A stretch of DNA of 64,000 bases, from positions 64,001 through 128,000 of IMG/VR virus record IMGVR_UViG_3300027863_000019, one strand, 5' to 3'. The position numbers and the translations under genes are program-made. How positions within the stretch are numbered: position 1 is the first letter of the stretch; each line of letters opens with the position of its first letter. The stretch is from a virus. Below the pieces are notes generated by a model that ran no database searches, was not told the origin of the DNA, and was given only the letters and a program-made list of their open reading frames with translations. Of this stretch, positions 1 through 64,000 are shown piece by piece.

Positions 1-2
1 TT

Positions 3-140
3 GCTACTAGAGCAGTTGAAGAAGAGTATGGCGCTGAGGTTGTACAGTGGCTTACTTTAGTCGATAGAACTGAAGGAAAGGTTAAGACGCCCGTTCCATT
101 AGTATCAGTATTTAAGGCTGAGGACTTATTGGCAAGCTAA
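3..140 (+). CDS. C-terminal part of a type I phosphoribosyltransferase (orotate PRTase-like), 5'-truncated by window edge
   Basis: Manual translation ATRAVEEEYGAEVVQWLTLVDRTEGKVKTPVPLVSVFKAEDLLAS* resembles the PyrE C-terminus (GAEV...LVDR...LVS.F..EDL). Confidence 0.55.
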   Translation, partial: ATRAVEEEYGAEVVQWLTLVDRTEGKVKTPVPLVSVFKAEDLLAS

Positions 141-346
141 TGGCTTATGCTAAAGATTATCGGTTGTTGAGGGCTTATTCCCTTGTACGAAATGGTCAAC
201 AATTTTTTGTGTATGTTGATCAATACGATGAGTTTGATGAGTGGTGTTTGGAGGAGTTTGACTTTCAAGATGATGTTGAAGTTATTGAGTCGGACGATAG
301 TCTCACAAAGTTTTTCAATGAATGCAAAATAGGGTTTGAGTGCTAA
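140..346 (+). CDS. hypothetical acidic protein
   Basis: 68-aa ORF coupled to both neighbours by TAATG overlaps. Confidence 0.6.
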   Translation: MAYAKDYRLLRAYSLVRNGQQFFVYVDQYDEFDEWCLEEFDFQDDVEVIESDDSLTKFFNECKIGFEC

Positions 347-519
347 TGAACTATCAGGATTTACCTCAGGAGTTAAGATACACTTTTACAGAGATGGAAA
401 AGAGGGGTGGAGGTATTTGTCCTTACTGTCATGGAAAAGCAATTGTTGGTGAAGGTGGAAAAGTCTATTGTAGTCAAGAGTCTTGTAGCCACGTCATGCA
501 ACAAAATGGTGAACAATAA
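346..519 (+). CDS. small Zn-ribbon protein (57 aa, not in ORF track)
   Basis: MNYQDLPQELRYTFTEMEKRGGGICPYCHGKAIVGEGGKVYCSQESCSHVMQQNGEQ; CxxC...CxxxxC; TAATG overlap. Confidence 0.55.
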   Translation: MNYQDLPQELRYTFTEMEKRGGGICPYCHGKAIVGEGGKVYCSQESCSHVMQQNGEQ

Positions 520-572
520 AGGTTACTTCTAACAAATTAGGAGTCGGATACTTCCACGGAGGATGACTTCTA

Positions 573-1454
573 ATGAAAAATGTAAGATTTGGTTGGCGTC
601 GGGATCTTCCCGACTTTCGTGATTATCGAGTTGATCATCCCGAAATTCTTAAAACTCTTCAAGATACGAATACTCCCTGTCCAGTTCAGAATGCCGATTC
701 AACATCGGCTATTACTAAAGTAGATCTTCGTAAGTGGTGTTCGCCGATTGAAGATCAAGGTGATCTCGGATCCTGTACAGCAAACGCTGGAGTTGGTCTC
801 GTCGAATTTTTCGAACGCAAAGCTTCTAATAATCAAAAGTATATCAACCTTTCAAGATTGTTTCTTTATAAGGTGACTCGTACTTTCGGAAACATTAAAG
901 GTGATAACGGCGCATCTTTGAGAGAAACTCTCGGTGCGTTGGTTTTGTTTGGGGTTCCACCTGAAGACTATTGGACCTATGATATCAGTAAGTTCGATGA
1001 CGAGCCGTCAGCATTTTGTTACGCCTTTGCGCAAAACTTTAAGTCTATTAAGTACTTACGATTGGATGCTGCGGACAAGACACAGACATCAACGCTCACG
1101 AACGTTAAGGCTTATTTGAAAGCCGGGTTTCCCAGTATCTTCGGGTTCTCGGTTTATAAGAGCATTGACGATGCAGATACAACTGGGAAGATTCCTTTTC
1201 CTGCATCGCAAGAAAGCTTCATGGGTGGTCATGCTGTCATGGCAGTTGGTTATGACGATACAATGGTTATTACCAATCCGCGTGATAAGACCGCTCGCAC
1301 GGGAGCTTTGATCATCCGGAATTCTTGGGGAACTACTTGGGGTGAAAAAGGTTATGGATATCTTCCATATGATTATATCCTCCAAGGGCTTGCTGATGAC
1401 TTCTGGACAGTACTCAGCCAAAGCTGGGTTGACATTACTCAGTTTGCTGGCTAA
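573..1454 (+). CDS. papain-like cysteine peptidase (family C1)
   Basis: QGDLGSCTA (oxyanion Gln, catalytic Cys), GGHAV (His), IRNSWG (Asn); GGAGG RBS. Confidence 0.92.
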   Translation: MKNVRFGWRRDLPDFRDYRVDHPEILKTLQDTNTPCPVQNADSTSAITKVDLRKWCSPIEDQGDLGSCTANAGVGLVEFFERKASNNQKYINLSRLFLYKVTRTFGNIKGDNGASLRETLGALVLFGVPPEDYWTYDISKFDDEPSAFCYAFAQNFKSIKYLRLDAADKTQTSTLTNVKAYLKAGFPSIFGFSVYKSIDDADTTGKIPFPASQESFMGGHAVMAVGYDDTMVITNPRDKTARTGALIIRNSWGTTWGEKGYGYLPYDYILQGLADDFWTVLSQSWVDITQFAG

Positions 1455-1463
1455 GAGAGGTGA

Positions 1464-1745
1464 TTGATGATTAAAGAGTGGATGGGTTTTATTATTGCTT
1501 GTATCACAATGGTAGGTGGTTTCTACGCCCTAGTCTACCTACCAGATGCAAAAGTTGGTGTTGTGACTCCACTCATGACTTTCATTCTTGGCTACTACTT
1601 TGGTAGTTCACCAGGTTCTCATAATAAAGATCAAACAATTAGTAATCTCGCGATGACTCATTTGAAACAAGTTCCAATGCTCACAAAGCCTCACCCGAAT
1701 TGTGATCCTGATCTGGAAGAGAAACCGGAGCTACCGACATCATGA
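1464..1745 (+). CDS. small two-TM membrane protein, holin-like
   Basis: Two hydrophobic segments ending in ILGYYFGSS, followed by a hydrophilic tail. Confidence 0.5.
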   Translation: MMIKEWMGFIIACITMVGGFYALVYLPDAKVGVVTPLMTFILGYYFGSSPGSHNKDQTISNLAMTHLKQVPMLTKPHPNCDPDLEEKPELPTS

Positions 1746-2140
1746 TGAAGTGGAATTGGCATGAGAAACATTCCGCTGGATTAACCTTTGGGCAACGTTT
1801 CGCAGATAAGACTGCACAGTTAATGGGCTCATGGGCTTTTATAATTGTGCAGTCTATTTTTGTGATTGGTTGGATGTCATTAAATTTCGTTGCGTGGATT
1901 GTGAAGTGGGATCCTTATCCGTTTATCTTGTTGAATCTCGTCTTCTCTATACAGGCAGCCTATGCAGCTCCAATAATCATGATGGCGCAGAATCGTCAGA
2001 ATGAACGTGATCGAGTTCAAGCGGAAGCTGACTACGCTACAGATCAAAGAGTTGACCAGGAAGTTGGTGAAATACAGAAAACTTTAATGGAAGTGAAGCA
2101 AATTGTTGAGTCAATAGAAAAAAAGATAACTCCTCAATAA
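1742..2140 (+). CDS. DUF1003-family membrane protein
   Basis: TFGQRFAD...GSWAFII...WDPYPFILLNL...QAAYAAPIIMMAQNRQ..RD signature. Confidence 0.85.
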   Translation: MMKWNWHEKHSAGLTFGQRFADKTAQLMGSWAFIIVQSIFVIGWMSLNFVAWIVKWDPYPFILLNLVFSIQAAYAAPIIMMAQNRQNERDRVQAEADYATDQRVDQEVGEIQKTLMEVKQIVESIEKKITPQ

Positions 2141-2793
2141 TGAAACTAGTTTGCGTAACCGCCATATGCGGAGGATACGATAAGATAATAGATGTACATC
2201 CTCGTTCTGATGATGTGCAATATATTTGTTTTACTGATAATCCTGATCTTAAATCTGACCTGTGGGAGATACGTCCTGCCTTTAATGGTTTTGCTGGAAG
2301 GTGGGATGCTAATATTCGAAATGCAAAACATCATAAAGTAATGATCCATGCCTGGGTTGATTGTGAGATTAGTTTATGGCTAGACTCTAATATAACGCTG
2401 TTTAAGCCGCCGACCCAATTAGTTGAACAGTACCTGCAAGACTGCGACATTTGTACTTTTACTCATTGGGGAAGGCAATGCATTTATCAAGAAGCGGATA
2501 CGTGCTCTCAACTAGGTTTAGACGATCCTGAAATCATTCGAAAGCAAATGGAAAAGTATCGCATCGAAGGTTATCCAGAAATGAATGGTCTTAATGCGGG
2601 TGGATTTATTTTAAGAAGACATACCAAAGAAGTAGCTGAGTTCAATCGCTTTTGGTGGGATCAAATTAATCAGTATTCCAAACGAGATCAATTGAGTTTA
2701 AATTATTGTATTTGGAAAACTGGAATTAAGATGGGAACCTTCTGCCCATATCCTGGAAATGATTTCATGGGAATCAGAGTACACGGCACGTGA
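2140..2793 (+). CDS. glycosyltransferase-like protein (DUF616/TOD1-MUCI70-like, GT-A fold)
   Basis: VTAICGGYD, YICFTD, SLWLDSN, SKRDQLSLNY motifs. Confidence 0.75.
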   Translation: MKLVCVTAICGGYDKIIDVHPRSDDVQYICFTDNPDLKSDLWEIRPAFNGFAGRWDANIRNAKHHKVMIHAWVDCEISLWLDSNITLFKPPTQLVEQYLQDCDICTFTHWGRQCIYQEADTCSQLGLDDPEIIRKQMEKYRIEGYPEMNGLNAGGFILRRHTKEVAEFNRFWWDQINQYSKRDQLSLNYCIWKTGIKMGTFCPYPGNDFMGIRVHGT

Positions 2794-3581
2794 AAATTTT
2801 AATCCTCGCTGATATTCCTGGATGGATCGTAGATCGTATTACGGATCGTATGATTGAAGGAATCGATTTTCAATTTACGAAAGAGTATTACGCGAGCATT
2901 CCGTCTGAGCGTCTTGTAGAGTTAGCGAATCAACATGACCTTGTTCACTATAATAATTGGGATATTCAATATCACTTGAACGTTCTCGATCAAATAAAAG
3001 TACCATTCTTGATGTCTATTCGTTCTTTTAGATATCCCCCTTACGTTAGAGACTTAGCAAGTAAACTTCATATTCATGTAATCCATATGGCTCTAAAGGA
3101 TGTTTTTATAGACTCGCATTATATTCCAGATGGAATCTTCGATCAGTTTATTCCAGATCACGATTTCGTAGTGGGCTATGCGGGAAAGCCAAGTGACTAT
3201 AAAGGCTTTCCAATGATTGTTCAAGCGTGTTCTGAACTTGGAGTAAAGTTTAAACCCGCCACTGGCGATATTAAAGCTGAAGACATGTACGACTATTATA
3301 AATCAATTGACCTTCTGGTATCCGCTTCGTATGCAGAAGGCTTCTGCGCTCCAGTAATGGAATGCTTAGCAATGAATAAGCCAGTGATAACAACTGATGT
3401 TGGCGCAGCGAGGTTTTTAAACGTACACAAGATTGAAAGATCGGTTGAAGGAATTAAACAAGGTATTCAAAAATTTTATACGCGAGACCAAGTAATACCA
3501 AAATTTGCGTGGTCAAATATTTGTGATCAGTTCAAAAATCTCTATATTGAATTAAAGGACAGAGCATTAAATAGACTTTAG
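2790..3581 (+). CDS. GT4-like (GT-B) glycosyltransferase
   Basis: C-terminal DLLVSASYAEGFCAPVMECLAMNKPVITTDVG (E-x7-E motif). Confidence 0.85.
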   Translation: MKILILADIPGWIVDRITDRMIEGIDFQFTKEYYASIPSERLVELANQHDLVHYNNWDIQYHLNVLDQIKVPFLMSIRSFRYPPYVRDLASKLHIHVIHMALKDVFIDSHYIPDGIFDQFIPDHDFVVGYAGKPSDYKGFPMIVQACSELGVKFKPATGDIKAEDMYDYYKSIDLLVSASYAEGFCAPVMECLAMNKPVITTDVGAARFLNVHKIERSVEGIKQGIQKFYTRDQVIPKFAWSNICDQFKNLYIELKDRALNRL

Positions 3582-3709
3582 AAACGAGAAACCGATTGTA
3601 GCGGAAAGAGTTACTCAAATTTCTGCCAAGATTCGCGATGAATTATATGTGTAATCTATTTGTGAAAGACTTGGAACTTGGTTCACTACTTGTATAGGAA
3701 GGAGAGATA

Positions 3710-4258
3710 ATGATCATTCGCAATGATGACGTATCGGTTGATACTCAGATGTCAGACTTTTATAAGTTTTGTGAAATCTGTGACCGACGTGGATTTAAAA
3801 TTCTTCAAGGAATAACCATTTGTGGAGAGACTCATAAGATTGATTATCGAATGGATAACAATCAAATTAAGTCTCTCGGCTCCGGTCGTCAGATCTTTGA
3901 GCATACTGAACTTATCGATTACCTAGTACAGCGGAATGATTTAATCGCTGTTCATGGATTATGGCATACTCACGAGGTAACCGAGAAAGAAATCGAGTCA
4001 GCTAAGCGAATGTTAACAAGGGTATTAAAACCAACATACTTTATACCTCCTTTTAATGAGGGCGATTATCCAAATGAAATATGTGGATTGCAAGTTTCGT
4101 CGAAAGACGCTCAAAATATTGAACACTATTTTCAAACCACAGATATTCCAACAACTGAAATCGCTTATACCCATTTTTGGAGATATGGAAGATGGTATCC
4201 TTGGGAGACTCTGGAAAAAACCTTAGATCGTATTGTCGAGAAGATGATCCAGAGTTAG
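3710..4258 (+). CDS. polysaccharide deacetylase-like (NodB/DUF2334-type) protein
   Basis: IRNDD, IAVHGLWH, YFIPPFN motifs; GGAG RBS. Confidence 0.65.
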   Translation: MIIRNDDVSVDTQMSDFYKFCEICDRRGFKILQGITICGETHKIDYRMDNNQIKSLGSGRQIFEHTELIDYLVQRNDLIAVHGLWHTHEVTEKEIESAKRMLTRVLKPTYFIPPFNEGDYPNEICGLQVSSKDAQNIEHYFQTTDIPTTEIAYTHFWRYGRWYPWETLEKTLDRIVEKMIQS

Positions 4259-4797
4259 ACTTCAAGACTGTTCAACCTGAAGCGGTTGGATTAGATCCCA
4301 CAGAATGTTTTCGTTCATCACCTTCCGGCGATGAATTTCTTAGACATTTTATCCAGTCTCTAAATATCACTGATCAAGATTCGATCTTAGATATTGGATG
4401 TGGAAAAGGAAGTGCGATGTGTATTATGCGTGAATTTCCTTTTGCACGAATAATGGGAGTAGAGATTTCCGAACAACTTGCTGAGATCGCAAAACATAAT
4501 TTCGAGACTTTACATTCCAAAAGATGTATCGTCCACGTTGGTAATGCAGCGAGGTTTTCATTGTATAACTTATTTAATTACTACTATCTATACAATCCAT
4601 TTCCATGTCATGTAATGACACAAGTTATAACAAAGATTAATCAGACTACCGCAATGTCAAGTCGTGAACGTTTCATCATCTATAATAATCCGGTGTGCCA
4701 TGATGAAATCATAAAAGGAGGTTGGTTTAAAATTAAGGAAGTTCCAACTAAATGGAGCTTGCGAATTTTTATTTATTCCAACAGGAGCCCGAAATGA
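4177..4797 (+). CDS. class I SAM-dependent methyltransferase (start uncertain)
   Basis: ILDIGCGKG motif I, GVEIS, YLYNPF. Confidence 0.8.
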   Translation: MEIWKMVSLGDSGKNLRSYCREDDPELDFKTVQPEAVGLDPTECFRSSPSGDEFLRHFIQSLNITDQDSILDIGCGKGSAMCIMREFPFARIMGVEISEQLAEIAKHNFETLHSKRCIVHVGNAARFSLYNLFNYYYLYNPFPCHVMTQVITKINQTTAMSSRERFIIYNNPVCHDEIIKGGWFKIKEVPTKWSLRIFIYSNRSPK

Positions 4798-5567
4798 TTG
4801 TTTCAACGGATGAAGCACTTGAACTAATGAAGGAGAAGGATCTACAACCGGTGAGTGACATTTGGCACTACTCGTTTAATATCGAGCAGTACTATGAGTA
4901 CTTCGACTTCTTACAAGATGATCATGCTTCATTTTTAATTGCGCCAAAGAAGTTACACCAGTGGGCGCCATTACCCATTTTTACTAATAAGCCGGATGAT
5001 GAAAATTTAACTCGAGCTTGGAAAGGAACGAATCGATTTTGGTTTTGCAGGCTCACAACATTTGACGATTTTTTAAATCGTCGCAGTACTATGAGTCGAA
5101 TGCCGCGAAAGCATTTTCCCACTTTGCAAACTTTCCCAAAGAAGGATGCTTACTTGCAAGGCAAGTTATCAATTGAATTTCTTGACATCCCGACTTTTCA
5201 AGAAATTTATGACAATTTAAAAAGGGAAGAACACATCAGTGGTAAAGAGGTTTTGGATTCTCTTTTTCGATCAAACATTGGTACTCCTCATGACTGGTTC
5301 AAGATGATGACATTGGAAGTCAAGAAAAGTATCGTGGGGGTGGGTCTTCTAGTCGATGACGGTCGTAGTCAATCTTTAATCAACTTAGCTACCATAATTG
5401 ATTTAAATCGGTATGGCTTATATATGTTAACCTTGTGGATTAAAGAATGCTGCGCGGTACGATATAAATCCGTTGATGCAGGAATCAGTGGCACATACGG
5501 AATCTATAAAGATCAAATCTTTATAGATTCCGTATTCGAAAGATTGCCGTACAAAATAAACCTTTGA
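4752..5567 (+). CDS. hypothetical protein, possible GNAT-like C-terminal domain (start perhaps 4794)
   Basis: IVGVGLLV...YGLYMLTLWIKEC...VDAG...YK pattern reminiscent of GNAT/FemAB folds; weak. Confidence 0.4.
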   Translation: MELANFYLFQQEPEMIVSTDEALELMKEKDLQPVSDIWHYSFNIEQYYEYFDFLQDDHASFLIAPKKLHQWAPLPIFTNKPDDENLTRAWKGTNRFWFCRLTTFDDFLNRRSTMSRMPRKHFPTLQTFPKKDAYLQGKLSIEFLDIPTFQEIYDNLKREEHISGKEVLDSLFRSNIGTPHDWFKMMTLEVKKSIVGVGLLVDDGRSQSLINLATIIDLNRYGLYMLTLWIKECCAVRYKSVDAGISGTYGIYKDQIFIDSVFERLPYKINL

Positions 5568-5578
5568 GGTGACTGTAA

Positions 5579-6328
5579 ATGGATAGATGGGATTTAATTA
5601 ACTATTTAATCGAAACTTTTGGGTACAAAACTTATCTGGAGATTGGAGTCTACGATCCCAAAAATAATTTCGATAAGATTAAAGCTGAAGTGAAACATGG
5701 AGTAGATCCTGACCCAGCAGGACCTGTCTCCCACAAAATGAAAGCCGATGACTTCTTCGCTCAGAATAAGGATAAGTATGATCTTATCTTTATTGATGGA
5801 TTTCATGTAGATGAGCAGGTGTGTAAAGACGTTGCGAACTCTCTCGCAAGTCTAACTCCTAACGGAATGATTGTTCTTCACGATTGTAATCCACTCGAGA
5901 AGGATCACCAGGAAGTTCCTGCTGTAACAACTTATTGGGTAGGAACAGTTTGGAAAGCTTTCACTAGGTTCCTCACTCAGCTCCCACCTGACATCGAAAT
6001 GTTTGTCGTGGATATTGACACTGGAATTGGAATAATGAAAGCGACAGGGAAGGGGACGCGATTAGATCCAATTCCTGAGCAGGAATTAACGTTCGAAAAT
6101 CTCGAACTTAACCGCGCGAGTTGGTTAAACCTTAAAACGTTTGATGAGTTTCTCGCTTGGGTGAAAGCTCAAGTCCCAACTCCCACGCCAAAGAAATCAA
6201 CTAAGGCTGTAACTGAGTCTGAAACTCAATCTATGAAGCTTGATCAAAAAGAAGCTAATGCGCAAACATTGATTGAGCCAGAGGTTGAAACTGACAAATT
6301 ATCAAAAAGTAAAGGAGGAATAAACTAA
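5579..6328 (+). CDS. class I SAM methyltransferase (Methyltransf_24-like)
   Basis: YLEIGV, GVDP, YDLIFIDGFH, GMIVLHD motifs. Confidence 0.85.
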   Translation: MDRWDLINYLIETFGYKTYLEIGVYDPKNNFDKIKAEVKHGVDPDPAGPVSHKMKADDFFAQNKDKYDLIFIDGFHVDEQVCKDVANSLASLTPNGMIVLHDCNPLEKDHQEVPAVTTYWVGTVWKAFTRFLTQLPPDIEMFVVDIDTGIGIMKATGKGTRLDPIPEQELTFENLELNRASWLNLKTFDEFLAWVKAQVPTPTPKKSTKAVTESETQSMKLDQKEANAQTLIEPEVETDKLSKSKGGIN

Positions 6329-6700
6329 ATGCGTAATAAGATTTTCACATTCTTGGCCGTACTTGGTCTCGTGTTGACCATTGGTGTAGGCTGCGCGAAC
6401 TTTAAGAGCAAAATTTGTGGTAATGGTCCTGATGTAGCAATCAGCCTTCAAAACACAGTGAATACTCTTAAAGCGACCGCAGATGAGCTCAACGCGATTC
6501 TTCAGAAGGGCTACGACGCTCAGATCGCTCTTGCTTACTCTATTGCTAAGACCGCACTAACCGCCGCACAAGCACTTCTTGCACAGAATTGTCCCGATCC
6601 AAAAGATGTTGAAGCCGTTGCGACTACAACCACTGAAGAAGTACAGCCTAAAGCTTCAGCTGCTAAAATGCGCGCTGTTAAGCTCGGCCTAATTAAGTAA
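6329..6700 (+). CDS. predicted lipoprotein
   Basis: Basic N-terminus, hydrophobic core, lipobox-like IGVGC; AAGGAGG RBS. Confidence 0.65.
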   Translation: MRNKIFTFLAVLGLVLTIGVGCANFKSKICGNGPDVAISLQNTVNTLKATADELNAILQKGYDAQIALAYSIAKTALTAAQALLAQNCPDPKDVEAVATTTTEEVQPKASAAKMRAVKLGLIK

Positions 6701-6714
6701 CTACCTTATAACTC

Positions 6715-6736
6715 GAGGGGAGGAAAGCCTCCCCTC
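6715..6736 (+). terminator. GC-rich hairpin after lipoprotein gene
   Basis: GAGGGGAGG-AAAG-CCTCCCCTC perfect stem; no clear U-tract. Confidence 0.45.
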
Positions 6737-6748
6737 ATCTCCTAACCC

Positions 6749-7687
6749 ATGAATCTACCAGCTTTAATAACCGGTGACTTACACGTCGACTCTCGAAATC
6801 TTGACGTATTTAATGAGTGGTGTAAGTTCGTGAACTCCTTTAAGGAGTTTGAAACCCTTATAATCATTGGAGATTTATTCCACTCACCTGAATCGATCAA
6901 GTGGGATTGTCTTCTATCGGTGTTCGACTTCTTCGATAAGTTCGATCGCGAAGTCATTCTATTGTCAGGTAATCATGATCAAGTCTTTTACCGTGATGTT
7001 AGATCAACGATTAGTGTATTTAAGAGATATGCTTCAGTAATTGAAAAGCCTTGTAAGGTTGGTTTAACTTATTGGATTCCATCACGACCTGAAGAAGAGT
7101 TCATTAAACTCGTATCTGAGTATGCTCCAGAAAGAAAAGATGGAACTGTTTTATTTATGCATCAAATGATTCATGAGTTACGGCTTAATAATAAAGTTCC
7201 AGTTTCTTCTTCTATTAAGACTGAACACTTGGAACCATATGAATGGGTATTCAATGGACATTTACATAAACCGCAAGTAGTACCTCCTATTGTTAATGTT
7301 GGTACTCCATGGCAACATTCATTTGCTGAAGCTGGACAACAAAAGTTTATGTGGCTTTATGATGGTAAGGAAGCGAAGGCAATAGTATCGCCAATAAGAG
7401 AAAGGTTTATTGAGGGTACTATTGAAGAATTACTCGAAGCAGATTTAAAAGATAAAAATGTTAAAGTATACTTGAAACAACAAGACAATTTAGATATAAT
7501 AGTAAAAGCATTACAAGAAAAAGGTGCAAAGAGTTGGGTTTTGAAACCGATTGAAATGAGGATAAGTAGGGTAGACGCTTCAGAGGTGCACGCTTCACTT
7601 CAATCGTATATCATTAATTATTCAAGAGTTCAAAATCTAGATCCTGATGTTGAGGCGTTAGGTGCTCACTTCTTGGCGGGGCAATGA
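6749..7687 (+). CDS. Mre11/SbcD/gp47-like metallophosphoesterase nuclease
   Basis: GDLH, GDLF, GNHD, GHLH motifs; adjacent to Rad50-like ATPase. Confidence 0.88.
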   Translation: MNLPALITGDLHVDSRNLDVFNEWCKFVNSFKEFETLIIIGDLFHSPESIKWDCLLSVFDFFDKFDREVILLSGNHDQVFYRDVRSTISVFKRYASVIEKPCKVGLTYWIPSRPEEEFIKLVSEYAPERKDGTVLFMHQMIHELRLNNKVPVSSSIKTEHLEPYEWVFNGHLHKPQVVPPIVNVGTPWQHSFAEAGQQKFMWLYDGKEAKAIVSPIRERFIEGTIEELLEADLKDKNVKVYLKQQDNLDIIVKALQEKGAKSWVLKPIEMRISRVDASEVHASLQSYIINYSRVQNLDPDVEALGAHFLAGQ

Positions 7688-7839
7688 AATCAATTCGTGA
7701 TATCGATATAACAACCAAAGAAGGAAAGCTATTAATTATAACACTTTGTACTTGTCTGGGTTATATAAGCAAAACCCTCAATGAAGTTCTTGTCGAGATG
7801 GTTGAACTCGCGAAGCTGGCTTTCAAAGATGAAAATTAA
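7684..7839 (+). CDS. small hypothetical protein (51 aa, not in ORF track)
   Basis: MKSIRDIDITTKEGKLLIITLCTCLGYISKTLNEVLVEMVELAKLAFKDEN; ATGA overlap upstream and overlap with ATG 7829. Confidence 0.45.
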   Translation: MKSIRDIDITTKEGKLLIITLCTCLGYISKTLNEVLVEMVELAKLAFKDEN

Positions 7840-9646
7840 GTTCCTCTATGTAAGCGCTCAATACTTCCGCTCGTTTAAATCCTTTCATTTAGATTTACAA
7901 GCCGGAGGTATATCATTAGTACAAGGTGAGTTACTCGGAGACTTAGAGTCTGTTGAATCAAACGGTTCTGGTAAGTCATCCTTATTCTCAGCGATCTCAT
8001 GGGCGTTATATGGGAGGCTCCCGCACATTAGTGGTAAAGATGTTACTGGAGATGACGTAATTTCTTGGGGCACCAATAAAGGATGTTACGTTAAAGTAGC
8101 ATTTAAAATTGGTGATGATACTTATGAAGTTATAAGATTCCGTCAAGATCCAACTTATGGTAATAAAGTTCGAATTTGGCTTGGTGAAGATGAAAAGACT
8201 TTAGCATCGAATCCTCAAACTCAAAAACTAATTGAAGAGATTGTTGGAATCTCACAAGATCTCTTTGCTCAATTAGTTTATATTACCGATGCCTCTATGA
8301 GGAACTCTTTCTCGTTTGAAACTGATGCTAATAGAAAAAAGATTCTCGTTGATGTTTTACCGCACTTGAGACAGTTTGGTCAGGCAAGAGATAGAGTAAA
8401 AGACGCTCACGATGTCTTTAACGAGAATCATAAGCGCTTAAATCAAGAGCTTGAAACTCTCAATCAGATGATCGAAGCACTTCCAGATATGGCGGAGAGT
8501 AAAAAACAAAGTGCGTTAATTAGCGAGAGAATTGCAAAGCTTGAAGATCAGAGGATTGATTTGCAATCCAAGTTGACTGACTGCGAGAATTTAATTCTTG
8601 ATTGTACGAGAATTTTAAAAGAGCACGATTCCGCCTTAAAGGCAGCTTCAGAGTCTGAATCGTTGGCAAGAAAGAAGTATGAGATTGAACGCGAAAAGTA
8701 TAATCAGAAGGTCGCGCAACGTAAAATGATCGAACGAGATTACACTCGTTGGTTAAACGCGAAGGATGAATGTCCGGAATGTAGTCAAAAAATTCCCTTG
8801 CAGTTAAAGCAGATTCAACGTTCACATCATAAGTGTCAACTCGACTTAGAGATCATGTGTGAAGAAGCTTACCATTTATCCTGTATTGCATCTGAAGAGT
8901 CGTTACGTAAAGCTGAACATGATAAGAATGAAGTTTCTTTTGCATTCAATCGAATTGGCCAGGAGAAGAGTTCGTATGAACAAGAACGTGAGAGAATCTT
9001 AAATGCGATCGCACAAATAAAACAAGAGAAGGCGAATCTCGAAAATATCCGAACTCACCTAGAAAGTGAATGTCAAACAGCTGCTGATCGTCGTCGTGCT
9101 CTTGATTCACGCGTGAGTGAAATTCAACGTCTTCTAGAAACTGTGGCAGTTTATATTGATCCATTAAAGTTTTGGTTGCAGGGATTTGGTCCTAAGGGTG
9201 TAATATCATTAGCATTAAAACAAACCTTAGACCTTTTAACTGAGAGAACGAACCATTGGTTGTATAGATTGTGGCATGAGGGAGCTTCAATCGTTGTAGG
9301 TTTTCCTCAAGAAGATATATCAAAGATTACGGTCGACTTCATTATCAACGGCAAATCAGTTAATATCATATCTTTAAGCTCGGGACAAACGAGAAGATTA
9401 TGTCTCGCGCTATGCTTTGGACTTCGTGAAACGTTGCAATCATTGTCAGGGTGGCAAACAAATCTTTTAGTATTAGATGAAGTTTTTGATAGTCTCGATA
9501 ATGCTGGTAGATTACAAGTTCTTGAAAAGATGCGTGAGATAAAAGATACTTCAATCTTTGTTATTTCACAATTTCCACACGTATCTGGTCCAATCGATCA
9601 TATGATCAACGTCCAATACGATCATGGAGTTTCAAAAATTATATGA
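7829..9646 (+). CDS. Rad50/SbcC/gp46-like SMC ATPase
   Basis: Walker A NGSGKSS, coiled coil with CPEC zinc hook, signature LSSGQ, Walker B LLVLDEVFD; start moved from 7781 to ATG 7829. Confidence 0.9.
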   Translation: MKIKFLYVSAQYFRSFKSFHLDLQAGGISLVQGELLGDLESVESNGSGKSSLFSAISWALYGRLPHISGKDVTGDDVISWGTNKGCYVKVAFKIGDDTYEVIRFRQDPTYGNKVRIWLGEDEKTLASNPQTQKLIEEIVGISQDLFAQLVYITDASMRNSFSFETDANRKKILVDVLPHLRQFGQARDRVKDAHDVFNENHKRLNQELETLNQMIEALPDMAESKKQSALISERIAKLEDQRIDLQSKLTDCENLILDCTRILKEHDSALKAASESESLARKKYEIEREKYNQKVAQRKMIERDYTRWLNAKDECPECSQKIPLQLKQIQRSHHKCQLDLEIMCEEAYHLSCIASEESLRKAEHDKNEVSFAFNRIGQEKSSYEQERERILNAIAQIKQEKANLENIRTHLESECQTAADRRRALDSRVSEIQRLLETVAVYIDPLKFWLQGFGPKGVISLALKQTLDLLTERTNHWLYRLWHEGASIVVGFPQEDISKITVDFIINGKSVNIISLSSGQTRRLCLALCFGLRETLQSLSGWQTNLLVLDEVFDSLDNAGRLQVLEKMREIKDTSIFVISQFPHVSGPIDHMINVQYDHGVSKII

Positions 9647-9907
9647 AACCGTTAATTTACTTGGCAGATCCTCATACGATTCCGGATCCCGTAGAGAATA
9701 CTCGTCGTGTTATTCAGAAGGTTGAAGAACTAACAAAGCTCGGCTTCGCGGATGGAGTATTTAAGACGTTGTGATTTAATGTATCGAATGAAAGGAATGA
9801 GTCCAGGATCAGATAAAGAAGAGAAGCTGGCAATTGAATTAAACATTCCTATAATTTATGAGAGTGAGGAATATAAATGGATACAACAGCAAAACAAGAT
9901 CTCGTAA
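9643..9907 (+). pseudogene. internally deleted/frameshifted DUF4406/DUF1937-like gene
   Basis: One frame gives MKPLIYLADPHTIPDPVENTRRV...LGFA, a shifted frame gives MEYLRRCDLMYRMKGMSPGSDKEEKLAIELNIPIIYE; the middle of the family consensus is missing. Confidence 0.55.
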
Positions 9908-10914
9908 GGAATATGTTAATCGCGATTGGTGAAGATCCAACTCGTGAAGGATTGTTAGATACTCCGAAGCGAGTCGTAAAAGCCTGGAATGAAATGTTTG
10001 CCGGATATAGAATGAAGCCGGAAGACATCGCTACCACATTTGATGCAGATGGGTACAATGAGTTAGTTCTTTTAAAAGGAATTGAATTCTACTCTACGTG
10101 CGTCGCAGGCTTTACAATGGTTGAAACTCCGAAAGGAAGGATGCCCTTATTTGCTTTGCGCTCAGGCGATTGGATTTATTCATTTAATGAACAACTCAAA
10201 ACGTTTGAAGTTGAACGGTGCTTAAATCCTAGAGTGACTCAGAAGGATGTCGAAGTTTTAAGGGTTATTTCCGAAAAAGATACTTTATTGTGTACTCCAG
10301 ATCATAAGTTTTTAACTTATGATGGTTGGGTTGAAGCTAAAGATTTGCGTCCTGGAACTAGAATTATCTCTGTATATGAAGATCCAATAAGAAGAGCCGC
10401 AATGTTTAAAAAAAGAAGTGAGTCGGTTGCTGTATCGTGGGAGGGAAGACGCGCCGATAAAAATCATAAAATTTTAGGTGTCGATTCTTTCCATGAAAAA
10501 ATTGATGTTTGGTGCCTTGATGCACCTAAAAATCATAACTTTGTTGCGAATGGGATGGTCGTACACAATTGTGAACATCACATGTTAAGCTTTTCGGGGA
10601 AGGCACATGTTGGATATATTCCAAATGGAAAGATTATCGGGATCTCAAAGCTTGCGCGCATCCTCGACATCTTTGCCAAACGTTTGCAGATCCAAGAACG
10701 AATTGGTCAACAAGTAACTCGAGCAATTAACGATTTGCTTGATCCAGTCGGTTCTGCTTGTATCATCGAAGCACAACATCTATGTATGAGATGTCGAGGA
10801 GTTGAGAAGCAAGAGTCAGTAATGATCACGAGTAGCTTAACTGGAGTCTTTCTCGAACACTCCGATAGAGGATTAGCAGCTCGCGCAGAACTGATGAGTT
10901 TAATAAGAGGTTAA
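9877..10914 (+). CDS. folE: GTP cyclohydrolase I containing a mini-intein
   Basis: GEDPTREGLLDTPKRV, FYST|intein|CEHH, GISKLAR, RLQIQER, AQHLCMRCRGV. Confidence 0.93.
   Translation: MDTTAKQDLVRNMLIAIGEDPTREGLLDTPKRVVKAWNEMFAGYRMKPEDIATTFDADGYNELVLLKGIEFYSTCVAGFTMVETPKGRMPLFALRSGDWIYSFNEQLKTFEVERCLNPRVTQKDVEVLRVISEKDTLLCTPDHKFLTYDGWVEAKDLRPGTRIISVYEDPIRRAAMFKKRSESVAVSWEGRRADKNHKILGVDSFHEKIDVWCLDAPKNHNFVANGMVVHNCEHHMLSFSGKAHVGYIPNGKIIGISKLARILDIFAKRLQIQERIGQQVTRAINDLLDPVGSACIIEAQHLCMRCRGVEKQESVMITSSLTGVFLEHSDRGLAARAELMSLIRG
10099..10569 (+). mobile_element. mini-intein (157 aa) in FolE
   Basis: Starts CVAGFT, block B CTPDHKFLT..GW, ends HNFVANGMVVHN before extein Cys; too short for an endonuclease. 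Confidence 0.9.
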
Positions 10915-11059
10915 AAGGAAAAAAGTGGGTGTCTCCGGTATATGATTATGTCAACTTTTTGATGCAGCTTTTGCTCACTATACTTTTTCCCTTTTAATAG
11001 CATCTAAAACCATTGATAATTTATTTATCAATTGCAGGAATACTGAAACAAATGTAAAA

Positions 11060-11215
11060 CACGGAAGTGAGGAAAGCGTTACTTCTATGACGAGGTCTGA
11101 GAAAATCGGACTTACTGCTCCACAAGTGGAGCTCCAGAAGCACAACCGAGAGATGCGCGTTAGCGTTAGGAACTCGTGATTAATGTATCTAAACGCTTTT
11201 CAATTTTTCTCCGTG
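11060..11215 (+). ncRNA. Y-RNA-like unit 1 (conserved closing helix plus ~105-nt multibranch domain)
   Basis: CACGGAAGTGAGGAAAGCGTTACTTC ... AACGCTTTTCAATTTTTCTCCGTG; ends pair; internal hairpins GTCTGA/TCGGAC and GCTCCAC/GTGGAGC. Confidence 0.7.
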
Positions 11216-11229
11216 CTTCCTTAAAAGGA

Positions 11230-11307
11230 TTTAAATTGTAAGTTTGGGGTTACTTCGTGCATAGGAAAAAACCTTGATCACAATTTCTCCCAATCTTACA
11301 ATTTAAA
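11230..11307 (+). ncRNA. Y-RNA-like unit 2 (5' strand of conserved helix partly missing)
   Basis: Outer stem TTTAAATTGTAAG-T-TTGGG / CCCAA-T-CTTACAATTTAAA; GGTTACTTCG and AACCTTGATCACAATTTCTCC retained, AGTGA segment absent. Confidence 0.55.
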
Positions 11308-11399
11308 ATAAAGGGTAGTGAGATTAGGCTTACTTCGCACATATGCTCATAACACGTCAGTGCTTAAACAAGCCTTTTCATTTTACTCCTACCTATTTT
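11306..11399 (+). ncRNA. Y-RNA-like unit 3
   Basis: GGTAGTGAGATTAGGCTTACTTCG-GCAC...GTGC-AAGCCTTTTCATTTTACTCC. Confidence 0.65.
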
Positions 11400-11420
11400 A
11401 CCTAAGAGAGGTATAAACAA

Positions 11421-11501
11421 ATGGCTGGACCTAAAGGCGGTAAAGGTGGCGGAGGTAAAGGTGGCGGAGGTAAAGGTGGCGGAGGTGGTAAAGCCTGTTA
11501 A
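11421..11501 (+). CDS. Gly/Lys-rich micropeptide (26 aa)
   Basis: MAGPKGGKGGGGKGGGGKGGGGGKAC*, upstream AAGAGAGGT RBS; 15-nt tandem repeat GGTAAAGGTGGCGGA x3. Confidence 0.55.
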   Translation: MAGPKGGKGGGGKGGGGKGGGGGKAC

Positions 11502-11517
11502 TAAGTTGTTATCCTTT

Positions 11518-11583
11518 TGTAGGGTCTGAATACCGGATGAATCCGGCTTTCTAAAAGCCCTCTGAAGCTGAGGGAGCATTCAC
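11518..11583 (+). mobile_element. IS200/IS605 TnpB right-end/omegaRNA fragment (diverged copy)
   Basis: Similar to about 42937-43002; ends AAGCCCTCTGAAGCTGAGGGAGCATTCAC. Confidence 0.8.
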
Positions 11584-11584
11584 T

Positions 11585-11669
11585 AGTGTGAGGTAGTGAC
11601 GTTTAGGGTTACTTCGGTAAAGCAACTGTTCGAAAAAACAAAACCCTTTACACTTTTCTCCTCAATACT
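11585..11669 (+). ncRNA. Y-RNA-like unit 4
   Basis: AGTGTGAGGTAGTGACGTTTAGGGTTACTTCG ... AAACCCTTTACACTTTTCTCCTCAATACT. Confidence 0.65.
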
Positions 11670-11683
11670 TCGCAGGATTTGAA

Positions 11684-12031
11684 ATGGGTAACCTTAGTCA
11701 TTGCTGTCCGTTTTGTGGAACTCCAGTTACGGTAGTTGGGCCTTGTGAGAAGTGTATGCCTAAATCACCCGAGCAGATTTTGCAAGGAGCTATAAGAGAA
11801 GATCCTATATTACAACAGAGTATCGTGGCAACAGAAGGTGATGAACTAAAGGATATTATTTTTAACTACGTCAACGCCCAGCCTGAGAAGCGGCTTCACC
11901 TTGATACAATCATTGCACGAATTAAAGGTGCTATGCCGAACGAGCACACAGGAAGTGTAAAACGCGCACTAAGATTTTTGCTTGATGAAGGGCGCGTAAA
12001 GCAAATTCAAGAAACTATAGTAATCAATTAG
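11684..12031 (+). CDS. hypothetical protein, N-terminal Zn-binding motif and possible winged-helix C-terminus
   Basis: CPFC...CEKC; C-terminal VKRALRFLLDEGRV; AGGA RBS. Confidence 0.55.
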   Translation: MGNLSHCCPFCGTPVTVVGPCEKCMPKSPEQILQGAIREDPILQQSIVATEGDELKDIIFNYVNAQPEKRLHLDTIIARIKGAMPNEHTGSVKRALRFLLDEGRVKQIQETIVIN

Positions 12032-12164
12032 GAAGTGAGGAAACGGCTACTTCGACTAGGAACCGCCATTGTAGGTTCGAGTCCTACTCTCCCGATCATG
12101 GCGGGAGATGGTGAAATTGGTAATCACAGCGGAATAGAAAAACCGTTTTCATTTTTCTCCTAAT
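12027..12164 (+). ncRNA. YrlA-like Y RNA (unit 5) with circularly permuted tRNA-like domain
   Basis: Closing helix ATTAGGAAGTGAGGAAACGGCTACTTC / AACCGTTTTCATTTTTCTCCTAAT enclosing CCGC, T-arm GTAGG-TTCGAGT-CCTAC, loop-closed acceptor stem TCTCCCG/CGGGAGA, D-arm GTG-AAATTGGTAAT-CAC, GCGG; about 1.1 kb from Ro60. Confidence 0.82.
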
Positions 12165-12264
12165 GTAGTTGTGAGAGGTCTTACGAAACGAAAGCAATTA
12201 TATTTATATTAAGTCTCGCCCTTTCTAGTATCATTTGGGTGGCAGTACGACTTCATTAACTTGA

Positions 12265-12341
12265 TGCGGATTGGAGAAGCGGTCTATCTCGTTTGGTTCA
12301 TAACCAAAAGATCACCGGTTCGAATCCGGTATCCGCTACCA
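12265..12341 (+). tRNA. tRNA-Met(CAU), initiator-like
   Basis: Acceptor GCGGAT/ATCCGC with 1:72 mismatch, D-stem GAGA/TCTC, anticodon arm TTTGG-TTCATAA-CCAAA, T-arm ACCGG-TTCGAAT-CCGGT, encoded ACCA. Confidence 0.9.
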
Positions 12342-12347
12342 AATTTT

Positions 12348-12421
12348 AAATTGGGAAGTGAGGGTTGAGTTACTTCGATCATTGGTGACCGTTAACACTC
12401 AACTCGGTTTTCTCCCAATTT
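12348..12421 (+). ncRNA. Y-RNA-like unit 6
   Basis: AAATTGGGAAGTGAGGGTTGAGTTACTTCG ... ACTCAACTCGGTTTTCTCCCAATTT. Confidence 0.7.
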
Positions 12422-12438
12422 TCTTTGAACGCTCTCCA

Positions 12439-12460
12439 GGTAGTGAGTTGAGATACTTCG
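12439..12460 (+). ncRNA. Y-RNA-like unit 7, 5' half only (3' half replaced by tnpB fragment)
   Basis: GGTAGTGAGTTGAGATACTTCG followed 8 nt later by a tnpB 3'-end copy. Confidence 0.5.
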
Positions 12461-12468
12461 ACACTATT

Positions 12469-12567
12469 AATGCGGCTAAAAATATCCTGGCCCTGGGAAT
12501 GCAGGGCTTGAGGCTGGATTCATCCAGCTCTCTAGAAGCCCTCTGCTTCAGCTGAGGGAGCATTCAC
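12469..12567 (+). mobile_element. tnpB 3' end plus right end (omegaRNA scaffold fragment)
   Basis: Near-identical to about 42908-43002 (encodes NAAKNILALGMQGLRLDSSSSLEAL), ends GGGAGCATTCAC. Confidence 0.92.
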
Positions 12568-12768
12568 CGTCGCTGAAAAGAAAGAAACGAAGCGCAAAGC
12601 GGCATTCGGAAATACCATGAGTAATTCCGCTCTCAAAGAACTTCTTTTGATACCACTGCTTCAGATCGGAATTCAAAAGCCAAAATTCGTAGAAGAGCAG
12701 CAAGATTTTTTGACTACTGTCGTTTACCTCTTAACAAATTTGATTTTGAAACGCTTTAAATCTAATTT

Positions 12769-13131
12769 TTGAGGAATATGAAAATGTTAGAAAGTACATT
12801 CTCCAACGAGCTTCAGGGTGAACAACCTAATTTCGCTCCCGCGGCACCCGTTCTTTCAGGCATCACTTTCGTGGGACGAGTGGCAAAGATTCAGGTTTCG
12901 TTGCCTATCGCTGATGCAGATGGTGGTGCTTTGACTGGATTGGCTGCGGTGAATGTGTTCTATAAGAACGCTACATTCGTTGGTTCCGATCCTGCAACTG
13001 AACGTGCGGCTGGAACTCCGATAGTTACAGTTGCAATTACTCCTGAGCAAGCTGGCCAAGTGGTCGAAGTGGATATACCAGATCTTGAGTTTGGAAAGGT
13101 TTACTTCTTCGCCGCAACATGTAACGATTAA
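12769..13131 (+). CDS. hypothetical beta-rich (Fn3/Ig-like) protein; start probably 12778 or 12784
   Basis: APAAPVL...DADGGALTGLAAVNVFY...LEFGKVYFFAATC resembles Fn3-like phage proteins. Confidence 0.55.
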   Translation: MRNMKMLESTFSNELQGEQPNFAPAAPVLSGITFVGRVAKIQVSLPIADADGGALTGLAAVNVFYKNATFVGSDPATERAAGTPIVTVAITPEQAGQVVEVDIPDLEFGKVYFFAATCND

Positions 13132-13197
13132 TCCTGCTTAAAGCAAGGCTCCAATGGAAAGCCCTTTTTCAAATCAAAAGCAGGCAATGATCGTTCT

Positions 13198-13268
13198 TAT
13201 GCCTTGGCCTTGGTGTGTGATCTACGCCTGGATCATCAGATGGTGGCACAAGCTGAGGGAGCATTCAC
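13198..13268 (+). mobile_element. degenerate TnpB right-end fragment directly upstream of Ro60 RBS
   Basis: TATGCCTTGGCCTTGG..., GCCTGGATCATCAG, AAGCTGAGGGAGCATTCAC. Confidence 0.65.
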
Positions 13269-13289
13269 ATTCTTCCTGGAGGTGCTGAA

Positions 13290-14753
13290 ATGGCAAAATT
13301 CAACAGGAAAGTGTTATCACCAACATTAACAACTAACCTTGCAGGTGGTGAAGCTTATCAAGTGTCACCACAGTTGCAGTTCGTAACGACCCTGCTAACT
13401 TCATTCGCCGAAGACCAGTATTACCGGAAGGCAAGTGGAGCAGTCCGGACTGTTCGGTCTCTGATCGATCAGTTCCCGGATAAGTTGTTCGCGGCTAAGG
13501 CTGCGATCTTTGCTCGCAATGAGTTTGGAGTGAGATCCATTACTCACGTCGTTGCGGGTGAGATTGCCAATCGAGTTAAGGGAATCGGCTGGACCAAGCG
13601 GTTCTTCAATGCCGTTGTAAGGCGTCCGGATGACATCCTGGAAATTCTAGCTTATTACCTTGCAACTTATGGCAAGCCACTGCCAAACTCCTTGAAGAAA
13701 GGGTTGGCGGCTTCTTTCGACAAGTTCGACAAGTACCAGCTGGCAAAGTATCGCGGCGAGTCTCATAGCGTATCCCTCGTGGATGCGGTGAACTTAGTGC
13801 ACCCAAAACCGGTTGCCAAGAACGCGGAAGCGTTACGACAGCTGGTTAAGGATGCCCTGAAGTCCACTGAGACTTGGGAAGCGAAGTTGACCACTGCTGG
13901 ACAAGCGGCTCAAACCGAAGCGGAAAAGGAAGAGTTGAAGTCCCAAGCTTGGACTGAGTTGATTCGTGAGAAAAAGCTCGGGTACTTCGCGTTGCTCCGT
14001 AACCTACGGAACATCGCGCAGCAAGCTCCAGAGATTCTGGAAGATGCGCTGTCAATGCTGGTTGATCCGCAGCTCATCGAAAAGTCTTTGGTTCTTCCGT
14101 TCCGGTTTGGTACCGCATACAAGGAAATGGCTTTGGCTCGGAAGTCAGCCAGCACCAAAGCTGAAGTTTCCTTGTATGATAAAGTAGCGGGGGCTCTTGC
14201 AACGGCTGCTAGCATTTCTTTGAACAATGTGCCTAAGCTGCCTGGCAAAACCCTTGTGGCCTTAGATGTGTCGGGATCTATGGAAGGCAAACCTTTCGAT
14301 ATCGGATCCATGTTCGCTGTAGCTTTGGTAGGTGCGATGAAGGCGGATCTTATTATTTTCTCTAACTCCGCCAAGTACCTCAAACTGACCAAGACTGGAG
14401 ATATCTTCGAGAACATCGATTACATCTACAAGCATTCCGACTTTGGCGGAACTGACTTTCACTCAGTCTTCAGAACCGCCAAACATGCGTACGATAGAAT
14501 CATCATCCTGTCGGATATGCAGGCTTGGGTCGGGTATTATACACCAAAGGAAAGCGTGAAGGCCTTCAAGAAAGCCACTGGCGCCGATCCGCTAATCTAC
14601 TCCTTTGACCTGCAGGGTTATGGGACTCTGCAATTTCCAGAGTCAAAGGTATTCGCGCTGGCTGGATGGAGCGATAAGGTGTTTGACATCATGAAGATTT
14701 TAGAAACTGATCGTCAAGCCCTCATCAACACCATCAATGCTGTAACCTTCTAG
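13290..14753 (+). CDS. Ro60/Rsr TROVE-domain RNA-binding protein with vWA domain
   Basis: TTNLAGGEAY, AIFARNEFGVRS, KFDKYQLAKYR, ETWEAKL, GYFALLRNLRNI, LPFRF, MIDAS DVSGSM, GGTD, IIILSDMQ; GGAGG RBS. Confidence 0.93.
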   Translation: MAKFNRKVLSPTLTTNLAGGEAYQVSPQLQFVTTLLTSFAEDQYYRKASGAVRTVRSLIDQFPDKLFAAKAAIFARNEFGVRSITHVVAGEIANRVKGIGWTKRFFNAVVRRPDDILEILAYYLATYGKPLPNSLKKGLAASFDKFDKYQLAKYRGESHSVSLVDAVNLVHPKPVAKNAEALRQLVKDALKSTETWEAKLTTAGQAAQTEAEKEELKSQAWTELIREKKLGYFALLRNLRNIAQQAPEILEDALSMLVDPQLIEKSLVLPFRFGTAYKEMALARKSASTKAEVSLYDKVAGALATAASISLNNVPKLPGKTLVALDVSGSMEGKPFDIGSMFAVALVGAMKADLIIFSNSAKYLKLTKTGDIFENIDYIYKHSDFGGTDFHSVFRTAKHAYDRIIILSDMQAWVGYYTPKESVKAFKKATGADPLIYSFDLQGYGTLQFPESKVFALAGWSDKVFDIMKILETDRQALINTINAVTF

Positions 14754-14756
14754 TCC

Positions 14757-14798
14757 TAACGGGTAGGAGATCTATGGGTCTCCTACCCGTTATTTTTT
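14757..14798 (+). terminator. Rho-independent terminator after Ro60
   Basis: TAACGGGTAGGAGA-loop-TCTCCTACCCGTTA followed by TTTTTT. Confidence 0.85.
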
Positions 14799-14819
14799 GC
14801 TCTAATTGAGGATCCAGAC

Positions 14820-15134
14820 ATGGAACCAGTGTTGAGATCGAAAGCGCGTAGAGTTTCAATACAAACTTTGAAGGAACGTGACCTTGAATGGAAGAAGCTT
14901 ATGGATCAAAGTCATAGTTATGAATTAGATGAAGACTGCATTCGAGCTCACGTTTTAAACATGTTAGGACTTCTTAGTGAAGTCGATCTTCCTCAGGTAC
15001 TTCATGCTCGAATTGTTTGGGAAGAGCTGCAGGAAGGTGCTACAGGTCAAGTTCATCCTAATGTTGCTGAAGCAAGAAAAAGAGTTGAGATTTTAAAGAA
15101 AGAGGTGGAATCTAGTGCAGATGAATCAATTTAG
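14820..15134 (+). CDS. hypothetical protein
   Basis: 104-aa ORF with GAGG RBS. Confidence 0.6.
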   Translation: MEPVLRSKARRVSIQTLKERDLEWKKLMDQSHSYELDEDCIRAHVLNMLGLLSEVDLPQVLHARIVWEELQEGATGQVHPNVAEARKRVEILKKEVESSADESI

Positions 15135-15224
15135 AAGATAGATGAATGGTGGAATCTACGTAATTCAAAACTTAATTAACCATCAAGTTTATATTGGTAA
15201 TGTGGAATCGAAAGTATTTGGAGA

Positions 15225-15653
15225 GTGATGATGGAATTACTAGTTAAACTTCGTTATGAAGATTCAATCCCACCTTCAAAGAAACGTCGTGAAGATGCTG
15301 GGTGGGATTTATATTCTCAAAATGAAGTAACGTTAGCACCCGGAAGTACGGTTCCTTTAGACTGTGGAGTCTCTATTTGGGTGCCAGATGGATTTGCTGG
15401 GATTATCTTTCCTAGAAGTTCTTTTCGAAAACGCGGCTTGACCTGCCATAGCGTCTATGATCATGGGTATACTGGGTTGGTCCAACCGTTTATCACAAAC
15501 GGGTCAAATCAGGCAATTTTAATTGAAAAGGGTGAAAGAGTTTTACAATTCCTTTTCATGCCCGTTTTGCTTGGTGGTCGAGTTCGAATCGTTGAAGACT
15601 TACCTGAATCCGATCGCGGTGAGAACGGAGTAGGATCTACAGGTAGGAAATAA
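15225..15653 (+). CDS. dut: trimeric dUTPase
   Basis: DAGWDL, IFPRSS, YDHGYTG, GERVLQ, RGENGVGSTG (motifs 1-5). Confidence 0.9.
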   Translation: MMMELLVKLRYEDSIPPSKKRREDAGWDLYSQNEVTLAPGSTVPLDCGVSIWVPDGFAGIIFPRSSFRKRGLTCHSVYDHGYTGLVQPFITNGSNQAILIEKGERVLQFLFMPVLLGGRVRIVEDLPESDRGENGVGSTGRK

Positions 15654-15655
15654 TC

Positions 15656-15919
15656 ATGTTAGCAACAAATGGTCAATATATATTTAGTTTTGTGTGGTGG
15701 GTTTTTAGATTCATTACTTTAGCTGAAGTTGTGGCTATTGTTTATCTGTTTGCCTCGACTTGGAAGCTTAATAAGAGTATCGAAATTACCCAATCTATGA
15801 TGGAAGAAATCATGGAGCTAAAGAAACAGCGCGAAGTTCACTCCGGCGAGATGCTGCGAATGGATCAAAAGTTTTCCGAACTTTACTCTAAACATAAAAG
15901 GAATCCCGAAAATGACTGA
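15656..15919 (+). CDS. small membrane-anchored coiled-coil protein
   Basis: N-terminal hydrophobic segment, charged helical tail. Confidence 0.55.
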   Translation: MLATNGQYIFSFVWWVFRFITLAEVVAIVYLFASTWKLNKSIEITQSMMEEIMELKKQREVHSGEMLRMDQKFSELYSKHKRNPEND

Positions 15920-16289
15920 TTCTGATTGCACACAACATCGTACTTGTACTGGATAGATCTGGATCGATATCAACCGTTAAGGATGACAGGTTGGCAGTTT
16001 TAATCAATTCCTCGAAGAGCAACAAAGTTACTCCAGGTAAAAGCGACAATGACGCTGGCTCAATTTGATAATGAATATGATATCATTTATGACTTCGTCC
16101 CGATTCAGCATATTGCTAAGAGAACAGAGAAGAACTTTAATGGCTAGATTGCTTGATGCTGTTGGTATGACGACTAAAGGTGTCGAACAGTATCTAAGAA
16201 ATCTCCCCGAAAACCAAAGACCCTCAAAAGTTTTTGCGATTCTCACCAGCGGTCATGAAAATGATAGTCGCAAAAATTCCCCCGGTTAA
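15912..16289 (+). pseudogene. multiply frameshifted vWA-domain gene
   Basis: Pieces across frames: IVLVLDRSGSI (MIDAS), FNQFLEEQ, ATMTLAQFDNEYDIIYD, LLDAVG, KVFAILTSGHENDSR. Confidence 0.7.
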
Positions 16290-16367
16290 GTTTCATGTTT
16301 TAATGGTAATGCCACGAAAGGAATGTTTGGAACGTGTCCTCATAAAATTGAAAAGGGAGTGATTGTC

Positions 16368-17048
16368 ATGGCTGGAGAGATGTCTTGTATTGTCCTTTTA
16401 AGTGGTGGAATGGATAGTGCTACCTTACTCGCTAAAGCAATTAACGAGTTTGATAAAGTTAGCGCTCTCACTTTAATTTATGGTCAGAAGCATCGTCATG
16501 AATTAAAATGTGCAATGACTTTAACTAAGCACTTTAAAGTTCCCCACAAGGTCTTGGACGTATCGGTTATCAATTCGATTCTTCAAGGTTCGGCGTTAAC
16601 TGATTCTAGAGTGTCTGTTCCAAAAGGGCACTACGAAGATGAATCAATGAAGATGACCGTAGTGCCCGCACGAAATACAATCCTTCTAAGCCTCGCGCTT
16701 GGTTGGTGTATCAGCTGTGGATTTAATACGGTTGCGTATGCTGCACATTCTGGAGATCATGCAATCTATCCCGATTGTCGTCCAGACTATATCGCCGCGA
16801 TGCAAGACGTATTTAATAAAGCGCATTACTGGCCAATTAATCTATATGTACCTTTTATGCACATGGATAAAGGTTCAATCCTTGAAGTTGGATTTAAGTT
16901 GGGTGTTCCGTATGAACATACGTGGACTTGTTATGATCCACAGGGTGAAGAGCCCTTAGCATGTGGAACTTGTGGTAGTTGTACTGAAAGGCTTGAGGGA
17001 TTCGCAAAGAATAAAGTGAAGGATCCCGTTCAATACGTGAAAAGGTAA
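16368..17048 (+). CDS. queC: 7-cyano-7-deazaguanine synthase
   Basis: VLLSGGMDS, YGQKH..E, VVPARN, YPDCRP, TWTCY, CGTCGSC.ER; GGGAG RBS before ATG 16368. Confidence 0.95.
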   Translation: MAGEMSCIVLLSGGMDSATLLAKAINEFDKVSALTLIYGQKHRHELKCAMTLTKHFKVPHKVLDVSVINSILQGSALTDSRVSVPKGHYEDESMKMTVVPARNTILLSLALGWCISCGFNTVAYAAHSGDHAIYPDCRPDYIAAMQDVFNKAHYWPINLYVPFMHMDKGSILEVGFKLGVPYEHTWTCYDPQGEEPLACGTCGSCTERLEGFAKNKVKDPVQYVKR

Positions 17049-17053
17049 AACTT

Positions 17054-17503
17054 ATGATTGTCAAACTGATAGCTGCTCTTGAAGTTGATGATGAAGCTTT
17101 TCTTGGAATCGTTGCTGAACTAAAAGAAAAACTTAAAGCTGATGCGAAGATCATCGAGACGAATTCGGATCTTGAAACGCTCCCCGCTATCAGTCAGTAT
17201 TGGTTAGCTCAGCGAGCTGATCTTGAATTCTTTAAAAGGCAAATCGAAAGAGACATTCGAATTGTCTCCGGTCCATTTCTAGCGAAGATTCAAAAATCGC
17301 ATTATGTAACAAGTAAAATTCTTGAAGCAGCGTTGCAGGAAGATCAAGAGTATGCCAAATTAATGGATAAGCTGTCAAGAATAACTTATGTCTTGGACTT
17401 AATTAATTCGACTGTCACTAGCCTTTGGTTCAAACGCGATTCACTTGTGAACCTTTCTATCACTCAGAGAAAACAGCTGTCATTTGAACAGCGCGAGTAC
17501 TAG
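17054..17503 (+). CDS. helical protein, possible UvsY-like recombination mediator
   Basis: Helical, about 150 aa, upstream of SSB and RecA; call is largely contextual. Confidence 0.4.
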   Translation: MIVKLIAALEVDDEAFLGIVAELKEKLKADAKIIETNSDLETLPAISQYWLAQRADLEFFKRQIERDIRIVSGPFLAKIQKSHYVTSKILEAALQEDQEYAKLMDKLSRITYVLDLINSTVTSLWFKRDSLVNLSITQRKQLSFEQREY

Positions 17504-17531
17504 AAATGGGTAGCGGAGTTTATAATCCTTT

Positions 17532-17596
17532 TGCATGGCTTGAGGCTGGATTCATCCAGCTCTCTAGAAGCCCTCTGAAGCCGTGGGAACATTCAC
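17532..17596 (+). mobile_element. TnpB right-end/omegaRNA fragment
   Basis: GGCTTGAGGCTGGATTCATCCAGCTCTCTAGAAGCCCTCTGAAGCCGTGGGAACATTCAC matches about 42942-43002. Confidence 0.9.
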
Positions 17597-17650
17597 AATA
17601 AACAATATAAACTTTTAAACAGTGTTTAATTACACAGGAGGAGAACTGCT

Positions 17651-18472
17651 ATGACATTCTTAGACGCACTAAAGAAACAGTTGGACCCGGAGTCATTTCG
17701 TAAGCTTGCTGATGTCCGCTCTGCGGTAGAAGGCCGTTTTATGAAACTCGCTGACGGTATTAATACCGTCAGGATCTTGCCTGCTTATAAAGAAGGTGGA
17801 TTATGGTTTCGGGAAGTAAGGAACCACTTTAAAGTTGGTGGTGGAGAAAGAAATCGTGTGTGCGTTTGTAACGCTGCCGAGACTCCTCCATCAAGATGTT
17901 TCGTCGACGATGCTATTACAGTCTTAGCAATGTCGCCGAGTAAGGAAGATCAGGAAGCGGCTCGTAATATGAAAGCTAGTCGGGTCTTCTGGGTTAACGC
18001 TTATGATGTGAAAGCCGAAGAGCCCGTGGTAAAAATTTTACCTTTGAGCTTTACTGTCTTTGGACAGGTCTTTCAGCTATTCATAAGCGGCGAAGACTTC
18101 GTTCATCCCGAGACTGGATTCAATGTGATTATTACAAAGAACCCGGGAAATCGATATAACGTCCGTTTAGATCGTCAATCTTCGGCGATCGCTAACGAAG
18201 ACCTGCTAGGTCAATGTCATGACCTGGATGCAATAGTTCAAAATCAGCGTCGTAGTTATGAAGAGCAGAAAGGTTACTTTCCGCCTGAACTAGTTGCTCG
18301 TGTTGAGAGCTCTTTAGGTGGAGGTAAATCTTTTGAGGGTACTGGCACTATTACTCCAGAAGCACCTATCAAAGAAGCTAAAGATACTGGAGGAGATAAT
18401 ATCAAATCTGGTATGGATAAGTTGAAAGGTGCAATCGCAGGCGAAAAAGTCGTTCTCGGCGAGATCGACTAA
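17651..18472 (+). CDS. gp32-like single-stranded DNA-binding protein
   Basis: FMKLADGINTVRILP, His/Cys metal ligands, VFWVNAY, HPETGFNVIITK, acidic end; AGGAGG RBS; next to RecA. Confidence 0.7.
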   Translation: MTFLDALKKQLDPESFRKLADVRSAVEGRFMKLADGINTVRILPAYKEGGLWFREVRNHFKVGGGERNRVCVCNAAETPPSRCFVDDAITVLAMSPSKEDQEAARNMKASRVFWVNAYDVKAEEPVVKILPLSFTVFGQVFQLFISGEDFVHPETGFNVIITKNPGNRYNVRLDRQSSAIANEDLLGQCHDLDAIVQNQRRSYEEQKGYFPPELVARVESSLGGGKSFEGTGTITPEAPIKEAKDTGGDNIKSGMDKLKGAIAGEKVVLGEID

Positions 18473-18525
18473 TTATCTCAATGATCATGCCCGGGGGCTT
18501 TGGCTCCCGGGCTTCTAGAGTTTAT

Positions 18526-19530
18526 ATGAGCCAACTGCGCGAAAAGTTAGGTGCTTTAGATCTAGACTCTCCTGAATGCCACGCCAACGTCAAGGAATTT
18601 ATTCCGTCTGGAATTCCTACATTTGATATTATTACAGGAAGAGGTGGAATTCCTGTAGGAAGAACTATCAGCTTAGTAGGAGAACCTGGAACTGGAAAAA
18701 GTTCTCTTGTCTATTCAATTCTTTCATCCGTTCAAAAACGTGGGGGAATTAGTGTTCTCATCGATAGTGAATACTCTTTGGAGGTTGAGCGAGCCAGGAT
18801 TGTAGGTCTAGACACTAATGAACTAATTAAATTCGAAGATGTACAACTTGAGCAAATAGTTCCTCTCATAGAAAACGTTATAAAGCTTGTAAGAGCAGAT
18901 AATCCTGATAAGTTGTTATGTATTGCTTTAGATACATGTTCTGCGCTTGCGAGCGAATCTGACCTGTCTATGGCAGAGGGAAAGTCAACTCAGCCCGGAA
19001 TGCACGCACGATATTTCAGTCAAGCTTTTCGAAAAATTGTTGGTTTGATTGCAAAGACTCGCGTTGCATTAATCTTAGTACATCAACCAAGAACGAAAAT
19101 TATGACGATGGGTTATGGAAGTCCTTTAACGTGGTTAGCTAAAAACCCTACCACGTTTTACTCTTCCATGATTTTCCAGCTTGCTAGATTTCGTTATGTC
19201 AAGCAAGGACAAGATCCCATTGGCATTGAAGTTAAAGCAAAATGCATTCGTAATAAGTTAGCACCCCCTTTAAAGGCTTGTAACTTTATCGTTCGCTGGG
19301 ATTCAGGAGTAGATGGAGTAACTCCAATTTTGGATCTGCTTATTATGGCAAAAATTGCACTTAAAAAAGGAGCTTGGACAACATTGCCGAATGACGTAAA
19401 AGTTCAGTCAAGTACTTTTCGTGACTACTACCGTGAACATTCAGAACAAGTAGATTTGTGGGTAAAAGAAGCAATGGAAAATTTGACTGATGCTGACATG
19501 GACGAAGAAAAAGATCCAGAGGTAGACTAA
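18526..19530 (+). CDS. recA: RecA/UvsX recombinase
   Basis: GGIPVGR, Walker A GEPGTGKSS, LIDSE, KCIRNKLAPP; track start 18481 lies in a hairpin, so ATG 18526 preferred. Confidence 0.88.
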   Translation: MSQLREKLGALDLDSPECHANVKEFIPSGIPTFDIITGRGGIPVGRTISLVGEPGTGKSSLVYSILSSVQKRGGISVLIDSEYSLEVERARIVGLDTNELIKFEDVQLEQIVPLIENVIKLVRADNPDKLLCIALDTCSALASESDLSMAEGKSTQPGMHARYFSQAFRKIVGLIAKTRVALILVHQPRTKIMTMGYGSPLTWLAKNPTTFYSSMIFQLARFRYVKQGQDPIGIEVKAKCIRNKLAPPLKACNFIVRWDSGVDGVTPILDLLIMAKIALKKGAWTTLPNDVKVQSSTFRDYYREHSEQVDLWVKEAMENLTDADMDEEKDPEVD

Positions 19531-19532
19531 AA

Positions 19533-19667
19533 ATGGTGAGAAAGGAAGGTAGTAAGTGGGTTGTACGCGCTGAATCAACTGGACGTATTCTTGGAAAGCA
19601 TCCTACTAAACGGGAAGCTTTAAGGCAACTGAGAGCCGTTGAGGCGAACAAACACGGGAAAAAATAA
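19533..19667 (+). CDS. small basic phage protein (44 aa, not in ORF track)
   Basis: MVRKEGSKWVVRAESTGRILGKHPTKREALRQLRAVEANKHGKK; GAGG RBS. Confidence 0.65.
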   Translation: MVRKEGSKWVVRAESTGRILGKHPTKREALRQLRAVEANKHGKK

Positions 19668-19728
19668 GCGCGATCCAGCAATTATCTTTAAAACTTCAAG
19701 CCAATTTTGATTGGTATGTAGCAATCGT

Positions 19729-19744
19729 CAGAGGGAGCATTCAC
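19729..19744 (+). mobile_element. minimal TnpB right-end remnant upstream of TerS
   Basis: CAGAGGGAGCATTCAC, 14-nt identity to the other right-end copies. Confidence 0.55.
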
Positions 19745-19756
19745 GCGAGGTTAGCA

Positions 19757-20305
19757 TTGAAGAACAATATTGAATTGCATAAACAGGCTTTTGAATTATA
19801 CGTTCAAGGGTTGACGCTCGAAGAAATTGCAGGTAAATTAAATGTTAGCCCCAATACTTTAAAGTATTGGAAGTCAGCGCACTGCAAGTGTACCTGTTCA
19901 TATCATGCTTGGGTGGATTTCAAAAGAAAGATGCAAGTTCAAGTCCCTCAAGTAGTTTCTGAGGCAGTAGTTACAGCTCTTCAACCCAAATATACCGCTC
20001 ATCAATTAATCGGTCTCTTAGAATCTATTTGCTCTGACGCGTTAGAAAATAAGAAGCTTAGACCTCAGACATGGAAAGAACTTTTAGAAACATTTAAATT
20101 AATCCTTGAATTAAAACGTGCGTATGGAACAGAAGAAACAGTTGAAAGTTCCTTTGATATTTTTCGAGTTAAAGGTAAACTGGATATTCACAAATTTGTT
20201 AATGACTTCATGAAGGTGGCAGAAACTCAAGGAGATGTTGAGGCAACCGAAGTTGCAGCATTAATTGAACACACTTTAGGGAGAACGCATGATACTGAAA
20301 GCTAA
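19757..20305 (+). CDS. putative terminase small subunit (N-terminal HTH)
   Basis: AFELYVQGLTLEEIAGKLNVSPNTLKYWK HTH; upstream of TerL. Confidence 0.6.
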   Translation: MKNNIELHKQAFELYVQGLTLEEIAGKLNVSPNTLKYWKSAHCKCTCSYHAWVDFKRKMQVQVPQVVSEAVVTALQPKYTAHQLIGLLESICSDALENKKLRPQTWKELLETFKLILELKRAYGTEETVESSFDIFRVKGKLDIHKFVNDFMKVAETQGDVEATEVAALIEHTLGRTHDTES

Positions 20306-20888
20306 TTGGTTATTGGGCGTAGCTTTTACCGGATCTGAAGGTAGTGGTAAAACTACATTGATTAATCGTCTCGCGGAAGTTTTAAACGTCCCTAAAACCG
20401 TTAACGTTGTCAGAGAAGCGGTAAAGGAAATGGGTTTAGAAAAGCCTCCCGTTTTTGGAACTGACAAAGAACTAACCAGAGAATTCCAATCTTGGTTACT
20501 CCAGAAACGATCGATTAGAGAAAAGTTTATACTCAGTCCATTTCTCGCTGATCGTTCATCTATTGATATGTTTGCATATACTCTAAGTCATCTTGCGCGT
20601 GAAGACGATATGCAAGCTTTTCTTAACGATTACTATCGCCAGTGTGTTGACTACGCAAAGTCAATGTACGAGTTTCATTTCTTCGTACCTTCAGGAAGGA
20701 TTCCGTTGGTTGATGATGGCCTTCGAAATACTCAACCAAACAACGCCCGTTTAATGCATTTCATTATATTGGGCATGTTGAATAACGAAAATATTAAACA
20801 CCACGTAATCCAAGCATCAGGGCTGGATGATAGGGTTGATGAGGTGTTGTGGGTAATGAGGGAGAATGGCCTCATCAAGTCAGTTTAA
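20289..20888 (+). CDS. P-loop nucleotide kinase (AAA_28/thymidylate kinase-like)
   Basis: FTGSEGSGKTT, LADRSSID, DDGLR. Confidence 0.75.
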   Translation: MILKANWLLGVAFTGSEGSGKTTLINRLAEVLNVPKTVNVVREAVKEMGLEKPPVFGTDKELTREFQSWLLQKRSIREKFILSPFLADRSSIDMFAYTLSHLAREDDMQAFLNDYYRQCVDYAKSMYEFHFFVPSGRIPLVDDGLRNTQPNNARLMHFIILGMLNNENIKHHVIQASGLDDRVDEVLWVMRENGLIKSV

Positions 20889-23382
20889 GCTGAGTCAACT
20901 AAAAAAGAATGAACTCCAAGTACTTCGAACCGCAGCAGAAGAACGATTCGACTTCTTCAATGCTGCCTTTCTCGACACGATTCTTCAGCCATTTCATCAG
21001 AGATGGTTTGAATTTCAAATGGCGAATCCGAGGACCTTAGTACTTGGTCCTCGTGGTTCGTGGAAGTGCGTTGGTGATGATACTCTTGTCGCTACTCGCG
21101 AAGGTCTGCAGTACTTAAAAGAAGTTCTTCCTTATAGTGAAGTAACCCTCCCCTTCTCTACTTCAACGGATTTAATTGTCAATTCATGTCTCGGCGAAGC
21201 TAAAGCTACGCAATTATTCTCTAATGGTATTGATAATATCTTAGAGATCGAGACTGAAGATGGCTATGTTCTAAGATGTACTCCTGAACATCGTTGGCTA
21301 GTGTGGAATGGTTATCATCTTAAATTTCGTGAAGCTCAAGCCCTAACTCCTCACGATCGATTTGTCTTCCGTTGTAACTGGCGTTGTTTCGTTCCTAAAG
21401 ATTCGAATCCCTTTAACGTTTCTCCGGAACTTTGGTTCTCAGCGCTTAGCTATTTCTATGCTGCTTATCCGAACTGGCATACAATTTGGAGGGCAACTAG
21501 AACTCGTCAGCAAATTGGGATTCCACTTTGGCGCCACTTTAACCATAAAGAATGGAAATCCCTTCCCCCCGAATTCGAAAAATATTTACAAGAAAATGGA
21601 TTTGATGGAAGCCCATTGCTTCCTAAACCATTAAGAGCTTGTACCTTTTCTGCGGCTAGAACTATTGCGAAAACTTTATGGTGGTATAATCGTTATATAA
21701 AGTTCACGCAGCCTCAAGCCATTGAAGTACAGAAATGGTTTTTAAATTTAGGATTTCCTTTAACACGTTATGGTTCTACGTTACTCCAGAAGAGCGCCAC
21801 ATTGCGTAAGTACTTTTGGAATTTGTTAAATGGATATACCGACACTTGTGATTACACAGAATCTCAAATTGCTGAACTTGCGGGAATATTGGCTGTTGAA
21901 ATTCAAAGAGATCCTTTTGTTGCTCCTATCACTAAGTTTAAGCTTGAGAAGGAATGCAAGTTGGATTTCAAACGCTATCCTAAGAAAGCACAAAGATTTG
22001 TTGAACAAAATTTAAGTGTCATTCCTGGCATTAAAAACTTTTCGTTCTTGTTTAAGTTTCCTCACTTCTTGCAACGCATTAAAGAAATAAAGAAGTCAAA
22101 AGGCTTAACAATTGATTTAACAACTACTGAAGGAAATTATTTAGCGAGTGGCGCAGTTTGTCATAACTCCACAATACTTGGACAGCATTATGCTATTTGG
22201 CATGCACTTCGTAATCCAAATATTCGAATTGGATTAATTTCTAAATCCTCACTTCTCTCATCAAGTTTCGTTAGTAAAATTAAAAATATGCTTGAGACCA
22301 ATGCCAAGATGCAAATGGTCTGGCCTGATTTAATTCAACCAGCAAAGGCGCAGAAGTGGAATAATGCGGAAGTGACTTTGATGCGTTCAATGCCGTTAGC
22401 GGAAGCTACATTTACTGCTCTTGGTGTTGGATCGACCTTGGCTGGTAAGCACTTTGATATTTTAATCTTTGATGATATTGTAGATGTTGAATCAAGAGAT
22501 TCTGCTGCTTTACGGCGTAAAATTTGGGATTGGTTTAGATTTGTTGCAATGCCAACTTTAAGCGTATCACATGAGACTGCTGCACACGTAATTGGAACTG
22601 CTTATCATAGAGAAGATTTATATCATAAAATCTTATTAATGGAAGCTGAGCAAGGTGGTTGGAAGTCAATGATTCAAGCTGCTATTAATGATGACGGCAC
22701 ATCTTTTTGGGAAGAGAATTTCCCTTTAGAGAAACTACAACAAATTGAAGCTATGTACGGACCTGATGTATTCAGGTTACAGTACCAGAATGATGTTAGT
22801 TTCTCGAGTGGTAGTGGTTTGATTTCGGTTGAAGATTTTGAAATGAGTTACTATGAGCCCCATGAAGCAATACCCGATAACTTAGATATCGTAATGGGAG
22901 TCGATCTCGCAGCACCAGGTACTGATAAGTCAAACCAACATAGTATGTTTGCTATCGCGATCGTTGGTCAGGAAAGAGGAACTAGTAGAACATTCCTTCT
23001 TGACTTTATTCAAAGAAGAAACTTGAGACTTGTCGATCAGCGCGACTTAGTTACTAGTTTTTACTTGCGCTATCCCCACATGCACTCAGTTCAGATTGAA
23101 GCGTATGCTGTTCAAACTTACTTTCATGAGTATCTAGCAGAAGGAGATGTTGTCCTTCCTGTTGTGAAAGTTCATACTACTGGATCAAAAGAATCGCGCT
23201 TCGAATTTCTAACCCACCTAGTTAAATCCCAAAAGCTACTCATCCGTCGTGATTATCATAACGAATTTATCAATGAGATGATAAGCTTTCCAAATACAAC
23301 TGCTGACCTAATTGACGCTGTTTATATTGCGGTGAAGGGATTGGTCCGTGAACCAAATATAAGATTTGTAAGTTTATGGTAA
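20866..23382 (+). CDS. terL: terminase large subunit with intein
   Basis: Walker A PRGSWK|intein|ST, GKHFDILIFDD Walker B, IGT coupling motif, nuclease MGVDLA and DLIDA. Confidence 0.9.
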   Translation: MASSSQFKLSQLKKNELQVLRTAAEERFDFFNAAFLDTILQPFHQRWFEFQMANPRTLVLGPRGSWKCVGDDTLVATREGLQYLKEVLPYSEVTLPFSTSTDLIVNSCLGEAKATQLFSNGIDNILEIETEDGYVLRCTPEHRWLVWNGYHLKFREAQALTPHDRFVFRCNWRCFVPKDSNPFNVSPELWFSALSYFYAAYPNWHTIWRATRTRQQIGIPLWRHFNHKEWKSLPPEFEKYLQENGFDGSPLLPKPLRACTFSAARTIAKTLWWYNRYIKFTQPQAIEVQKWFLNLGFPLTRYGSTLLQKSATLRKYFWNLLNGYTDTCDYTESQIAELAGILAVEIQRDPFVAPITKFKLEKECKLDFKRYPKKAQRFVEQNLSVIPGIKNFSFLFKFPHFLQRIKEIKKSKGLTIDLTTTEGNYLASGAVCHNSTILGQHYAIWHALRNPNIRIGLISKSSLLSSSFVSKIKNMLETNAKMQMVWPDLIQPAKAQKWNNAEVTLMRSMPLAEATFTALGVGSTLAGKHFDILIFDDIVDVESRDSAALRRKIWDWFRFVAMPTLSVSHETAAHVIGTAYHREDLYHKILLMEAEQGGWKSMIQAAINDDGTSFWEENFPLEKLQQIEAMYGPDVFRLQYQNDVSFSSGSGLISVEDFEMSYYEPHEAIPDNLDIVMGVDLAAPGTDKSNQHSMFAIAIVGQERGTSRTFLLDFIQRRNLRLVDQRDLVTSFYLRYPHMHSVQIEAYAVQTYFHEYLAEGDVVLPVVKVHTTGSKESRFEFLTHLVKSQKLLIRRDYHNEFINEMISFPNTTADLIDAVYIAVKGLVREPNIRFVSLW
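21067..22167 (+). mobile_element. intein (367 aa) in TerL Walker A
   Basis: Starts CVGDDTLV, block B LRCTPEHRW, ends GNYLASGAVCHN before Ser. Confidence 0.9.
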
Positions 23383-23541
23383 TGATTTTATGTGGTTACA
23401 ACTACGCAAGGTGAATGGACTAGAAATAATAAAGAACGTAAACGAGCAAACTTTTGGGATTTTCGAATCCCCGTGTTTGTGTCCCTCTAGAAAATTTCTG
23501 ACAAAATGACTTTAGTAGGTCGGCCTGTAAGGAGCAATACT

Positions 23542-23778
23542 ATGGCAAACAATAAATTAGGTTATGATGTCATTAGTCTATATGATGATTTCCCGCTAGC
23601 TGAGGAAGGTAAGGTGGATGGACTTCCAACAGTTGTCCCCGCCGGAAAATTCGGCATGTCGGTTACAACGATTGGAACTCCTGGCGCTTTAAATAAGCCG
23701 GGTGAAGTTAGTGTTGGCGGTTCTCCAGAGACTCCAAAGAAACCTGGTGGAGATGTCAACATCGGTGGAAATAAGTAA
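23542..23778 (+). CDS. small Gly/Pro-rich protein
   Basis: AAGGAG RBS before ATG 23542; KPGG motifs. Confidence 0.6.
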   Translation: MANNKLGYDVISLYDDFPLAEEGKVDGLPTVVPAGKFGMSVTTIGTPGALNKPGEVSVGGSPETPKKPGGDVNIGGNK

Positions 23779-23799
23779 AAATTTTTGGAGGTGAACTTC

Positions 23800-23994
23800 A
23801 TGAAAGACGTTCGCAAGTATATTGGTCAACCTGGTGGAACTGTAACAACTCCTGGTGATAAGCCTGTAGCACCTAAACCTGGTGGAACTGTTACAACTCC
23901 AGGGACCAAACCAACAGCAGGAAAACCTGGCGGGACCATGAACTGGCTGCCTGGCAAGGGCAACGTTGGAGTAACACCAGAGAAATATGGTTAA
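23800..23994 (+). CDS. small protein with PGGTVTTPG repeats
   Basis: GGAGGTG RBS; QPGGTVTTPGDKP, KPGGTVTTPGTKP, KPGGT. Confidence 0.65.
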   Translation: MKDVRKYIGQPGGTVTTPGDKPVAPKPGGTVTTPGTKPTAGKPGGTMNWLPGKGNVGVTPEKYG

Positions 23995-23996
23995 CC

Positions 23997-24034
23997 ATTA
24001 AAGGAGTTAGTTGCCCTTAACTAACTCCTTTAAT
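23997..24034. terminator. perfect inverted repeat, possible terminator
   Basis: ATTAAAGGAGTTAGTT-GCCCTT-AACTAACTCCTTTAAT. Confidence 0.6.
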
Positions 24035-24153
24035 CTGGGACCTATTATTTTGGTTTCGTCAAATTAAAAACTGAACGTTTTTTCGTTCAGTATTTTCAAT
24101 TACGTGATGAGGTTTGCGTGTCCTTACTAGACCGACCGGCTGAGAAAAGAACG

Positions 24154-24234
24154 AACTACAACTTTTTTGATTTAATCAATTCAGAAGAGAAAACTTATTG
24201 GTTAGGGTTTCTTTATGCTGAGGGAGCTATATAG
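24154..24234 (+). pseudogene. LAGLIDADG homing endonuclease remnant
   Basis: NYNFFDLINSEEKTYWLGFLYAEGAI*, typical first motif of phage free-standing LAGLIDADG endonucleases, then truncated. Confidence 0.65.
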
Positions 24235-25695
24235 ATGAGTCTTTTGGCGGACGTTTGTAAGGCATTACAACCAGTCAATAAGAAGGTTATGCTAAAGCCG
24301 GGGTCAAACTTGACTCCAAAAGACGCAGCCTCACGTTCGTTATTTTACGAATATACGGCACCTCCAATTAACTTTAACATGCTACTCAATATTTACACCC
24401 AGAACCCTTGGGTGTATGCTGCTGTGTACCTAATCTCAAGTACCGCGTCTTCGGTACCTTTTTCTTTATATACTCGTAAAGCTCGTCACCCACTTGATCC
24501 AGATCACTGGCTTTGGGATATAGTAAAGCAAGCCAATCCTTGGATGACCTTTACCGAATTGTTAGAGTATACCTTCTTGAGTTTAGAATTAATTGGTAAT
24601 GCATTTTGGGAAGTTGTAAGAAATGAAAATGGTTATGTAAGAGAGATTTATTTCTTAGACCCCGCACAAATGAGAATCATTCCGGATGCCATAACCTACG
24701 TTAAAGGATATGTATATGAAGTAGGAGATCAAAAGATCTATTTTAATCCTGACGAAGTCATTCATTTTAAATATCCTAATCCATCAAACGAATATTGGGG
24801 TTTGGGTTGTCTTCAACCTATTTGGCAACAGTTGATGTTAGATTATGCTGCCAACGAATATAATTCAAGATTTTTTGCTAACGATGCTACACCTGGTGGA
24901 GTTATCGTCACTCCTCGAATTTTAACAGATACAGTTTACAATCGCTTAGTTTCTAAATGGGAGAACAGGCATAAAGGATCTTCAAGAGCATTTAATGTAG
25001 CTATCCTTGAAGATGGAATGGATTTCAAACCTATCGCTGTTACTCCGCAAGAAGCCTCATTCTCTGAAATGAGGAAGTCGGTACGAGATGCCCTTTTTGT
25101 TGGAATGGGAGTTCCTCCCGTATTAGCTGGTGTGCCTGATGTAGCAAACTACTCAACTGCTCGGGTCGCACAAGCTATTTTTTATGATAGCACTATCGCA
25201 CCTAAACTTAAAAAGGTCGGTAGTGTTATTGATCAGAGACTCATTAAGCCTTCGGATCCAACGGTAATAGGCGCATTTGATACTTCTACTGCTCCTATTA
25301 ATGTCATTAAACTTTCTGCTAACTCAAGAATTGTAGCTCGTCTTGTGCAAGCAAAATTAATGACCTTGAACGAAGCTCGATCACTTTTAGGCTTACCACC
25401 AGTAGTTGGCGGAGATAAACTTCCCGGATTGGATTATCAGTTAGAAGACGTTTCAGGTGTTCCAGCTAGCGAACCGAGTGCTCCAGAAAGACCGTTAACT
25501 CCGGTGGGAGTAGGATCTGGTAACAGTGAAACTGATCCAGGAAAGCCTCCTTCAGATAGTGGAAGAAATGACGGGAGCCAGGACGGTGAAGGTTCAAAAC
25601 CTAGTCCTCAATCTGCTGGTCCTGGATGGATTCCTGGAAGCGCTGGAGATTCATCACCGCAAGCTGCTACTGGTGAAACTGAGGACAGCGACTAG
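24235..25695 (+). CDS. portal protein (HK97-like)
   Basis: NPWVYAAV, ANPWMT..E, GNAFW, EVIHFKY, FFANDATPGG, ILEDGMDF, GVPPVLAG, MTLNEARSLLGLPP. Confidence 0.93.
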   Translation: MSLLADVCKALQPVNKKVMLKPGSNLTPKDAASRSLFYEYTAPPINFNMLLNIYTQNPWVYAAVYLISSTASSVPFSLYTRKARHPLDPDHWLWDIVKQANPWMTFTELLEYTFLSLELIGNAFWEVVRNENGYVREIYFLDPAQMRIIPDAITYVKGYVYEVGDQKIYFNPDEVIHFKYPNPSNEYWGLGCLQPIWQQLMLDYAANEYNSRFFANDATPGGVIVTPRILTDTVYNRLVSKWENRHKGSSRAFNVAILEDGMDFKPIAVTPQEASFSEMRKSVRDALFVGMGVPPVLAGVPDVANYSTARVAQAIFYDSTIAPKLKKVGSVIDQRLIKPSDPTVIGAFDTSTAPINVIKLSANSRIVARLVQAKLMTLNEARSLLGLPPVVGGDKLPGLDYQLEDVSGVPASEPSAPERPLTPVGVGSGNSETDPGKPPSDSGRNDGSQDGEGSKPSPQSAGPGWIPGSAGDSSPQAATGETEDSD

Positions 25696-25738
25696 TCTCT
25701 GAGTAGAGGAACACTATGAAAGCAAGGGGCATAGTCTA

Positions 25739-26869
25739 TTGAAGCTAAATCTTATAACTCCAACGTCAATTAGAAAAGTTAGCGACCGCGAACTGCTTTC
25801 GCTGCATTTTCGTTTGCATGAATTGGCTGCCCCTTTTATTAGAAAGAACGATTTAGAGAATCCAAAATTTCAAAATATCGTTCTACGCCACAAAATAATT
25901 ACGTTTGAAATGATTCGCCGCGGAATTAGGTACCGCATTGTAGACTTATTAGATAAGCTCGCTTATCCTGAAGTCGAAGATTTCGCCAGTCGTTTCTCTC
26001 AATTGATTCCAAGTAAGCTCCAAGACCTTCCTAAAAGCGAATTGATCAAGCTTCATAATCAATTACATTCTGTTTGGGAAATAGTTCATTTGAGAGACGT
26101 TACCGTTCAGCAACAAGAACAATTGTGGAACTGGCACCGTTTAGTAGAACGTGAACTTCAGAATAGGGGAACCGAGGTTCCTCAGAATTGGGATTCTTTA
26201 GATAGGCCACTGGGAAGAGCAATGAATGCAGGAACTAGAACTCATCCTTCGGGTGAAGAGCAAGGTCCTTGGGTTTTTGTTGAGGATGTTATCAAATATA
26301 TTCCATCTCAAACTATTGTCCTTGAACATGCGGCTTTGATCGATTCTCAAAAGAAATTGATTTGGCTCTCAGATATGGGAGGCAGCCAACTCATTAAAGT
26401 AATGTTCTTTAGAATCCTTCGCCAATTTCCGCGTGAAGAGTGGGGAGCATTTAAAACTGTGGGGTTAGATCAAATGACCTCAATAGATGTAGCTTATGAT
26501 CTAGTCCTAAAGAAATTAGATCCATTGCTAACGATTCAATTAAACCTGCAATTTGAGAATCTTTGTTTGGTTAAACCTTATTTATATTTCGTTGGTGGTA
26601 TGGCGACACAGGGAGCATCGAAGAACGATATTGATGTAATGCTTCGTAAAGGCCTTGAACCTCAACTCGAACAAAAGATTTTTCACTCATTCATAGGTAG
26701 ATTTCCCGAACGATTTAGAACTCGATTTACGATGGTAGATGACTCTGGTCTATCACCCTTTACAAGTTATATTGGAGTAGCTTCCCTTGATCTTATGCGC
26801 TCTTTTAAAGTTCAACTTCCCGACTCGGATGAGGCAGATATGGAGATTCCCAATGGCAACGGATCGTAA
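25739..26869 (+). CDS. head-region protein with two helical repeats and a pol-beta-type nucleotidyltransferase motif
   Basis: Repeats DRELLSLHFRLHEL / KSELIKLHNQLHSV; YFVGGMATQGASKNDIDVML (hG[GS]...DxD). Confidence 0.6.
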   Translation: MKLNLITPTSIRKVSDRELLSLHFRLHELAAPFIRKNDLENPKFQNIVLRHKIITFEMIRRGIRYRIVDLLDKLAYPEVEDFASRFSQLIPSKLQDLPKSELIKLHNQLHSVWEIVHLRDVTVQQQEQLWNWHRLVERELQNRGTEVPQNWDSLDRPLGRAMNAGTRTHPSGEEQGPWVFVEDVIKYIPSQTIVLEHAALIDSQKKLIWLSDMGGSQLIKVMFFRILRQFPREEWGAFKTVGLDQMTSIDVAYDLVLKKLDPLLTIQLNLQFENLCLVKPYLYFVGGMATQGASKNDIDVMLRKGLEPQLEQKIFHSFIGRFPERFRTRFTMVDDSGLSPFTSYIGVASLDLMRSFKVQLPDSDEADMEIPNGNGS

Positions 26870-29717
26870 GCATAATTTACTTGAAGCGCAATATGAAGCT
26901 AAGACTAACAAGCTGATTGGTCCAGGTCACTACTTCTTTCCCTGCAAAACCACTCTCTCGATTACCGCTTACCGTGAAGCTGAAGTTTTCAATATGGAGG
27001 CACTTATTGAGTACGTTCACGCCTGGCAACAGAAAGCGAAAGAGCAAATCATTATCTCGGTGGAGGGAAAATATGATGGTAATTCGTGCTATCTTCAAAG
27101 AGACTCGCATGGAAATTTCTATGTGTTCACTGAAGATGGTGCTGAAGCGACCGCGAGATTCCCTCACCTGATTGAGTATGCGAAAACCAATTTTCCGAAA
27201 GTTGATTATATTTTAATCGGTGAAGTTGAGAAGTGGGTGATGATCGATGGCGTCTCAACTCATCAAGGAAGAGAAGTCGTTGCCGGTGAATTACATTCAA
27301 CCAATACTCCTCCGCAAGATGATCATTACGTTTGGAATATGCATGATTGTGTTTGGTTTGATGGCCAGGACTTGCACACTCAAAATTATTGTGATCGTTA
27401 TACTTTGATGGAGAAAAAGTTTCCATTTAAGTACTCTCTACTCACTAGAATGAAACCTGGATCATTCAACCTAGTCCCGAATTTCGTTTGTAAGACGGAT
27501 GAACAAATCAAGGCCGCTCTTGGAAAGCTACTTCCAATTGCACCTCTTGAAGGTGCAATGGTGAAGTGGTGGAATGGATTTCCTTACGAACTCGATGGTA
27601 GAACAAATCAAGTTTGTAAATATAAGAAGTATGCTGAAGCCCATCTTCTCGTTACCAGTAAACGTCTTGTTAGCGGCGCTGATCAGACATTTCAATACGA
27701 TGTTGCTATTGAAGTACTTCCGACTGAAATGGATGAAGTTGATCAAAAATTCGTTTCGAAATATCATGATATGGATGTCATGGTTGTAGCGAGAACATTC
27801 AATACGAATGTTAAAGCCGAGATTGGCGATATCATTACTGTCAAGTTTCACAACTTGTTTGTCCATAAGAATGACGAGGGTAAATACAAATTAGATATTT
27901 ATGAACCTCGCGTCTATGAAAATCGTACCATCGCGAATCCTGAAGAAAAGCCCGATACTGTTACTACGATTATGAAGATTGGAATGGATGCTCAGATGCT
28001 TTCCTTTAAAGGAATGTTTACCGAGAATGATACTATTCCTTTCGAACTCGTTAAACAGATTGATCTTTTCTCTCAATATCCTAATGAGGACCAAATTCAC
28101 AAGTTCATTATCCATCATCACTGGAGAGGTATGACAACTCATGGTGATCTTCGTATTGAGCATGTGAATAATCAAGTGCTCTTAGGATATACTTTAAATA
28201 TTATGGCAGACAATGTCGTGAAGGAACCAGTTTTAACATTGGCTGAAGCTGAAGCCTGGGCGAAGAAACCCGAGCTTTGGAAGTTTGATGTCCAGACTGG
28301 GAAGTTCCTTACGCGCGAAACTCATGGTGGAACTAAGAAAGCAACATCAATCTTAGTTGAATTGAAAGAGCCTGAACCATTAGAGTGGCTTACCTTTGAA
28401 GGTGTTGTTGCTCCTGGCAATGTAGGATCAACGAAACAGTACCCCGGAGTATTTTACATTGCATGTCAAGGCACCGCAGAATATGGTTTCAGAAATGGTT
28501 ACTTCCAAGAGTATTGGTTCCATGTACCTAGTTGGGATAGTGGTGGTCAACGCTTACTCTTCCGACAACTTTCGTCGAACTTGCAAGCCAACTTGCCCAT
28601 CGAAAAGTTCCTACAATGGGCTTTCGATGTTGAAAACGTGGTGGACGTTTATATCGTAGGTGGTGATTATATTACTTGTAAGTATGGCGATGTACAGATT
28701 CCTGATGGTGCAACTTTCAAGAATGATACTATATCATTTAAAGATGCTGTTCTTCCACCATCGGAAGGTGCTACAATTCGAACACCAACTATGTGGCTTT
28801 TGATTAAACCTAACGATGATAAACCATATGTCTTATCTCATCGTGCTGTACAAAAACAAAGAATTACTCCTTATGGTGCTTCGGGGCTACCTAAGAAAAT
28901 TAGAGATCAAATCCCTGCGGAGTTCCATTATTGGACTGTTAAAGATATTCCTACCCGATTAAAAGTTAGGGATGGTCTTGTAACAGCAATTAAACATCAT
29001 CAAGTGAAAGTTGATTACAGTGGGATCTATAAAAGCTTAGAGCTAATGAAAGCTTTAGATTGGAAGTCCTTGCATTGTGGAACGATCACGAAAGATGAAA
29101 TCAAACAATACTGCACTCGTTCTGATTGGCAGGATGTGCGTATTGAACTCAAAGGTAAAACTTTAGAAGAGAAGTTTAAAACCTTAAAGAATTGGTTGGA
29201 AAAACATAATCACTCAAGAGCTTCCCAAGTTCAAGTAACTAACTATATTAACGCTTTGGCAAGAAGTGGTTTGATTAGCCTAAAAGCAAAAGTGGATCGT
29301 AAGTTCGTTTTAAATAGAAGGACTTGGAGAGGGCCAATTCACGTACGTATTGGTTTTAGTGCTGAGCTTTATGACCTTTGGATTGATGATGGTGATAGCG
29401 CCTACTTATGGACTTTCAATAGCAATCCAATTCTCTTTGAGTCTGCAACTGGTACATTTGAAAAGATTAAGAATAAAAAGCTAATGAATCAACTCGGACA
29501 AATAGCTCCTGGAACTGACTTAAATCCAAATAAAGCTATTCCAGTTACCATCGAACGAGTGGCAGAAGGTGAATTGCTCTTGCTTATCGATGAAGACAAT
29601 CTCAAGAAATTCCAAGTAAACACCAAGGAATGGAAAGGGTTATATCTTTTAGAGCAGGATGAAAATACCAACATTTGGACAATTCAAACCACAGGAAATG
29701 TTGGCGAAAAGATGTAA
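26853..29717 (+). CDS. multidomain ATP-dependent ligase-like protein with LigD phosphoesterase-like module
   Basis: Motif I VEGKYDG, III ILIGEVE, IV LEGAMVK, V KYKK; HHHWRGMTTHGDLRIE resembles LigD PE motif H..R..HxDxRxE; GGAG RBS before ATG 26853. Confidence 0.72.
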   Translation: MATDRKHNLLEAQYEAKTNKLIGPGHYFFPCKTTLSITAYREAEVFNMEALIEYVHAWQQKAKEQIIISVEGKYDGNSCYLQRDSHGNFYVFTEDGAEATARFPHLIEYAKTNFPKVDYILIGEVEKWVMIDGVSTHQGREVVAGELHSTNTPPQDDHYVWNMHDCVWFDGQDLHTQNYCDRYTLMEKKFPFKYSLLTRMKPGSFNLVPNFVCKTDEQIKAALGKLLPIAPLEGAMVKWWNGFPYELDGRTNQVCKYKKYAEAHLLVTSKRLVSGADQTFQYDVAIEVLPTEMDEVDQKFVSKYHDMDVMVVARTFNTNVKAEIGDIITVKFHNLFVHKNDEGKYKLDIYEPRVYENRTIANPEEKPDTVTTIMKIGMDAQMLSFKGMFTENDTIPFELVKQIDLFSQYPNEDQIHKFIIHHHWRGMTTHGDLRIEHVNNQVLLGYTLNIMADNVVKEPVLTLAEAEAWAKKPELWKFDVQTGKFLTRETHGGTKKATSILVELKEPEPLEWLTFEGVVAPGNVGSTKQYPGVFYIACQGTAEYGFRNGYFQEYWFHVPSWDSGGQRLLFRQLSSNLQANLPIEKFLQWAFDVENVVDVYIVGGDYITCKYGDVQIPDGATFKNDTISFKDAVLPPSEGATIRTPTMWLLIKPNDDKPYVLSHRAVQKQRITPYGASGLPKKIRDQIPAEFHYWTVKDIPTRLKVRDGLVTAIKHHQVKVDYSGIYKSLELMKALDWKSLHCGTITKDEIKQYCTRSDWQDVRIELKGKTLEEKFKTLKNWLEKHNHSRASQVQVTNYINALARSGLISLKAKVDRKFVLNRRTWRGPIHVRIGFSAELYDLWIDDGDSAYLWTFNSNPILFESATGTFEKIKNKKLMNQLGQIAPGTDLNPNKAIPVTIERVAEGELLLLIDEDNLKKFQVNTKEWKGLYLLEQDENTNIWTIQTTGNVGEKM

Positions 29718-29822
29718 GCTGGGGACTTCAAAGATAAAAATGTTCCCCCCTACATTGTTAGGAACAAAATAATTCTCGAACTAGGTGGGTCTGCGTTTTT
29801 AGTTCGAGCTTAGGAGAAAATC

Positions 29823-31037
29823 ATGAACGGAAACCTCGCGGTTAAAATTGAAGATGGTCAAGTTGCTTTTGATGATGCGATTTTCGAAATCAAGAAAGCC
29901 GCTGACACCTTCGATGAAGAGGGCCAGCAAAAGAGAATCGTTACTGGCTACGCGGCGGTTGCCGATGTTGTTGATTCGCAGTATGAGTTGATTGCTCGCG
30001 AGGCTCTAGAGGCGGCCTCCAAAGACCTCCTCAAATATACAACTGTACTGTACAATCATGACCCGGACCGCCCAATTGGTAAAGTGCTGGAGGCGGCTCC
30101 ACAGGGAAATGGACTTTTTGTTAAAGTCCAAATTTCGAACACTGAGACTGAGATCTGGGATAAGATCTGCGAAGGTATTATCTCGAAGTTCAGTTTCCGT
30201 GGTGTCATCACTGAGTATGACGAATCTTTTGATAAGAGCTTAAACCGTAACATTACGATAATCAAAGGATTTAAAATCTTCGAAATCTCCCTCGTGTCCG
30301 TTCCCGCAAATCCTGAAGCAAGGACTTTAAACTACTACCTATCCAAAGCACTCGAAGATCAAGTAGAACTACATCGGGAGACTCCTGGTAAAACCGATTC
30401 AAATACTACGGTGAAACAACCTAGTAGTGACGTCGGTGTAGCTGGGGATCAAAACGATAATCCAAACATAGGAGGGTCTGATAACATGCCTAAGATGGAC
30501 CCTGATGACAAAGAAAGGCTAAATGCGATCACCGCAATGTGTGATAAGCTACTCGCTGCCCTCCAGGATATGCCTCACGTGGACGAACGTGTTGTTGCTC
30601 TAGTAAAAAGAATCAAAGATATGGTTGCCGCTTTTGGTAAAGAGGAAGCTGCGGAAGGTGAAGGCGGGAAGCCAGCATCTGGATATCCTCAACCGACTGC
30701 AGACAATCTTGACTTGGAAAACTTTGATCCTGTACAAGAGAAAATGAAATCACGTATCTCCGCCGTTGAAGAGCAGTATGCCGCTCTCGAAAAGAAGTTG
30801 GAGGAACTCCCTGCCGCCCTTGAAGAGAAACTCATCGAGGCCGTAAAAGCCCTCGCGGAGCAGCAAATTACTGAAAAAATCGGCGAGATCGAAAAGAAGC
30901 TAGATGGCCAGACAGAAGTTGTAGCGGGACTAGCTGAATTGTTCGATCTACTTCGTCCAACGCTGGGTCTTCCTGTAGTTGAAAAGCAGCCGGAAGCGTC
31001 AGCTGACGATCCAAATAATCAAGGGGGTGAATCCTAA
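29823..31037 (+). CDS. HK97-type prohead protease with C-terminal scaffold-like coiled coil
   Basis: VTGYAA, VLYNHDPDRPIGK, KFSFRG, FEISLVSVPANPEA; AGGAG RBS. Confidence 0.9.
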   Translation: MNGNLAVKIEDGQVAFDDAIFEIKKAADTFDEEGQQKRIVTGYAAVADVVDSQYELIAREALEAASKDLLKYTTVLYNHDPDRPIGKVLEAAPQGNGLFVKVQISNTETEIWDKICEGIISKFSFRGVITEYDESFDKSLNRNITIIKGFKIFEISLVSVPANPEARTLNYYLSKALEDQVELHRETPGKTDSNTTVKQPSSDVGVAGDQNDNPNIGGSDNMPKMDPDDKERLNAITAMCDKLLAALQDMPHVDERVVALVKRIKDMVAAFGKEEAAEGEGGKPASGYPQPTADNLDLENFDPVQEKMKSRISAVEEQYAALEKKLEELPAALEEKLIEAVKALAEQQITEKIGEIEKKLDGQTEVVAGLAELFDLLRPTLGLPVVEKQPEASADDPNNQGGES

Positions 31038-32425
31038 TGTCTAACGAACATCTCGAAAAGGCTAAACAACTTGTCGCCAGCTTAGTGCAAGATATGCACA
31101 AGAAAGGCGAAGAAGCCAAAGTTAATGAGATTGTTAGCAAAGCCCTGGATGAACTCAAGAAAGCCGATCCGGGAACCCGGAAGGGCCGGTTTGATACCAA
31201 AGACGCCCTCGACGTAATGAAGGCGTCAACCAATAAAGGTGAAGCAATCCAGAAACTGCTCACAACTCCATCAAGCGACGCGGCGATAAAGTCGTTCCAG
31301 CAAACCGCTGATACAGTTTACCTGTTATCTCAGATGCTGCACACTGACCCGCGCGAACTCAAATGTTTCAAATCACTGGTAGAACACCCAGTAGCTAAAA
31401 CCGCTACCGATTCATATGGTGGTGAGGGCCCGGCGATGCCTACAGCCTCAACCCATTACGGAGCGGACTTTATTCCTCTGGGATTCTCTGCCGAGTTGAT
31501 CGACTACGTTCGCCTGCAGCTGAAAGTAGCTGCGCTGCACAGGCGTATCGATATGCCGACTCCGCAGTACAAACTGCCTGTTCACGGTGGAACAGATATC
31601 ACTGCGTATCTCGTGGGTGAGACTCTTACCACTTCTGCGCCGGAAGGGCGCCCAACAGCGTCACGTCCGACAACGACTGCCGTAACTCTGGATGCCAAGA
31701 AAATCGGTTCTTTGGTGTACTTCTCTGAGGAAATCACAGAAGACAGCATCATCCCGGTTGTGCCATTCTTGAAAGATAGCATGGCTCGCTCAATGGCATT
31801 CGCTCAGGAGAACGCCGTTGTTAATGGTCAAACTACGGCGACCATTGATACTGGTGACGCTCCTGCAGCTAGCGACGTTCGTAAAGCGTTTGACGGATAT
31901 CGCAAGCTCGTTCAGCCTGCTGCGAAAACAGATCTTTCCAGTTGGACAGCCGGTGGAACTTATGCTCAAGGCGCTGGACTTCTTCGTAACATCCGTGCGA
32001 AAATGGGCAAATACGGAGTTGATCCTAGCAACCTTGCATGGGTAACTAGCATCTCCGGTTATCATCAAATGCTGGGAATCAATGAAGTATTGCGCCTCAA
32101 TGAGTACGGTCCGAACGCTACTATCCTCAATGGTGAGCTTGGAAAGTTTGACAACATTCCGATCATCGTCAGTGAGTTCGTACGTTCCGACTTGAACGCT
32201 TTGGGCGTCTATGATGGCGTAACAACTAACAAGACCATCATCATGCTTGTACATACTCCTTCGTTCCTCTTCGGCGATCGTCGTGCGATCACTGTGAAAA
32301 CTTGGGATATGCCGCAAGACGATGCACACTTGCTTGTGTGCCATCAAAGACTAGACTTCCAGCCCGTGTATGCACCGGCAACCAACTACATTGTATCTCT
32401 TGGATACAATCTAGCGCTTGTGTAA
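31037..32425 (+). CDS. major capsid protein (HK97 fold)
   Basis: Follows protease; GADFIP..FSAELID, AKKIG....SEEITEDS, AVVNG, G...NIPIIVS. Confidence 0.9.
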   Translation: MSNEHLEKAKQLVASLVQDMHKKGEEAKVNEIVSKALDELKKADPGTRKGRFDTKDALDVMKASTNKGEAIQKLLTTPSSDAAIKSFQQTADTVYLLSQMLHTDPRELKCFKSLVEHPVAKTATDSYGGEGPAMPTASTHYGADFIPLGFSAELIDYVRLQLKVAALHRRIDMPTPQYKLPVHGGTDITAYLVGETLTTSAPEGRPTASRPTTTAVTLDAKKIGSLVYFSEEITEDSIIPVVPFLKDSMARSMAFAQENAVVNGQTTATIDTGDAPAASDVRKAFDGYRKLVQPAAKTDLSSWTAGGTYAQGAGLLRNIRAKMGKYGVDPSNLAWVTSISGYHQMLGINEVLRLNEYGPNATILNGELGKFDNIPIIVSEFVRSDLNALGVYDGVTTNKTIIMLVHTPSFLFGDRRAITVKTWDMPQDDAHLLVCHQRLDFQPVYAPATNYIVSLGYNLALV

Positions 32426-32454
32426 GCTGACTGAGTCAGTGTAGTTAATTCCTC

Positions 32455-32495
32455 CCCCGCCCCTAGTATTCGTACTACGGGCGGGATTATTTTTT
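32455..32495 (+). terminator. Rho-independent terminator after capsid gene
   Basis: CCCGCCC-CTAGTA-TTCG-TACTAC-GGGCGGG then ATTATTTTTT. Confidence 0.75.
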
Positions 32496-32525
32496 AAAGT
32501 TTCAAATTGAAGTTGAGGCCGAAGA

Positions 32526-32693
32526 ATGGAAAACTTTGAAGTATTGGATTTGGTTCTTGAAACTCAAGAAAGCGTTGAAGTTTATTTGAGTGCTCCACTA
32601 GCCTTAACCTTTACTCAAGAGTTACTCTCGACTTCCATTCAGTTAATTGCATCGGTTGCTGCTGAAGTTCAAATCAACAGTGAGACACTTTAA
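32526..32693 (+). CDS. small acidic hypothetical protein (55 aa, not in ORF track)
   Basis: MENFEVLDLVLETQESVEVYLSAPL...; GAGG RBS. Confidence 0.4.
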   Translation: MENFEVLDLVLETQESVEVYLSAPLALTFTQELLSTSIQLIASVAAEVQINSETL

Positions 32694-32771
32694 TACGCCC
32701 TCGAGTCAAATTAAAGTAAGGTAACCCGACCGTCAGACGTTGGGTATTAAAATTCAACGGAGGAAAACGCC

Positions 32772-34457
32772 ATGGGAATTGCTTCAGATTTTAGTGTTGC
32801 TGTCAATGGCGATATTCGGCACGTGTCGGGCTCAAGTCACTACACCGTGCTTGAACTTCATAGGTTCCTTCAAGACTTGGCTGATAACGCGTCGGCATCT
32901 GGGGATGACTTACTTGACATTACATCAAGTACGCCATCTGAACGATCAACCGACAACATTATCACTCTTTTAGGATCCTACAATATCGACGATACCGCAG
33001 CGCAATACTTCTACGGTGGTTCGATTAAGCAAGGCACAGGTGGAACCGAAACAATTTACTCGGGTCTTAAAGTACTGGGTGCGGTAAATAACTCGGCCAC
33101 TCAAATTCAAGTAATCCAAAATAATGCTCTTTGTGCTGGATTAACCCCATTCTGGGGAACGCAAGCAACCGGTGGTTACAATGGTGATGCTACCGCTGGT
33201 GTTCTCATGCGCGTACTCATTAAATCGAGAGAAGCGGGAGCTGATATCGATGGTAAGAGAGTTCGAGTACAAGCAAGACACTGGGGGGATACGTACGACT
33301 TCTTCAATGTAACCCTCGGTGAAGGTGAGGCTGTAGCGGCTATTGGTACTACGCCTGATGCTCAAAATTCTACAGCTATTGGAATAGTACAGGGATGGAC
33401 TGGAGATGACATCCCAACTAACACTGAAGGATATCAAACGATCAACCTCAACAATGGTAATGGCGCTCAGCCTTACTACTCAAAGTGGACTTACAATACC
33501 AATACTGCGAAGCTGAAAGCGATTTGGGAGAAAGTAAAATTACTCTCGAGTCAAGCATCCCCTGGAACCATCTATGGGATGAACGGCTTCCTATTCCTCG
33601 GTATCACTCACCAAGTAGCAATTAGTTCTCCATCGGGAACCTTTGTGCAAAATGAAATTGTTTCCTGGGGGTCAGGTTCAACTGCCGGTACTGGGGCGCT
33701 TCTTGCGATTGATAGTTTTACCGCTGGAACAAAGATGTGGATCCAGCTGTTAACTGGTGTTGCACCTGTTTCAGGTTCAATTACCGGTGCAGGTGGTGGA
33801 TCTGCAACTATCGGTACTGTAACAAGTAAAACTGTTCCTAAAGTTTTCCTCGGATCATACACCGGTACTTTGATTGGTGCGTATGGTGTTGGAGTTGATC
33901 CTGCATGTCTTACAGCTTCTGATACAATTCAGGACTTGCTCAATGTAACTCAAACTCCTCCGAACAATGTCACCTTTACAGTATCTGGTGTTGTACCGAC
34001 CGAAGATTATGTACTCGTAGGACCAAAGGATACAGGCAGTGCAATCAAAATGAATCAGCTTACTTTGAAGACTTCTCTCACGGGTTTGGTTACTTCGGTT
34101 GTTTGCAACACCTCAATCCCCGCAGATACTCCTGCAACTGGAACAATTCGCATCCAGTTAGATTCGGGTATCTATCGTAGAGTTGCATACACTTCATGGG
34201 CAACTGATACATTTACGATTGGCTCAACTGACTTTTCATCTGATCATGCGACTGCAAATAACAACATCTTCATTTCGTACATCGACAAGGTCGCAGATGG
34301 AACTTCAGTATCCTTTACAACAATTTACAGCTCATCAAGAGATCTATATGTACGAGTAAGAGATGGTGGAAGTACTCCAATCAAAACCTTCGAATCTCCA
34401 GCTGTCCTTGGATCCGCTGGCGGAAGTGCTGTAGCGTCTCGAATCACAGACGCGTAA
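32772..34457 (+). CDS. virion structural protein (Gly/Thr/Ser-rich, beta-rich)
   Basis: 561 aa, GGAGG RBS, follows MCP; composition typical of fibre/decoration proteins. Confidence 0.6.
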   Translation: MGIASDFSVAVNGDIRHVSGSSHYTVLELHRFLQDLADNASASGDDLLDITSSTPSERSTDNIITLLGSYNIDDTAAQYFYGGSIKQGTGGTETIYSGLKVLGAVNNSATQIQVIQNNALCAGLTPFWGTQATGGYNGDATAGVLMRVLIKSREAGADIDGKRVRVQARHWGDTYDFFNVTLGEGEAVAAIGTTPDAQNSTAIGIVQGWTGDDIPTNTEGYQTINLNNGNGAQPYYSKWTYNTNTAKLKAIWEKVKLLSSQASPGTIYGMNGFLFLGITHQVAISSPSGTFVQNEIVSWGSGSTAGTGALLAIDSFTAGTKMWIQLLTGVAPVSGSITGAGGGSATIGTVTSKTVPKVFLGSYTGTLIGAYGVGVDPACLTASDTIQDLLNVTQTPPNNVTFTVSGVVPTEDYVLVGPKDTGSAIKMNQLTLKTSLTGLVTSVVCNTSIPADTPATGTIRIQLDSGIYRRVAYTSWATDTFTIGSTDFSSDHATANNNIFISYIDKVADGTSVSFTTIYSSSRDLYVRVRDGGSTPIKTFESPAVLGSAGGSAVASRITDA

Positions 34458-34461
34458 ACTC

Positions 34462-34496
34462 AATGTGGAGATGGAGAGGAACTCCATCTCCACATT
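34462..34496. terminator. perfect hairpin between structural genes
   Basis: AATGTGGAGATGGAG-AGGAA-CTCCATCTCCACATT. Confidence 0.6.
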
Positions 34497-34509
34497 CTAA
34501 GGATGCTAC

Positions 34510-34962
34510 ATGGCGGCCCCAACTTATACGACCGATCTTAACATCCTTGACGATTGCGCTGATAGCACTGGTTGGGCTGAACCAACTGCTACTGGTTGGA
34601 CTTCGCTCTTTGCTATTACTAACGGTGAGACTGACTACTTTATTGAAGGTTCGGCATGCAATTCGGCTACTATTAGAGCTGGTGCTAGTGGAGTATCAAT
34701 TCCAACTGATGGTGCTTTCCTTATCTGGATGTATTTTACCTCTCCGAACTTATTAGACACATATGCTAATGGTGGCATTCGAACTGTAATAGGTAGTGCT
34801 TTGAATGCCTTCTATTGGGTTAAGCAGGGTGGTAAAGAAACTTATATATATGGCGGTTGGTAGTGTCTCGTGATGGCTGATCCTAGTGTAATTACAACTG
34901 AGACTGCTGTTGGATCACCGACATCTACTCGAAGATATTTCGGGTTCAGTTTCAACTACTAG
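34510..34962 (+). pseudogene. truncated structural-protein gene with in-frame TAG at 34861-34863
   Basis: MAAPTYTTDL...YIYGGW*CLVMADPSVITTETAVGSPTSTRRYFGF: protein-like frame continues past the stop. Confidence 0.5.
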
Positions 34963-35012
34963 TGATGTTACATTCACCGCAATTTTATCTGCGGATTCTT
35001 AAGGGGGAAAGT

Positions 35013-35273
35013 ATGTCAACATTGAAAGAAGATTTTGATGCCTTGAAACGACTTCATTTGTCTGCTAATGAGGCTAATGAGAAACTTCAAGAGGAAAATC
35101 GTGAACTCCGTGACGAGAACATTTTACTACTAAAGAAGTTACTCGATTGCCAAAACGCACTTGATATAAATAAAGAAATTATGCGGAACGCATTAACCAT
35201 TCAAAATGAGATGAAAGATGCTTATACGCAAGAGATTAATAAGTTACGTGCACTAATTAAAACTCAAGGATAA
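35013..35273 (+). CDS. coiled-coil hypothetical protein
   Basis: Heptad-rich; AAGGGGG RBS before ATG 35013. Confidence 0.6.
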   Translation: MSTLKEDFDALKRLHLSANEANEKLQEENRELRDENILLLKKLLDCQNALDINKEIMRNALTIQNEMKDAYTQEINKLRALIKTQG

Positions 35274-35275
35274 CT

Positions 35276-36532
35276 ATGGCGATTACAATTGATTGGGGTA
35301 ATAAAGTTATTAATATTCCCCGAGACGATATGACTTTAGTTCAGGCCGCACCTCCAGTCGAGGTGCGCGAATTGAATTTGAATGAATTTCGCCTCGCCTT
35401 GAAATCACTTGAGGATGGTGAAGAGGGAATGTGTTTTCCCGATACTCACCGACATAATACTGAAGTCTCCGTTGCTGGATTGGTTCTTGCTCGAGTGATT
35501 GAAATTATAAACGGTTACACAATTACCTTTGAAGATGGTCAATATGCCGTTAACTTGGTTGGTGCGAATAGTAATGTAGCTGACTGCGTTAACGCGAATC
35601 AAGTTTCGATTCGTTCACAAAACTCTGCTGGATTAATCACAAACTCATTGATTGAACATTCTTCATATCAAAACTGTGTAACGATTAATACAACATCTCC
35701 TTACGCTGGAGTTATTCATCCGGTTGGAACCGATCAGCGTCCGGTAAATAACTTAGCCGATGCCCTCTTAATCGCTCAACAGAAGGGCTTTGATACTTTG
35801 CACTTACAGCACGATCTAACGTTAGATGCAAGTATTGATGGCTATACAGTGACTGGTGAGAATAGAAGTATTTCTCTTTTCCTTCAACCTGGGTTTACAT
35901 CAAACGGATGTTCCTTTAGAGATTTAAAACTAACTGGCGCCGCAAATGGTTCAGAGATGAGTATTGAAAGATGTGATCTCGAAAACGTTTCTGGTATTCA
36001 AGGTTTGATTTTAGATTGTTCCTTAGCCGGTCAAGTAGTTTTAAAAGGCAGTAATACTAATATCATTGACTCCTATTCAGGTAGAAGATTAGGTTTGAAT
36101 AGAACCGTAATTGACATGGATTCTGAACCTAAGAATCTTCAAGTACGCCGCTTTTCAGGTGGAATTAAACTTGTTAATTTTGCTTTCCCTGGCAAGCGCG
36201 TAGTAATGGATTTTGATTCTGGAGTCTTAGAAATCGATCCCTCGTGTACTGCAGGTGAACTTGTTGTTCGTGGTGTTGGAGTAATAATAGATAATGGTGG
36301 TCCTAATTTAGTTCGCGACTTCGAGATGGTTAACCCCTTTTCAGTATCTGAGCAAACGCGAGTTGAACTCTCTACTGAATTAACCGAAATTAGCGATATC
36401 TTTAAAATTCATGGATTAGATCCAGAATTTCCTTTGCATGTCAGTTCTATAGAGAGAACAGCTGGTGGAACATATATCGTTCAATTGATTGAAACCGCTC
36501 CTGAAGGTACGAGAGTGACGAGAACGATATGA
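35276..36532 (+). CDS. virion structural protein (possible beta-helix)
   Basis: 418 aa in morphogenesis block; GTDQRPVNNLADAL and beta-helix-like repeats. Confidence 0.55.
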   Translation: MAITIDWGNKVINIPRDDMTLVQAAPPVEVRELNLNEFRLALKSLEDGEEGMCFPDTHRHNTEVSVAGLVLARVIEIINGYTITFEDGQYAVNLVGANSNVADCVNANQVSIRSQNSAGLITNSLIEHSSYQNCVTINTTSPYAGVIHPVGTDQRPVNNLADALLIAQQKGFDTLHLQHDLTLDASIDGYTVTGENRSISLFLQPGFTSNGCSFRDLKLTGAANGSEMSIERCDLENVSGIQGLILDCSLAGQVVLKGSNTNIIDSYSGRRLGLNRTVIDMDSEPKNLQVRRFSGGIKLVNFAFPGKRVVMDFDSGVLEIDPSCTAGELVVRGVGVIIDNGGPNLVRDFEMVNPFSVSEQTRVELSTELTEISDIFKIHGLDPEFPLHVSSIERTAGGTYIVQLIETAPEGTRVTRTI

Positions 36533-36714
36533 CAGTAAATCATTTAGCAATAGCAGTAGATGGGATTGGATTTCCTCACTTAACTCTAGCAACCGAAGGG
36601 TTCATCTGGATTTCTGAACTCGTCCAGTTACGGGGTGTCAAATTACTTATTGAAATGCTGCCCCAACTATCATTTCAGGTTTCTGTGGAACCTAAAATTA
36701 ACTTGGAGCTCTAA
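36529..36714 (+). CDS. hypothetical protein
   Basis: ATGA overlap upstream, abuts next gene. Confidence 0.55.
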   Translation: MTVNHLAIAVDGIGFPHLTLATEGFIWISELVQLRGVKLLIEMLPQLSFQVSVEPKINLEL

Positions 36715-37053
36715 ATGTCAACACCTACTGTAACATTAAAGCAAGGTGAAGCAAAGCCGCTAGTACTAACGGTGAGAGATGCCAATGGCGCTCTTATGGA
36801 TCTAACTAATGCGGATTTGCTTTTAGGAGTAAAACAGAATAAGGCGGACACGTCGTACTTATTTAGTAAGGCAACTGTTGACTTTGATATTACTCAAGCA
36901 TCAACCGGAGTTGTCTCAGTTATGTTGACTTCTGCAGACACTGAGACTTCTGGAAAGTTTTTTGGTGAGTTGAAAGTGTCTTGGGGCCTTTCAGGAATTG
37001 TTGAAAAAAGTTCGGATTTTATACTTAAAATCGATGCGGCGGTGACAACATAA
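36715..37053 (+). CDS. BppU-N-like structural protein
   Basis: LKQGE...LTVRD.NG..MDLT...GVVSVMLT..DT...G.FFGELKV pattern. Confidence 0.55.
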   Translation: MSTPTVTLKQGEAKPLVLTVRDANGALMDLTNADLLLGVKQNKADTSYLFSKATVDFDITQASTGVVSVMLTSADTETSGKFFGELKVSWGLSGIVEKSSDFILKIDAAVTT

Positions 37054-37637
37054 TGTTAGCTGAAATTGATGATCTGAAAGCCTATCTTGGCTTTACTGAT
37101 GTCACGAGTGAAGATGATACACTCGATCTAATTATAGTTGGTGCCGATGCTTGGATACGAACTTATTGCGGAAGAGAGTTTGAATCAAGGCGTAGAACTC
37201 TTCGAGTAGATGCTACAGATTATTACACTTGTTGGGTTCCAGATATGCCATTAACTCAAGTTTATGCAGTTACCGCATTTACTAATATCATTGATACTGT
37301 TGGATTACCTATCGACTTAACTCGAGTTAGATACTATCAAAAAGGAATGATTTGGTCTGAACAAGCATTATTTGTTCCATCTGTGCCTAAAAGTGTTCTC
37401 GTTGACTATACTGCAGGATATGCGGCTGATGCTACTGAATTGAAAACATTAAAATGGGTTTGTTTAGAAGTAGCCGCACAAATGTATCGTAATCGTGGAA
37501 TCTTTAATCTCGACGACTATAACGCAGGTGGTGTGCAGTATCAGAAATACTCTTCCGATATTTGGCCTTTACTTGGTCCGGAAGTGATGGCGATTCTTGC
37601 GTCTTTTAAATCAGTTGGTCCGAGAGAAGATCTATAA
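37053..37637 (+). CDS. head-tail connector/adaptor (gp6/gp15-like)
   Basis: LAEIDDLKAYLG...D..L..II..A..WI..YCGR.F; VDYTAGY; LKWVCLEVAA..Y. Confidence 0.75.
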   Translation: MLAEIDDLKAYLGFTDVTSEDDTLDLIIVGADAWIRTYCGREFESRRRTLRVDATDYYTCWVPDMPLTQVYAVTAFTNIIDTVGLPIDLTRVRYYQKGMIWSEQALFVPSVPKSVLVDYTAGYAADATELKTLKWVCLEVAAQMYRNRGIFNLDDYNAGGVQYQKYSSDIWPLLGPEVMAILASFKSVGPREDL

Positions 37638-38210
37638 ATGCAATTTAACGATAAAGCATACTTCACTCGAAAGTCTGAGACCCTTGTTGATGCGTGGTCT
37701 CAAAGTTCGAGGTTAGCACTTCTACAACCTAACTTACCTGCTTTCCTTTCTGTGGAAGCTGTAATTCCAAGTGCTGGAACTTTAAACGTTACTGGTTTAA
37801 GTTCAGCTGGAGTAACAGTTACTGAAAGTATTTCATTTGATGAAAGTAGTATTAGGCTTTCAAATAATGAATATAAGTCGATTTTAACGTTAACTCCATC
37901 ATGGTCGACTTACAAAATTACTATCAAAGCGGAGGATAAACAAGGTCAACCAATTCAGGCTGCAACTTCGTTTGGGCCTTTTCCGGTAAGCGTAGTTAAC
38001 TTATCATCACAAAGACAAAGGGATAATGTCAATGTTCAAGGTTGGGAAAAAGATCAGTGGTTAATTGTTTATATTCAATCTTTCCAGCCGGAGACAAACG
38101 ACGAGGTTCGAACAACGAGGGGTTGGTCGGGCTGGGCTCAAGATGTTATTCCTGCTGCGCACATCAATTTCCCTGCAGGCTGGCAATTCTTTTTAAACAT
38201 CAGCAAATAA
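37638..38210 (+). CDS. hypothetical neck-region protein
   Basis: Position after the head-tail adaptor. Confidence 0.5.
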   Translation: MQFNDKAYFTRKSETLVDAWSQSSRLALLQPNLPAFLSVEAVIPSAGTLNVTGLSSAGVTVTESISFDESSIRLSNNEYKSILTLTPSWSTYKITIKAEDKQGQPIQAATSFGPFPVSVVNLSSQRQRDNVNVQGWEKDQWLIVYIQSFQPETNDEVRTTRGWSGWAQDVIPAAHINFPAGWQFFLNISK

Positions 38211-38228
38211 TCAAATCGTGGAGGATCT

Positions 38229-40538
38229 ATGAATCCTAAAGTTTCATTGATTTTGCCCGTTAAAAACGGGCTTCGTTACACTTTGGAGTGTTTAGAGTCT
38301 TTAAAAAATTCCAAACATATCCCTTTTGAAATCATTGTATGTGGTACTGGAACTGATGGTACTATTGCGATGATGATGGAGTGGGAACTCTTATACAATA
38401 ATATCCATTTTATTTTGAATGAATCAGGAGATACCTCATTTGGTGCAAACGTTAATATGGGCGCAGCAAAAGCGGTAGGTGATTACATTTGTGTTTTAAA
38501 TAATGACACGATTGTACCTCCTAACTGGTTAGCTTACATGGTCACTTGTTTTGAGTCTCTGGAGAAAGCTCCTGATAGACCAACTCCTCCGCCCGCGGTT
38601 GTTTCGCCAGTAAGTAACTACGTGATGTCACACCAATCAATCCAGCTTCCAGCAGATTTCCGTTTGGATATGCTCAATGAGTTCGCAGATCATGTCGCCA
38701 CTGAAAATAGGGGTAAATGGATTTATTCAGCCATCGTTTCAGGTTTCTGCATGCTCATTAAAAAATCCATCTGGAATCAATTGGGTGGATTCAATACTAA
38801 ACTTCGCAATGGAAATGAGGATGTTGAGTTCTGCTGCCGCGTGAATGAAGCGGGTTACTCTTGTTGGGTTGATAGGAGTACTTTCGTTTTTCATCATGGA
38901 TCTAAATCGTTAGCTGAAGAGGAAGATCAAGGAACTCACAATCGAATCGATTGTATTAAGTTGACTTGTGGTGCTGAGGCAACTGAAAAGAAAATTTCTC
39001 TAAACGCTCGCGTGAAGTGTTCACAAGAAGAGCTCAAGGCGTGGCTGGATCGTCATTATCATATGTTCGATATTGTGAATATCGTTGATGATGGCAGTGG
39101 ATGGGACATGGAGACCTTTCTAAAGGATGGCTATCCTAAGAGCACATATCTAAACATGTCCGGTGAAATTGAGGTTGTACAGCGCGAGAAAGCATATGAA
39201 TACTCGCTTGCTCAAGGAATGGATTGGATGGTGACTCTAGATCATGATGAGTTCCTCGAAGAGAAAATCGATCGTGAGTATCTGCAAAGATTAGCGAACA
39301 CTCCAATTCCAGGATGTTATTCGTTTATCGGGCGTTGGATTCATCTTTGGAATTCTCCAAACACTTATCATGTCTCGTATCCACCTCAAAATGGAATCTT
39401 CATGACTCGCGTTTTAAAAGGTATGAGACACTTTCAAGGTTCTCCAGGAACCTCATTGCATTGTAGTAGAATGCCAAACGTTCCTTCAGTCAGCACTGCG
39501 CCAGTGAATGTTCATATCCTTCATTATGGATATATCGATCCTGTGAGACGCGAAGAGAAACGCCAGTGGTATGAAAAGCTCGATCCAAATCCGGTTGAGT
39601 CTTTAGTTGGTGGTGTAGACTACTCTCACCTGACCAATCAAACTCACATCGTTCTTTCAGAGTGGTTCGGATCTAATAAGTACACGATCTCCCTTAATGC
39701 TCTAGCTGGATCTGAGCAGGAGCATAAAGTTCAAATGTTCCTTGAATCAATCGGTACAGTTGTTGATGAGATCGTTTTCAGGGTAGAACCTGGTCGCGAA
39801 GATTTAAAGTGGTTAATTAGTCGTTGGGGTGGTAAAGCTTATGAGAAGGAATGGTCTGATGATTATTCTGACATGAGAAACTACCTCATCAATAAATCTT
39901 CGTCCGCGTATATTCTCGTGCTAGATATGGATGAGCAATATACTAAGCCACCTGATATCATCACGATGATCGAATCTCAGCCAACTGCAATTATGTTTGG
40001 TGTGAACAATCTTCAACGTGGTAGACCTGATGTCTTCACTGAAGTTATGAGAATGTTTCAAAATCGTCCTGACATTCGTTTCTCTGGAGTCATTCATGAA
40101 ACGATTGAAGACGCGATTGGGAAAATCAAAAACAAGGTTGTCATCCGTGCGAAGGGTATCATAAACCATTTTGGGTTCTTGAACCCTGAATTACCGGACA
40201 AACTTAAAAAGTACATCAAGCTCAATAAGAAGGCAATGCACCGTGATCCAAAAGATCCAAAGCCATACTTCAACCTTGCATTGCACTATATTGAGGATGG
40301 AGACGTGAAAGAGGGAATTAAGAATCTTGAGAAGGCAATTATGCTCATGCCCAATTTCACGCTCGCCAAGATTGAATTGGCGAAACTTTATCTGAGATTT
40401 GCGAGGGCGCTGTTCTCGAGCAGCATGGGCGATATTCCGGAGAGTCATCCTTTGAAAAAGCCAGTAACAGAATTAGAGGGATATCTTAAACGTCTCGTAC
40501 CGGATAAGAATTTGCTCTTCCCTCCGCTGGATAGGTAA
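38229..40538 (+). CDS. multi-domain GT2 glycosyltransferase with C-terminal TPR
   Basis: KVSLILPV, VLNNDT, GNEDVEFC, further DxD motifs LDHDE and LDMDE, HYGY/HFGF, GVIHE, TPR PYFNLALHY...LEKAI. Confidence 0.85.
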   Translation: MNPKVSLILPVKNGLRYTLECLESLKNSKHIPFEIIVCGTGTDGTIAMMMEWELLYNNIHFILNESGDTSFGANVNMGAAKAVGDYICVLNNDTIVPPNWLAYMVTCFESLEKAPDRPTPPPAVVSPVSNYVMSHQSIQLPADFRLDMLNEFADHVATENRGKWIYSAIVSGFCMLIKKSIWNQLGGFNTKLRNGNEDVEFCCRVNEAGYSCWVDRSTFVFHHGSKSLAEEEDQGTHNRIDCIKLTCGAEATEKKISLNARVKCSQEELKAWLDRHYHMFDIVNIVDDGSGWDMETFLKDGYPKSTYLNMSGEIEVVQREKAYEYSLAQGMDWMVTLDHDEFLEEKIDREYLQRLANTPIPGCYSFIGRWIHLWNSPNTYHVSYPPQNGIFMTRVLKGMRHFQGSPGTSLHCSRMPNVPSVSTAPVNVHILHYGYIDPVRREEKRQWYEKLDPNPVESLVGGVDYSHLTNQTHIVLSEWFGSNKYTISLNALAGSEQEHKVQMFLESIGTVVDEIVFRVEPGREDLKWLISRWGGKAYEKEWSDDYSDMRNYLINKSSSAYILVLDMDEQYTKPPDIITMIESQPTAIMFGVNNLQRGRPDVFTEVMRMFQNRPDIRFSGVIHETIEDAIGKIKNKVVIRAKGIINHFGFLNPELPDKLKKYIKLNKKAMHRDPKDPKPYFNLALHYIEDGDVKEGIKNLEKAIMLMPNFTLAKIELAKLYLRFARALFSSSMGDIPESHPLKKPVTELEGYLKRLVPDKNLLFPPLDR

Positions 40539-40539
40539 A

Positions 40540-40896
40540 ATGCCAGGATTAGAAGAATACGTCCGTAAGTGGGCAGAAGTCGCTAAGCAAGAGCACGCTG
40601 CTCGAACTGAAGCAATCGTTGAGAAAATCTATACGGAAGCTAAAGACTTAGCGACTTCTGCCCCTGGGCTAAAGAATGCTGAATCTGGATTAGGTATGAG
40701 AACGGGTACTTTACTTCGTTCGATTTCGAAAAGGCGGATTATTGAACCTGATGGCTCAGTAGCGTTTGAAATTTACTACGATAAAAATATTTGTAATTAT
40801 GCGGAGTATATTGAAAACGGTACTCGAAAGATGAGACCATTCAAGATTTTGGCTTCAGCATACGATAACATTCTAGGTGAGGGAAGAAATAAATAG
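40540..40896 (+). CDS. HK97 gp10-like tail-completion protein
   Basis: RTGTLLRSI, YAEYIENGTRKMRP. Confidence 0.75.
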   Translation: MPGLEEYVRKWAEVAKQEHAARTEAIVEKIYTEAKDLATSAPGLKNAESGLGMRTGTLLRSISKRRIIEPDGSVAFEIYYDKNICNYAEYIENGTRKMRPFKILASAYDNILGEGRNK

Positions 40897-41027
40897 TGGG
40901 TAGCTGATCGGTTTTTGTGGTAATTTATTTACCATGATTCGAATCAATAGTGAAATTAGTCAACATAGAAACGGTTGCTTTCAAATTGTATTCATGGGTG
41001 TACGAATTTTTCAAGCGGTTTTTACTT

Positions 41028-41100
41028 ATGTTTAAAACATACAAATACCGGATTTTCCCTATCAAAAAACAGACTGCCTCTCTTGAGACCGTTCTGGAGG
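41028..41100 (+). mobile_element. tnpB 5'-end fragment
   Basis: 73-nt near-identical copy of 41860-41932 (MFKTYKYRIFPIKKQTASLETVLE). Confidence 0.9.
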
Positions 41101-41106
41101 TGTGCT

Positions 41107-41517
41107 ATCGGATATCTAGATGATATTGATGCGACATTACGTCGTACATTAGTTAATAATACAAATATTTCTAAGCTAGTTGGGACTCGAGTTCACCCGA
41201 CTTACTTAGCAGCGATTAAAGATCCTAAGTATCCGCTTATTTGTTTTATGCGCGTTTCACAAACTCGTGACTATCGTTACACAAAAAGAGTTTCTCCAGC
41301 TTATGATATGTATATTTACTCATCTCTTAATTATTCTGAGACCGACCAAATTTTTGATTATGTAAGACTTGCCTTAGATAATGAGTTCTTTCCCACCCCA
41401 GATGGTTCGGGAAGAATACAATTTAGAATTGTTCAAAATCCATCACAAAGTATGGATCCAGATGCCCTACTTTATTATGGTTTATTTCGAATTCAAGTAG
41501 TCGCGTTTTTTAAATAA
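41107..41517 (+). CDS. tail terminator-like (DUF3168-type) protein; start unclear
   Basis: LRRTLVNNTNISKLVGTRVHP...YPLICF...IYS...VRLALD; the N-terminal part of track ORF 40975 is an alternate frame of the tnpB fragment. Confidence 0.65.
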   Translation: MGYLDDIDATLRRTLVNNTNISKLVGTRVHPTYLAAIKDPKYPLICFMRVSQTRDYRYTKRVSPAYDMYIYSSLNYSETDQIFDYVRLALDNEFFPTPDGSGRIQFRIVQNPSQSMDPDALLYYGLFRIQVVAFFK

Positions 41518-41542
41518 AAGGAAGCCCTTCGGAGGTTCTGTA

Positions 41543-41743
41543 ATGGCTGATGATGTGAAGGATCTAGCTTGGAAGTGCCCGAGTTGTGAAGCAGTATTAG
41601 GTTATGTTACTCCCGATCTCAAGATGCTACGGATGAAATATAAAGATCATTACGTTTATATTGAGGAGGCTGTAACAATAACAACGTTATGTAGGCGTTG
41701 TGGTAAAGAATGTTTCCTTAGGCAAAAGAAATCGGATGCATAA
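41543..41743 (+). CDS. small Zn-finger protein
   Basis: WKCPSC...LCRRCG; GGAGG RBS. Confidence 0.65.
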   Translation: MADDVKDLAWKCPSCEAVLGYVTPDLKMLRMKYKDHYVYIEEAVTITTLCRRCGKECFLRQKKSDA

Positions 41744-41750
41744 GTTTGAT

Positions 41751-43002
41751 TATTGTGACGAGCAAGAGTGTTATATTCATACTCTTGTTTACGCCCATTG
41801 TCAGAATCCCTTCACTTATATCTCGAAGGGATTCTTGATTTTAAGTTTAGGTTAACCAAATGCTTAAAACATTCAAATACCGGATTTTCCCTACCAAAAA
41901 ACAGACTGCCTCTCTTGAGACCGTTCTGGAGGAATGTCGGTATCTTTACAACCGCTTGCTGGAGCAGCGCAAATACGCTTGGGATATTCAGGGAGTTTCA
42001 TTGGGATATTACCAGCAAGCCCGTATGCTACCTGGTATCAAAACAGCCCGGAATCTCCATCTGGCTTACTCTCAGGTCTTGCAAAACGTGGCAGTGCGGG
42101 TTGACCTAGCCTTCAAGGCTTTCTTCCGTCGTGTCAAAGCTGGAGAGAAACCCGGCTTTCCCCGGTTCAAGGGCAAAGGCTGGTACGATTCCATCACCTT
42201 CCCGCAGGTGCCCTTCGGTTGCTGCATCAAAGACAATAGGCTGTCGGTATCCAAGGTCGGCCACATCAAGATCGTCATGCACCGGGAGATGTACGGTAAG
42301 CCAAAGACGGCCACCATTAAGCGTTCTTCCACTGGTAAATGGTATGTGACCTTTGCTTGCGAAATTGAAGCTCAGCGCCTCCTAACTACCGATTCCTCTG
42401 CAGGAATTGACGTGGGTCTGCACACCTTTGCTATGCTTTCCAATGGCATGGCCATTGAAAATCCTCGGTTCTTCCGGGAAGAAGAAAAGGCCCTGGCTAA
42501 GGCCCAACGAAAACTGAGCAAAGCAGCTAAGGGAACGCCAGAGAGAGCTAAACAGCGCAAGGTCGTGGCTCGGGTGCATGAACGGTTAACTTGCCGCCGG
42601 AATAACTTTGCTCATCAGGAATCTCGTAAGATCGTCAATAACTACGGAACCATTTGCGTTGAAGATTTGACCGTCAACCGTATGGTTCATAACCATTGTC
42701 TCGCTAAAAGCATTGCGGACGCAGCTTGGTCCGGATTCTTCTCCATGCTCTCCTATAAGGCTGAAAGCGCCGGTAGGAAGCTGGTCAAAGTCAACCCGGC
42801 CTACACGACGCAGGACTGCCATAGGTGCGGATACCGACAAAAACTCAATCTTGCCGACCGTATCTACGCCTGTCCATGTTGTGGCTTGCATATTGACCGT
42901 GACCTCAATGCGGCTAAAAATATCCTGGCCCTGGGAATGCAGGGCTTGAGGCTGGATTCATCCGGTTCTCTAGAAGCCCTTTAAAGCCGTGGGAGCATTC
43001 AC
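41751..43002 (+). mobile_element. IS200/IS605-family tnpB-only (IS1341-type) element
   Basis: Left hairpin AGAATCCCTTC...GAAGGGATTCT at about 41803-41835, tnpB, right end ending TCAC at 43002; TTGAT at 41746-41750 is a candidate target motif; left boundary uncertain. Confidence 0.75.
41860..42984 (+). CDS. tnpB: RNA-guided endonuclease TnpB
   Basis: KYRIFP HTH, GFPRFK, RuvC D (GIDVG), E (VEDL), D (DRDLNAAKNI), Zn ribbon CHRCG/CPCCG. Confidence 0.95.
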   Translation: MLKTFKYRIFPTKKQTASLETVLEECRYLYNRLLEQRKYAWDIQGVSLGYYQQARMLPGIKTARNLHLAYSQVLQNVAVRVDLAFKAFFRRVKAGEKPGFPRFKGKGWYDSITFPQVPFGCCIKDNRLSVSKVGHIKIVMHREMYGKPKTATIKRSSTGKWYVTFACEIEAQRLLTTDSSAGIDVGLHTFAMLSNGMAIENPRFFREEEKALAKAQRKLSKAAKGTPERAKQRKVVARVHERLTCRRNNFAHQESRKIVNNYGTICVEDLTVNRMVHNHCLAKSIADAAWSGFFSMLSYKAESAGRKLVKVNPAYTTQDCHRCGYRQKLNLADRIYACPCCGLHIDRDLNAAKNILALGMQGLRLDSSGSLEAL

Positions 43003-43060
43003 AAATGTGGACAATATTTAAAACGAGCCTCGCAAGACTCTTAAAAGGGGGTTAGCAGAT

Positions 43061-43633
43061 ATGCCCTACAATCTTCCAAGTTATGACACCAATAGACTCT
43101 CGATTGGTCCTTGCATTCTTTACATTGGGCCAGCGGGAACAACTCCTACAGTCGATGTAGGAGCCGTTGAGGTTGGTGCTGACCTTTCTACGACACGTAC
43201 CAAAGAAGAAGTTTATCAGGGGTTCCCCAAAACCTTGATCGCGCAGTTTGCGACTCAAGAGACCGCGGTCCTGAAGATCTCTGGTATTGAGTGGAATGTT
43301 AACAATTTCATGTATGCGTTGGGTGCTGGTATCACTTCAAGTGCTACTAACACTGAAGTCTTAGATTTCGGTGGGCAAATCAGTTTCACCAACGTTGCTT
43401 TGAAGCTTGTGCACCAAACTCCGTACGGGTGGACTATCAACGTGTACATCTGGAATGCTCAGGGGGATGGAACCGTTTCCTTGGCGTTTACTGATACTCA
43501 CCACAAGCTGCCTTACACCTTCCATGCAATGATTCCTTGGAACAACTCAACCAAGCTTTGCACGGACTGGGCTGGCAACACGCTTCCGATGGGTAAACAG
43601 TTGTTCAAAGTTGAAATCCAAAAAGCAGCATAA
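43061..43633 (+). CDS. major tail (tube) protein
   Basis: Position before chaperones and TMP; beta-rich; paralogous to 62836-63387. Confidence 0.7.
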   Translation: MPYNLPSYDTNRLSIGPCILYIGPAGTTPTVDVGAVEVGADLSTTRTKEEVYQGFPKTLIAQFATQETAVLKISGIEWNVNNFMYALGAGITSSATNTEVLDFGGQISFTNVALKLVHQTPYGWTINVYIWNAQGDGTVSLAFTDTHHKLPYTFHAMIPWNNSTKLCTDWAGNTLPMGKQLFKVEIQKAA

Positions 43634-43674
43634 AGACAACAAATCTGAAATAGAGGTTCCGGAAGCCTTGTATT

Positions 43675-43884
43675 ATGTTAAATCAAACGTTTTTTGCTGA
43701 TGGCTGTATTACAACTCAATCTAGAATTGCGTTGAATCTCCAGGAAAAAGATAGAGCACATATTGATCGATTTGCTCAAATCTTTAATCGTGTGTATTAC
43801 TCGTTTATTGATGACGCTGGCAATCGTAAGTATTCAGTTCGTTTAAACAGTCCTCGACTTTGGGATTCCTTGTTCCGGTGTTAA
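43675..43884 (+). pseudogene. LAGLIDADG homing endonuclease remnant
   Basis: NQTFF-ADGCI...IALNLQEKDRAHIDRF...YSVRLNSPRLWDSL; the AYxLG segment before ADG is missing. Confidence 0.6.
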
Positions 43885-43929
43885 TCATCCCATTATCCAT
43901 TCACTTAGAGGTCAAAGGAGGCCTTTCAC

Positions 43930-44388
43930 ATGTCTGATATTTCAACCCTTAAAATCGTTGACATCGATGGCAATGAGAAAACTATTAGCACTAAACTTCC
44001 TTGGGGGCGAGAACGTAAGGTTCTCAAAATTGTTGGCGATCTTCTCACCGAAATTCCAGCCGATATTTTAGGTGGGGGTGATAAAACTCCAGGAGCAGCC
44101 CTCCTCGAATTTATTACTACTCAGGCACCCGAACGCGTAACCGAGATTGTTGCTATTATCCTTAGTTGTTCAAATGAGGATGTTGACAACAAGTATGATG
44201 GCGACGCAGTCTTCGCGTTTATTATCCCGTTTATTTCTCAGTACGCTGAGAAGTGGAATATGCGCCTACAGCAAGTTCCCGCGGGAATGATTCCTGGTGT
44301 AAATATTCCAGGAGCCCCGATAGGCGAAACTGCAGCTCCTGAAGTGCCAGAAGCTCAACCTGAAGGAACTGCTACGGTTGGGGAATAG
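43930..44388 (+). CDS. tail assembly chaperone
   Basis: Between tail tube and TMP; AAGGAGG RBS. Confidence 0.65.
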   Translation: MSDISTLKIVDIDGNEKTISTKLPWGRERKVLKIVGDLLTEIPADILGGGDKTPGAALLEFITTQAPERVTEIVAIILSCSNEDVDNKYDGDAVFAFIIPFISQYAEKWNMRLQQVPAGMIPGVNIPGAPIGETAAPEVPEAQPEGTATVGE

Positions 44389-45008
44389 TGGCTATTTCAT
44401 GGCGCGCATTTCTAACCCAAACTAAAACCTACACCGACGTTAATGGCGTTGAGTTAACTGTCACTCTGCCCCCTTCTTGGCTTATCGAGCTTCAACTTTG
44501 GGAGATCCTCGAAGAGTCACTTTTCGATTCATTCGGTAAAACTTTGGGAGACCCTGATTCTGTTATCCAGGCTCTCTCTTTCTTTACCGGCCTTTCTATA
44601 CAAGAAATCGAAGATAGATTTTCTGGCGATGTAATCGAGCAGATGTTTATCGATCTGTGGGATTCAATTAAGCCTGAAACTCAAGAGATTCAGGCTGCAC
44701 AAAAAGCCGAGAAATCTTTACTGGAACATGAGGTAGATTTATTTACCCATTCACTCGCAATGTTTGCTGTGGAGTGTGGATGGACTCCAATGATAGTATT
44801 ATCGATGCCAAAAAGACAAATTAATTTATTAGGATCCGCGGTGTCAGATTATGTTGCAAGTAGGCTCAAATTTCATGCAGCTATCCATGGAGCTGAGATC
44901 GAGGGTGAGCCTGGTGCCCAAAGCGCACAAAATGTAACTCAACTGGGGGATGATGTTGATATTCTGAAACAGCTTCAGTCCCAAGGGTTACCAATTGAGG
45001 TACGATAG
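44388..45008 (+). CDS. second tail assembly chaperone-like protein
   Basis: Immediately before TMP; CGWTPMIVLSMP motif typical of pre-TMP chaperones. Confidence 0.6.
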   Translation: MAISWRAFLTQTKTYTDVNGVELTVTLPPSWLIELQLWEILEESLFDSFGKTLGDPDSVIQALSFFTGLSIQEIEDRFSGDVIEQMFIDLWDSIKPETQEIQAAQKAEKSLLEHEVDLFTHSLAMFAVECGWTPMIVLSMPKRQINLLGSAVSDYVASRLKFHAAIHGAEIEGEPGAQSAQNVTQLGDDVDILKQLQSQGLPIEVR

Positions 45009-48000
45009 ATGCCCGACGATAGCCCCTTTATTTTAAAGGTAGACAATTCGGCACTCGATCAAACTATCGAGAAAGCCAAGAAGACCGCTACCGAACTTAC
45101 CAACGCTCTTAGTAAAGCAAGTGATAGCGTAAAGGCCTCGCTCGCAAAGGCTTTTGCACCAAACCAGATTAATACCTGGATGTCTGGGATTCAAAGTAAG
45201 CTTGCTGAGCTACAAAGCAGTTCAAGCCTAAAGACTACCTTCACTGTTGATGTGTCACAAGTTGGTGCAGCTCAAACAGCAATGAAGGCATTAGAGTCTC
45301 AAGTTGCTGCAATTCAATATTCCGCAAAACAAGCCGCATCTGCATTAGAAGATAATATTGTTAGAGCCGTAAAAAGATCCGTACAGCAAATAAAACTCCT
45401 TGGCGAAGAGCAAAAGAAGGTTCAAGAGAGTCTTGCTAGCGCTACTTCCCCTGCGGCCGGAGTTACAATCTTTCCTGAATATAGGCGAGAGCTACAAGCT
45501 CAACGCCGAGCGATTGAAAAAGAAGTAGTTCAGACTAAAACTGTCTTACAACAATTACAAAACCTTTATAGAGAGTTCGTTAAGGTTCAAAATTCTGTTG
45601 ATAGTATCGCAGTTGAAGTAAGTAACTCACCAACAATGGCGAAAGCCATTCAAAAGGTTTCTAAGAATTTCGGTGAAGGCGTTCAAATGGCTTTGCCGAA
45701 AGGTGAAATTGCTAAGGACCTTAGAGACTACGTTTTATGGCACCAAGAGCAAACTAATAAAGCTCGAGATGATATTACCAAACATCTCGAGAATATGGAA
45801 CATGCAATTGGTGGTCGTTTAAGATCCCTTCCAGATCCTCTTACTTCTGATCTTCCACGCAAGCGTGCAGAAGAGTTAAAGAAGACTAAAAAAGAACTCG
45901 AGGCGCTTTATAATGAAGTTGCTGGTTTAAGAAACAAATCTGGAACTCCACACGATATTATTGGAGCTCTTGAAGGTCCCGCTCTTGGTAAGATGTATGA
46001 ACAATTCTTAAAAGGTCTTGTTGGAGTTGATGAACTTAACGCTCAGATTGTTTCAAGGATTGATGCCTACACTGCAAAGAGTCGTGAGATTACTTCAAAG
46101 TATCTCCACCTTATGGAAGCCTTTCCAGAGCACATTAAAGCTGGTGGAGAAAGAATCGTTCCTGGACTTTCTGGTCAAGCCCAAATTCCGGTTACTATTG
46201 TTGATCCAACCCCAGCTGAAATCAAGGGGTTACAAAATAGAATTGCCCTTCTCCAAGGTCTTTCAGTACAGTCTGAAAAGACGAAACAAGAGATTGCGAG
46301 TTTACAAGCTCAGTTAGCTTACTTTGAACGTGGAGGTAAAATTACTCAAGTTCCCGAACTTCAGGAAGGAGTGACTCCTAACGTTCGTCACGTTACTCAC
46401 GGTTATAGAGAACACGAATTTACTCCTGAAGCTTTAATGTCGGGCGAGTCAGTAGAGAAACTCGAAGAGTATCGTCAAGCTCTCGCCGGTCTCGATATAG
46501 CTTATAGATCTTCCGCTGACTCCGAAGAATTATTTGCGGATCGTATGAGAAACCTTGGAACCATTATTGGTTTCACTGATTCGAAAGATAAACTTCTTTT
46601 GGAGTACTTCCAACAGAACGAACAAATCGCGATGAGAGCGAGAAGGTTATTTGATGGCGTAAAACAAAGCGCTACCGATATGCCTTCCGTAGCAGAGAAG
46701 ATTAAAGAGATTTCAGGAGTCGCACGCGAGTCGTTAATGAAGCCTGGATTCGAAACGTTTGATCTCTCTGAAAAGTTGAAAGGAAGTATTGGAAACGCTA
46801 CTGGATATGTAAGAAGAGAGTTTGCCGATACAACTAAGAGTGCACACGAAAGTTTACTCAAGCTCAAAATGATCTCTGAAATTTTTGGTGAAGAGATTAC
46901 TGCTCCATTTAAGAGCGTAATAAATTATATTCGTGGTTACAAAGATGAAGCTGGTGTAAGTCAAGGCATTGGTCCGAAGTTTAATATGACTGCAGCTGGA
47001 CCTTTTGGAACTCTAGAACCAGTCTTTAAAAACTTCGAAGACAGAATGCAACGCATCAACGCTTTGATGATGCAGTTCGATACCCGCCCCGCAGAGACTG
47101 CTCCTAAACTCGAGAGTGAACTTCTTGGCATGTCAAACCTTCTTACTGGTGTTGCTGGTAAATATAAAGATATTCGTAATGAAGCTTCAGATATGGCTAG
47201 CGCGTTTCGAATTCAACCAATCATGTCTGAGATTCAAGCGATATTTAATAATCCGGCGCTTTCAAGTCAGAATTTAATTCAAGCCCAAGTAGCAGTTGCA
47301 AAGTTGAATGAAAAGTTTGATCAGATGGTTAAGTATGCTCCAGAGCTTGAACCTTTGCGTCAAAAGATTCGTCAGATCACTGACGAGTTCATTAGTACTA
47401 AAGCTATCACAGTTACTGAGCACCCTCAAGTTAAACAGTGGACAGCAGAAGCTGAAGCACTGAAAGCTCAAATGGAAAGACTCAAAGAGCAGAAACCTAA
47501 AGGAATTGCCGTTGCTCCCGGTCTAGCCGCTGAAGCAGATGAAGCTCAAAACCGCCGCGCAGTAGATTTATGGAAGCGTGAGATGGAATCCGTCGAGACG
47601 ATGTATAATGAACGTATGCAATGGATTGCACGTCAACGCGGAACGCCAATTGAAATCGATGAAGCTGGAGTTCGGGCGGCGTTTACAAAATTCGATACTC
47701 AATTACAGCCTTTTAAACGTCAATTAAATTTTAGTCAGATAATTGGTGATGCATTAACAAACCTTTCGCGTTTAGGTCGGGAAGCTGGAGACGTTGGAAG
47801 TAATGCTTCAATGATGCTTGATAAGATTTTCAAGCTTGTTGAGATGGTTAGCGTTGCAACTAAAACTGGTCTAGTCAAGAGTGAGAGTGAAGAGCTTCAA
47901 AAAATGATGGCAGAGATGAATCAATATACGGTTCATCTTAAATCTGAACACTTACCTGTCGTTGAAGCTTTAGGAAAAGAGTATCAAAGATTTGGTGATA

Positions 48001-51000
48001 AGGTTCAAACCGTTATTGGCGGATTCCTATCAAAAACTGAGCGTGGTGCTCTACCAAATATTATTCGCGAAAAATTTGCTCCACCTGAATTCGATGAAGC
48101 AATGCCTTTGGAAGAATGGTTAGGAAGCTTATCTGGAGGTCATCGCTTCTTCAAACCGATCGGAGGTGAACACGATAAATCTTTTATCGAGCAATTCGCT
48201 CCCCCAGGATCCGAACGTGGTAAACAGTTAACCGTAGCTGATATGTTTGGAACTGGACGTCTTGAGTTAATTGATCAAGCAACTGGAAAACAAACTCAAT
48301 TTGGAAAAGCTGTTGAGTTTGTTAAAAGTCAATTAAGGGAGCCAGGCAAGTTTGAATCTTTCTATCAACCCGCGATGCAGTATACTCAACGGTTAACCCA
48401 TTACATTCAAACTTTACGTGCTGAAATAATTGAAACCGCTAAATCTGATCCTAAAATGGCATCAATGGTTTTAGCGTTAGATACCGCACAATCAAAAGTT
48501 TTTCATACCACTGAATCGTTTAAGGCTCTAAAACGTTCAATCGAAGGTATTGGCCCAACTCAAGGTGCATTCTCACCGAATATGTCCCTCATTGGTAGGG
48601 AGTTAGCAGCTGTTACAGATGCGGCTACTAAATCGATTGACTCGCACGTTCAACAATTTCAAGAACGTTTAAAAGGTATTCTTCAAAAAGGCGGACCGCA
48701 AGAGATTTATGGTGCTATTAAAGAGGCCATGAAGCTTCCTGTTGGATCTTTTGATCAACCTATTTCTTCTCAGGGTATTGGTCAAATCCTCTTTGGTGGT
48801 GGTAATGAATCCCTAATAAGGGGTATGAGCTTTGAACGTCTTACTCAAATCAAAGCAGGTCTCGGTGAGTACTTCCAAGAAGTCGTCGAATCAGGTTGGG
48901 GTGCTGGAGCGATTAAACGTGCTCAGGCTATTATTAAGAGATTGTATACCGGTATTAATGAGGAGATGCACACTCAACGTGCTGAGCTTTTAAGTAAGGG
49001 CGAGCAACTTCCGACACTTTCTGATGAGACTATTCTGCCTTCAAGATGGGCTCAGGAGCCAACAGAGAAATTTTCAAAGCAAATGAAGAGTGCAACAAGA
49101 GCTGTTATGGAAGCTCTTGTTGCCGCAGATACTGAAACTTTCCCAGATACTGCACCATTCGTTCAAAAGATTTCGACTTGGTCTGTAGGTCAAATCGATA
49201 AGATTATCAAGACCTTAAAACAAAAGACCTCACAGAAAAGTCAAGAGTTTGCAAAAGCTCTTGTACCTGGAGAGTTAGCAGAATCACCTGAACAAGAGAA
49301 AATGCTTATCCAGATGATGAACTGGGAACGTGCGATTGCTTCAGCCGAGAAAGTTAAACAAGGCAAGCTGGATGAACTGCGTAGAAAAAGAACGGCTGCC
49401 GCGAAGGATGTGGGAGTTGAGGGTGAAGATGTTCTAACAAGTGAAGCTATCTCAATTGCTGAAGCCGCACCTGGTGCTGGACGAAAGATTGTTGAAAGCA
49501 TTGATAGCGTAACTGCGCAGAAAGTAGCCGCACTCAAACGCCAGATCGCTCAAATGAAGGGAGCTGGTGGAGCTGCTGCACTAGTTGATTATGAAAAGGG
49601 AATGGCTGAAGGAATTAAACAGCCGGGATTCCTTGAAACTGTTTTAGGACCTACTCAAATCGATCCAGTTAAACAAAGACTGTCGAATCTTATAAATCCA
49701 TTTGTTCAAATCAATGCTGAGCTTGAAAACCTTGGAATGGTATTTAGTCGTCAAGGTAGGCCAGTTGCAGCTTGGAGCGAGTTACTAAAAGCTGGTCAAA
49801 CCACTATCATGGACTTAATCAAGGAAGTTGCTAAAGTCAGTCCAGCAACTGATACCCTTGATGAGCATATCATGAAGTTTAATGCGACAGCGTCTGATGA
49901 AAAGAAAGTAATGACCTTCGCGTCATTATTAGAAATGATTCAGTCAATCAAGATCGCTCTTTCAGTCGCGATTCCAGAATACCAGAAATTGGTAGATACT
50001 GGTGACTTTACTGGCGCTGCTGCAAAGCGAGAAGATCTCGTATCTACTACGAGACTGTTAACAACCTTGATGCAGGAACTCGCGCGTTCTGAATCTGCGG
50101 TAGTTAGTAACGAATTTCTAATTGAAGATTTACGTCGTCGTGAAATTACTACCCTTCGTGAGTTAGGTCAAGCATATCGAATTCATAAACTTGAAGCTCA
50201 AGAAAGTATTGGACCTTTAGCTTCTGCAAGTAGAGCCGAACAAGCTAAAGCCGCGCTTGCTGGTCGAGACATCCTTAGACAATCAGTTATCTCTGCTCAA
50301 TGGAGAGGTGAGAAAACTACTGAGCCTGGTGGACCATTTGAAGGTATTGGTGAACCAGTTGGAACTATTGCTGATGTTTCAGAGAAGATGCTTGGTAGAT
50401 GGGATCAACTTGCGAATATGCGGAAAGGTATTGTTGATGTTATCAATACTTATCGTACAGCAAACAAAGAATTTGAGTATGGAGTTGCTGAGCCGAAGAA
50501 TTTAGATGACTTGATTGCGAAGCTTATGAAGTTCAATCGAATTCTAGAAGAAGGAAAAAATCTTCCTCCGACGTGGCAAAAGTCTTACGAGAATGCTTTT
50601 AAGGGAGTCCAACCATTTTTACAAGGCGTTTTAGAAGCAGCTAATAAAGCAAGCACAAGTGCGGGTAGAACTAGCTTTGCTGAGAAGTGGGCTGGAGATA
50701 TTCAGAAAGCTCGTGATGAAGCAGCGCATTTAATTATTGAAATGCAAGAGCTGACCAAGCTTATGCAGTCAACGCCACGCGGTGCTGAAACGCAACAAAA
50801 ACGTATTGCACAATCTGAAAGAGCTGGCGAACTTTTAGAGCGGGCCGGTGTAGTCCAGCTTGAAATGAGTAAGGATTCTCATACTCCCTCTGAAGAGATG
50901 AGGCTGGCTGCTGCTGCCACCCAAGAGTTAAAAGCAGCTTCAAGTGGTAACTTATCGCTTTGGGAACGTATTACTAATACAGTTAAAACAACTCGCAATA

Positions 51001-54000
51001 ACTTCGCCGACTTATTCATGTACCAAGTTCGTTGGTATACTTCTATGATGATTTTCTGGGGCGTATTCAATAAAGTGGGAGAAACATTTAAAGCCCTTGT
51101 TGAAACGCAACACCAAATCCAACGTGCTGTAAGAGCCATGCGTGAAGAGTCTGGTGAGATTGTTCAACACTGGGCGCGCCTAGAGCACGTCGCTCAAGCT
51201 AATATTTTCGAGAATATGGTTAAGTGGGCCACTGATGCTAAACAAGCTGGTGAGGTTTTATGGCAGTTAGGTTCTGCCGGTCTTAACGCTTCCGAGTCTC
51301 TTGCAGCTCTTGGACCAGTCCTAGGCTTGATTAGAGCTTCTGAAGGTGATACCACAGAAACTACTAAAATTGTTGCTGGTGTATTTAACGTTCTGCAAGA
51401 TTCAATTGAAGGTGCCGCACAAGCCGGAACCAAGTTTAGAATTATTACCGACGTTATAGCGAAGGTGTTTAGAGATCACCAGGTCGAACTTTCTGAGTTG
51501 AACCAAGGTTATCGTTTCGCTATTTCATCTGCTGATACTGCTGGTTTAAGTTTCTATGAATTATCCGCCATGTTGGGTGTCCTTAATGATAATATGATTA
51601 AGGGTTCTCGGGCTGGGCGTGGCTTACAACAAGTTTTGGTTCACATCGCTAAAGACCCCTACGAGATCGTCGCTTCATTCATTGAACTTGCTAAGCACAT
51701 GAATGTTCCTCTTGAGGTCTACGAGAAGTTACAGAAGCCAATTGCGAATATGTCAACAATGGAGCTCATGCGAGAGTTTAGTAATATTGTCAAAGCTTCA
51801 GGAAAAAGTTTGGAAGCTCTTAGTCGTGAGATGGATAAGTTTGGAATGATTGGTGGACGTACTCTTGCACCGCTTCTTTTGAATTTCGATAAAGTTGATA
51901 CGACCGTTCAACAATTAATTTTACATTCAACCGGATCTACTCAACAGATGGCGCAGCATATAACCACTACTATCGCTGCGAACCTCCGCCGTGTCGCTTC
52001 ATATTTTGAGCAGTACATGTATCCAGTTATTACTGGCCTAAATACTATTTTTAGTGCTACACTAATTGGTTTTGTTAAACTTGCTGGAGCGATGGAAGGC
52101 ATTCAGTCCAAAGTAATTTCAGGTAGTTTCGGTTCAATTGGAATGCCTGGTGTTGGTGGAACTATTGATGCATTTCTTAAAGCTGCAACTTTGATCGGTT
52201 CGATTTCAATTCTTTCTGCCCAACTGCCTGATAAGTTTAACCTCGTTAATAAAGCTTTAGAGTGGATGGGTAATAGGGGTGCTGCTGGCTTTGAAAAGCT
52301 GGGAGCTGGATTTTTAAATTTACTTGCAAGTACTGGACCTCTTGCACGAGCCTGGGGATCGATTGTTTCAGGATTTCAAGCTGGACTTAGCGCACTCTCA
52401 GCTGGGTTTGAATTACTAAAAACAACGTTGATTAGTGTTAATGCGTCTATCCAGTCTATCGGTGTAGGCGCTACATTAATGAAACCGTTACAGGCTGGAT
52501 TAACAGCAGCGTCGGCAGCTGCATTATACCTCTATGATTCGATTAAGCTCGTAGGTCTTGGTCGTACAATAATGGATGGTTTAATTACTGTAACGCTTGC
52601 TTTGGGAACCGCGCTTAAAGCAGTCGGAGCGGCAATGTGGGCACATCCTGTTCTTGCAGCCATTGGTTTAATCGCAGGCGCTTTTGCAATCGCTTATGCT
52701 TATGTAAAGATCTGGAAAAAAAGTGTGGATGATGTAGTTGCGGAGTCGATTGAATCTGCTGCGAAATATCAAGAAAAATTGACAGAGCTAGAACAAAAGT
52801 CAATTCAAGCTCATCATGCGTTATCTAACATTAAAGAAAACAAGGAAGCATATAGGGCATTAATTTCTGGTGCCGAGGATTCCGCTACTGCTACAGATAA
52901 GCAAAGAAAGGCTTTCGATGACTTAATGAGATCTGCCGGTATTGAAAGTAATACCATGAAGGATAATACAATTACCGTTGGCGAACTCAAACAGCGATTT
53001 AGTGAGCTAACTCCTGAAGTGCAAGAAAATGTGAGAGCCCTTAACGCACATTATAATGCTGTGTTAAGTAATAAAGAACTTCAAGAAAAATTTATTGAAA
53101 GTCTTCGCAAGCAAGTCGAAGCGATGGAAGCTACCGCTGAGGCAGCTAAAAAAGCTAAACAAGAGTTAGCTGGTGGCTTCATGTTCAAGTCACAAGATAG
53201 TGAAGTGTCGGCAAAGAACTTCACTAACTGGATTCGTACGATTTTCATGAGTAAAGAAGAAAGATTAGCTTTCTATGAAGAACAGCGAGCGGCGGTGAAG
53301 GATGCAGAGAATTCGGCTAGGGAAGCCCGCAACCAAATCGCTAAGAGTTTTGAGTCTATTGGAACTTTACATATCTCGAATCCAATGAAAGATTATGTTA
53401 AGGAGTTGATGGGAAAAGGTAAAGATGAAACAGAGATTAGAGATGCGTTAGAAAAAGCTTTCATGCCTCCGAAGAATTTGAGCTTTAAAGATTGGAAGCC
53501 AAATATTGAAGGCTTTGATTATGACGTTGCATTGAGACGCATCTTTCCAGACAATGCAGTACTCGAGAAGATTTTTAAAGAGGGTGCTACCGCTGAAATC
53601 TTTGGCGCGAAGGCCGCCAAAGAAATTGAAAAGATTGATACTAGTAAAGCATCTGGAATGGCTGAAGCTAAACGAATCGCGTTCGCTGCATTGCTTAATA
53701 AAATCTTCCCAAGTCTGTCTGATAAGACTTTAGAATCCGCTGGCGTTAAATTAGGTCCAGAGGCTATGAATAAGTATTTAGACGCCTTAAATCGCGCACA
53801 TGAACAATTCTTAAAGACTTTAGGGGCGCATGAACAAGAAGTTAACCAGTTCTACCTTAAAGCGGGTGAGTCTGCTGTTGGAGCGATGAAGCAAGGTTAT
53901 GATGCTCAAGCGTTTGCAACAGAAGCGTTTGGAATGGAAATGACCCGCTTGAATCAAGACTATATTCGTACACAACAAGAGTTTGCCGAGAAACGTCAGA

Positions 54001-57000
54001 TTATTGAACGTAAGCATGCAGAGACTGGACGCGAAGTTCCCAAGGTTGAAATGGATACCTTGAATATTGAGGAACAAACTGCACTACTTAAAGTGCGTCA
54101 ACAACAATTCGAACTCGCAAAGAAGATTGGTGACCTTACAGCTAAGGCATGGCAAGAAGGTGCTGGCGAAGTATTGAAGTATCAGTACTCAATGAAGAAC
54201 TTAGAAGCCAAACAAAAAGAACTTCAAGCTACTGAAAAACTTTCTGAGATTGAAAAGAAACTTGCCGAGAATGTTCGCGTCAGTATGCAAGAGGCCGAAG
54301 AAGCTCACCGCTTAAAGATGGAGTACCTCAAACTAGAAGCGGAAGGTAAAAAACTTGAAATCGAGTACAATAAGACCTCCGAAGAGATGAAGTTGAATGC
54401 GGTCATTCGCGAATCTCAAATGCTCCTCGCAAAGGATGCAGTTGAGAAGGATGAACGTTTGAAATTAACTGATGTACAAAAGCAAATGGTTAATAATCAG
54501 ATTGCGATGGCCGAACGTCAATTATCACAATTAAGTTCCTTAATGGGTATGCAGATGGCTGTTGCCCAGCAAGAAATGAATACGAAGGTGAAACAGGAAG
54601 ACGAACGCGCGTGGCAGGAACGTGGAAAGATTGCTATTCATAATCTTCGTACAATGCTTGAAGGTCAAGCCGCAGTAGTCGGTGAATTCTATCGTACACA
54701 AATGCCAACCGGTGCTTCTGGTGGAGATAGTGGAACTTCTAAGTACTTTGAGAGGGGTGTTCACGGTTCTGAAGCTAAAGCTGAACATATTGTGGGAAGG
54801 CTTGAAGGTCTTGATCCTGAGTTCATGAAACGTTTGAAAGGCCTTGCAGACGAGTATTATCAGATTACTGGCAAGGTCATGCGTGTTTCAGATGCTTTCC
54901 GTTCATATCAAGAACAGGTTGATTTAAAGAAAAGAAAGCCAACTTTGGCTGCAACTCCTGGCTACTCAATGCATGGGTATGGATTAGCCGTTGATATTGA
55001 TACTGCTCAAGCTAATGAAATGGCTACGATGGGTCTACTTGAGAAATGGAATATCTATCGTCCAATGCTTGGTCAGGGTGGTGGTAAGAATGAGCCTTGG
55101 CATTTACAACCAACTGGAATGAGAGCAGAAACTGTTAAAGTTCCAATGAATATTGCAGTTGATTATAGTGCTGAGAAAATTCCACCCGCATCAGTGGAAA
55201 AAGCAAAACTTTCTCTTGCCGGAGAGATGCAGGCCGCTATTGATGAAATGCTCAAGATGTTGAAAGAACGCGGAGAGAAAGCCCAACCTCAAATCAAGAA
55301 AGGGATCACAGAATTATTCAATACCTTAAAGGACCTTCACATTGATCCTAAAGATATTGATTTATATTCTAAGTTCTTCGATTCATTAAAGAATGTTGCA
55401 ATCGCGGCTGGCATGCCTGTTAAGAAAATTGCTGACCTTATTACTGAAGCATATAAGAAGCAGTTTGATCAAGGCGTAGTATTTGATGTTCCTCTCCTTG
55501 TAAAATATACCGCTGAAGCTCGTGCGGCTGGTGGAACAGATGAACAGGTTCGTAAACGCGTTCAAGAAACCTTTAGAGTAGCCTTCGAGCACGAAGAGAA
55601 CTGGACGAAAGATAGATTCCAAGGAATGATGGATTTCATTTCTAATGGAGTCACTGAAACTGGCATCTCTGGTAAGAAAGTGTTCGCCCAATTAATGACG
55701 GACATCTTTACTCCTTCTAAGCTCCAGATCATGTTGGATAGCGATATTGATCTTATCGATATGTTCTATCAACAGATCGCTAATCTTGGAAGGAAACTTA
55801 CGAATAGTGATGTAACACCTACCAAGATTGGTAGAACCTTTGAGACCGCTATTCGTGGTATTATTTCTTCTGGGGAAGAATTAGCTCCTGAGAAATATGA
55901 GAAACTCGTTAACGCCCTTTCACAGATTCCTAGAATCAATCTGAAAGAAGCAGCATCGGATGTTGAGAAGTATTGGCAAGCAATTGGTAACACTCGAGCA
56001 TTGTCAATGCCCGATCTTGGAACGATGCAACGCGATATGATGCGGTTCGGTTCTACTTCAGATGAAGTTTGGAAAGCGATTGGTGATGTCGCCGATGTTC
56101 AGATTCGTCGTATGTATGCTTCGTGGGAAAAAGGCTCCGAACAAATGAAGGGTGACTTTAGCACCTTGAAAGAGTTAAGTGGTGCCTTCTGGTTAGGAAT
56201 GCTTAAAGGTGTTGCTGACTACGCTTCTAAACTTAAAGACCCGATCAGACGTCTTGCCGGTGAGATCACCGAGATTCTCAATTCGATGCAGTCATCTCTT
56301 GAATCGATTATTAGTGATACTCTCAAGGGTGACTTTAAAGGATGGAATGAGTACCTCACTAAGTTCGGTGAGAACTTAATTAACATTGCTTCTAAGAACA
56401 TGTCAGAAATGATCATGCAATCGTTGACTAGCTGGGTTGGCGATGCGATGGGAATTAAGAAACCGAGACCTGGTGAAATGTCTCAAAAAGAAGCTGAAAG
56501 TTTTGGTGCGAAAGAAGGCGAACGTCAGTCAAGAGCTAACATTGAACAGACCATGCAGCATACTGAGAAGATCAAGACTGGTCAAGAAAAGGTTATTGAA
56601 AATACAAAAAGAATCGCTGATAACGTTGCTGAGCTTATCGATGTAGTGAAACAAAAAGGCGGAGAACATCCAAGCGAAACTAGATCAGGAACTACTGGCG
56701 GAGAAAGAACTTCTGAATCTGGTGAGAGAGTTGGTGGTATTTCAGGCGGTGGTGGTGAAACTGGAGTAGGTCCTATCGAATCTGGGGCTTCGGAAGTCGC
56801 TGCTGTAATGCCAAGCTCGAAAACATCTGGAGCGGTTGAAAGGGCAGAAGAGAAACCTTTAGTCGGTTATGAAACAGAAGGTTGGGATGCAGGTCTTTCG
56901 AAAACTGAAATTGAGGAATATAAAGCAAGAGGGATTCCAGTTCTATCTGAAGATGCGGGTGTAACTGGAGAAATTAAAGAAGAGACTAGACCTGATTTCG

Positions 57001-59045
57001 GTTTCTTAAATCCTCTTGTCGATTATTTCTATAGACCTGAACAACCATTTATTTTCCATTCAGGTGGCATTGTTCCGGGATCTGGAGATGTTCCAGCAAT
57101 CTTAGAAGGTGGCGAAGGTGTTATCTCTAAGAGCGCAATGAAGAAGTTTGCTGAAGGTGGAGAAGTTGAAAATCCTCTGCAAGGTTTGATGAGCGGTATT
57201 GGTCAAATGGTTCAAGGAATGTTGGCCCCAATTACTGACTCTATAAAAAGCCCACGTCAACAACAAATCGCGCAAATAGGTGAGGGTAATTACGCTGACA
57301 CCTTCATGAATCAAGTCCAGTATGAGAAAGCTTTCCAGCAAGAAAGAGATATGTATCGCCAGATTGATGCACAAAAGTATGCTCAATCACAACAGCAACA
57401 ATTGCAACAATGGATGCAGGGTGGTCCAATTAGTAGTATGTTTGGTCTTGGTGGTGGTGGTGGATTGGGTGGAGTAATTGGTGGTGGGCTTGGTTTACTT
57501 TCAAAGATTGGTATGTTCTTTGCTGAGGGCGGCCTTGTACCAGCAATTCAATGGTTAGCAAGTGGTGGACCAATCCTACAGAAGAATATTAATTATTCTT
57601 TATACTCATCAACCGTCGGACAGTCTAATTGGCCAACATCTACTACGACTAAAGAATCTTGGTTTGCGAAGTACTTCCCATATCTTGCAATTCCAATGAT
57701 GTTAATGCTTTCTTATGGTCTTAGCGGTAGGAATAAAAAGCAGGCTGCAGCTCAGGCTGATACTGATGCGTTTGTTAAGAGAATGCAGCAGAAGCTTGAA
57801 AGTGTTAAAACGCCCGAAGAAGCTTTCGCAGGTAAAGACTTACTTAGCACTGGACTTCCTGGAGCGCCAAGCCTATTTCAAAAACCATCTCTGTTTAGTC
57901 AAGGGTTGTTCAAGACTCCAGATTTAAGTTCTTCCATTGCAGATAACATTTTTGGTGAAGAGTTTGCTAAGGGTGGACTTGTTCAATACTTTGCATCCGG
58001 TGGAAATGTTTTAACAACTCGTTCTGCAGCGGAAACTAGTTGGCAGAATATGGGGCATACTGAAACGGTTTATACTGACGTTCCTTCTGCATGGCAGATG
58101 ATCATTCCTGGATTAATGTTAACTCTTCTACTTCCAATGTTGATGAAGAAGAAACGGGTGGGAGAGCAGTCTACTGATGTAACTGATCTCAAAAAGAAGT
58201 ATACTGAGATGGTGGGCAAATCGCCTGACTTGAAACCTAAATCTATTGGAGATTTGTGGAAAGAAAGAGATAGTGGTAAGTCAATGTTTGATATGCTCGG
58301 AAATGGTGTGAAGCTTAATCCTGAACTTACCGGCATATCCGACTTACAAGCAAAACTTGATGCAGCTAAAGCAATTCCATCCGGATCTTCGGGAGGCTTC
58401 CTTAATACCTTAATAGGAGGTCCTTCAAGGTGGTTAGAAGGATTACAAGGAGTTGGAAGTTCTCTATGGAGCGGCATTTCTGGAATCGGCAGTTCTCTAT
58501 GGAGCGGTATCTCAAGTATTGGAAGTGGAATCGGTAGCCTGTTCTCAGGAATTGGAAGCTGGTTTGGTAGCTTATTTAATAGAGGAGGTTTGGTTAGAAA
58601 GCTAGCTGGTGGTGGATATATCGCAGATTGGGGTGTTAGTAGATATTCTAATGGTGGTCCTATCGGTGGAGCTGGAACAACCGATACCGTACCCGCAATG
58701 TTAACTCCTGGAGAGTTCGTTGTTAATCGTCAAACAGTTGGAATGTTTGGACCCCAATTCTTCCATGCGTTACAAGATATGGCGAAGTTTAAAGGCGTTG
58801 CATCACCCGAGTCAGTACTTGCAGGAATGAGTGGAACATTAAAATTTGCTGCCGGTGGAGCAGTTCCAATTCCGAAACTTCCTAATGTTGCTGTACCAAC
58901 AACTGAGCATAAAATTACAGTGGCGAACGTTATGGACGAAGAGTCCGTTGGTCAATTTCTTAATACGAAAAAGTATGGAGAAGTTCTTGTCAATAAGCTT
59001 GGCGGCGGAGTTTCTCAACGCCTGTTGAGAGGTCAAGGAGTTTAA
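45009..59045 (+). CDS. giant tape measure protein (4678 aa) with TP901-type core and M15-type peptidase domain
   Basis: Long helical sequence; WQLGSAGL...MIKGSRAGRGL core; R...SMHGYGLAVD...EPWH at about 54800-55105; C-terminal FAxGG repeats and GTTDTVPAMLTPGEFVV. Confidence 0.9.
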   Translation: MPDDSPFILKVDNSALDQTIEKAKKTATELTNALSKASDSVKASLAKAFAPNQINTWMSGIQSKLAELQSSSSLKTTFTVDVSQVGAAQTAMKALESQVAAIQYSAKQAASALEDNIVRAVKRSVQQIKLLGEEQKKVQESLASATSPAAGVTIFPEYRRELQAQRRAIEKEVVQTKTVLQQLQNLYREFVKVQNSVDSIAVEVSNSPTMAKAIQKVSKNFGEGVQMALPKGEIAKDLRDYVLWHQEQTNKARDDITKHLENMEHAIGGRLRSLPDPLTSDLPRKRAEELKKTKKELEALYNEVAGLRNKSGTPHDIIGALEGPALGKMYEQFLKGLVGVDELNAQIVSRIDAYTAKSREITSKYLHLMEAFPEHIKAGGERIVPGLSGQAQIPVTIVDPTPAEIKGLQNRIALLQGLSVQSEKTKQEIASLQAQLAYFERGGKITQVPELQEGVTPNVRHVTHGYREHEFTPEALMSGESVEKLEEYRQALAGLDIAYRSSADSEELFADRMRNLGTIIGFTDSKDKLLLEYFQQNEQIAMRARRLFDGVKQSATDMPSVAEKIKEISGVARESLMKPGFETFDLSEKLKGSIGNATGYVRREFADTTKSAHESLLKLKMISEIFGEEITAPFKSVINYIRGYKDEAGVSQGIGPKFNMTAAGPFGTLEPVFKNFEDRMQRINALMMQFDTRPAETAPKLESELLGMSNLLTGVAGKYKDIRNEASDMASAFRIQPIMSEIQAIFNNPALSSQNLIQAQVAVAKLNEKFDQMVKYAPELEPLRQKIRQITDEFISTKAITVTEHPQVKQWTAEAEALKAQMERLKEQKPKGIAVAPGLAAEADEAQNRRAVDLWKREMESVETMYNERMQWIARQRGTPIEIDEAGVRAAFTKFDTQLQPFKRQLNFSQIIGDALTNLSRLGREAGDVGSNASMMLDKIFKLVEMVSVATKTGLVKSESEELQKMMAEMNQYTVHLKSEHLPVVEALGKEYQRFGDKVQTVIGGFLSKTERGALPNIIREKFAPPEFDEAMPLEEWLGSLSGGHRFFKPIGGEHDKSFIEQFAPPGSERGKQLTVADMFGTGRLELIDQATGKQTQFGKAVEFVKSQLREPGKFESFYQPAMQYTQRLTHYIQTLRAEIIETAKSDPKMASMVLALDTAQSKVFHTTESFKALKRSIEGIGPTQGAFSPNMSLIGRELAAVTDAATKSIDSHVQQFQERLKGILQKGGPQEIYGAIKEAMKLPVGSFDQPISSQGIGQILFGGGNESLIRGMSFERLTQIKAGLGEYFQEVVESGWGAGAIKRAQAIIKRLYTGINEEMHTQRAELLSKGEQLPTLSDETILPSRWAQEPTEKFSKQMKSATRAVMEALVAADTETFPDTAPFVQKISTWSVGQIDKIIKTLKQKTSQKSQEFAKALVPGELAESPEQEKMLIQMMNWERAIASAEKVKQGKLDELRRKRTAAAKDVGVEGEDVLTSEAISIAEAAPGAGRKIVESIDSVTAQKVAALKRQIAQMKGAGGAAALVDYEKGMAEGIKQPGFLETVLGPTQIDPVKQRLSNLINPFVQINAELENLGMVFSRQGRPVAAWSELLKAGQTTIMDLIKEVAKVSPATDTLDEHIMKFNATASDEKKVMTFASLLEMIQSIKIALSVAIPEYQKLVDTGDFTGAAAKREDLVSTTRLLTTLMQELARSESAVVSNEFLIEDLRRREITTLRELGQAYRIHKLEAQESIGPLASASRAEQAKAALAGRDILRQSVISAQWRGEKTTEPGGPFEGIGEPVGTIADVSEKMLGRWDQLANMRKGIVDVINTYRTANKEFEYGVAEPKNLDDLIAKLMKFNRILEEGKNLPPTWQKSYENAFKGVQPFLQGVLEAANKASTSAGRTSFAEKWAGDIQKARDEAAHLIIEMQELTKLMQSTPRGAETQQKRIAQSERAGELLERAGVVQLEMSKDSHTPSEEMRLAAAATQELKAASSGNLSLWERITNTVKTTRNNFADLFMYQVRWYTSMMIFWGVFNKVGETFKALVETQHQIQRAVRAMREESGEIVQHWARLEHVAQANIFENMVKWATDAKQAGEVLWQLGSAGLNASESLAALGPVLGLIRASEGDTTETTKIVAGVFNVLQDSIEGAAQAGTKFRIITDVIAKVFRDHQVELSELNQGYRFAISSADTAGLSFYELSAMLGVLNDNMIKGSRAGRGLQQVLVHIAKDPYEIVASFIELAKHMNVPLEVYEKLQKPIANMSTMELMREFSNIVKASGKSLEALSREMDKFGMIGGRTLAPLLLNFDKVDTTVQQLILHSTGSTQQMAQHITTTIAANLRRVASYFEQYMYPVITGLNTIFSATLIGFVKLAGAMEGIQSKVISGSFGSIGMPGVGGTIDAFLKAATLIGSISILSAQLPDKFNLVNKALEWMGNRGAAGFEKLGAGFLNLLASTGPLARAWGSIVSGFQAGLSALSAGFELLKTTLISVNASIQSIGVGATLMKPLQAGLTAASAAALYLYDSIKLVGLGRTIMDGLITVTLALGTALKAVGAAMWAHPVLAAIGLIAGAFAIAYAYVKIWKKSVDDVVAESIESAAKYQEKLTELEQKSIQAHHALSNIKENKEAYRALISGAEDSATATDKQRKAFDDLMRSAGIESNTMKDNTITVGELKQRFSELTPEVQENVRALNAHYNAVLSNKELQEKFIESLRKQVEAMEATAEAAKKAKQELAGGFMFKSQDSEVSAKNFTNWIRTIFMSKEERLAFYEEQRAAVKDAENSAREARNQIAKSFESIGTLHISNPMKDYVKELMGKGKDETEIRDALEKAFMPPKNLSFKDWKPNIEGFDYDVALRRIFPDNAVLEKIFKEGATAEIFGAKAAKEIEKIDTSKASGMAEAKRIAFAALLNKIFPSLSDKTLESAGVKLGPEAMNKYLDALNRAHEQFLKTLGAHEQEVNQFYLKAGESAVGAMKQGYDAQAFATEAFGMEMTRLNQDYIRTQQEFAEKRQIIERKHAETGREVPKVEMDTLNIEEQTALLKVRQQQFELAKKIGDLTAKAWQEGAGEVLKYQYSMKNLEAKQKELQATEKLSEIEKKLAENVRVSMQEAEEAHRLKMEYLKLEAEGKKLEIEYNKTSEEMKLNAVIRESQMLLAKDAVEKDERLKLTDVQKQMVNNQIAMAERQLSQLSSLMGMQMAVAQQEMNTKVKQEDERAWQERGKIAIHNLRTMLEGQAAVVGEFYRTQMPTGASGGDSGTSKYFERGVHGSEAKAEHIVGRLEGLDPEFMKRLKGLADEYYQITGKVMRVSDAFRSYQEQVDLKKRKPTLAATPGYSMHGYGLAVDIDTAQANEMATMGLLEKWNIYRPMLGQGGGKNEPWHLQPTGMRAETVKVPMNIAVDYSAEKIPPASVEKAKLSLAGEMQAAIDEMLKMLKERGEKAQPQIKKGITELFNTLKDLHIDPKDIDLYSKFFDSLKNVAIAAGMPVKKIADLITEAYKKQFDQGVVFDVPLLVKYTAEARAAGGTDEQVRKRVQETFRVAFEHEENWTKDRFQGMMDFISNGVTETGISGKKVFAQLMTDIFTPSKLQIMLDSDIDLIDMFYQQIANLGRKLTNSDVTPTKIGRTFETAIRGIISSGEELAPEKYEKLVNALSQIPRINLKEAASDVEKYWQAIGNTRALSMPDLGTMQRDMMRFGSTSDEVWKAIGDVADVQIRRMYASWEKGSEQMKGDFSTLKELSGAFWLGMLKGVADYASKLKDPIRRLAGEITEILNSMQSSLESIISDTLKGDFKGWNEYLTKFGENLINIASKNMSEMIMQSLTSWVGDAMGIKKPRPGEMSQKEAESFGAKEGERQSRANIEQTMQHTEKIKTGQEKVIENTKRIADNVAELIDVVKQKGGEHPSETRSGTTGGERTSESGERVGGISGGGGETGVGPIESGASEVAAVMPSSKTSGAVERAEEKPLVGYETEGWDAGLSKTEIEEYKARGIPVLSEDAGVTGEIKEETRPDFGFLNPLVDYFYRPEQPFIFHSGGIVPGSGDVPAILEGGEGVISKSAMKKFAEGGEVENPLQGLMSGIGQMVQGMLAPITDSIKSPRQQQIAQIGEGNYADTFMNQVQYEKAFQQERDMYRQIDAQKYAQSQQQQLQQWMQGGPISSMFGLGGGGGLGGVIGGGLGLLSKIGMFFAEGGLVPAIQWLASGGPILQKNINYSLYSSTVGQSNWPTSTTTKESWFAKYFPYLAIPMMLMLSYGLSGRNKKQAAAQADTDAFVKRMQQKLESVKTPEEAFAGKDLLSTGLPGAPSLFQKPSLFSQGLFKTPDLSSSIADNIFGEEFAKGGLVQYFASGGNVLTTRSAAETSWQNMGHTETVYTDVPSAWQMIIPGLMLTLLLPMLMKKKRVGEQSTDVTDLKKKYTEMVGKSPDLKPKSIGDLWKERDSGKSMFDMLGNGVKLNPELTGISDLQAKLDAAKAIPSGSSGGFLNTLIGGPSRWLEGLQGVGSSLWSGISGIGSSLWSGISSIGSGIGSLFSGIGSWFGSLFNRGGLVRKLAGGGYIADWGVSRYSNGGPIGGAGTTDTVPAMLTPGEFVVNRQTVGMFGPQFFHALQDMAKFKGVASPESVLAGMSGTLKFAAGGAVPIPKLPNVAVPTTEHKITVANVMDEESVGQFLNTKKYGEVLVNKLGGGVSQRLLRGQGV

Positions 59046-59252
59046 ATGTTTATTCCCAAACCCATAACAATGGCAATCATCACTTTCCTTTTTCCAATGG
59101 CAACATCTGTCGGTTACTGGCTTAAAGTGACTACAGTTGGTGAAGTTGGAATCGCTTGGCAGATCTCAATTCTCGCGTTTCAGATTCAGAAATACTTTTG
59201 GAGCGAAACTGATTATCGTGAAGTAAAGCACTTCTTATTTAGGGGGAAGTAA
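59046..59252 (+). CDS. short protein in distal-tail (Dit) position, possibly truncated
   Basis: 68 aa, coupled to TMP and the next gene. Confidence 0.4.
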   Translation: MFIPKPITMAIITFLFPMATSVGYWLKVTTVGEVGIAWQISILAFQIQKYFWSETDYREVKHFLFRGK

Positions 59253-60055
59253 TGCAAGTCCATTTGTTCGGCTTCACTCTAAATCAAGCTTCGCTTTATG
59301 TCACGAATGATAACGTCCAACACGTTTATAGTGGCATCACATATAATGCAAGTGCTATAACGTGTAAGGAATATATTTATGACCTTAAAGAGGTTATGGG
59401 TGAAGCCAATATTAACATTCCGTTTGCTCAAAGTGGCTTCCTCGCTGGTGCTGCTTCACGTTCAATTGAAGGACCTGTTAGAGTAGAAGTGTATGAATAT
59501 GATACAATTAACGATGATGCGACGCTAATTTTTCGTGGATTTGTAAACGTATTTAAAGTATCTAAAGCTGCTCTCGATATGCAATGTGTATCATTTGTTG
59601 AGCACGCACGAGATAATTATGCGAGACTTCAATTGTCGCGCGTATGTCAGCATCGACTTTATAGTCCTCTCTGTGGAGTTAATGAAGCGAATTACAAAGT
59701 TGCTGGAACTATTTCTGGCTTCTCAGTTGATAGAGTTACTATTGAGATTAATGGAATTAATAATACGAGTGGATACTTTACTTATGGTTGGGTTGAATGG
59801 AAAGGAGTATATCGCCATATTGTAAATGATGTTTGGAATGGTACTTCACGTTTTGTTGATTTACTGCACTTCGCACCCACATCGTGGCAGAAAGATCAGC
59901 AAATAACTTTAGTTGCTGGGTGCGATAAACATTCAGATACTTGTAAGAGTAAGTTTGGGAACTTTGCGAATTTTATGGGATTCCCTTATGCACCATATGA
60001 ATCCATTAGATATACGGGATTAAGGCAACAATCTATTAGTAGGTCGAAAAAATAA
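59252..60055 (+). CDS. DUF2163/BR0599-type tail hub protein
   Basis: CQHRLYSPLCGV; AGCDKHSDTCKSKFGNFANFMGFPY. Confidence 0.85.
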   Translation: MQVHLFGFTLNQASLYVTNDNVQHVYSGITYNASAITCKEYIYDLKEVMGEANINIPFAQSGFLAGAASRSIEGPVRVEVYEYDTINDDATLIFRGFVNVFKVSKAALDMQCVSFVEHARDNYARLQLSRVCQHRLYSPLCGVNEANYKVAGTISGFSVDRVTIEINGINNTSGYFTYGWVEWKGVYRHIVNDVWNGTSRFVDLLHFAPTSWQKDQQITLVAGCDKHSDTCKSKFGNFANFMGFPYAPYESIRYTGLRQQSISRSKK

Positions 60056-60504
60056 TGAGTGTGTTACAAAATTTCATTGATGAAGTAGAATCTTGGGTTG
60101 GTACACCCTATTTTACTGAAGGATGTACTAAGGGTCCTAAAGGTGGGACTAATTGTGGTCATTGGCTTGTCGCAGCTATAACATCAACAATACCAAATTC
60201 CGAAGCAGTGTTAGAGGGTTATGAATGGTCACACATTAGATACTTTAAAACTTGCACAGACATTATGCCAGCAATAATAGAGAAAGTTGCGGTTGAAATA
60301 ACTCTCGATGAAATAACGGTAGGAGATGTTACGTTTACTACATATAGACGAATCGCTTCCATTCCAGCAGTTTATGTTGGTGATGGAATGTATGTCTATT
60401 GTAATGTATCTCAACGACAGATAGTAAAGATGCCTTTATTAGAGAATTATTTGAACAAGCTTTCACATGTTTATCGTTTTAAATATTTTATGGAGGGTCA
60501 TTAA
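60055..60504 (+). CDS. NlpC/P60-like tail-associated protein
   Basis: SWVGTPY...GTNCG...GDV...AVYVGDG; standard position after DUF2163. Confidence 0.7.
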   Translation: MSVLQNFIDEVESWVGTPYFTEGCTKGPKGGTNCGHWLVAAITSTIPNSEAVLEGYEWSHIRYFKTCTDIMPAIIEKVAVEITLDEITVGDVTFTTYRRIASIPAVYVGDGMYVYCNVSQRQIVKMPLLENYLNKLSHVYRFKYFMEGH

Positions 60505-60765
60505 ATGGGGCTCTTGAGTTTTGCAAATCCGGCGATGTGGTTAGTGAATATTGGAATTGCGGGATTGGGTTATCTTTTATATAAACCAAAACGTAATCAA
60601 AAAACTAAACCGCCTGACATGGAATTTAAAATGAGTGCTGTAAAGATTGGTACTCCCATTCCAGTCGTGTTAGGTTACGCTAAAGTAGGTGGCCTAATTA
60701 TTGAATGGGGTGATTGGACTGTTGTGGCGCATAAGAAACGTATAAAAGGTGGTAAAGCCTTCTAA
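60505..60765 (+). CDS. small tail assembly protein
   Basis: GTPIPVVLGYAKVGG..IEWGD motif typical of GTA-like tail tip modules. Confidence 0.65.
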   Translation: MGLLSFANPAMWLVNIGIAGLGYLLYKPKRNQKTKPPDMEFKMSAVKIGTPIPVVLGYAKVGGLIIEWGDWTVVAHKKRIKGGKAF

Positions 60766-62831
60766 TGGGAATTGGAAGTCAAATCAAAATTACAACTTAT
60801 ACGTATCGCATTCGAACTGCGTATGCGATTACGTATGGTCCTATCGATGAATTCATTCGATTTGATTATAATAGTGACTACAAAACATACTATGCCGCAC
60901 GTTCTGGATCCGTTCTCAATCTAAATACTTCCGAGAACGTTCTTTCAGGTCAAATCTGGTGGGGTAATGCTAGCCAAGGTACTAGTCCAAACCTTTCTGT
61001 TATGCATGAGGGGATGAACTATAATAATATTTGCTATGGTGACTTCCATCTTGATCTAGGTTCCTCCCCCGCAATGCCGGCTGTTGCGTTTACTGTTACA
61101 CGATACTATGCACCCGATCTTCCGGAAGGTTATAGTTGGGGAAGTATAACTGGATCATCGAGTGGCATGAATCCCGCCGTAATGCTTTATGATTTATTGA
61201 CGAATCAGGTATATGGCTATGGTTTGAGTGCTGATGATATCTATATTGATTCATTTGTTGGAGCTTCTAATCAATTGGCGAACGAAGATTTAACTTGTAG
61301 TACTGTAATTGATACCGCTGAAGTGTATGCCGTTGTTCGCGCGGTACTTGATTGGATCGATGGAGAGTTAATCTATCGTGAGGATGTTGGAAAGATTGCT
61401 CTTCGTTTAAGAAGAAAAGATTATACGCTTGATCAACTAGTTCAAGTGACAGCATCCGATATTCGAGCTCAAACTTTTGATTTACAGCGTCCAAGTTGGT
61501 ATGCAACTAAGAACGTAGTTTACGTTAACTTTAATGATATAAATCGTGAATGCGATCAAAACTTAGTGTATGCTGAAGATTTAGCAAACTACAATATGAC
61601 GGGCAACCAACGAGTTCAAGAGTTTAACTTTAATATTTTCACTGAAGGTTCGATGGCTCAAAAGGTTGCGACTCGTCAATTGCATAGACACTCATATCCT
61701 TGGGCTAAAGTTACCTTTGAGTGTTTCGCAGATAAAGGAGATGCACTAAAAGTTTTCGAACCCTTTTGGCTGCAACACGATTACTACGGCGTAGCGGCAG
61801 TATTTAGGATTACAGAGAAACGCCGTCAAGGACCGAACATTTGGAAAATTGAATGTGTCGAGGAATGCTTTTGTGCTAACTCCGCTTTTGCTGCAGGAGT
61901 TGATGAACCGTATCCAATTGTTCCTTATGTAACTCCTCAATCGATCGATTGGGATTATCGAATTCTTAATTCATATTATCGTGGATATCTTGTACTTGGA
62001 TATTCTAACGACCAGACAACCGATGTTATCTTAGATAGTTTCGTGGTAGAGTCGGATGTTGGACTTTCAACCTGTGATTACGCATGTGTTGGTAGGCTCG
62101 TTAATCCCGTTACTTCAGGTCATGATGCTACGTTATATGTTCAAAAGGATAAACACTTTCAAGATGACTTCTCGACCGTTGGTTACGTTCTAATTGATGA
62201 CGAGATCATGAAGATTGACTCTGCATCAGAGACTACCGATCAAGTAACGTATCTTTCAAGTAATGCTCATCGTGCATTGGAGGAAACAACTCAAGCGAAT
62301 CATTCTGTCGGTGCTAAAGTATTTGCCCTAGATTGTCGAGCTTTCGTTGCATCGAATATGATTCCTGGGCATACGTATACGATGTCTATCACAGCACATT
62401 ATATGTATCCTATTCTTTGGTTTGATTCTGATGATGCCGTAACGTATGAGATCGTTTGGGAACCTCTTACTGATATGCCAAAGGATCCCGTGATTCAATC
62501 ACACAGTAGTGACGATTATTTACAGGATATTACTTTTACTTGGAAGGCTCAAAATAGAGTCGCACCAATTCCAACACCATGTTCTGGACTTACTGCATAT
62601 CCCCAAACCGACTCGGTCGATCAAATTTTAGGATATAAGATATGTCAGTGTAATCAAGGGGCGGGAACGACAAGTTTGTTAACGACTTACATTGATCCTG
62701 GTACAACTTCATACACAAGTACGCGTGCCGAAAGAATTGCGGCAGGAATTTGTACGTCCTTTAGATTTGAAGTTTATTCTCGTGGAGTGAAAGGTTTTGA
62801 TTCACTTCCCGCTACGATCGATATAGGATAA
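60765..62831 (+). CDS. tail tip / central fibre protein (GTA-like)
   Basis: MNPAVMLYDLLTN..YGYG, LRLRRKDY, NVVYVNF.D, IDDEIM. Confidence 0.75.
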   Translation: MGIGSQIKITTYTYRIRTAYAITYGPIDEFIRFDYNSDYKTYYAARSGSVLNLNTSENVLSGQIWWGNASQGTSPNLSVMHEGMNYNNICYGDFHLDLGSSPAMPAVAFTVTRYYAPDLPEGYSWGSITGSSSGMNPAVMLYDLLTNQVYGYGLSADDIYIDSFVGASNQLANEDLTCSTVIDTAEVYAVVRAVLDWIDGELIYREDVGKIALRLRRKDYTLDQLVQVTASDIRAQTFDLQRPSWYATKNVVYVNFNDINRECDQNLVYAEDLANYNMTGNQRVQEFNFNIFTEGSMAQKVATRQLHRHSYPWAKVTFECFADKGDALKVFEPFWLQHDYYGVAAVFRITEKRRQGPNIWKIECVEECFCANSAFAAGVDEPYPIVPYVTPQSIDWDYRILNSYYRGYLVLGYSNDQTTDVILDSFVVESDVGLSTCDYACVGRLVNPVTSGHDATLYVQKDKHFQDDFSTVGYVLIDDEIMKIDSASETTDQVTYLSSNAHRALEETTQANHSVGAKVFALDCRAFVASNMIPGHTYTMSITAHYMYPILWFDSDDAVTYEIVWEPLTDMPKDPVIQSHSSDDYLQDITFTWKAQNRVAPIPTPCSGLTAYPQTDSVDQILGYKICQCNQGAGTTSLLTTYIDPGTTSYTSTRAERIAAGICTSFRFEVYSRGVKGFDSLPATIDIG

Positions 62832-62835
62832 GAAA

Positions 62836-63387
62836 ATGCCAATTAATTTACCCGCATATGATATACAACGGCTTTCGATAGGCCCTGCAGTAATTTATTT
62901 TGGTGCTGCTGGAATTACTCCTACTATCGATTTTGGAGCAATTCATGGTGCTGATCTAAAGATTGCGATTGAGACTACTAAGTTTTTAGTTGGAATGCCT
63001 GCTGTCCCATCTTGGTATCGTTTTAAATCAGTTGATGTAACCTTAACAGTCAAGGGTCTTGAATGGAATTTAAATAAAGTTAAACAAGCGATTGGTGGTT
63101 GGTTTTTAGATACAACGCAAGGAAGTTTACATACGGAAACTCTATACGGAAACTTTGAGTATGTAGATCCTTTATCGTTACGTTTAGTTCACGTAACACC
63201 ATATGGCGCAACATTGATGGTAGATATCTATCAAGCACTCCCCGGAGGAGCAGATCAATTTTCCTTCCAATGGAATCTTCACGAGATTCCATACACCTTT
63301 CATGCAGTCTCGACTCAGTATGACTGGGGTGGAAATGCTCTCCCTCCAAATACGCCATATAAAATTACTTTCCAACAAACGGTGTAA
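62836..63387 (+). CDS. second tail-tube-like protein (paralogue of 43061-43633)
   Basis: MPINLPAYDIQRLSIGPAVIYFG vs MPYNLPSYDTNRLSIGPCILYIG; shared GxEWN, LxLVHxTPYG, PYTFHA, DWxGNxLP. Confidence 0.8.
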   Translation: MPINLPAYDIQRLSIGPAVIYFGAAGITPTIDFGAIHGADLKIAIETTKFLVGMPAVPSWYRFKSVDVTLTVKGLEWNLNKVKQAIGGWFLDTTQGSLHTETLYGNFEYVDPLSLRLVHVTPYGATLMVDIYQALPGGADQFSFQWNLHEIPYTFHAVSTQYDWGGNALPPNTPYKITFQQTV

Positions 63388-63389
63388 GT

Positions 63390-64000
63390 ATGGCGAATAT
63401 CTTTATGACTGGTTTTGAGTGGGGAACTTTGTATGAAGTTTCCTGGTGGGATGCATGGAACTTTTGTTCTATTGCAACTGATGTCGTTCGTTCAGGAAAC
63501 TACTCGATACGTTTATATGGAGCGTATGCTTCCTTCGCCATTTTTCTTCCTGGAGCTAAGAATGAAATTTTCGTCCAGTTTGCGTACTACACCGATGGGG
63601 CTTTTGGGAGCATTGGTTCAGTATTGTTAAACTGGTATGGTTTAAGTGGCGATAGACGTATTGGATATATTTCAACCTCTGAATCGGGGCAGATCCGTAT
63701 CTATACCGTAACTCATCCTGATGGAGTAAATGAAAGTGCGACGCTGAGGGCTCAAGGAAATGTTCGTTTAAAAACGAATCGTTGGTATGTTATTGAAATG
63801 CGAATCAAAGCCGATCCGAACTTTGGCGCCTTAGAAGTTCGAGTTGATGGTGTTCCAGATTGTAGTTTTTGGGGACCAACTACAGAATATAATCCTGGAA
63901 CAATTGATTCCGTCAGGTGGGGTCAGTTTAGTTGTTGGATTGATGATATTGTAATCAATGATACGACTGGAACTCATAATAATTCATGGCCGGGCTGTTT
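63390..64000 (+). CDS. tail-associated lectin/LamG-like protein, 3'-truncated by window edge
   Basis: Manual translation MANIFMTGFEWG...NRWYVIEMRIK...GALEVRVDG...WIDDIVINDTTG; open to the end. Confidence 0.65.
   Translation, partial: MANIFMTGFEWGTLYEVSWWDAWNFCSIATDVVRSGNYSIRLYGAYASFAIFLPGAKNEIFVQFAYYTDGAFGSIGSVLLNWYGLSGDRRIGYISTSESGQIRIYTVTHPDGVNESATLRAQGNVRLKTNRWYVIEMRIKADPNFGALEVRVDGVPDCSFWGPTTEYNPGTIDSVRWGQFSCWIDDIVINDTTGTHNNSWPGC

What the first reader, a model, noticed from the sequence alone, without database searches (positions are those of the whole stretch)
11060..12460. Array of about 7 modular Y-RNA-like units: shared closing helix, different cargo domains, upstream of phage Ro60
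Seen: units at about 11060, 11230, 11306, 11585, 12027, 12348 and 12439 share 5' GG[A/T]AGTGA-N7-10-TACTTC (unit 2 lacks AGTGA) and, except truncated unit 7, a 3' pyrimidine tract ending CTCC. The N segment differs in each unit yet pairs with its own 3' strand (AAAGCGTT/AACGCTTT, AGGCTT/AAGCCT, AGGGTT/AACCCT, AAACGG/CCGTTT, GTTGAGT/ACTCAAC). The outer stems also differ but pair (CACGGA/TCCGTG, TGAGG/CCTCA, ATTAGGA/TCCTAAT, AAATTGGGA/TCCCAATTT). This is covariation, so structure is conserved rather than sequence. The enclosed domains are unrelated, about 15-105 nt. Established: Y RNAs have a Ro60-binding 5'/3' stem plus an effector module, and characterised bacterial loci carry only one or a few. 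Inference: the phage encodes a family of interchangeable Ro60 adaptor RNAs that tether different cargos or act as decoys. The conserved motif does not match the GNCGAAN(0-1)G stem motif described for YrlA, so it may be a new class.
Basis: partly seen in the sequence, partly recalled or inferred. Interest (0 to 1): 0.95.

Follow-up and report, generated by a model that had tools for sequence, protein, structure and literature searches.

The report
Phage Ro60 gene with Y-RNA array
A tailed phage carries, just upstream of its gene for the RNA-binding ring protein Ro60, seven small structured RNA genes that share one conserved "handle" but hold different inserts (one mimics tRNA); they are an expanded, divergent form of the known Ro60/Y-RNA partnership.

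Summary
Six AGTGA-N-TACTTC motifs lie on the + strand at 11066-12459 and nowhere else in the 64 kb (0.33 expected). The gene at 13290-14753 is a true Ro60 (TROVE plus vWA).

Each unit reads: outer stem, loop 1 ((U/A)AGYGA opposite RAUUUYCU), inner stem, UACUUCG opposite an A-rich strand, then cargo. A covariance model finds this handle beside Ro60 in more than 60 phage contigs. All 72 hits in 61 metagenome loci lie on the Ro60 strand. Compensatory changes occur at 13 of 14 pairs, and Ro60 is the only protein neighbour shared by all loci.

Most relatives carry 1-3 units. The two closest carry 10 and 8 units orthologous to the window's. Only five window units are intact. U2 has lost its loop strand, U4 its tRNA-like cargo, and U7 its 3' half to a TnpB/IS remnant.

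U5 is a YrlA-type tRNA mimic, but it scores below Rfam's threshold, and GNCGAAN0-1G is absent from every unit.

Verdict: these are most likely Ro60-bound Y RNAs, a new variant of a known kind. Binding and function remain untested. Earlier notes of this scan record the same handle beside Ro60 on other phage DNA.

The parts
11060..11215 (+). U1. Complete handle: outer CACGGA/TCCGTG, AGTGA, inner GGAAAGCGTT/AACGCTTTTC, TACTTC, 3' loop strand AATTTTTC. Its 106-nt multibranch cargo is not tRNA-like.
   Evidence: Orthologues in L029 and L030 keep the cargo hairpins through compensatory changes.
11230..11306 (+). U2. Degenerate unit: the AGTGA loop strand is lost and a new 13-bp perfect outer stem has formed. 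It keeps TTACTTCG and ATTTCTCCCAA.
   Evidence: The model scores it at only 12.4 bits. The L029 and L030 orthologues have the full handle.
11314..11393 (+). U3. Complete handle (GGTAG/CTACC, AGTGA, TTAGGCTT/AAGCCTTT) with a hairpin cargo of about 33 nt.
   Evidence: 45.1 bits.
11421..11501 (+). Gly/Lys-rich 26-aa ORF lying inside the array. It is not part of a unit.
   Evidence: A 40-aa Gly/Lys ORF sits at the same place in L029 (3550-3672).
11589..11664 (+). U4. Complete handle (TGAGG/CCTCA) with a cargo reduced to 26 nt. The orthologues carry a cargo of about 80 nt that contains a T-arm.
   Evidence: (62.5 bits).
11684..12031 (+). 115-aa ORF (Zn-ribbon-like N-terminus, winged-helix-like C-terminus) embedded in the array. 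Its end overlaps the start of U5.
   Evidence: The C-terminal half is 36% identical to the L029 ORF at 4288-4491. No Pfam hit.
12027..12164 (+). U5. Complete handle (ATTAGGA/TCCTAAT) with a tRNA-like cargo in YrlA order: T-arm, a stem closed by a loop, then a D-arm.
   Evidence: Rfam YrlA 25.5 bits, E 0.014, below the gathering score of 69. Model R1 34.1 bits, E 8e-6, and U5 was not in the seed. Arms covary among three orthologues.
12265..12341 (+). tRNA-Met (CAT) inside the array, 6 nt before U6.
   Evidence: 60.4 bits. It is conserved in L029.
12348..12421 (+). U6. Complete handle (AAATTGGGA/TCCCAATTT; GGGTTGAGT/ACTCAACTC) with a 20-nt cargo.
   Evidence: 56.2 bits.
12436..12468 (+). U7. Only the 5' half remains (CCAGG-TAGTGA-GTTGAGA-TACTTCG).
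   Evidence: 20.2 bits, inner stem broken. The L029 orthologue at 4979-5050 is complete. An IS remnant begins at 12469.
12469..12567 (+). Remnant of a TnpB (IS200/IS605-type) element: the end of the TnpB coding region plus the structured right end. It replaces the 3' half of U7.
   Evidence: 90% identical to 42907-43002, the 3' end of the intact transposase gene at 41860-42984.
13290..14753 (+). Ro60 gene (487 aa, TROVE plus Ro60-vWA), the presumed protein partner of the units.
   Evidence: The best solved-structure match is Thermus phage phiLo Ro60, 9KOP/9L5Y, E 2e-19.

Best explanation
The units are genes for Y RNAs, the small noncoding partners of Ro60, in a divergent form. Inferred mechanism: the array is transcribed on the + strand together with tRNA-Met and the small ORFs. 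It is then cut into single RNAs, as happens with YrlA/YrlB in M. smegmatis. In each RNA the 5' and 3' ends pair to build a handle of about 55 nt: outer stem, asymmetric loop 1 ((U/A)AGYGA opposite RAUUUYCU), an inner stem of 6-10 bp, and loop 2 (UACUUCG opposite an A-rich strand). The phage Ro60 binds this handle. The cargo on top differs between units and is free to engage other factors. The tRNA-like cargo of U5 would engage tRNA-recognising enzymes, and other cargos might engage host exoribonucleases such as PNPase. The phage thereby redirects or dampens host RNA decay and surveillance during infection. Shown here: the structure, its covariation, its strand, its linkage to Ro60, and the orthology and turnover of units. 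Inferred only: transcription, processing, Ro60 binding and the roles of the cargos.
For: Motif clustering: 6 hits against 0.33 expected, one strand only. Model R1 hits only the array within the 64 kb.

Conservation and covariation: in 28 loci the handle sits upstream of Ro60. 89% of cells are paired, 13 of 14 pairs show double changes, 0 of 500 shuffles reach this, and slid controls give 36-60% paired. About 12% of paired cells are G-U (my count's per-pair table), which would be mismatches on the other strand, so the structure is RNA read from the + strand.

Linkage to Ro60: in 61 metagenome loci (517 kb, both strands) all 72 hits at E<=0.01 are on the Ro60 strand, and nearly all lie 0.1-2.6 kb upstream. 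Motif density is 0.69 per kb upstream against 0.049 per kb elsewhere. In the reverse test, a 17-base handle pattern found 37 IMG/VR stretches. Of these, 24 hold Ro60 in the same stretch, usually about 400 nt downstream, and one more (L118) is cut from the contig that holds L012's Ro60. Seven more have a TROVE gene elsewhere on the contig. Ro60 is the only protein family shared by all 20 diverse loci; the next best is in 10.

Likeness to known Y RNAs: long-cargo units carry YrlA-type tRNA mimics (window U5; L005 at 38.3 and 34.8 bits). The layout matches published systems: two Y RNAs upstream of rsr cut from one precursor, one of them tRNA-like (PMC4201824), and phiLo Ro60 binding two upstream Yrl RNAs with a stem-bulge-stem plan (PMC12135203). 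The window's Ro60 is closest to phiLo Ro60 among solved structures.

Selection on cargos: the 10-unit (L029) and 8-unit (L030) arrays are orthologous to the window's, and their cargos are conserved through compensatory changes.
Against: There are no expression data and no binding data. Rfam YrlA stays below its gathering score, and metazoan Y_RNA gives no hit even at E<=10. GNCGAAN0-1G and CGAA are absent from all window units. Model R1 does not hit the region upstream of phiLo Ro60, where the only experimentally tested phage Yrl RNAs lie, nor the Vibrio phage SRILMA or CcrColossus loci. In seven contigs the units lie 0.6-20 kb from the TROVE gene. One strong unit (L117, 60.7 bits) sits in a 32.8-kb contig with no TROVE gene. 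No promoters or terminators above chance were found in the array. Two of the seven window units are degenerate.
Confidence: 0.8

Rival explanations
1. The handle is a processing or stability cassette. It would be a structured site for a host or phage RNase, or a protective clamp, that releases or stabilises assorted small RNAs and short mRNAs from one long transcript. Its neighbourhood with Ro60 would reflect shared regulation and not binding.
For: Units are interleaved with a tRNA and small ORFs on the same strand. No internal promoters or terminators exceed chance. Some contigs hold units 7-20 kb from TROVE, and one contig has a unit but no TROVE gene.
Against: Two loop sequences are conserved alongside Ro60 proteins only 28-50% identical to the window's, which points to a sequence-specific protein partner. 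Ro60 is the only constant neighbour. All 72 hits lie on the Ro60 strand, mostly within 0.5 kb upstream in distant relatives, where there are no tRNAs or ORFs to process. The tRNA-mimic cargos match the YrlA plan.
Confidence: 0.1
2. The units are cis-regulatory leaders, such as attenuators or translational operators, for the genes that follow them. Ro60 itself could be among those genes, with Ro60 binding its own leader as autoregulation.
For: U3 and U4 precede small ORFs. In L003, L030 and L031 a unit lies 104 nt before the Ro60 start. In distant relatives an intrinsic terminator lies between the last unit and Ro60.
Against: Several units follow one another with no ORF between them: U1-U2-U3, U6-U7, and L029 3955-4064-4143. 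Cargos are large, conserved and tRNA-like, which is typical of trans-acting Y RNAs. In seven contigs the units are not adjacent to TROVE at all.
Confidence: 0.05
3. The repeats act at the DNA level, as recombination or attC-like sites, operators, or miniature mobile elements.
For: The region is a hot spot for TnpB/IS remnants. The number of units differs between close relatives.
Against: The units are strictly on one strand. About 12% of paired cells are G-U wobbles, which would not pair on the complementary strand (my count's per-pair table). Stem sequences differ while pairing is kept. Orthologous units sit at syntenic positions in three phages, not scattered. The IS remnants are a separate, unrelated repeat.
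Confidence: 0.02

Closest known systems
Bacterial and phage YrlA / YrlB Y RNAs with Rsr (Ro60): Salmonella, M. smegmatis, mycobacteriophages (Chen et al. 2014, PMC4201824; Rfam RF02553)
   Same: They are encoded within a few kb upstream of Ro60 on the same strand, with several RNAs per locus. The ends pair into a long stem broken by an asymmetric internal loop, roughly 5-6 nt opposite 7-8 nt. The design is modular. One member carries a tRNA-like domain (T-arm, closed acceptor-like stem, D-arm) and the others are short hairpins.
   Different: Loop 1 reads (U/A)AGYGA in place of GNCGAAN0-1G. There is a second invariant element, UACUUCG, and a conserved RAUUUYCU strand. Rfam YrlA scores stay below threshold (25-38 bits against 69). 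There are 7-10 units here, where the characterised bacteria are each reported with at least two. Units are interleaved with a tRNA and small ORFs.
Thermus phage phiLo Ro60 with Yrl1 and Yrl2 (NAR 2025, PMC12135203; PDB 9KOP, 9L5Y)
   Same: It is a phage Ro60 with Y-RNA-like genes directly upstream and a stem-bulge-stem plan. It is the closest solved relative of the window's Ro60 (E 2e-19). Binding to Ro60 and to host PNPase was shown there.
   Different: phiLo has two RNAs with a CGAA motif. Model R1 finds no hit in the 3 kb either side of the phiLo gene. By tblastn the two Ro60 proteins are only 24% identical.
Deinococcus radiodurans Yrn1/Yrn2 with Rsr and PNPase (the RYPER complex), and metazoan Y RNAs
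   Same: The logic is the same: a Ro60-binding stem plus an effector module that tethers a partner. Several different Y RNAs exist per organism.
   Different: There is no detectable sequence or model similarity: Rfam Y_RNA gives no hit at E<=10. Those genes are not arranged in arrays of this size.

Membership tests
Y RNA (Ro60-associated noncoding RNA, general definition) | Encoded next to, or co-occurring with, a Ro60/TROVE gene, usually on the same strand | tested here: met
   (72 of 72 hits on the Ro60 strand).
Y RNA (Ro60-associated noncoding RNA, general definition) | The 5' and 3' ends pair into a long stem interrupted by a conserved bulge or internal loop, with a variable module beyond it | tested here: met
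   (13 of 14 pairs with compensatory changes).
Y RNA (Ro60-associated noncoding RNA, general definition) | Physically bound by Ro60 | not testable with these tools
   This needs RIP or EMSA.
Y RNA (Ro60-associated noncoding RNA, general definition) | Accumulates as a discrete small RNA of about 60-160 nt | not testable with these tools
   No transcriptome is available. The promoter and terminator scan was uninformative.
YrlA (Rfam RF02553) | Reaches the Rfam gathering score of 69 bits | tested here: not met
   U5 scores 25.5 bits (E 0.014) and the other units give no hit. Relatives in L005 score 38.3 and 34.8 bits.
YrlA (Rfam RF02553) | tRNA-like domain: T-arm, acceptor-like stem closed by a loop, then D-arm | tested here: met
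   Met by U5 only. U4 has lost it relative to its orthologues. U1, U2, U3 and U6 have no T-arm, and the remaining 5' half of U7 carries none.
YrlA (Rfam RF02553) | GNCGAAN0-1G motif near the 5' end | tested here: not met
   The only match in 11050-12500 lies inside the ORF, at 11935. No unit handle contains CGAA. Across the family the motif is UGA-N in 73%, CGA-N in 27% and CGAA in 3%.
YrlA (Rfam RF02553) | Within 4 kb of Ro60 on the same strand (search criterion of Chen et al. 2014) | tested here: met
   The units lie 0.85-2.2 kb upstream on the + strand.
Metazoan Y_RNA (Rfam RF00019) | Match to the family covariance model | tested here: not met
   No hit at E<=10 in 10900-13300.
Ro60 / Rsr protein | TROVE domain followed by a vWA domain | tested here: met
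   PF05731 E 9e-19. PF25045 E 5e-6, 26.9 bits, just under Pfam's 27.7-bit cut-off. Near full-length match to phiLo Ro60 structures.

The most novel reading that the evidence does not exclude
The expanded arrays of 7-10 units form a phage-encoded library of Ro60 adaptor RNAs. Each lineage-conserved cargo (several tRNA mimics, a multibranch domain, short A-rich hairpins) would point Ro60, and through it host exoribonucleases, at a different RNA or protein. Alternatively, each cargo would decoy a different host factor that targets tRNA or RNA. The handle with its two conserved loops would be a distinct Ro60-recognition mode shared by phages of bacteria and at least one haloarchaeal virus.
Probability: 0.25. 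Interest if true: 0.8.

Novelty: new variant of a known kind. Interest (0 to 1): 0.5.

Why it matters
Y RNAs are known as one to a few partners per Ro60, and their roles in bacteria and phages are only partly understood. Here there is a well-defined, covarying handle that Rfam does not detect. It lies beside Ro60 in many large phages, in a crAss-like phage and, weakly, in a haloarchaeal virus. One subclade has expanded it to 7-10 units with conserved, different cargos.

This gives a natural test set. The same protein-binding handle is combined with different effector modules, and natural decay variants are available (a lost loop, a lost cargo, a lost 3' half). That makes the question of what the second module of a Y RNA does directly testable with one protein and a panel of RNAs. 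It also offers a covariance-model seed for annotating these RNAs in phage genomes, where they are currently unannotated or, possibly, called as tRNAs.

Tried and rejected
- Rfam at gathering thresholds over the whole window found only the tRNA. With permissive thresholds on 10900-13300 it found only a sub-threshold YrlA match plus chance hits such as L21 leader and mir-71.
- The closest deposited phage, LR745206.1, has no exact AGTGA-type motif, but it has the AGCGA variant and a model hit.
- Blastn of the array against 50,697 phage records found nothing.
- No whole genome is held for the window.
- The promoter and terminator scan gave counts no higher than in shuffles.
I reject this. The ttcttcctgg(g)agg stretch is the conserved pre-ATG sequence in L003 and L029, where the last unit is complete on its own.
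This loop is not conserved in the L029 and L030 orthologues.
It is possible in U1, U5 and U6, and it is the minimum-energy fold of U1. It cannot form in the AGCGA units that dominate the relatives.
- Model R1 gave no hit near phiLo Ro60, Vibrio phage SRILMA or CcrColossus, so I could not tie this handle directly to the experimentally tested Yrl RNAs.
- The review PMC10870794 is not held.
- Two paper searches found no description of this handle or of arrays of this size.
Full report
**What is there**

The window is part of a tailed phage. It encodes terminase, portal, protease, major head and tail proteins. No whole genome is held for it. A 487-aa gene at 13290-14753 carries TROVE (E 9e-19) and Ro60-vWA domains, the latter just under Pfam's cut-off. 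Among solved structures it is closest to the Ro60 of Thermus phage phiLo (9KOP/9L5Y, E 2e-19).

Seven repeat units lie on the same strand between a GTP cyclohydrolase I gene (9877-10914) and this Ro60 gene. The motif AGTGA-N6-12-TACTTC occurs six times. All six are on the + strand within 11066-12459, against 0.33 expected by chance.

**Anatomy of a unit**

Reading 5' to 3', each unit has these parts:
- an outer stem of 4-10 bp, with a different sequence in every unit
- the loop-1 5' strand, (U/A)AGYGA
- an inner stem of 6-10 bp, also different in every unit
- the invariant UACUUCG
- the cargo, 20-106 nt in the window
- an A-rich strand
- the inner stem 3' strand
- the loop-1 3' strand, RAUUUYCU
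- the outer stem 3' strand

I built covariance model R1 from 15 short units, 12 of them from other phages. In the window it finds U4 (62.5 bits), U6 (56.2), U3 (45.1), U5 (34.1, not in the seed), U7 (20.2) and U2 (12.4). It finds nothing else on either strand of the 64 kb. U1 escapes the model because of its 106-nt cargo, but it has every handle element.

**Comparative evidence**

The Ro60 protein retrieved 27 IMG/VR loci and 80 metagenome loci.

- In the relatives at about 50% identity, the same handle lies about 300-450 nt upstream of Ro60 on the same strand. It typically comes as one short unit (CCAG-UAGUGA...) followed by one long-cargo unit (UAGCGA...) and then a terminator.
- On the model-fitted alignment, 89% of cells pair and 13 of 14 pairs show compensatory double changes. 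None of 500 shuffles reaches this, and slid controls give 36-60% paired. The alignment was fitted to the model, so these counts lean towards the structure.
- About 12% of paired cells are G-U (my count's per-pair table), so the structure exists in RNA read from the + strand and not in DNA.
- Across 61 metagenome loci (517 kb, both strands), all 72 hits at E<=0.01 are on the Ro60 strand.
- The 5' motif is 14 times denser in the 3.5 kb upstream of Ro60 than elsewhere in the loci.
- Ro60 is the only protein family shared by all 20 diverse loci. The next best family is present in 10.

**Reverse test**

A 17-base handle pattern found 37 stretches in IMG/VR.
- 24 hold Ro60 in the same stretch, mostly about 400 nt downstream. 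One more, L118, is cut from the contig that holds L012's Ro60.
- Seven more have a TROVE gene elsewhere on the contig, 0.6-20 kb away.
- Five have none. Two of these have no model hit and are probably chance matches (L124, L128). Two are weak hits on fragments (L126, L132). One (L117, 60.7 bits) is a real unit in a 32.8-kb contig without a TROVE gene.

The linkage is therefore strong but not absolute.

**The array is an expansion that is partly decaying here**

Most loci with at least 1 kb of upstream sequence have 1-3 units. The two closest relatives are L029 (Ro60 81% identical) and L030 (77%). They have ten and eight units, syntenic with the window's U1-U7, the tRNA-Met, the Gly/Lys micro-ORF and the winged-helix ORF.

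Compared with these relatives, the window shows several losses:
- U2 has lost the AGUGA strand.
- U4 has lost a T-arm-containing cargo.
- Three units between U4 and U5 are missing, including a full tRNA mimic.
- The 3' half of U7 has been replaced by a TnpB/IS remnant.

Five window units therefore have a complete handle. Orthologous cargos of U1 and U5 are conserved through compensatory changes. This argues that the cargos themselves are under selection.

**Relation to known Y RNAs**

U5's cargo aligns to Rfam YrlA with a T-arm, a closed acceptor-like stem and a D-arm, but only at 25.5 bits. Two long-cargo units in L005 reach 38.3 and 34.8 bits. All are below the gathering score of 69.

GNCGAAN0-1G and CGAA are absent from every window unit. 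Across the family loop 1 is UGA-N in 73%, CGA-N in 27% and CGAA in 3%.

The published systems share the ground plan. All three characterised bacteria have at least two Y RNAs. These lie upstream of rsr and are cut from one precursor in M. smegmatis. One is tRNA-like and one is a short hairpin (PMC4201824). phiLo Ro60 binds two upstream stem-bulge-stem RNAs and, with them, host PNPase (PMC12135203).

R1 does not hit the phiLo, Vibrio phage SRILMA or CcrColossus loci. It does hit upstream of the TROVE gene in a crAss-like phage (38.8 bits) and, weakly, in haloarchaeal virus HGTV-1 (17.7 bits, E 0.039).

**Mechanism**

The most likely mechanism (about 0.8) is this. The array is transcribed and processed into separate Y RNAs. 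The phage Ro60 binds their common handle, and the cargos engage other factors. Only the structure, strand, linkage and evolutionary behaviour are shown here. Transcription, processing, binding and cargo function are inferred from the characterised systems.

The rivals are less likely, for the reasons given under each:
- a processing or stability cassette (0.1)
- cis-regulatory leaders (0.05)
- DNA-level sites (0.02)

**Novelty and context**

Phage Ro60 with a few Y RNAs is published. I found no paper describing this handle or arrays of 7-10 units, and Rfam 15 does not detect them.

Earlier notes of this scan describe the same handle (TAGCGA / TACTTCG / RATTTWCT) beside Ro60 in other phage genomes. 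They also describe arrays with a different handle beside TROVE-like DUF2828 genes. My tests were run independently of those notes and agree with them.

I class the finding as a new variant of a known kind, of moderate interest.

Noticed in passing
window 41860-43002; remnants at 11535-11583, 12469-12567, 13251-13268, 17532-17596, 19729-19744: There is an intact TnpB-type transposase gene (phrog_506, E 2e-113) with a structured right end that finishes in GGGAGCATTCAC. Five solo right-end remnants lie on the + strand in intergenic spots. Three are inside or next to the Y-RNA array, and one sits 22 nt before the Ro60 start. The copy at 11535-11583 has compensatory changes in its hairpins.
   Followed up: partly
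window 11421-11501; L029 3550-3672: A Gly/Lys-rich micro-ORF (26 aa here, 40 aa in L029) with a ribosome-binding site is kept at the same place between U3 and U4 in both phages. It is built partly from a 15-nt tandem repeat.
   Followed up: partly
window 9877-10914 compared with L029 2218-2784: The GTP cyclohydrolase I gene carries an intein in the window (Pfam Intein_splicing at residues 120-231). The L029 orthologue is 188 aa and has no intein. QueC (16323-17048) lies nearby, which suggests a 7-deazaguanine pathway.
   Followed up: no
L158 (crAss-like phage cr111_1, NC_055880.1) 1892-2017: A weak handle hit (16.9 bits) encloses the annotated tRNA-Gln (1917-1992). A stronger unit (38.8 bits) lies at 2261-2325, upstream of the TROVE gene. 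The annotated tRNA may be the cargo of a Y-like RNA.
   Followed up: no
L157 (Halogranum tailed virus 1, NC_021328.1) 2870-2956: A weak handle match (GCGA ... UACUUC ... AAUUUCA; 17.7 bits, E 0.039) ends 12 nt before the TROVE gene of a haloarchaeal virus.
   Followed up: no
L117 7616-7694 (IMGVR_UViG_3300045911_000135): A strong unit (60.7 bits) lies in a 32.8-kb contig with direct terminal repeats and no detectable TROVE gene. It is the only clear exception to the Ro60 linkage.
   Followed up: partly
window 12617-13131 compared with L029 5071-5975: L029 has a Zn-ribbon ORF and a 232-aa ORF carrying an H-D-F-D-E motif (read by eye as HD-type; no family search run) between the array and Ro60. 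The window keeps only the first ~17 codons of the latter (12617-12669), followed by an unrelated 120-aa ORF.
   Followed up: partly
window 45009-59045: A single open reading frame of 4678 aa lies on the + strand.
   Followed up: no

What the first reader, a model, noticed from the sequence alone, without database searches (positions are those of the whole stretch)
11518..43002. Dispersed TnpB right-end/omegaRNA scaffolds, each followed by a different potential guide, with one intact TnpB
Copies ending GGGA[G/A]CATTCAC occur at 11583, 12567, 13268, 17596, 19744 and at the full element (43002). The internal hairpin covaries: CTGGAT-TC-ATCCAG (12.5 and 17.5 kb), CTGGAT-TC-ATCCGG (43 kb), CCGGAT-GA-ATCCGG (11.5 kb). 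Established: TnpB guide RNA comes from the tnpB 3' end/right end, and the guide is the flank just beyond the end. The flanks here are TAGTGTGAGGTAGTGA, CGTCGCTGAAAAGAAA, ATTCTTCCTGGAGGTG, AATAAACAATATAAAC, GCGAGGTTAGCATTGA and AAATGTGGACAATATT. Inference: orphan scaffolds could load the single TnpB in trans as a distributed guide set against related phages lacking the insertions. Several sit just upstream of key features (Y unit 4, Ro60, SSB, TerS) and may be domesticated 5' structures. Simple decay is the null, and the shortest copies are too small to be full scaffolds.
Basis: partly seen in the sequence, partly recalled or inferred. Interest (0 to 1): 0.7.

Follow-up and report, generated by a model that had tools for sequence, protein, structure and literature searches.

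The report
Decayed transposon right ends in phage
An uncultured phage carries one intact guide-RNA-using transposon gene (tnpB) plus scattered leftovers of earlier insertions of the same element. All but one leftover are too damaged to make a guide RNA, so this is mostly ordinary transposon decay.

Summary
Six + strand sites end in the same 12-mer (0.37 expected by chance), and one of them closes an intact tnpB-only IS200/IS605-type element (about 41793-43002).

The "distributed guide set" reading is mostly not supported.
- In 17 related elements the guide-RNA core has a hairpin (H1) whose loop forms a pseudoknot with the five bases just before the guide. That pseudoknot is paired in 100% of cells, and three of its five pairs show compensatory changes.
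- Only the resident end and the orphan at 12469-12567 keep H1 and the pseudoknot.
- The copies ending at 11583 and 17596 share a deletion of the pseudoknot partner.
- The copies ending at 13268 and 19744 are only 14-19 nt long.
- None of the five orphans has a left end, so they are not PATE-like.
- None is present at the matching site in any syntenic relative sampled. Homology resumes on the first base after the end at two sites and 6-50 nt beyond it at the others.
- A 75-nt tnpB 5' fragment (41028-41102) and deletion junctions at short shared sequences also point to insertion followed by deletion.
- The adjacent motif is more likely TTAC/TTTAC than TTGAT.

One open point remains. The 12567 orphan folds better than the resident end, whose last hairpin is damaged, and it sits in the Y-RNA/tRNA array.

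The scan had already noted these right ends on an overlapping window of this genome.

The parts
41788..41792 (+). Candidate transposon-adjacent motif TTTAC, just 5' of the left end
   Evidence: Family members L002-L004 have TTTAC/TTAC directly 5' of their conserved left ends. The empty site in relative L020 has TTTAC 3 nt from the flank match. This assignment is inferred, not proven.
41793..41859 (+). Candidate left end, with a perfect 10-bp hairpin (41804-41813 pairing with 41825-41834)
   Evidence: Read from the sequence. There is partial similarity to the left end of the C72 element. No other copy of this stretch exists in the window. The boundary is uncertain and could lie as far left as 41745.
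41860..42984 (+). Intact tnpB (374 aa)
   Evidence: Pfam HTH_OrfB_IS605, OrfB_IS605 and Cas12f1-like_TNB domains. RuvC D/E/D motifs and two CxxC pairs are present in the translation. The nearest relatives are 79% (C72) and 77% (L001) identical in amino acids.
42895..43002 (+). Resident right end and omegaRNA core: H1 42927-42946, pseudoknot strands 42935-42939 and 42996-43000, H2, and a weakened H3
   Evidence: CM R1 scores it 81 bits. H1 and the pseudoknot covary across the family. The fold shows H3 reduced to about 3 bp. Homology to L020 resumes exactly at 43003.
43003..43018 (+). Predicted guide of the resident element
   Evidence: It matches the homologous site of L020/L021 with 2 mismatches.
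12469..12567 (+). Orphan right end with a complete core (H1, pseudoknot, H2, 5+2-bp H3). It is fused to the 5' half of a Y-RNA-like unit.
   Evidence: BLAST gives 97% identity over 74 nt and the CM gives 70 bits over model positions 1-107. The fold is a clean three-hairpin structure, -36 kcal/mol, with MFE equal to centroid. L118 has an intact Y unit plus a small ORF at this site.
11510..11583 (+). Orphan right-end fragment lacking the H1 5' strand and loop, so it has no pseudoknot partner
   Evidence: CM 26 bits with broken H1 pairs; fold. L118 and L119 hold a different structured element of about 110 nt here, and homology resumes at 11589.
17524..17596 (+). Orphan right-end fragment with the same H1 deletion
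   Evidence: BLAST 91% over 67 nt; CM 15 bits with H1 broken. It lies in a window-only insert, 17497-17638, where L029 and L118 have 8 nt.
13250..13268 (+). 19-nt terminal remnant, 22 nt upstream of the Ro60 start codon
   Evidence: No right-end similarity upstream. Homology to L029, L119 and L120 starts exactly at 13269.
19728..19744 (+). 14-17-nt terminal remnant, 12 nt upstream of the small-terminase start codon
   Evidence: It lies in a window-only stretch, 19668-19766. L024-L026 and L118 have another small ORF there, and L027 and L029 have nothing.
41028..41102 (+). tnpB 5' fragment (start codon plus 24 codons) with no left end, ending at a GGAGG junction
   Evidence: 97% identical to 41864-41932. 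It lies inside a 235-nt window-only insert compared with L020.

Best explanation
A tnpB-only IS200/IS605-type insertion sequence (IS1341-like) has inserted repeatedly into this phage lineage, always in the direction of transcription. One copy is still whole (about 41793-43002). The other insertions were mostly removed by deletions between short shared sequences. What remains is five 3'-terminal right-end remnants of 99, about 70, about 70, 19 and about 15 nt, and one 5' tnpB remnant of 75 nt. Each remnant keeps the original junction between the right end and the phage flank, which is why each is followed by a different sequence. Four of the five cannot fold into the family's guide-RNA core and are inert scars. 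The two roughly 70-nt copies share one internal deletion, so they descend from a single defective variant. Shown here: the copies, their extents, the family RNA structure, their absence from relatives, and the junctions. Inferred: the order of events (insertion, then deletion) and the deletion mechanism.
For: 1. The family structure is defined by covariation. On 17 right ends, H1 plus the pseudoknot plus the base of H3 are 96.9% paired, against 75% in shuffles and 35-44% when the partners are slid. The pseudoknot is 100% paired, with compensatory changes in 3 of its 5 pairs.
2. Only 43002 and 12567 match the full model. In 11583 and 17596 the H1 pairs are broken, and 13268 and 19744 are not detected at all. 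The folds agree.
3. Nothing right-end-like lies upstream of the two mini copies.
4. No left-end sequence occurs anywhere else in the window.
5. The syntenic relatives lack all five orphans and lack the resident copy at the matching sites. Homology restarts at 13269 and 43003, the first base after the end.
6. Deletion junctions sit at short shared sequences. One is an AATGC-type overlap between the Y unit and the tnpB 3' end at 12469. Another is GGAGG at 41102.
7. The same stretch shows other deletion decay: an HD-domain gene that is intact in L118 is reduced to a fusion remnant at 12617-12700.
8. Relative C72 has its own full copy at a different site and its own 14-nt mini copy, again directly before a ribosome-binding site.
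9. A truncated copy also exists in another viral contig, L207.
Against: The remnants are not a random sample of the element. Apart from one 5' piece, all of them are the last 100 nt or less, and they keep the exact terminus. Three mini copies in two phages start at the same position, the 3' strand of H3. This points to a biased mechanism or to some constraint; microhomology between the GAGGG in the end and Shine-Dalgarno-like sequences is my guess and is not shown. The two roughly 70-nt copies share a deletion and about the same left edge, which independent decay does not predict. The relatives are only 65-80% identical in DNA, so conservation among close kin is untested. The orphan at 12567 is structurally intact.
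Confidence: 0.75

Rival explanations
1. The orphan at 12469-12567 is a working trans omegaRNA. It would be transcribed with the Y-RNA/tRNA array, loaded onto the single TnpB, and used to cut genomes that carry TAM plus its 16-nt flank. That would extend or even replace the weakened cis guide. This is compatible with the other copies being scars.
For: It keeps every covariation-supported element, scoring 70 bits over the full model. It has the cleanest three-hairpin fold of the window's copies, whereas the resident end has lost the 5' strand of H3. In ISDra2 only the last 116 nt of scaffold are needed (PMC10097598). Meers et al. already proposed gene-less elements supplying omegaRNAs to TnpB in trans (PMC10055086). 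TTAC lies within 0-3 nt of the equivalent point in L118 and L119.
Against: There is no expression evidence. Homology stops about 9 nt short of the model's 5' end. The copy is absent from every relative sampled. Its flank matches nothing else at 2 mismatches or fewer, and the homologous sites in L118 and L119 differ heavily. At 97% identity to the resident end it may simply be young.
Confidence: 0.15
2. The terminal 14-19 nt, or the longer fragments, were kept because they serve the phage. They might act as a leader, processing or regulatory element in front of Ro60, SSB and the small terminase, or as portable junctions for swapping gene cassettes.
For: The copies ending at 13268, 17596 and 19744 and the C72 mini copy lie 12-54 nt upstream of a start codon. 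All of them sit at breaks in synteny. The three mini copies share the same 14-mer and the same left edge.
Against: None is conserved at its site in any relative. Each downstream gene has its own Shine-Dalgarno sequence after the remnant. The consensus scan found no more promoter or terminator signals than in shuffles and none at the remnants. Intergenic positions are where insertions and partial deletions are tolerated anyway. Terminal identity is explained by the constraint on active source elements (pseudoknot).
Confidence: 0.07
3. The orphans are PATE/MITE-like non-autonomous elements that a TnpA can still move.
For: They are short, gene-less copies of a transposon end, and two of them share an internal deletion.
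Against: No left-end sequence or left-end hairpin accompanies any of them. The mini copies lack even the right-end hairpins. The resident element has no room for a tnpA, and none was seen next to the copies.
Confidence: 0.03

Closest known systems
IS200/IS605-family tnpB-only elements (IS1341 type) and their omegaRNA, as in ISDra2 (PMC8612924, PMC10097598)
   Same: The TnpB has HTH, RuvC and zinc-finger TNB domains. The guide RNA overlaps the 3' end of tnpB and the right end. A pseudoknot uses the bases just 5' of the guide, and the guide is the flank beyond the end. There is no tnpA inside the element. Insertion is probably 3' of a TTAC-like motif, as for IS608.
   Different: The core is shorter: about 76 nt from H1 to the end, against 116 nt in ISDra2. 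The pseudoknot partner lies in the loop of H1. No Rfam family matches. The host is a phage. The resident copy's last hairpin is damaged.
PATEs, gene-less IS200/IS605 derivatives that encode omegaRNAs used in trans (Meers et al., PMC10055086)
   Same: Gene-less copies of the right-end/omegaRNA region lie dispersed in a genome that holds a TnpB elsewhere.
   Different: PATEs keep both ends and stay mobilisable. These copies have no left end, and four of the five lack the RNA core.
Solo ends and other IS remnants left by deletion in bacterial and phage genomes
   Same: The copies are truncated, specific to this lineage and not conserved. Their junctions sit at short shared sequences, and they lie in a region with other deletion scars.
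   Different: There is a strong bias towards the extreme 3' terminus, with the insertion junction exactly preserved.

Membership tests
IS200/IS605 tnpB-only element (resident copy) | TnpB with a RuvC D/E/D triad and a zinc-finger TNB domain | tested here: met
   Pfam domains all above their cut-offs; the motifs are seen in the translation.
IS200/IS605 tnpB-only element (resident copy) | A structured right end overlapping the tnpB 3' end, with a sharp boundary where homology to other copies and to empty sites stops | tested here: met
   All family right ends stop at TCAC. L020 homology resumes at 43003.
IS200/IS605 tnpB-only element (resident copy) | A left end with a subterminal hairpin, inserted 3' of a short target motif (TAM), with no target duplication | tested here: inconclusive
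   A hairpin is present at 41804-41834 and TTTAC at 41788-41792. The left flank is rearranged compared with L020 and C72, so the boundary and the TAM are inferred only.
Functional omegaRNA scaffold of this TnpB family | Hairpin H1 with its loop forming a pseudoknot with positions -7 to -3 before the guide | tested here: met
   Met for the copies ending at 43002 and 12567.
Functional omegaRNA scaffold of this TnpB family | The same feature, tested in the orphans ending at 11583, 17596, 13268 and 19744 | tested here: not met
   The H1 5' strand and loop are absent in 11583 and 17596 (NC marks). The other two are 14-19 nt only.
Functional omegaRNA scaffold of this TnpB family | Transcription, processing and binding by TnpB | not testable with these tools
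   No expression or binding data are available.
PATE / MITE-like non-autonomous IS200/IS605 element | Both a left end and a right end flanking a short gene-less core | tested here: not met
   BLAST with word size 7 of the whole element against the window finds no second left end.

The most novel reading that the evidence does not exclude
The phage has moved guide-RNA production away from the transposon. A structurally intact orphan omegaRNA (12469-12567), fused to a Y-RNA-like unit in the tRNA/Y-RNA array next to Ro60, is expressed with that array. It arms the single TnpB, whose own right end has a damaged hairpin and may no longer be excisable. The result would be a fixed, phage-owned RNA-guided nuclease used against competing phages or for homing of the neighbouring cassette. 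That would be an early step from transposon nuclease to a domesticated nuclease with a guide encoded elsewhere.
Probability: 0.1. Interest if true: 0.65.

Novelty: new member of a known kind. Interest (0 to 1): 0.3.

Why it matters
As it stands, this is a clear record of how a TnpB element enters and erodes in a phage genome, and it gives a covariation-supported core (hairpin plus pseudoknot) for a TnpB/omegaRNA family that Rfam does not hold. It also gives a simple rule for telling dead right ends from possibly live ones. It would matter more if the one intact orphan were shown to load TnpB in trans. That would be a natural case of guide and nuclease encoded apart in a virus, which bears on how CRISPR-like arrangements arose from transposons.

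Tried and rejected
- Two scans of IMG/VR with right-end patterns found nothing. The first had the wrong spacing, which was my error.
- A scan with the terminal 16-mer gave 20 hits. Only one (the L001 contig) is a real right end; the rest are chance matches inside genes of unrelated phages.
- The phage GenBank collection has no close relative of the element or of the phage.
- Rfam has no family for this right end.
- I looked for a duplicated flank on the left of each orphan, which interrupted copying after a TnpB cut would leave. Reading the sequence, I found none.
- I looked for second targets of the six flanks in the window and in the relatives. There are none at 2 mismatches or fewer apart from the homologous sites.
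- The idea that 13268 and 19744 are longer but diverged copies was rejected against shuffles.
- TTGAT as the TAM was rejected as the less likely option. It occurs near the left end, but it is not adjacent to any empty-site match.
- The TAM could not be fixed, because the left flank of the resident copy is rearranged compared with all relatives.
Full report
**Observation.** Shuffled sequence gives 0.37 matches on average. The last site closes a 374-aa TnpB gene (41860-42984). That gene has all three Pfam domains, and its translation shows the RuvC D/E/D motifs and both CxxC pairs. The window is part of a large uncultured tailed phage. It encodes a Ro60/TROVE protein, an SSB, a UvsX-like recombinase and both terminase subunits. 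No whole genome is held for it.

**How much of the right end each copy holds.**
- BLAST of the whole element against the window finds 74 nt at 97% identity (12469-12542), 67 nt at 91% (17532-17598) and 43 nt at 84% (11541-11583). At 13268 and 19744 only the terminal 12-13 nt match.
Alignment extends it to 41028-41102, that is, the start codon plus 24 codons with no left end upstream.
- No second copy of the left-end region exists in the window.
- Local alignment of the 100 nt upstream of the two short copies, and of a third short copy in a relative, against all long copies does no better than shuffles. These copies really are only 14-19 nt long.

**What a working guide-RNA core looks like in this family.** I collected TnpB relatives from viral contigs (46-77% amino-acid identity) and aligned 17 right ends.
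- All of them end in TCAC.
- All have a hairpin H1 directly after the last RuvC motif, a variable hairpin H2, and a hairpin H3.
- The five bases at -7 to -3 before the guide pair with the loop of H1.
- Counting on the alignment, the structure is 96.9% paired, against 75% in shuffles and 35-44% when the partners are slid.
- All seven H1 pairs show compensatory changes.
- The pseudoknot is paired in 100% of cells, with compensatory changes in three of its five pairs.
- This matches in kind the pseudoknot next to the guide in the ISDra2 TnpB structure, where only the last 116 nt of scaffold are needed (PMC10097598).
- Rfam has no matching family.

**Scoring the window's copies against that structure.** A covariance model built from the 17 ends, run with filters off, gave these results:

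| Copy (end) | Score | Comment |
|---|---|---|
| 43002 | 81 bits | full model |
| 12567 | 70 bits | full model |
| 11583 | 26 bits | H1 pairs flagged as broken |
| 17596 | 15 bits | H1 pairs flagged as broken |
| 13268, 19744 | not found | too short |

Nothing else in the 64 kb scored convincingly.

Folding agrees.
- The 12567 copy gives a clean H1-H2-H3 fold at -36 kcal/mol, with MFE equal to centroid.
- The 11583 and 17596 copies keep only H2.
- The two short copies have no scaffold.
- The resident end has lost the 5' strand of H3 (about 3 bp remain). Its relatives L001 and C72 have 5-8 bp there.
- The 11583 and 17596 copies share the same internal loss of the H1 5' strand and loop, and they share an H3 variant. 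They therefore descend from one defective variant and are not two independent truncations.

**Relatives.** Flanking-gene searches recovered syntenic phage contigs:
- L020 and L021 cover window 37.1-48.4 kb.
- L024-L029 cover 13.3-23.9 kb.
- L118-L121 cover 7.1-21.1 kb.
- A 90-kb contig, C72, binned in a spirochaete MAG, is collinear with most of the window. Its TerL is 70% identical in amino acids.

None of them carries a right-end copy at any of the window's six sites.
- Homology to L020 resumes at 43003. Homology to L029, L119 and L120 resumes at 13269. In both cases this is the first base after the end.
- The 17596 copy lies in a 142-nt window-only insert.
- The 19744 copy lies in a stretch where relatives hold either another small ORF or nothing.
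- At the 11583 site, L118 and L119 hold a different structured element of about 110 nt. At the 12567 site, L118 has an intact Y-RNA-like unit followed by a small zinc-ribbon ORF.
- C72 has its own full element (TnpB 79% identical) at another place. It also has its own 14-nt mini copy, directly after a stop codon and before a ribosome-binding site.
- Other viral contigs with this TnpB family mostly show right ends attached to full genes. One truncated copy was seen, L207.

**Junctions.**
- The left junction of the 12567 copy falls in a short AATGC-type overlap between the Y unit (as seen in L118) and the tnpB 3' end.
- The 5' fragment ends at GGAGG, where L020 has the Shine-Dalgarno sequence of the downstream gene.
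- The C72 mini copy begins at GAGGG, where the window has a GAGAGG Shine-Dalgarno sequence.
- In the same stretch, the window has reduced an HD-domain gene that is intact in L118 to a fusion of its first and last codons.

Together these fit repeated insertion followed by deletion between short shared sequences. That is an inference from anatomy.

**TAM.**
- L002-L004 have TTTAC/TTAC directly 5' of their left ends.
- The window has TTTAC at 41788-41792, just before the left-end hairpin.
- The empty site in L020 has TTTAC 3 nt from the flank match.
- L118 has TTAC exactly 49 nt before the next start codon, the same distance as from the 12567 end to that codon in the window.

This favours a TTAC-type motif, as known for IS608, over TTGAT. 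It remains unproven, because the left flank of the resident copy is rearranged in all comparisons.

**Targets.** The six flanks have no second match at 2 mismatches or fewer in the window or in the relatives, other than their own homologous sites. None of those sites is directly preceded by TTAC. At this sampling depth there is no sign of a guide set aimed at known relatives.

**Reading.** The best explanation is ordinary turnover of an insertion sequence in a recombination-proficient phage. The shared + orientation is expected from what is known of strand-specific IS200/IS605 insertion (my knowledge, not tested here).

What simple decay does not fully explain:
- the strong bias towards extreme 3' remnants with exact termini;
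- the common left edge of the three mini copies;
- the shared left edge of the two roughly 70-nt copies.

The idea that gene-less copies feed omegaRNAs to TnpB in trans is already in the literature (PMC10055086). Its placement inside the Y-RNA/tRNA array, and the damaged hairpin of the resident end, make it worth an RNA-seq look.

**Earlier notes of this scan.** I could not check those. Other notes on the damaged H3 and on the tnpB 5' fragment agree with what I found independently.

Noticed in passing
window 41028-41102 (insert 40876-41109): A tnpB 5' fragment (start codon plus 24 codons, no left end) sits in a 235-nt window-only insert. It replaces the Shine-Dalgarno sequence and TTG start that relative L020 has for the next gene. 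In the window that gene has no obvious canonical start in the matching frame.
   Followed up: partly
window 11060-12460; L118 3870-5550: An array of Y-RNA-like units sharing a hairpin motif (5 exact motif hits against 0.08 expected). It includes a weak YrlA match (12040-12152, 25.5 bits) and a tRNA-Met (12265-12341), upstream of Ro60. The array is conserved in L118 and L119, and L118 has a stronger YrlA match (37 bits).
   Followed up: partly
window 12437-12468 vs L118 5480-5548: The last Y-like unit is truncated in the window by the 12567 remnant. In L118 the unit is complete, with its own 3' strand right next to it.
   Followed up: partly
window 11423-11503; L118 4052-4172; L119 711-817: A small ORF encodes a Gly/Lys-rich repeat peptide (26 aa in the window, longer in the relatives). 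It is conserved in position between two Y-like units.
   Followed up: no
L118 4172-4262; L119 about 820-925: A conserved structured element of about 110 nt (a hairpin plus a long palindromic stem) occupies the site where the window has the 11583 remnant. There is no Rfam match at E up to 0.1.
   Followed up: no
window 12617-12700 vs L118 5777-6475: An HD-domain gene that is intact in L118 and L119 is reduced in the window to an in-frame fusion of about 17 N-terminal and about 10 C-terminal codons. The deletion probably occurred between short repeats.
   Followed up: partly
G005 contig C72 (L113-L117): A 90-kb contig binned in a MAG titled Brevinema andersonii is collinear with this phage. It is either a prophage or a binning artefact, and possibly a host clue.
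   Followed up: no
window 42968-42995: The resident right end lacks the 5' strand of hairpin H3, which all relatives have. If H3 is the hairpin the transposase recognises, this copy may no longer be excisable.
   Followed up: partly

What the first reader, a model, noticed from the sequence alone, without database searches (positions are those of the whole stretch)
12027..12164. Circularly permuted tRNA mimic (YrlA architecture) inside unit 5
The order inside the helix is CCGC, T-arm (GTAGG TTCGAGT CCTAC), acceptor stem closed by a loop (TCTCCCG ATCATGG CGGGAGA), D-arm with GG (GTG AAATTGGTAAT CAC), GCGG. The anticodon arm is replaced by the long closing helix, and there is no anticodon or CCA. 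This is the known layout of bacterial/phage YrlA RNAs and anchors the Y-RNA reading of the whole array. It could decoy host anticodon nucleases or recruit tRNA-modifying or degrading enzymes (inference).
Basis: partly seen in the sequence, partly recalled or inferred. Interest (0 to 1): 0.8.

Follow-up and report, generated by a model that had tools for sequence, protein, structure and literature searches.

The report
Phage Y RNA carrying a tRNA mimic
A phage small-RNA gene holds a back-to-front tRNA look-alike on a long stem, 1.1 kb upstream of the phage's own Ro60-type protein gene; it is a divergent example of the known bacterial and phage "YrlA" Y RNAs, not a new kind of element.

Summary
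Window 12063-12132 reads, in order: CCGC, T arm, a 7-bp acceptor-like stem closed by a loop, U8-G9, D arm with GG, GCGG.

- **tRNA likeness.** Re-permuted, it is called a tRNA by ARAGORN; 0 of 1000 shuffles are.
- **Chance.** The layout occurs once in the window against 0.01 expected.
- **Independent model of the module.** Built from 51 such modules in other loci, it scores unit 5 at 44.7 bits (E 4e-10).
- **Independent model of the handle.** Built from relatives only, it finds five window units, including unit 5.
- **Partner gene.** A TROVE/Ro60 (Rsr) gene lies 1.1 kb downstream on the same strand.
- **Family linkage.** Among 108 look-alikes in phage and bacterial DNA, most sit a median of about 360 nt upstream of a TROVE gene, 93 of 94 on its strand.

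So this is YrlA architecture and genomic context (Chen 2014). Strict membership fails in two ways. Rfam YrlA scores 25.5 bits against a threshold of 69. The published GNCGAA motif is replaced by AGUGAGG plus a conserved UACUUCG.

Most likely role: an adaptor RNA whose handle binds phage Rsr and whose tRNA-shaped module recruits a tRNA-recognising partner such as host PNPase. A decoy for anticodon nucleases is unlikely, because there is no anticodon loop.

This scan has already noted similar Ro60-plus-Y-RNA arrays in other genomes. No expression data could be obtained.

The parts
12027..12164 (+). Unit 5: complete Y-RNA-like gene (handle plus tRNA-like module)
   Evidence: Handle model R2 hit 12023-12164; module model R1 hit 12065-12130; Rfam YrlA alignment 12040-12152; fold
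12027..12033 (+). Outer stem, 5' strand AUUAGGA; pairs with 12158-12164
   Evidence: MFE and constrained folds
12031..12040 (+). 5' handle block GGAAGUGAGG, at the position of the published Ro-binding GNCGAA / GGUCCGA motif; relatives read UAGUGA or UAGCGA here
   Evidence: Repeat families D1/D3; alignment with relatives; literal GNCGAAN0-1G absent
12041..12046 (+). Variable handle helix, 5' strand AAACGG; pairs with CCGUUU 12143-12148
   Evidence: This helix differs in sequence in every unit yet stays complementary
12048..12054 (+). UACUUCG, the most conserved handle motif
   Evidence: Invariant in alignments A4 and A5; found within 700 nt upstream of Rsr in 22 of 23 Rsr-anchored loci
12063..12066 (+). 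CCGC, 3'-strand equivalent of a tRNA anticodon stem; pairs with GCGG 12129-12132
   Evidence: compensatory CCAU/AUGG in the L147 homologue
12071..12087 (+). T arm GUAGG-UUCGAGU-CCUAC (G53-C61, U54, U55, C56 and A58 equivalents all present)
12088..12108 (+). Acceptor-like stem, 7 bp UCUCCCG/CGGGAGA, closed by loop AUCAUGG (no free ends, no CCA)
   Evidence: all 7 pairs covary across the family
12109..12127 (+). U8-G9 linker and D arm (GUGA-AAUUGGUAA-UCAC; A14, A15, G18-G19 equivalents)
12133..12160 (+). 3' strand of the handle: A-rich loop strand, CCGUUU, and pyrimidine block UCAUUUUUCUCC
   Evidence: Repeat families D2/D5/D11; R2 alignment
13290..14753 (+). TROVE/Ro60 (Rsr) gene, the presumed protein partner
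   Evidence: Pfam TROVE E 9e-19 and Ro60 vWA; best solved relative Thermus phage phiLo Ro60, 9L5Y/9KOP, E 2e-19
11055..11215 (+). Unit 1: same handle, non-tRNA cargo
   Evidence: R2 28.4 bits; fold
11306..11392 (+). Unit 3: minimal handle unit
   Evidence: R2 30.9 bits
11584..11663 (+). Unit 4: minimal handle unit
   Evidence: R2 32.4 bits
12346..12419 (+). Unit 6: minimal handle unit
   Evidence: R2 29.3 bits
12265..12341 (+). Genuine tRNA-Met(CAU) between units 5 and 6
   Evidence: Rfam tRNA 60.4 bits; ARAGORN

Best explanation
Unit 5 is a phage-encoded Y RNA of the YrlA type. It is transcribed on the + strand with the downstream rsr gene, probably as part of a longer precursor that also holds the other handle units and tRNA-Met.

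It has two modules.
- **The handle.** It consists of an outer stem, the GGAAGUGAGG block, a 6-bp variable helix, and an internal loop with UACUUCG opposite an A-rich strand. It is the part shared with the other units and with relatives, and is the likely binding site for the phage Rsr (Ro60) ring.
- **The apical module (12063-12132).** It folds into a tRNA-like L shape held by the usual D-loop/T-loop elbow contacts, with the acceptor end closed by a loop and the anticodon arm replaced by the handle.

The RNA acts as an adaptor. It tethers Rsr to a protein that recognises tRNA shape. The best-precedented candidate is host polynucleotide phosphorylase, giving a RYPER-like RNA-degrading particle. 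The RNA may also gate access to the Rsr cavity.

Shown here: the sequence architecture, family membership of both modules, covariation, and linkage to TROVE.

Inferred: transcription, Rsr binding, the L-shaped fold, and the identity of the recruited partner. My odds are about 0.85 that it is an Rsr-associated tRNA-mimic Y RNA, and about 0.4 that PNPase is the partner.
For: **Architecture and tRNA likeness**
-, as set out under the observation check.

**Contact nucleotides present**
- U8, A14, A15 with U48 (Levitt pair), G18-G19, G53-C61, U54-A58, U55-C56.
- In 108 family instances U8 occurs in 102 and A14 in 96. Positions 15:48 covary as G:C (57) or A:U (34).

**Independent models**
- R1, from 51 modules of other loci: 44.7 bits, E 3.6e-10. 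The only other window hit is the T arm of tRNA-Met at 18 bits.
- R2, the handle from 13 relatives: hits only at 11055, 11306, 11584, 12023 and 12346, all on the + strand.
- Rfam YrlA aligns over its full length, model positions 1-114.

**Covariation**
- 14 of 16 module pairs show double changes (rows were preselected for pairing).
- 7 of 9 pairs in the variable handle helix show double changes.
- The L147 homologue keeps an identical T arm and acceptor stem. It has compensatory changes in the D stem (GUG/CAC to GUC/GAC), in the closing stem (CCGC/GCGG to CCAU/AUGG) and in the whole handle helix.

**Linkage to the partner gene**
- TROVE gene 1.1 kb downstream on the same strand.
- 38 of 50 viral and 23 of 28 genomic loci found by the RNA pattern alone hold a TROVE homologue. 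93 of 94 instances are on its strand, with a median distance of 357 nt upstream.
- None of 119 control loci with a real tRNA-Arg holds one.

**Precedent**
- YrlA is bound by Rsr, is modified by TruB and DusA, and co-purifies with PNPase (PMC4201824, 10.1101/312249).
- Thermus phage phiLo Ro60 binds two phage Y-like RNAs and forms a complex with host PNPase (PMC12135203).
Against:
- Rfam YrlA reaches only 25.5 bits against a gathering score of 69.
- The literal GNCGAAN0-1G motif is absent.
- No promoter-like or terminator-like site stands out near the unit, so it may never exist as a discrete RNA.
- Unit 5 lies 1.1 kb from rsr, with two more units, a tRNA and an ORF in between. This is further than the family median.
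- Its D arm (UG-GUGA...UCAC) departs from the UA-GCUC...GAGC consensus, which published work suggests may be the partner's contact site.
- The partner of the tRNA-like module is unknown even for Salmonella YrlA.
Confidence: 0.8

Rival explanations
1. It is a tRNA-like processing signal ('punctuation') within a polycistronic transcript. RNase P or RNase Z would recognise the module and cut the precursor between the upstream ORF (ends 12031) and the downstream tRNA-Met and units. The element is then consumed rather than serving as a stable Rsr adaptor.
For: - The unit starts at the stop codon of ORF 11684-12031.
- There is no convincing promoter or terminator nearby.
- A genuine tRNA lies 100 nt downstream.
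- M. smegmatis YrlA is cut by RNase P in its acceptor loop and receives CCA, and Y RNAs there come from one precursor (PMC4201824).
- 10 of 108 family acceptor loops begin with ACCA.
Against: - This does not explain why the module always sits on the conserved handle, or why it is linked to TROVE genes.
- Processing and adaptor function are not exclusive; published YrlAs are both processed and Rsr-bound.
Confidence: 0.1
2. It is a decayed or rearranged tRNA gene with no function of its own: the junction of two tandem tRNA genes, or a pseudogene.
For: - The T arm plus the preceding GGAACC is shared with real tRNA-Arg(UCG/ACG) genes, which swamped the metagenome scan.
- Phages of this clade carry tRNA arrays next to rsr (L003).
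Against: - The two acceptor strands are perfectly complementary to each other across a 7-nt loop, which a junction of different tRNAs would not give.
- No anticodon arms flank it, and ARAGORN finds no tRNA there.
- The same layout recurs in 108 distinct instances with covarying stems.
- Compensatory changes are seen against L147.
- It is framed by the conserved handle.
Confidence: 0.03
3. It is a circularly permuted tRNA gene that is matured, through a circular or trans-ligated intermediate, into a working tRNA, as in the red alga Cyanidioschyzon merolae.
For: The re-permuted sequence passes ARAGORN once a 7-nt anticodon loop is supplied.
Against: - No anticodon loop is encoded. The position is occupied by more than 20 bp of conserved handle with internal loops.
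- No CCA is encoded.
- No ligase or splicing endonuclease was seen among the window genes scanned.
Confidence: 0.02
4. It is a protein-coding or minus-strand feature. Candidates are the 42-codon + strand ORF 12035-12163, or a minus-strand micro-ORF, since the 3' handle block reads AGGAGAAAAAUG in reverse complement.
For: - ORF list.
- The reverse complements of several units' 3' blocks give GGAG followed by a start codon.
Against: - All long ORFs but two (both lying inside longer + strand ORFs), and every annotated one, are on the + strand.
- No minus-strand ORF of 40 codons or more lies here.
- The homologue in L147 differs by loop-length changes that would shift the frame and by paired compensatory changes.
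- Both RNA models hit the + strand only.
Confidence: 0.02

Closest known systems
YrlA of Salmonella Typhimurium and other bacteria (Rfam RF02553; Chen et al. 2014, PMC4201824; crystal structure 6CU1, Wang et al. 2018, 10.1101/312249)
   Same: - Same order T arm, closed acceptor stem, D arm.
- The anticodon arm is replaced by the stem formed by the RNA's two flanks.
- No free CCA.
- Same tertiary-contact nucleotides, including a 15:48 Levitt pair.
- Encoded next to a Ro60 ortholog on the same strand.
   Different: - Scores 25.5 bits against Rfam's 69.
- The literal GNCGAAN0-1G motif is absent (AGUGAGG at that position).
- The handle carries an extra variable helix and a conserved UACUUCG loop motif.
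- The D arm is of the minority UG-GUGN type.
- It lies upstream of rsr, whereas in Salmonella it lies 3' of rsr.
- It is one of about seven handle units.
Mycobacterium smegmatis YrlA/YrlB and mycobacteriophage YrlAs (PMC4201824)
   Same: - Encoded upstream of rsr.
- Several Y RNAs are made from one precursor.
- Phage-encoded examples were already reported (22 phages).
   Different: The M. smegmatis RNA is cut by RNase P in the acceptor loop and gains CCA. Whether unit 5 (loop AUCAUGG) is cut is unknown. Its L147 homologue encodes ACCA in the loop; unit 5 does not.
Thermus phage phiLo Ro60 with Yrl1/Yrl2 (PMC12135203; PDB 9L5Y, 9KOP)
   Same: - The closest solved relative of the window's Rsr (E 2e-19).
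- A phage Ro60 with phage-encoded Y-like RNAs upstream.
- A stem, internal loop, stem handle.
- Shown to assemble with host PNPase.
   Different: - The phiLo RNAs were picked out by a CGAA motif.
- My term search of the paper found no YrlA and only two mentions of tRNA, so it does not seem to describe them as tRNA mimics.
- Two RNAs there, against about seven units here.
Deinococcus radiodurans Yrn1
   Same: An Rsr-bound Y RNA with a T-arm-like element. It tethers Rsr to PNPase (RYPER).
   Different: The T-like and D-like arms lie in the opposite order relative to the ends (PMC4201824). Relative L003 carries one unit of each orientation; unit 5 is of the YrlA orientation.
Circularly permuted tRNA genes (Cyanidioschyzon merolae) and two-piece or permuted tmRNA
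   Same: The 3' half of a tRNA-like fold is encoded before the 5' half.
   Different: Those are matured into RNAs with free acceptor ends that are aminoacylated. Unit 5 has a closed acceptor stem, no anticodon loop and no CCA.

Membership tests
YrlA-type Y RNA as defined by Chen et al. 2014 | Encoded within about 4 kb of a Ro60/TROVE ortholog, on the same strand | tested here: met
   The unit ends at 12164. The TROVE ORF 13290-14753 is on the + strand (Pfam E 9e-19; PDB phiLo Ro60 E 2e-19).
YrlA-type Y RNA as defined by Chen et al. 2014 | T stem-loop, acceptor-like stem-loop and D stem-loop in that 5'-to-3' order, enclosed by a stem formed from the RNA's flanks | tested here: met
   Coordinates; ARAGORN on the re-permuted sequence; Rfam YrlA alignment places all three arms; R1 44.7 bits.
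YrlA-type Y RNA as defined by Chen et al. 2014 | Nucleotides for tRNA tertiary contacts, including a compensating 15:48 Levitt pair | tested here: met
   U8, A14, A15:U48, G18-G19, G53-C61, U54-A58 and U55-C56 are present by sequence. The family shows G:C 57 and A:U 34 of 108 at 15:48. The three-dimensional fold itself was not tested.
YrlA-type Y RNA as defined by Chen et al. 2014 | GNCGAAN0-1G motif near the 5' end (presumed Rsr contact) | tested here: not met
   There is no literal match in 12027-12070. The homologous block reads AGUGAGG, with transitions at the C and at the last A. Relatives L004, L005 and L014 read UAGCGAA. The motif is absent from 106 of 108 UACUUC-type instances.
YrlA-type Y RNA as defined by Chen et al. 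2014 | Bound and stabilised by Rsr; substrate of tRNA enzymes (TruB, DusA, RNase P, CCA-adding enzyme) | not testable with these tools
   This needs RNA immunoprecipitation, gel shifts and modification mapping.
Rfam RF02553 (YrlA) | Bit score at or above the curated gathering score (69) | tested here: not met
   25.5 bits, E 0.017 in a 3-kb search, model positions 1-114. No hit at gathering level. The model also missed every Streptomyces, Bacteroidota, Clostridia and phage example tested, so it is narrow.
TROVE-linked 'UACUUCG-handle' Y RNAs (defined here) | Handle: outer helix, single bulged base, (U/A)AGYGA block, variable helix, UACUUCG loop, A-rich 3' loop strand, pyrimidine 3' block | tested here: met
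   R2, built from relatives only, hits 12023-12164 at 20.1 bits, E 0.039 over 64 kb. UACUUCG is invariant in A4 and A5.
Canonical tRNA (Rfam RF00005) | Linear order acceptor-D-anticodon-T-acceptor, with an anticodon loop | tested here: not met
   There is no tRNA call on the native sequence by ARAGORN or Rfam, and no anticodon loop.

The most novel reading that the evidence does not exclude
The phage carries one Ro60 ring and a library of about seven adaptor RNAs that share one Rsr-binding handle but display different cargo modules. Unit 5 is the adaptor that presents a tRNA shape. During infection it would bring a host tRNA-recognising factor to the phage Rsr. That factor could be PNPase, RNase P, the CCA-adding enzyme, or a defence nuclease or transferase that attacks the tRNA elbow or acceptor end. 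The effect would be to re-programme host RNA decay or blunt tRNA-directed immunity. The UACUUCG handle would then define a large Y-RNA subclass, spread across phages and several bacterial phyla, that neither Rfam nor the published motif captures.
Probability: 0.2. Interest if true: 0.7.

Novelty: new variant of a known kind. Interest (0 to 1): 0.4.

Why it matters
Ro60 and its Y RNAs are conserved from bacteria to humans, yet the partner of the tRNA-like YrlA module is still unknown. Phage versions are compact and come with their own Ro60, so they can be tested directly in a phage-host pair.

This locus adds three things:
- A divergent handle type (UACUUCG) that current models miss but that is widespread next to TROVE genes.
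- A case in which a single tRNA mimic sits among sibling units that share the handle but carry other cargo. That gives natural controls for asking what the tRNA shape contributes.
- For annotation, it shows that Rfam's YrlA threshold leaves most phage and many bacterial examples unlabelled.

Tried and rejected
- **Rfam at gathering thresholds** found only tRNA-Met.
- **blastn (distant mode)** of the array against 50,697 phage records found nothing.
- **No whole genome is held** for the window, so host, PNPase, RNase P and RtcB could not be sought.
- **The closest Rsr relatives** (L001 at 81% and L002 at 77% identity) are cut off before the position of unit 5.
- **A search with the neighbouring 115-aa protein** found no relatives in viral contigs.
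- **The single metagenome scan** (GGAACC...TTGTAGGTTCGAGTCCTAC) was swamped by genuine tRNA-Arg(UCG/ACG) genes. It yielded only one likely homologue, L193. The similarity to tRNA-Arg is confined to the T arm and adjacent bases, so I draw no conclusion about ancestry.
- **The promoter and terminator scan** was no better than shuffles.
- **MAFFT on whole units** misaligned the acceptor and D regions (A1). I used core-only alignments instead.
- **Minus-strand RBS-plus-start and the + strand 42-codon ORF** were considered and rejected (see rivals).
- **A recollection that human Y1 RNA contains GGUAGUGAG**, as window units 3, 4 and 7 do, was not tested and is not used.
- **Complex prediction** was not used, since it cannot take RNA.
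Full report
**1. What is at 12027-12164**

In order these are:
- CCGC (12063-12066)
- a T arm GUAGG-UUCGAGU-CCUAC (12071-12087)
- a 7-bp stem UCUCCCG/CGGGAGA closed by the loop AUCAUGG (12088-12108)
- U-G (12109-12110)
- a D arm GUGA-AAUUGGUAA-UCAC with GG at 12119-12120 (12111-12127)
- A, then GCGG (12129-12132)

Outside this core lies a second module, which I call the handle:
- an outer stem AUUAGGA/UCCUAAU (12027-12033 with 12158-12164)
- a purine block GGAAGUGAGG
- a 6-bp helix AAACGG/CCGUUU
- an internal loop with UACUUCG (12048-12054) on the 5' strand and an A-rich run on the 3' strand
- a pyrimidine block UCAUUUUUCUCC

There is no anticodon loop and no CCA.

**2. Is it more than chance?**

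- I joined 12102-12132, a 7-nt loop and 12063-12094 so as to restore the tRNA order. ARAGORN then calls a tRNA with a 7-bp acceptor stem, 4-bp D stem, 4-bp anticodon stem and 5-bp T stem, whichever loop is supplied. It calls nothing on the native order.
- None of 1000 shuffled constructs is called.
- A simple scan for T arm, 7/7 closed stem and D arm with GG finds one site in the 64-kb window. The mean over 100 dinucleotide shuffles is 0.01.
- The cloverleaf-constrained fold is within 1.5 kcal/mol of the optimum.
- The plain fold z-score is unremarkable at -1.9, as is common for tRNA-like folds.

**3. Surroundings**

All annotated genes, and all long ORFs but two that lie inside longer + strand ORFs, are on the + strand. 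The window is a tailed phage with portal, capsid, prohead protease, RecA, SbcC, dUTPase, QueC and an intein-bearing GTP cyclohydrolase I. Earlier notes place at least 60 kb of the same genome on one side of the window and some 20 kb on the other.

The ORF at 13290-14753 is a TROVE/Ro60 protein:
- Pfam TROVE E 9e-19, plus the Ro60 vWA domain.
- Its closest solved relative is the Ro60 of Thermus phage phiLo, E 2e-19 over residues 13-480.

Between the cyclohydrolase gene and rsr lie about seven units with the same handle, three small ORFs and a genuine tRNA-Met. Unit 5 is the only one with a tRNA-like core.

**4. Relatives**

Twenty-seven viral contigs encode Rsr proteins 45-83% identical to the window's.
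- In 22 of 23 loci with enough upstream sequence, UACUUC(G/U) occurs within 700 nt upstream of rsr, usually in two or three units.
- The 635-kb uncultured phage LR745206.1 has the same two units.
- In L003, L004, L005 and L014 some of these units carry T, closed-acceptor and D modules. Rfam YrlA scores these at 34-40 bits, still below threshold.

A pattern requiring only UACUUCG followed by a T-loop core was run on viral contigs and on one genome per prokaryotic species.
- 30% of the viral pattern hits show the full closed-acceptor plus D-arm layout. The rate after shuffling the downstream sequence is 0.34%.
- Together these give 108 distinct instances.
- Of the loci carrying them, 38 of 50 viral and 23 of 28 genomic ones hold a TROVE homologue in the stretch fetched. 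93 of 94 instances are on its strand. 77 lie upstream, at a median distance of 357 nt.
- None of 119 control loci that hold a real tRNA-Arg has a TROVE gene.
- The bacterial examples come from Streptomyces, Rhodococcus, Amycolatopsis, Bacteroidota, Acidobacteriota, Clostridia and others.

**5. Structure support**

On a 52-sequence core alignment, all 7 acceptor pairs, 4 of 5 T pairs and 3 of 4 D pairs show changes on both sides. The rows had been selected for pairing, so the percentage paired is not informative; the variety of pair types is.

Family-wide, U8 occurs in 102 of 108 and A14 in 96 of 108. The Levitt positions 15:48 read G:C (57) or A:U (34). This is the same compensation reported for YrlA (PMC4201824). 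Unit 5 has A15:U48.

The closest homologue of unit 5, in L147, has an identical T arm and acceptor stem. It shows compensatory changes in the D stem, the closing stem and the entire handle helix, and its acceptor loop reads ACCAAU.

For the handle, 13 relatives give 90% paired cells. Seven of nine pairs in the variable helix show double changes, and slid controls fall to 33-54% paired.

**6. Cross-validation**

A covariance model of the core, built without the window (A3, R1), hits 12065-12130 at 44.7 bits, E 3.6e-10. Its only other hit is the T arm of tRNA-Met, at 18 bits.

A handle model built from relatives only (A5, R2) hits 11584, 11306, 12346, 11055 and 12023-12164, and nothing else in 64 kb. 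In unit 5 it skips the 83-nt insert.

Both modules of unit 5 are therefore recognised independently. E-values from these shortened calibrations are rough.

**7. Comparison with what is known**

The layout is that of YrlA. In the Salmonella RNA the T stem-loop (nt 33-49), acceptor stem-loop (50-64) and D stem-loop (67-81) sit on an anticodon-like stem made by the flanks. The domain is an L-shaped tRNA mimic without a free CCA (10.1101/312249).

Published findings on YrlA and phage Y RNAs:
- YrlAs lie near Ro60 genes on the same strand in 254 bacteria and 22 phages.
- They are modified by TruB and DusA.
- In M. smegmatis, YrlA is cut by RNase P and gains CCA (PMC4201824).
- Thermus phage phiLo Ro60 binds two phage Y-like RNAs and assembles with host PNPase (PMC12135203).

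Unit 5 meets the context, order and contact-nucleotide criteria. It fails two sequence-level ones:
- Rfam RF02553 gives 25.5 bits against 69. That model also misses all the other examples tested.
- The literal GNCGAAN0-1G motif is absent.

At the position of that motif this clade has (U/A)AG(U/C)GA. Some relatives read UAGCGAA; unit 5 reads AAGUGAG. The clade adds a second, more conserved motif, UACUUCG, beyond an extra variable helix.

I therefore file unit 5 as a divergent variant that works like YrlA, not as a strict member.

**8. Mechanism**

*Shown:* architecture, family relations, covariation and TROVE linkage.

*Inferred from the named precedents:*
- The handle binds the outer surface of the phage Rsr ring.
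- The core folds into an L shape.
- The L-shaped module recruits a tRNA-recognising partner, most plausibly host PNPase, to build a RYPER-like degradation particle. It may also gate the Rsr cavity.

The unit probably arises from a longer transcript, for three reasons. It begins at the stop codon of the upstream ORF. No promoter or terminator stands out. A repeated motif GAGGGAGCAUUCAC, a possible promoter or leader, lies at 11570, upstream of unit 4.

It remains open for factors that read the elbow or acceptor end.

**9. Rivals**

- A pure processing signal (0.1). This is compatible with, rather than opposed to, the adaptor role.
- A decayed tRNA or a tRNA-tRNA junction (0.03).
- A permuted tRNA gene matured into a working tRNA (0.02).
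- Coding or minus-strand readings (0.02).

The evidence for and against each is given in the Rival explanations section.

**10. Verdict**

The element is a divergent YrlA-type Y RNA of a phage Ro60 system, which makes it a new variant of a known kind.

This scan has already noted similar Ro60-plus-Y-RNA arrays in many other genomes. Those notes are leads, not evidence.

Interest is moderate. The class has been known since 2014. The handle subtype, its breadth, and the single tRNA mimic among sibling units make the locus a useful experimental entry point.

Noticed in passing
window 11570-11583, 12554-12567, 13255-13268, 19731-19744 (exact); 17583-17596, 42989-43002 (1-2 mismatches): GAGGGAGCATTCAC occurs six times, all on the + strand (0.42 expected). 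Most copies lie 13-70 nt upstream of an ORF start or of Y-unit 4. The first two copies are preceded by two small hairpins. It may be a phage-specific promoter or leader; an ORF with a sigma-70 region 4 domain starts at 19757.
   Followed up: partly
L003:3860-3990: A unit directly upstream of a related Rsr gene carries a D arm, an anticodon-like arm and a T arm in normal tRNA order on a Y-type stem. This is the D. radiodurans Yrn1-like orientation, and it sits next to a unit of the YrlA orientation. Both orientations therefore coexist in one phage.
   Followed up: partly
L147:5750-6260 (- strand): Another viral contig has at least four handle units upstream of a TROVE gene, two of them with tRNA-like modules. 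Its handle uses UACUUCA/UACAUCA and a GUUCCC 3' block. Its unit-5 homologue encodes ACCA at the start of the acceptor loop.
   Followed up: partly
family-wide (loci L028-L386): 10 of 108 acceptor loops begin with ACCA, against about 0.4 expected. This hints that some family members are cut to expose a tRNA-like 3' end, as reported for M. smegmatis YrlA.
   Followed up: no
family-wide (for example L049, L085, L096, L102, L311, L312, L332): Loci with two or three tRNA-like modules often combine different D-arm types (UA-GCUC...GAGC, UG-GUGU...GCAC, UG-GCG...CGC). This suggests that paralogous mimics imitate different tRNA classes. Unit 5 belongs to the minority UG-GUG type.
   Followed up: no
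window 11423-11503: A micro-ORF encodes a Gly/Lys-rich peptide of about 26 residues built from three 15-nt tandem repeats. It lies between Y units 3 and 4 and has a plausible ribosome-binding site.
   Followed up: no
window 9877-10914 and 20866-23382: GTP cyclohydrolase I is interrupted by an intein (Intein_splicing, E 9e-16). The 838-aa ORF downstream of a terminase-small-subunit-like gene gives a weaker intein match (E 1e-5, below Pfam's cut-off).
   Followed up: no
L193:800-1750: A metagenome contig holds a module very like unit 5's (same T arm and D arm, different covarying acceptor stem) but no UACUUC motif within 70 nt. It sits among tRNA genes and next to a permuted tmRNA hit (71.7 bits).
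   Followed up: no
window 45009-59045: A single ORF of 4678 codons lies on the + strand.
   Followed up: no
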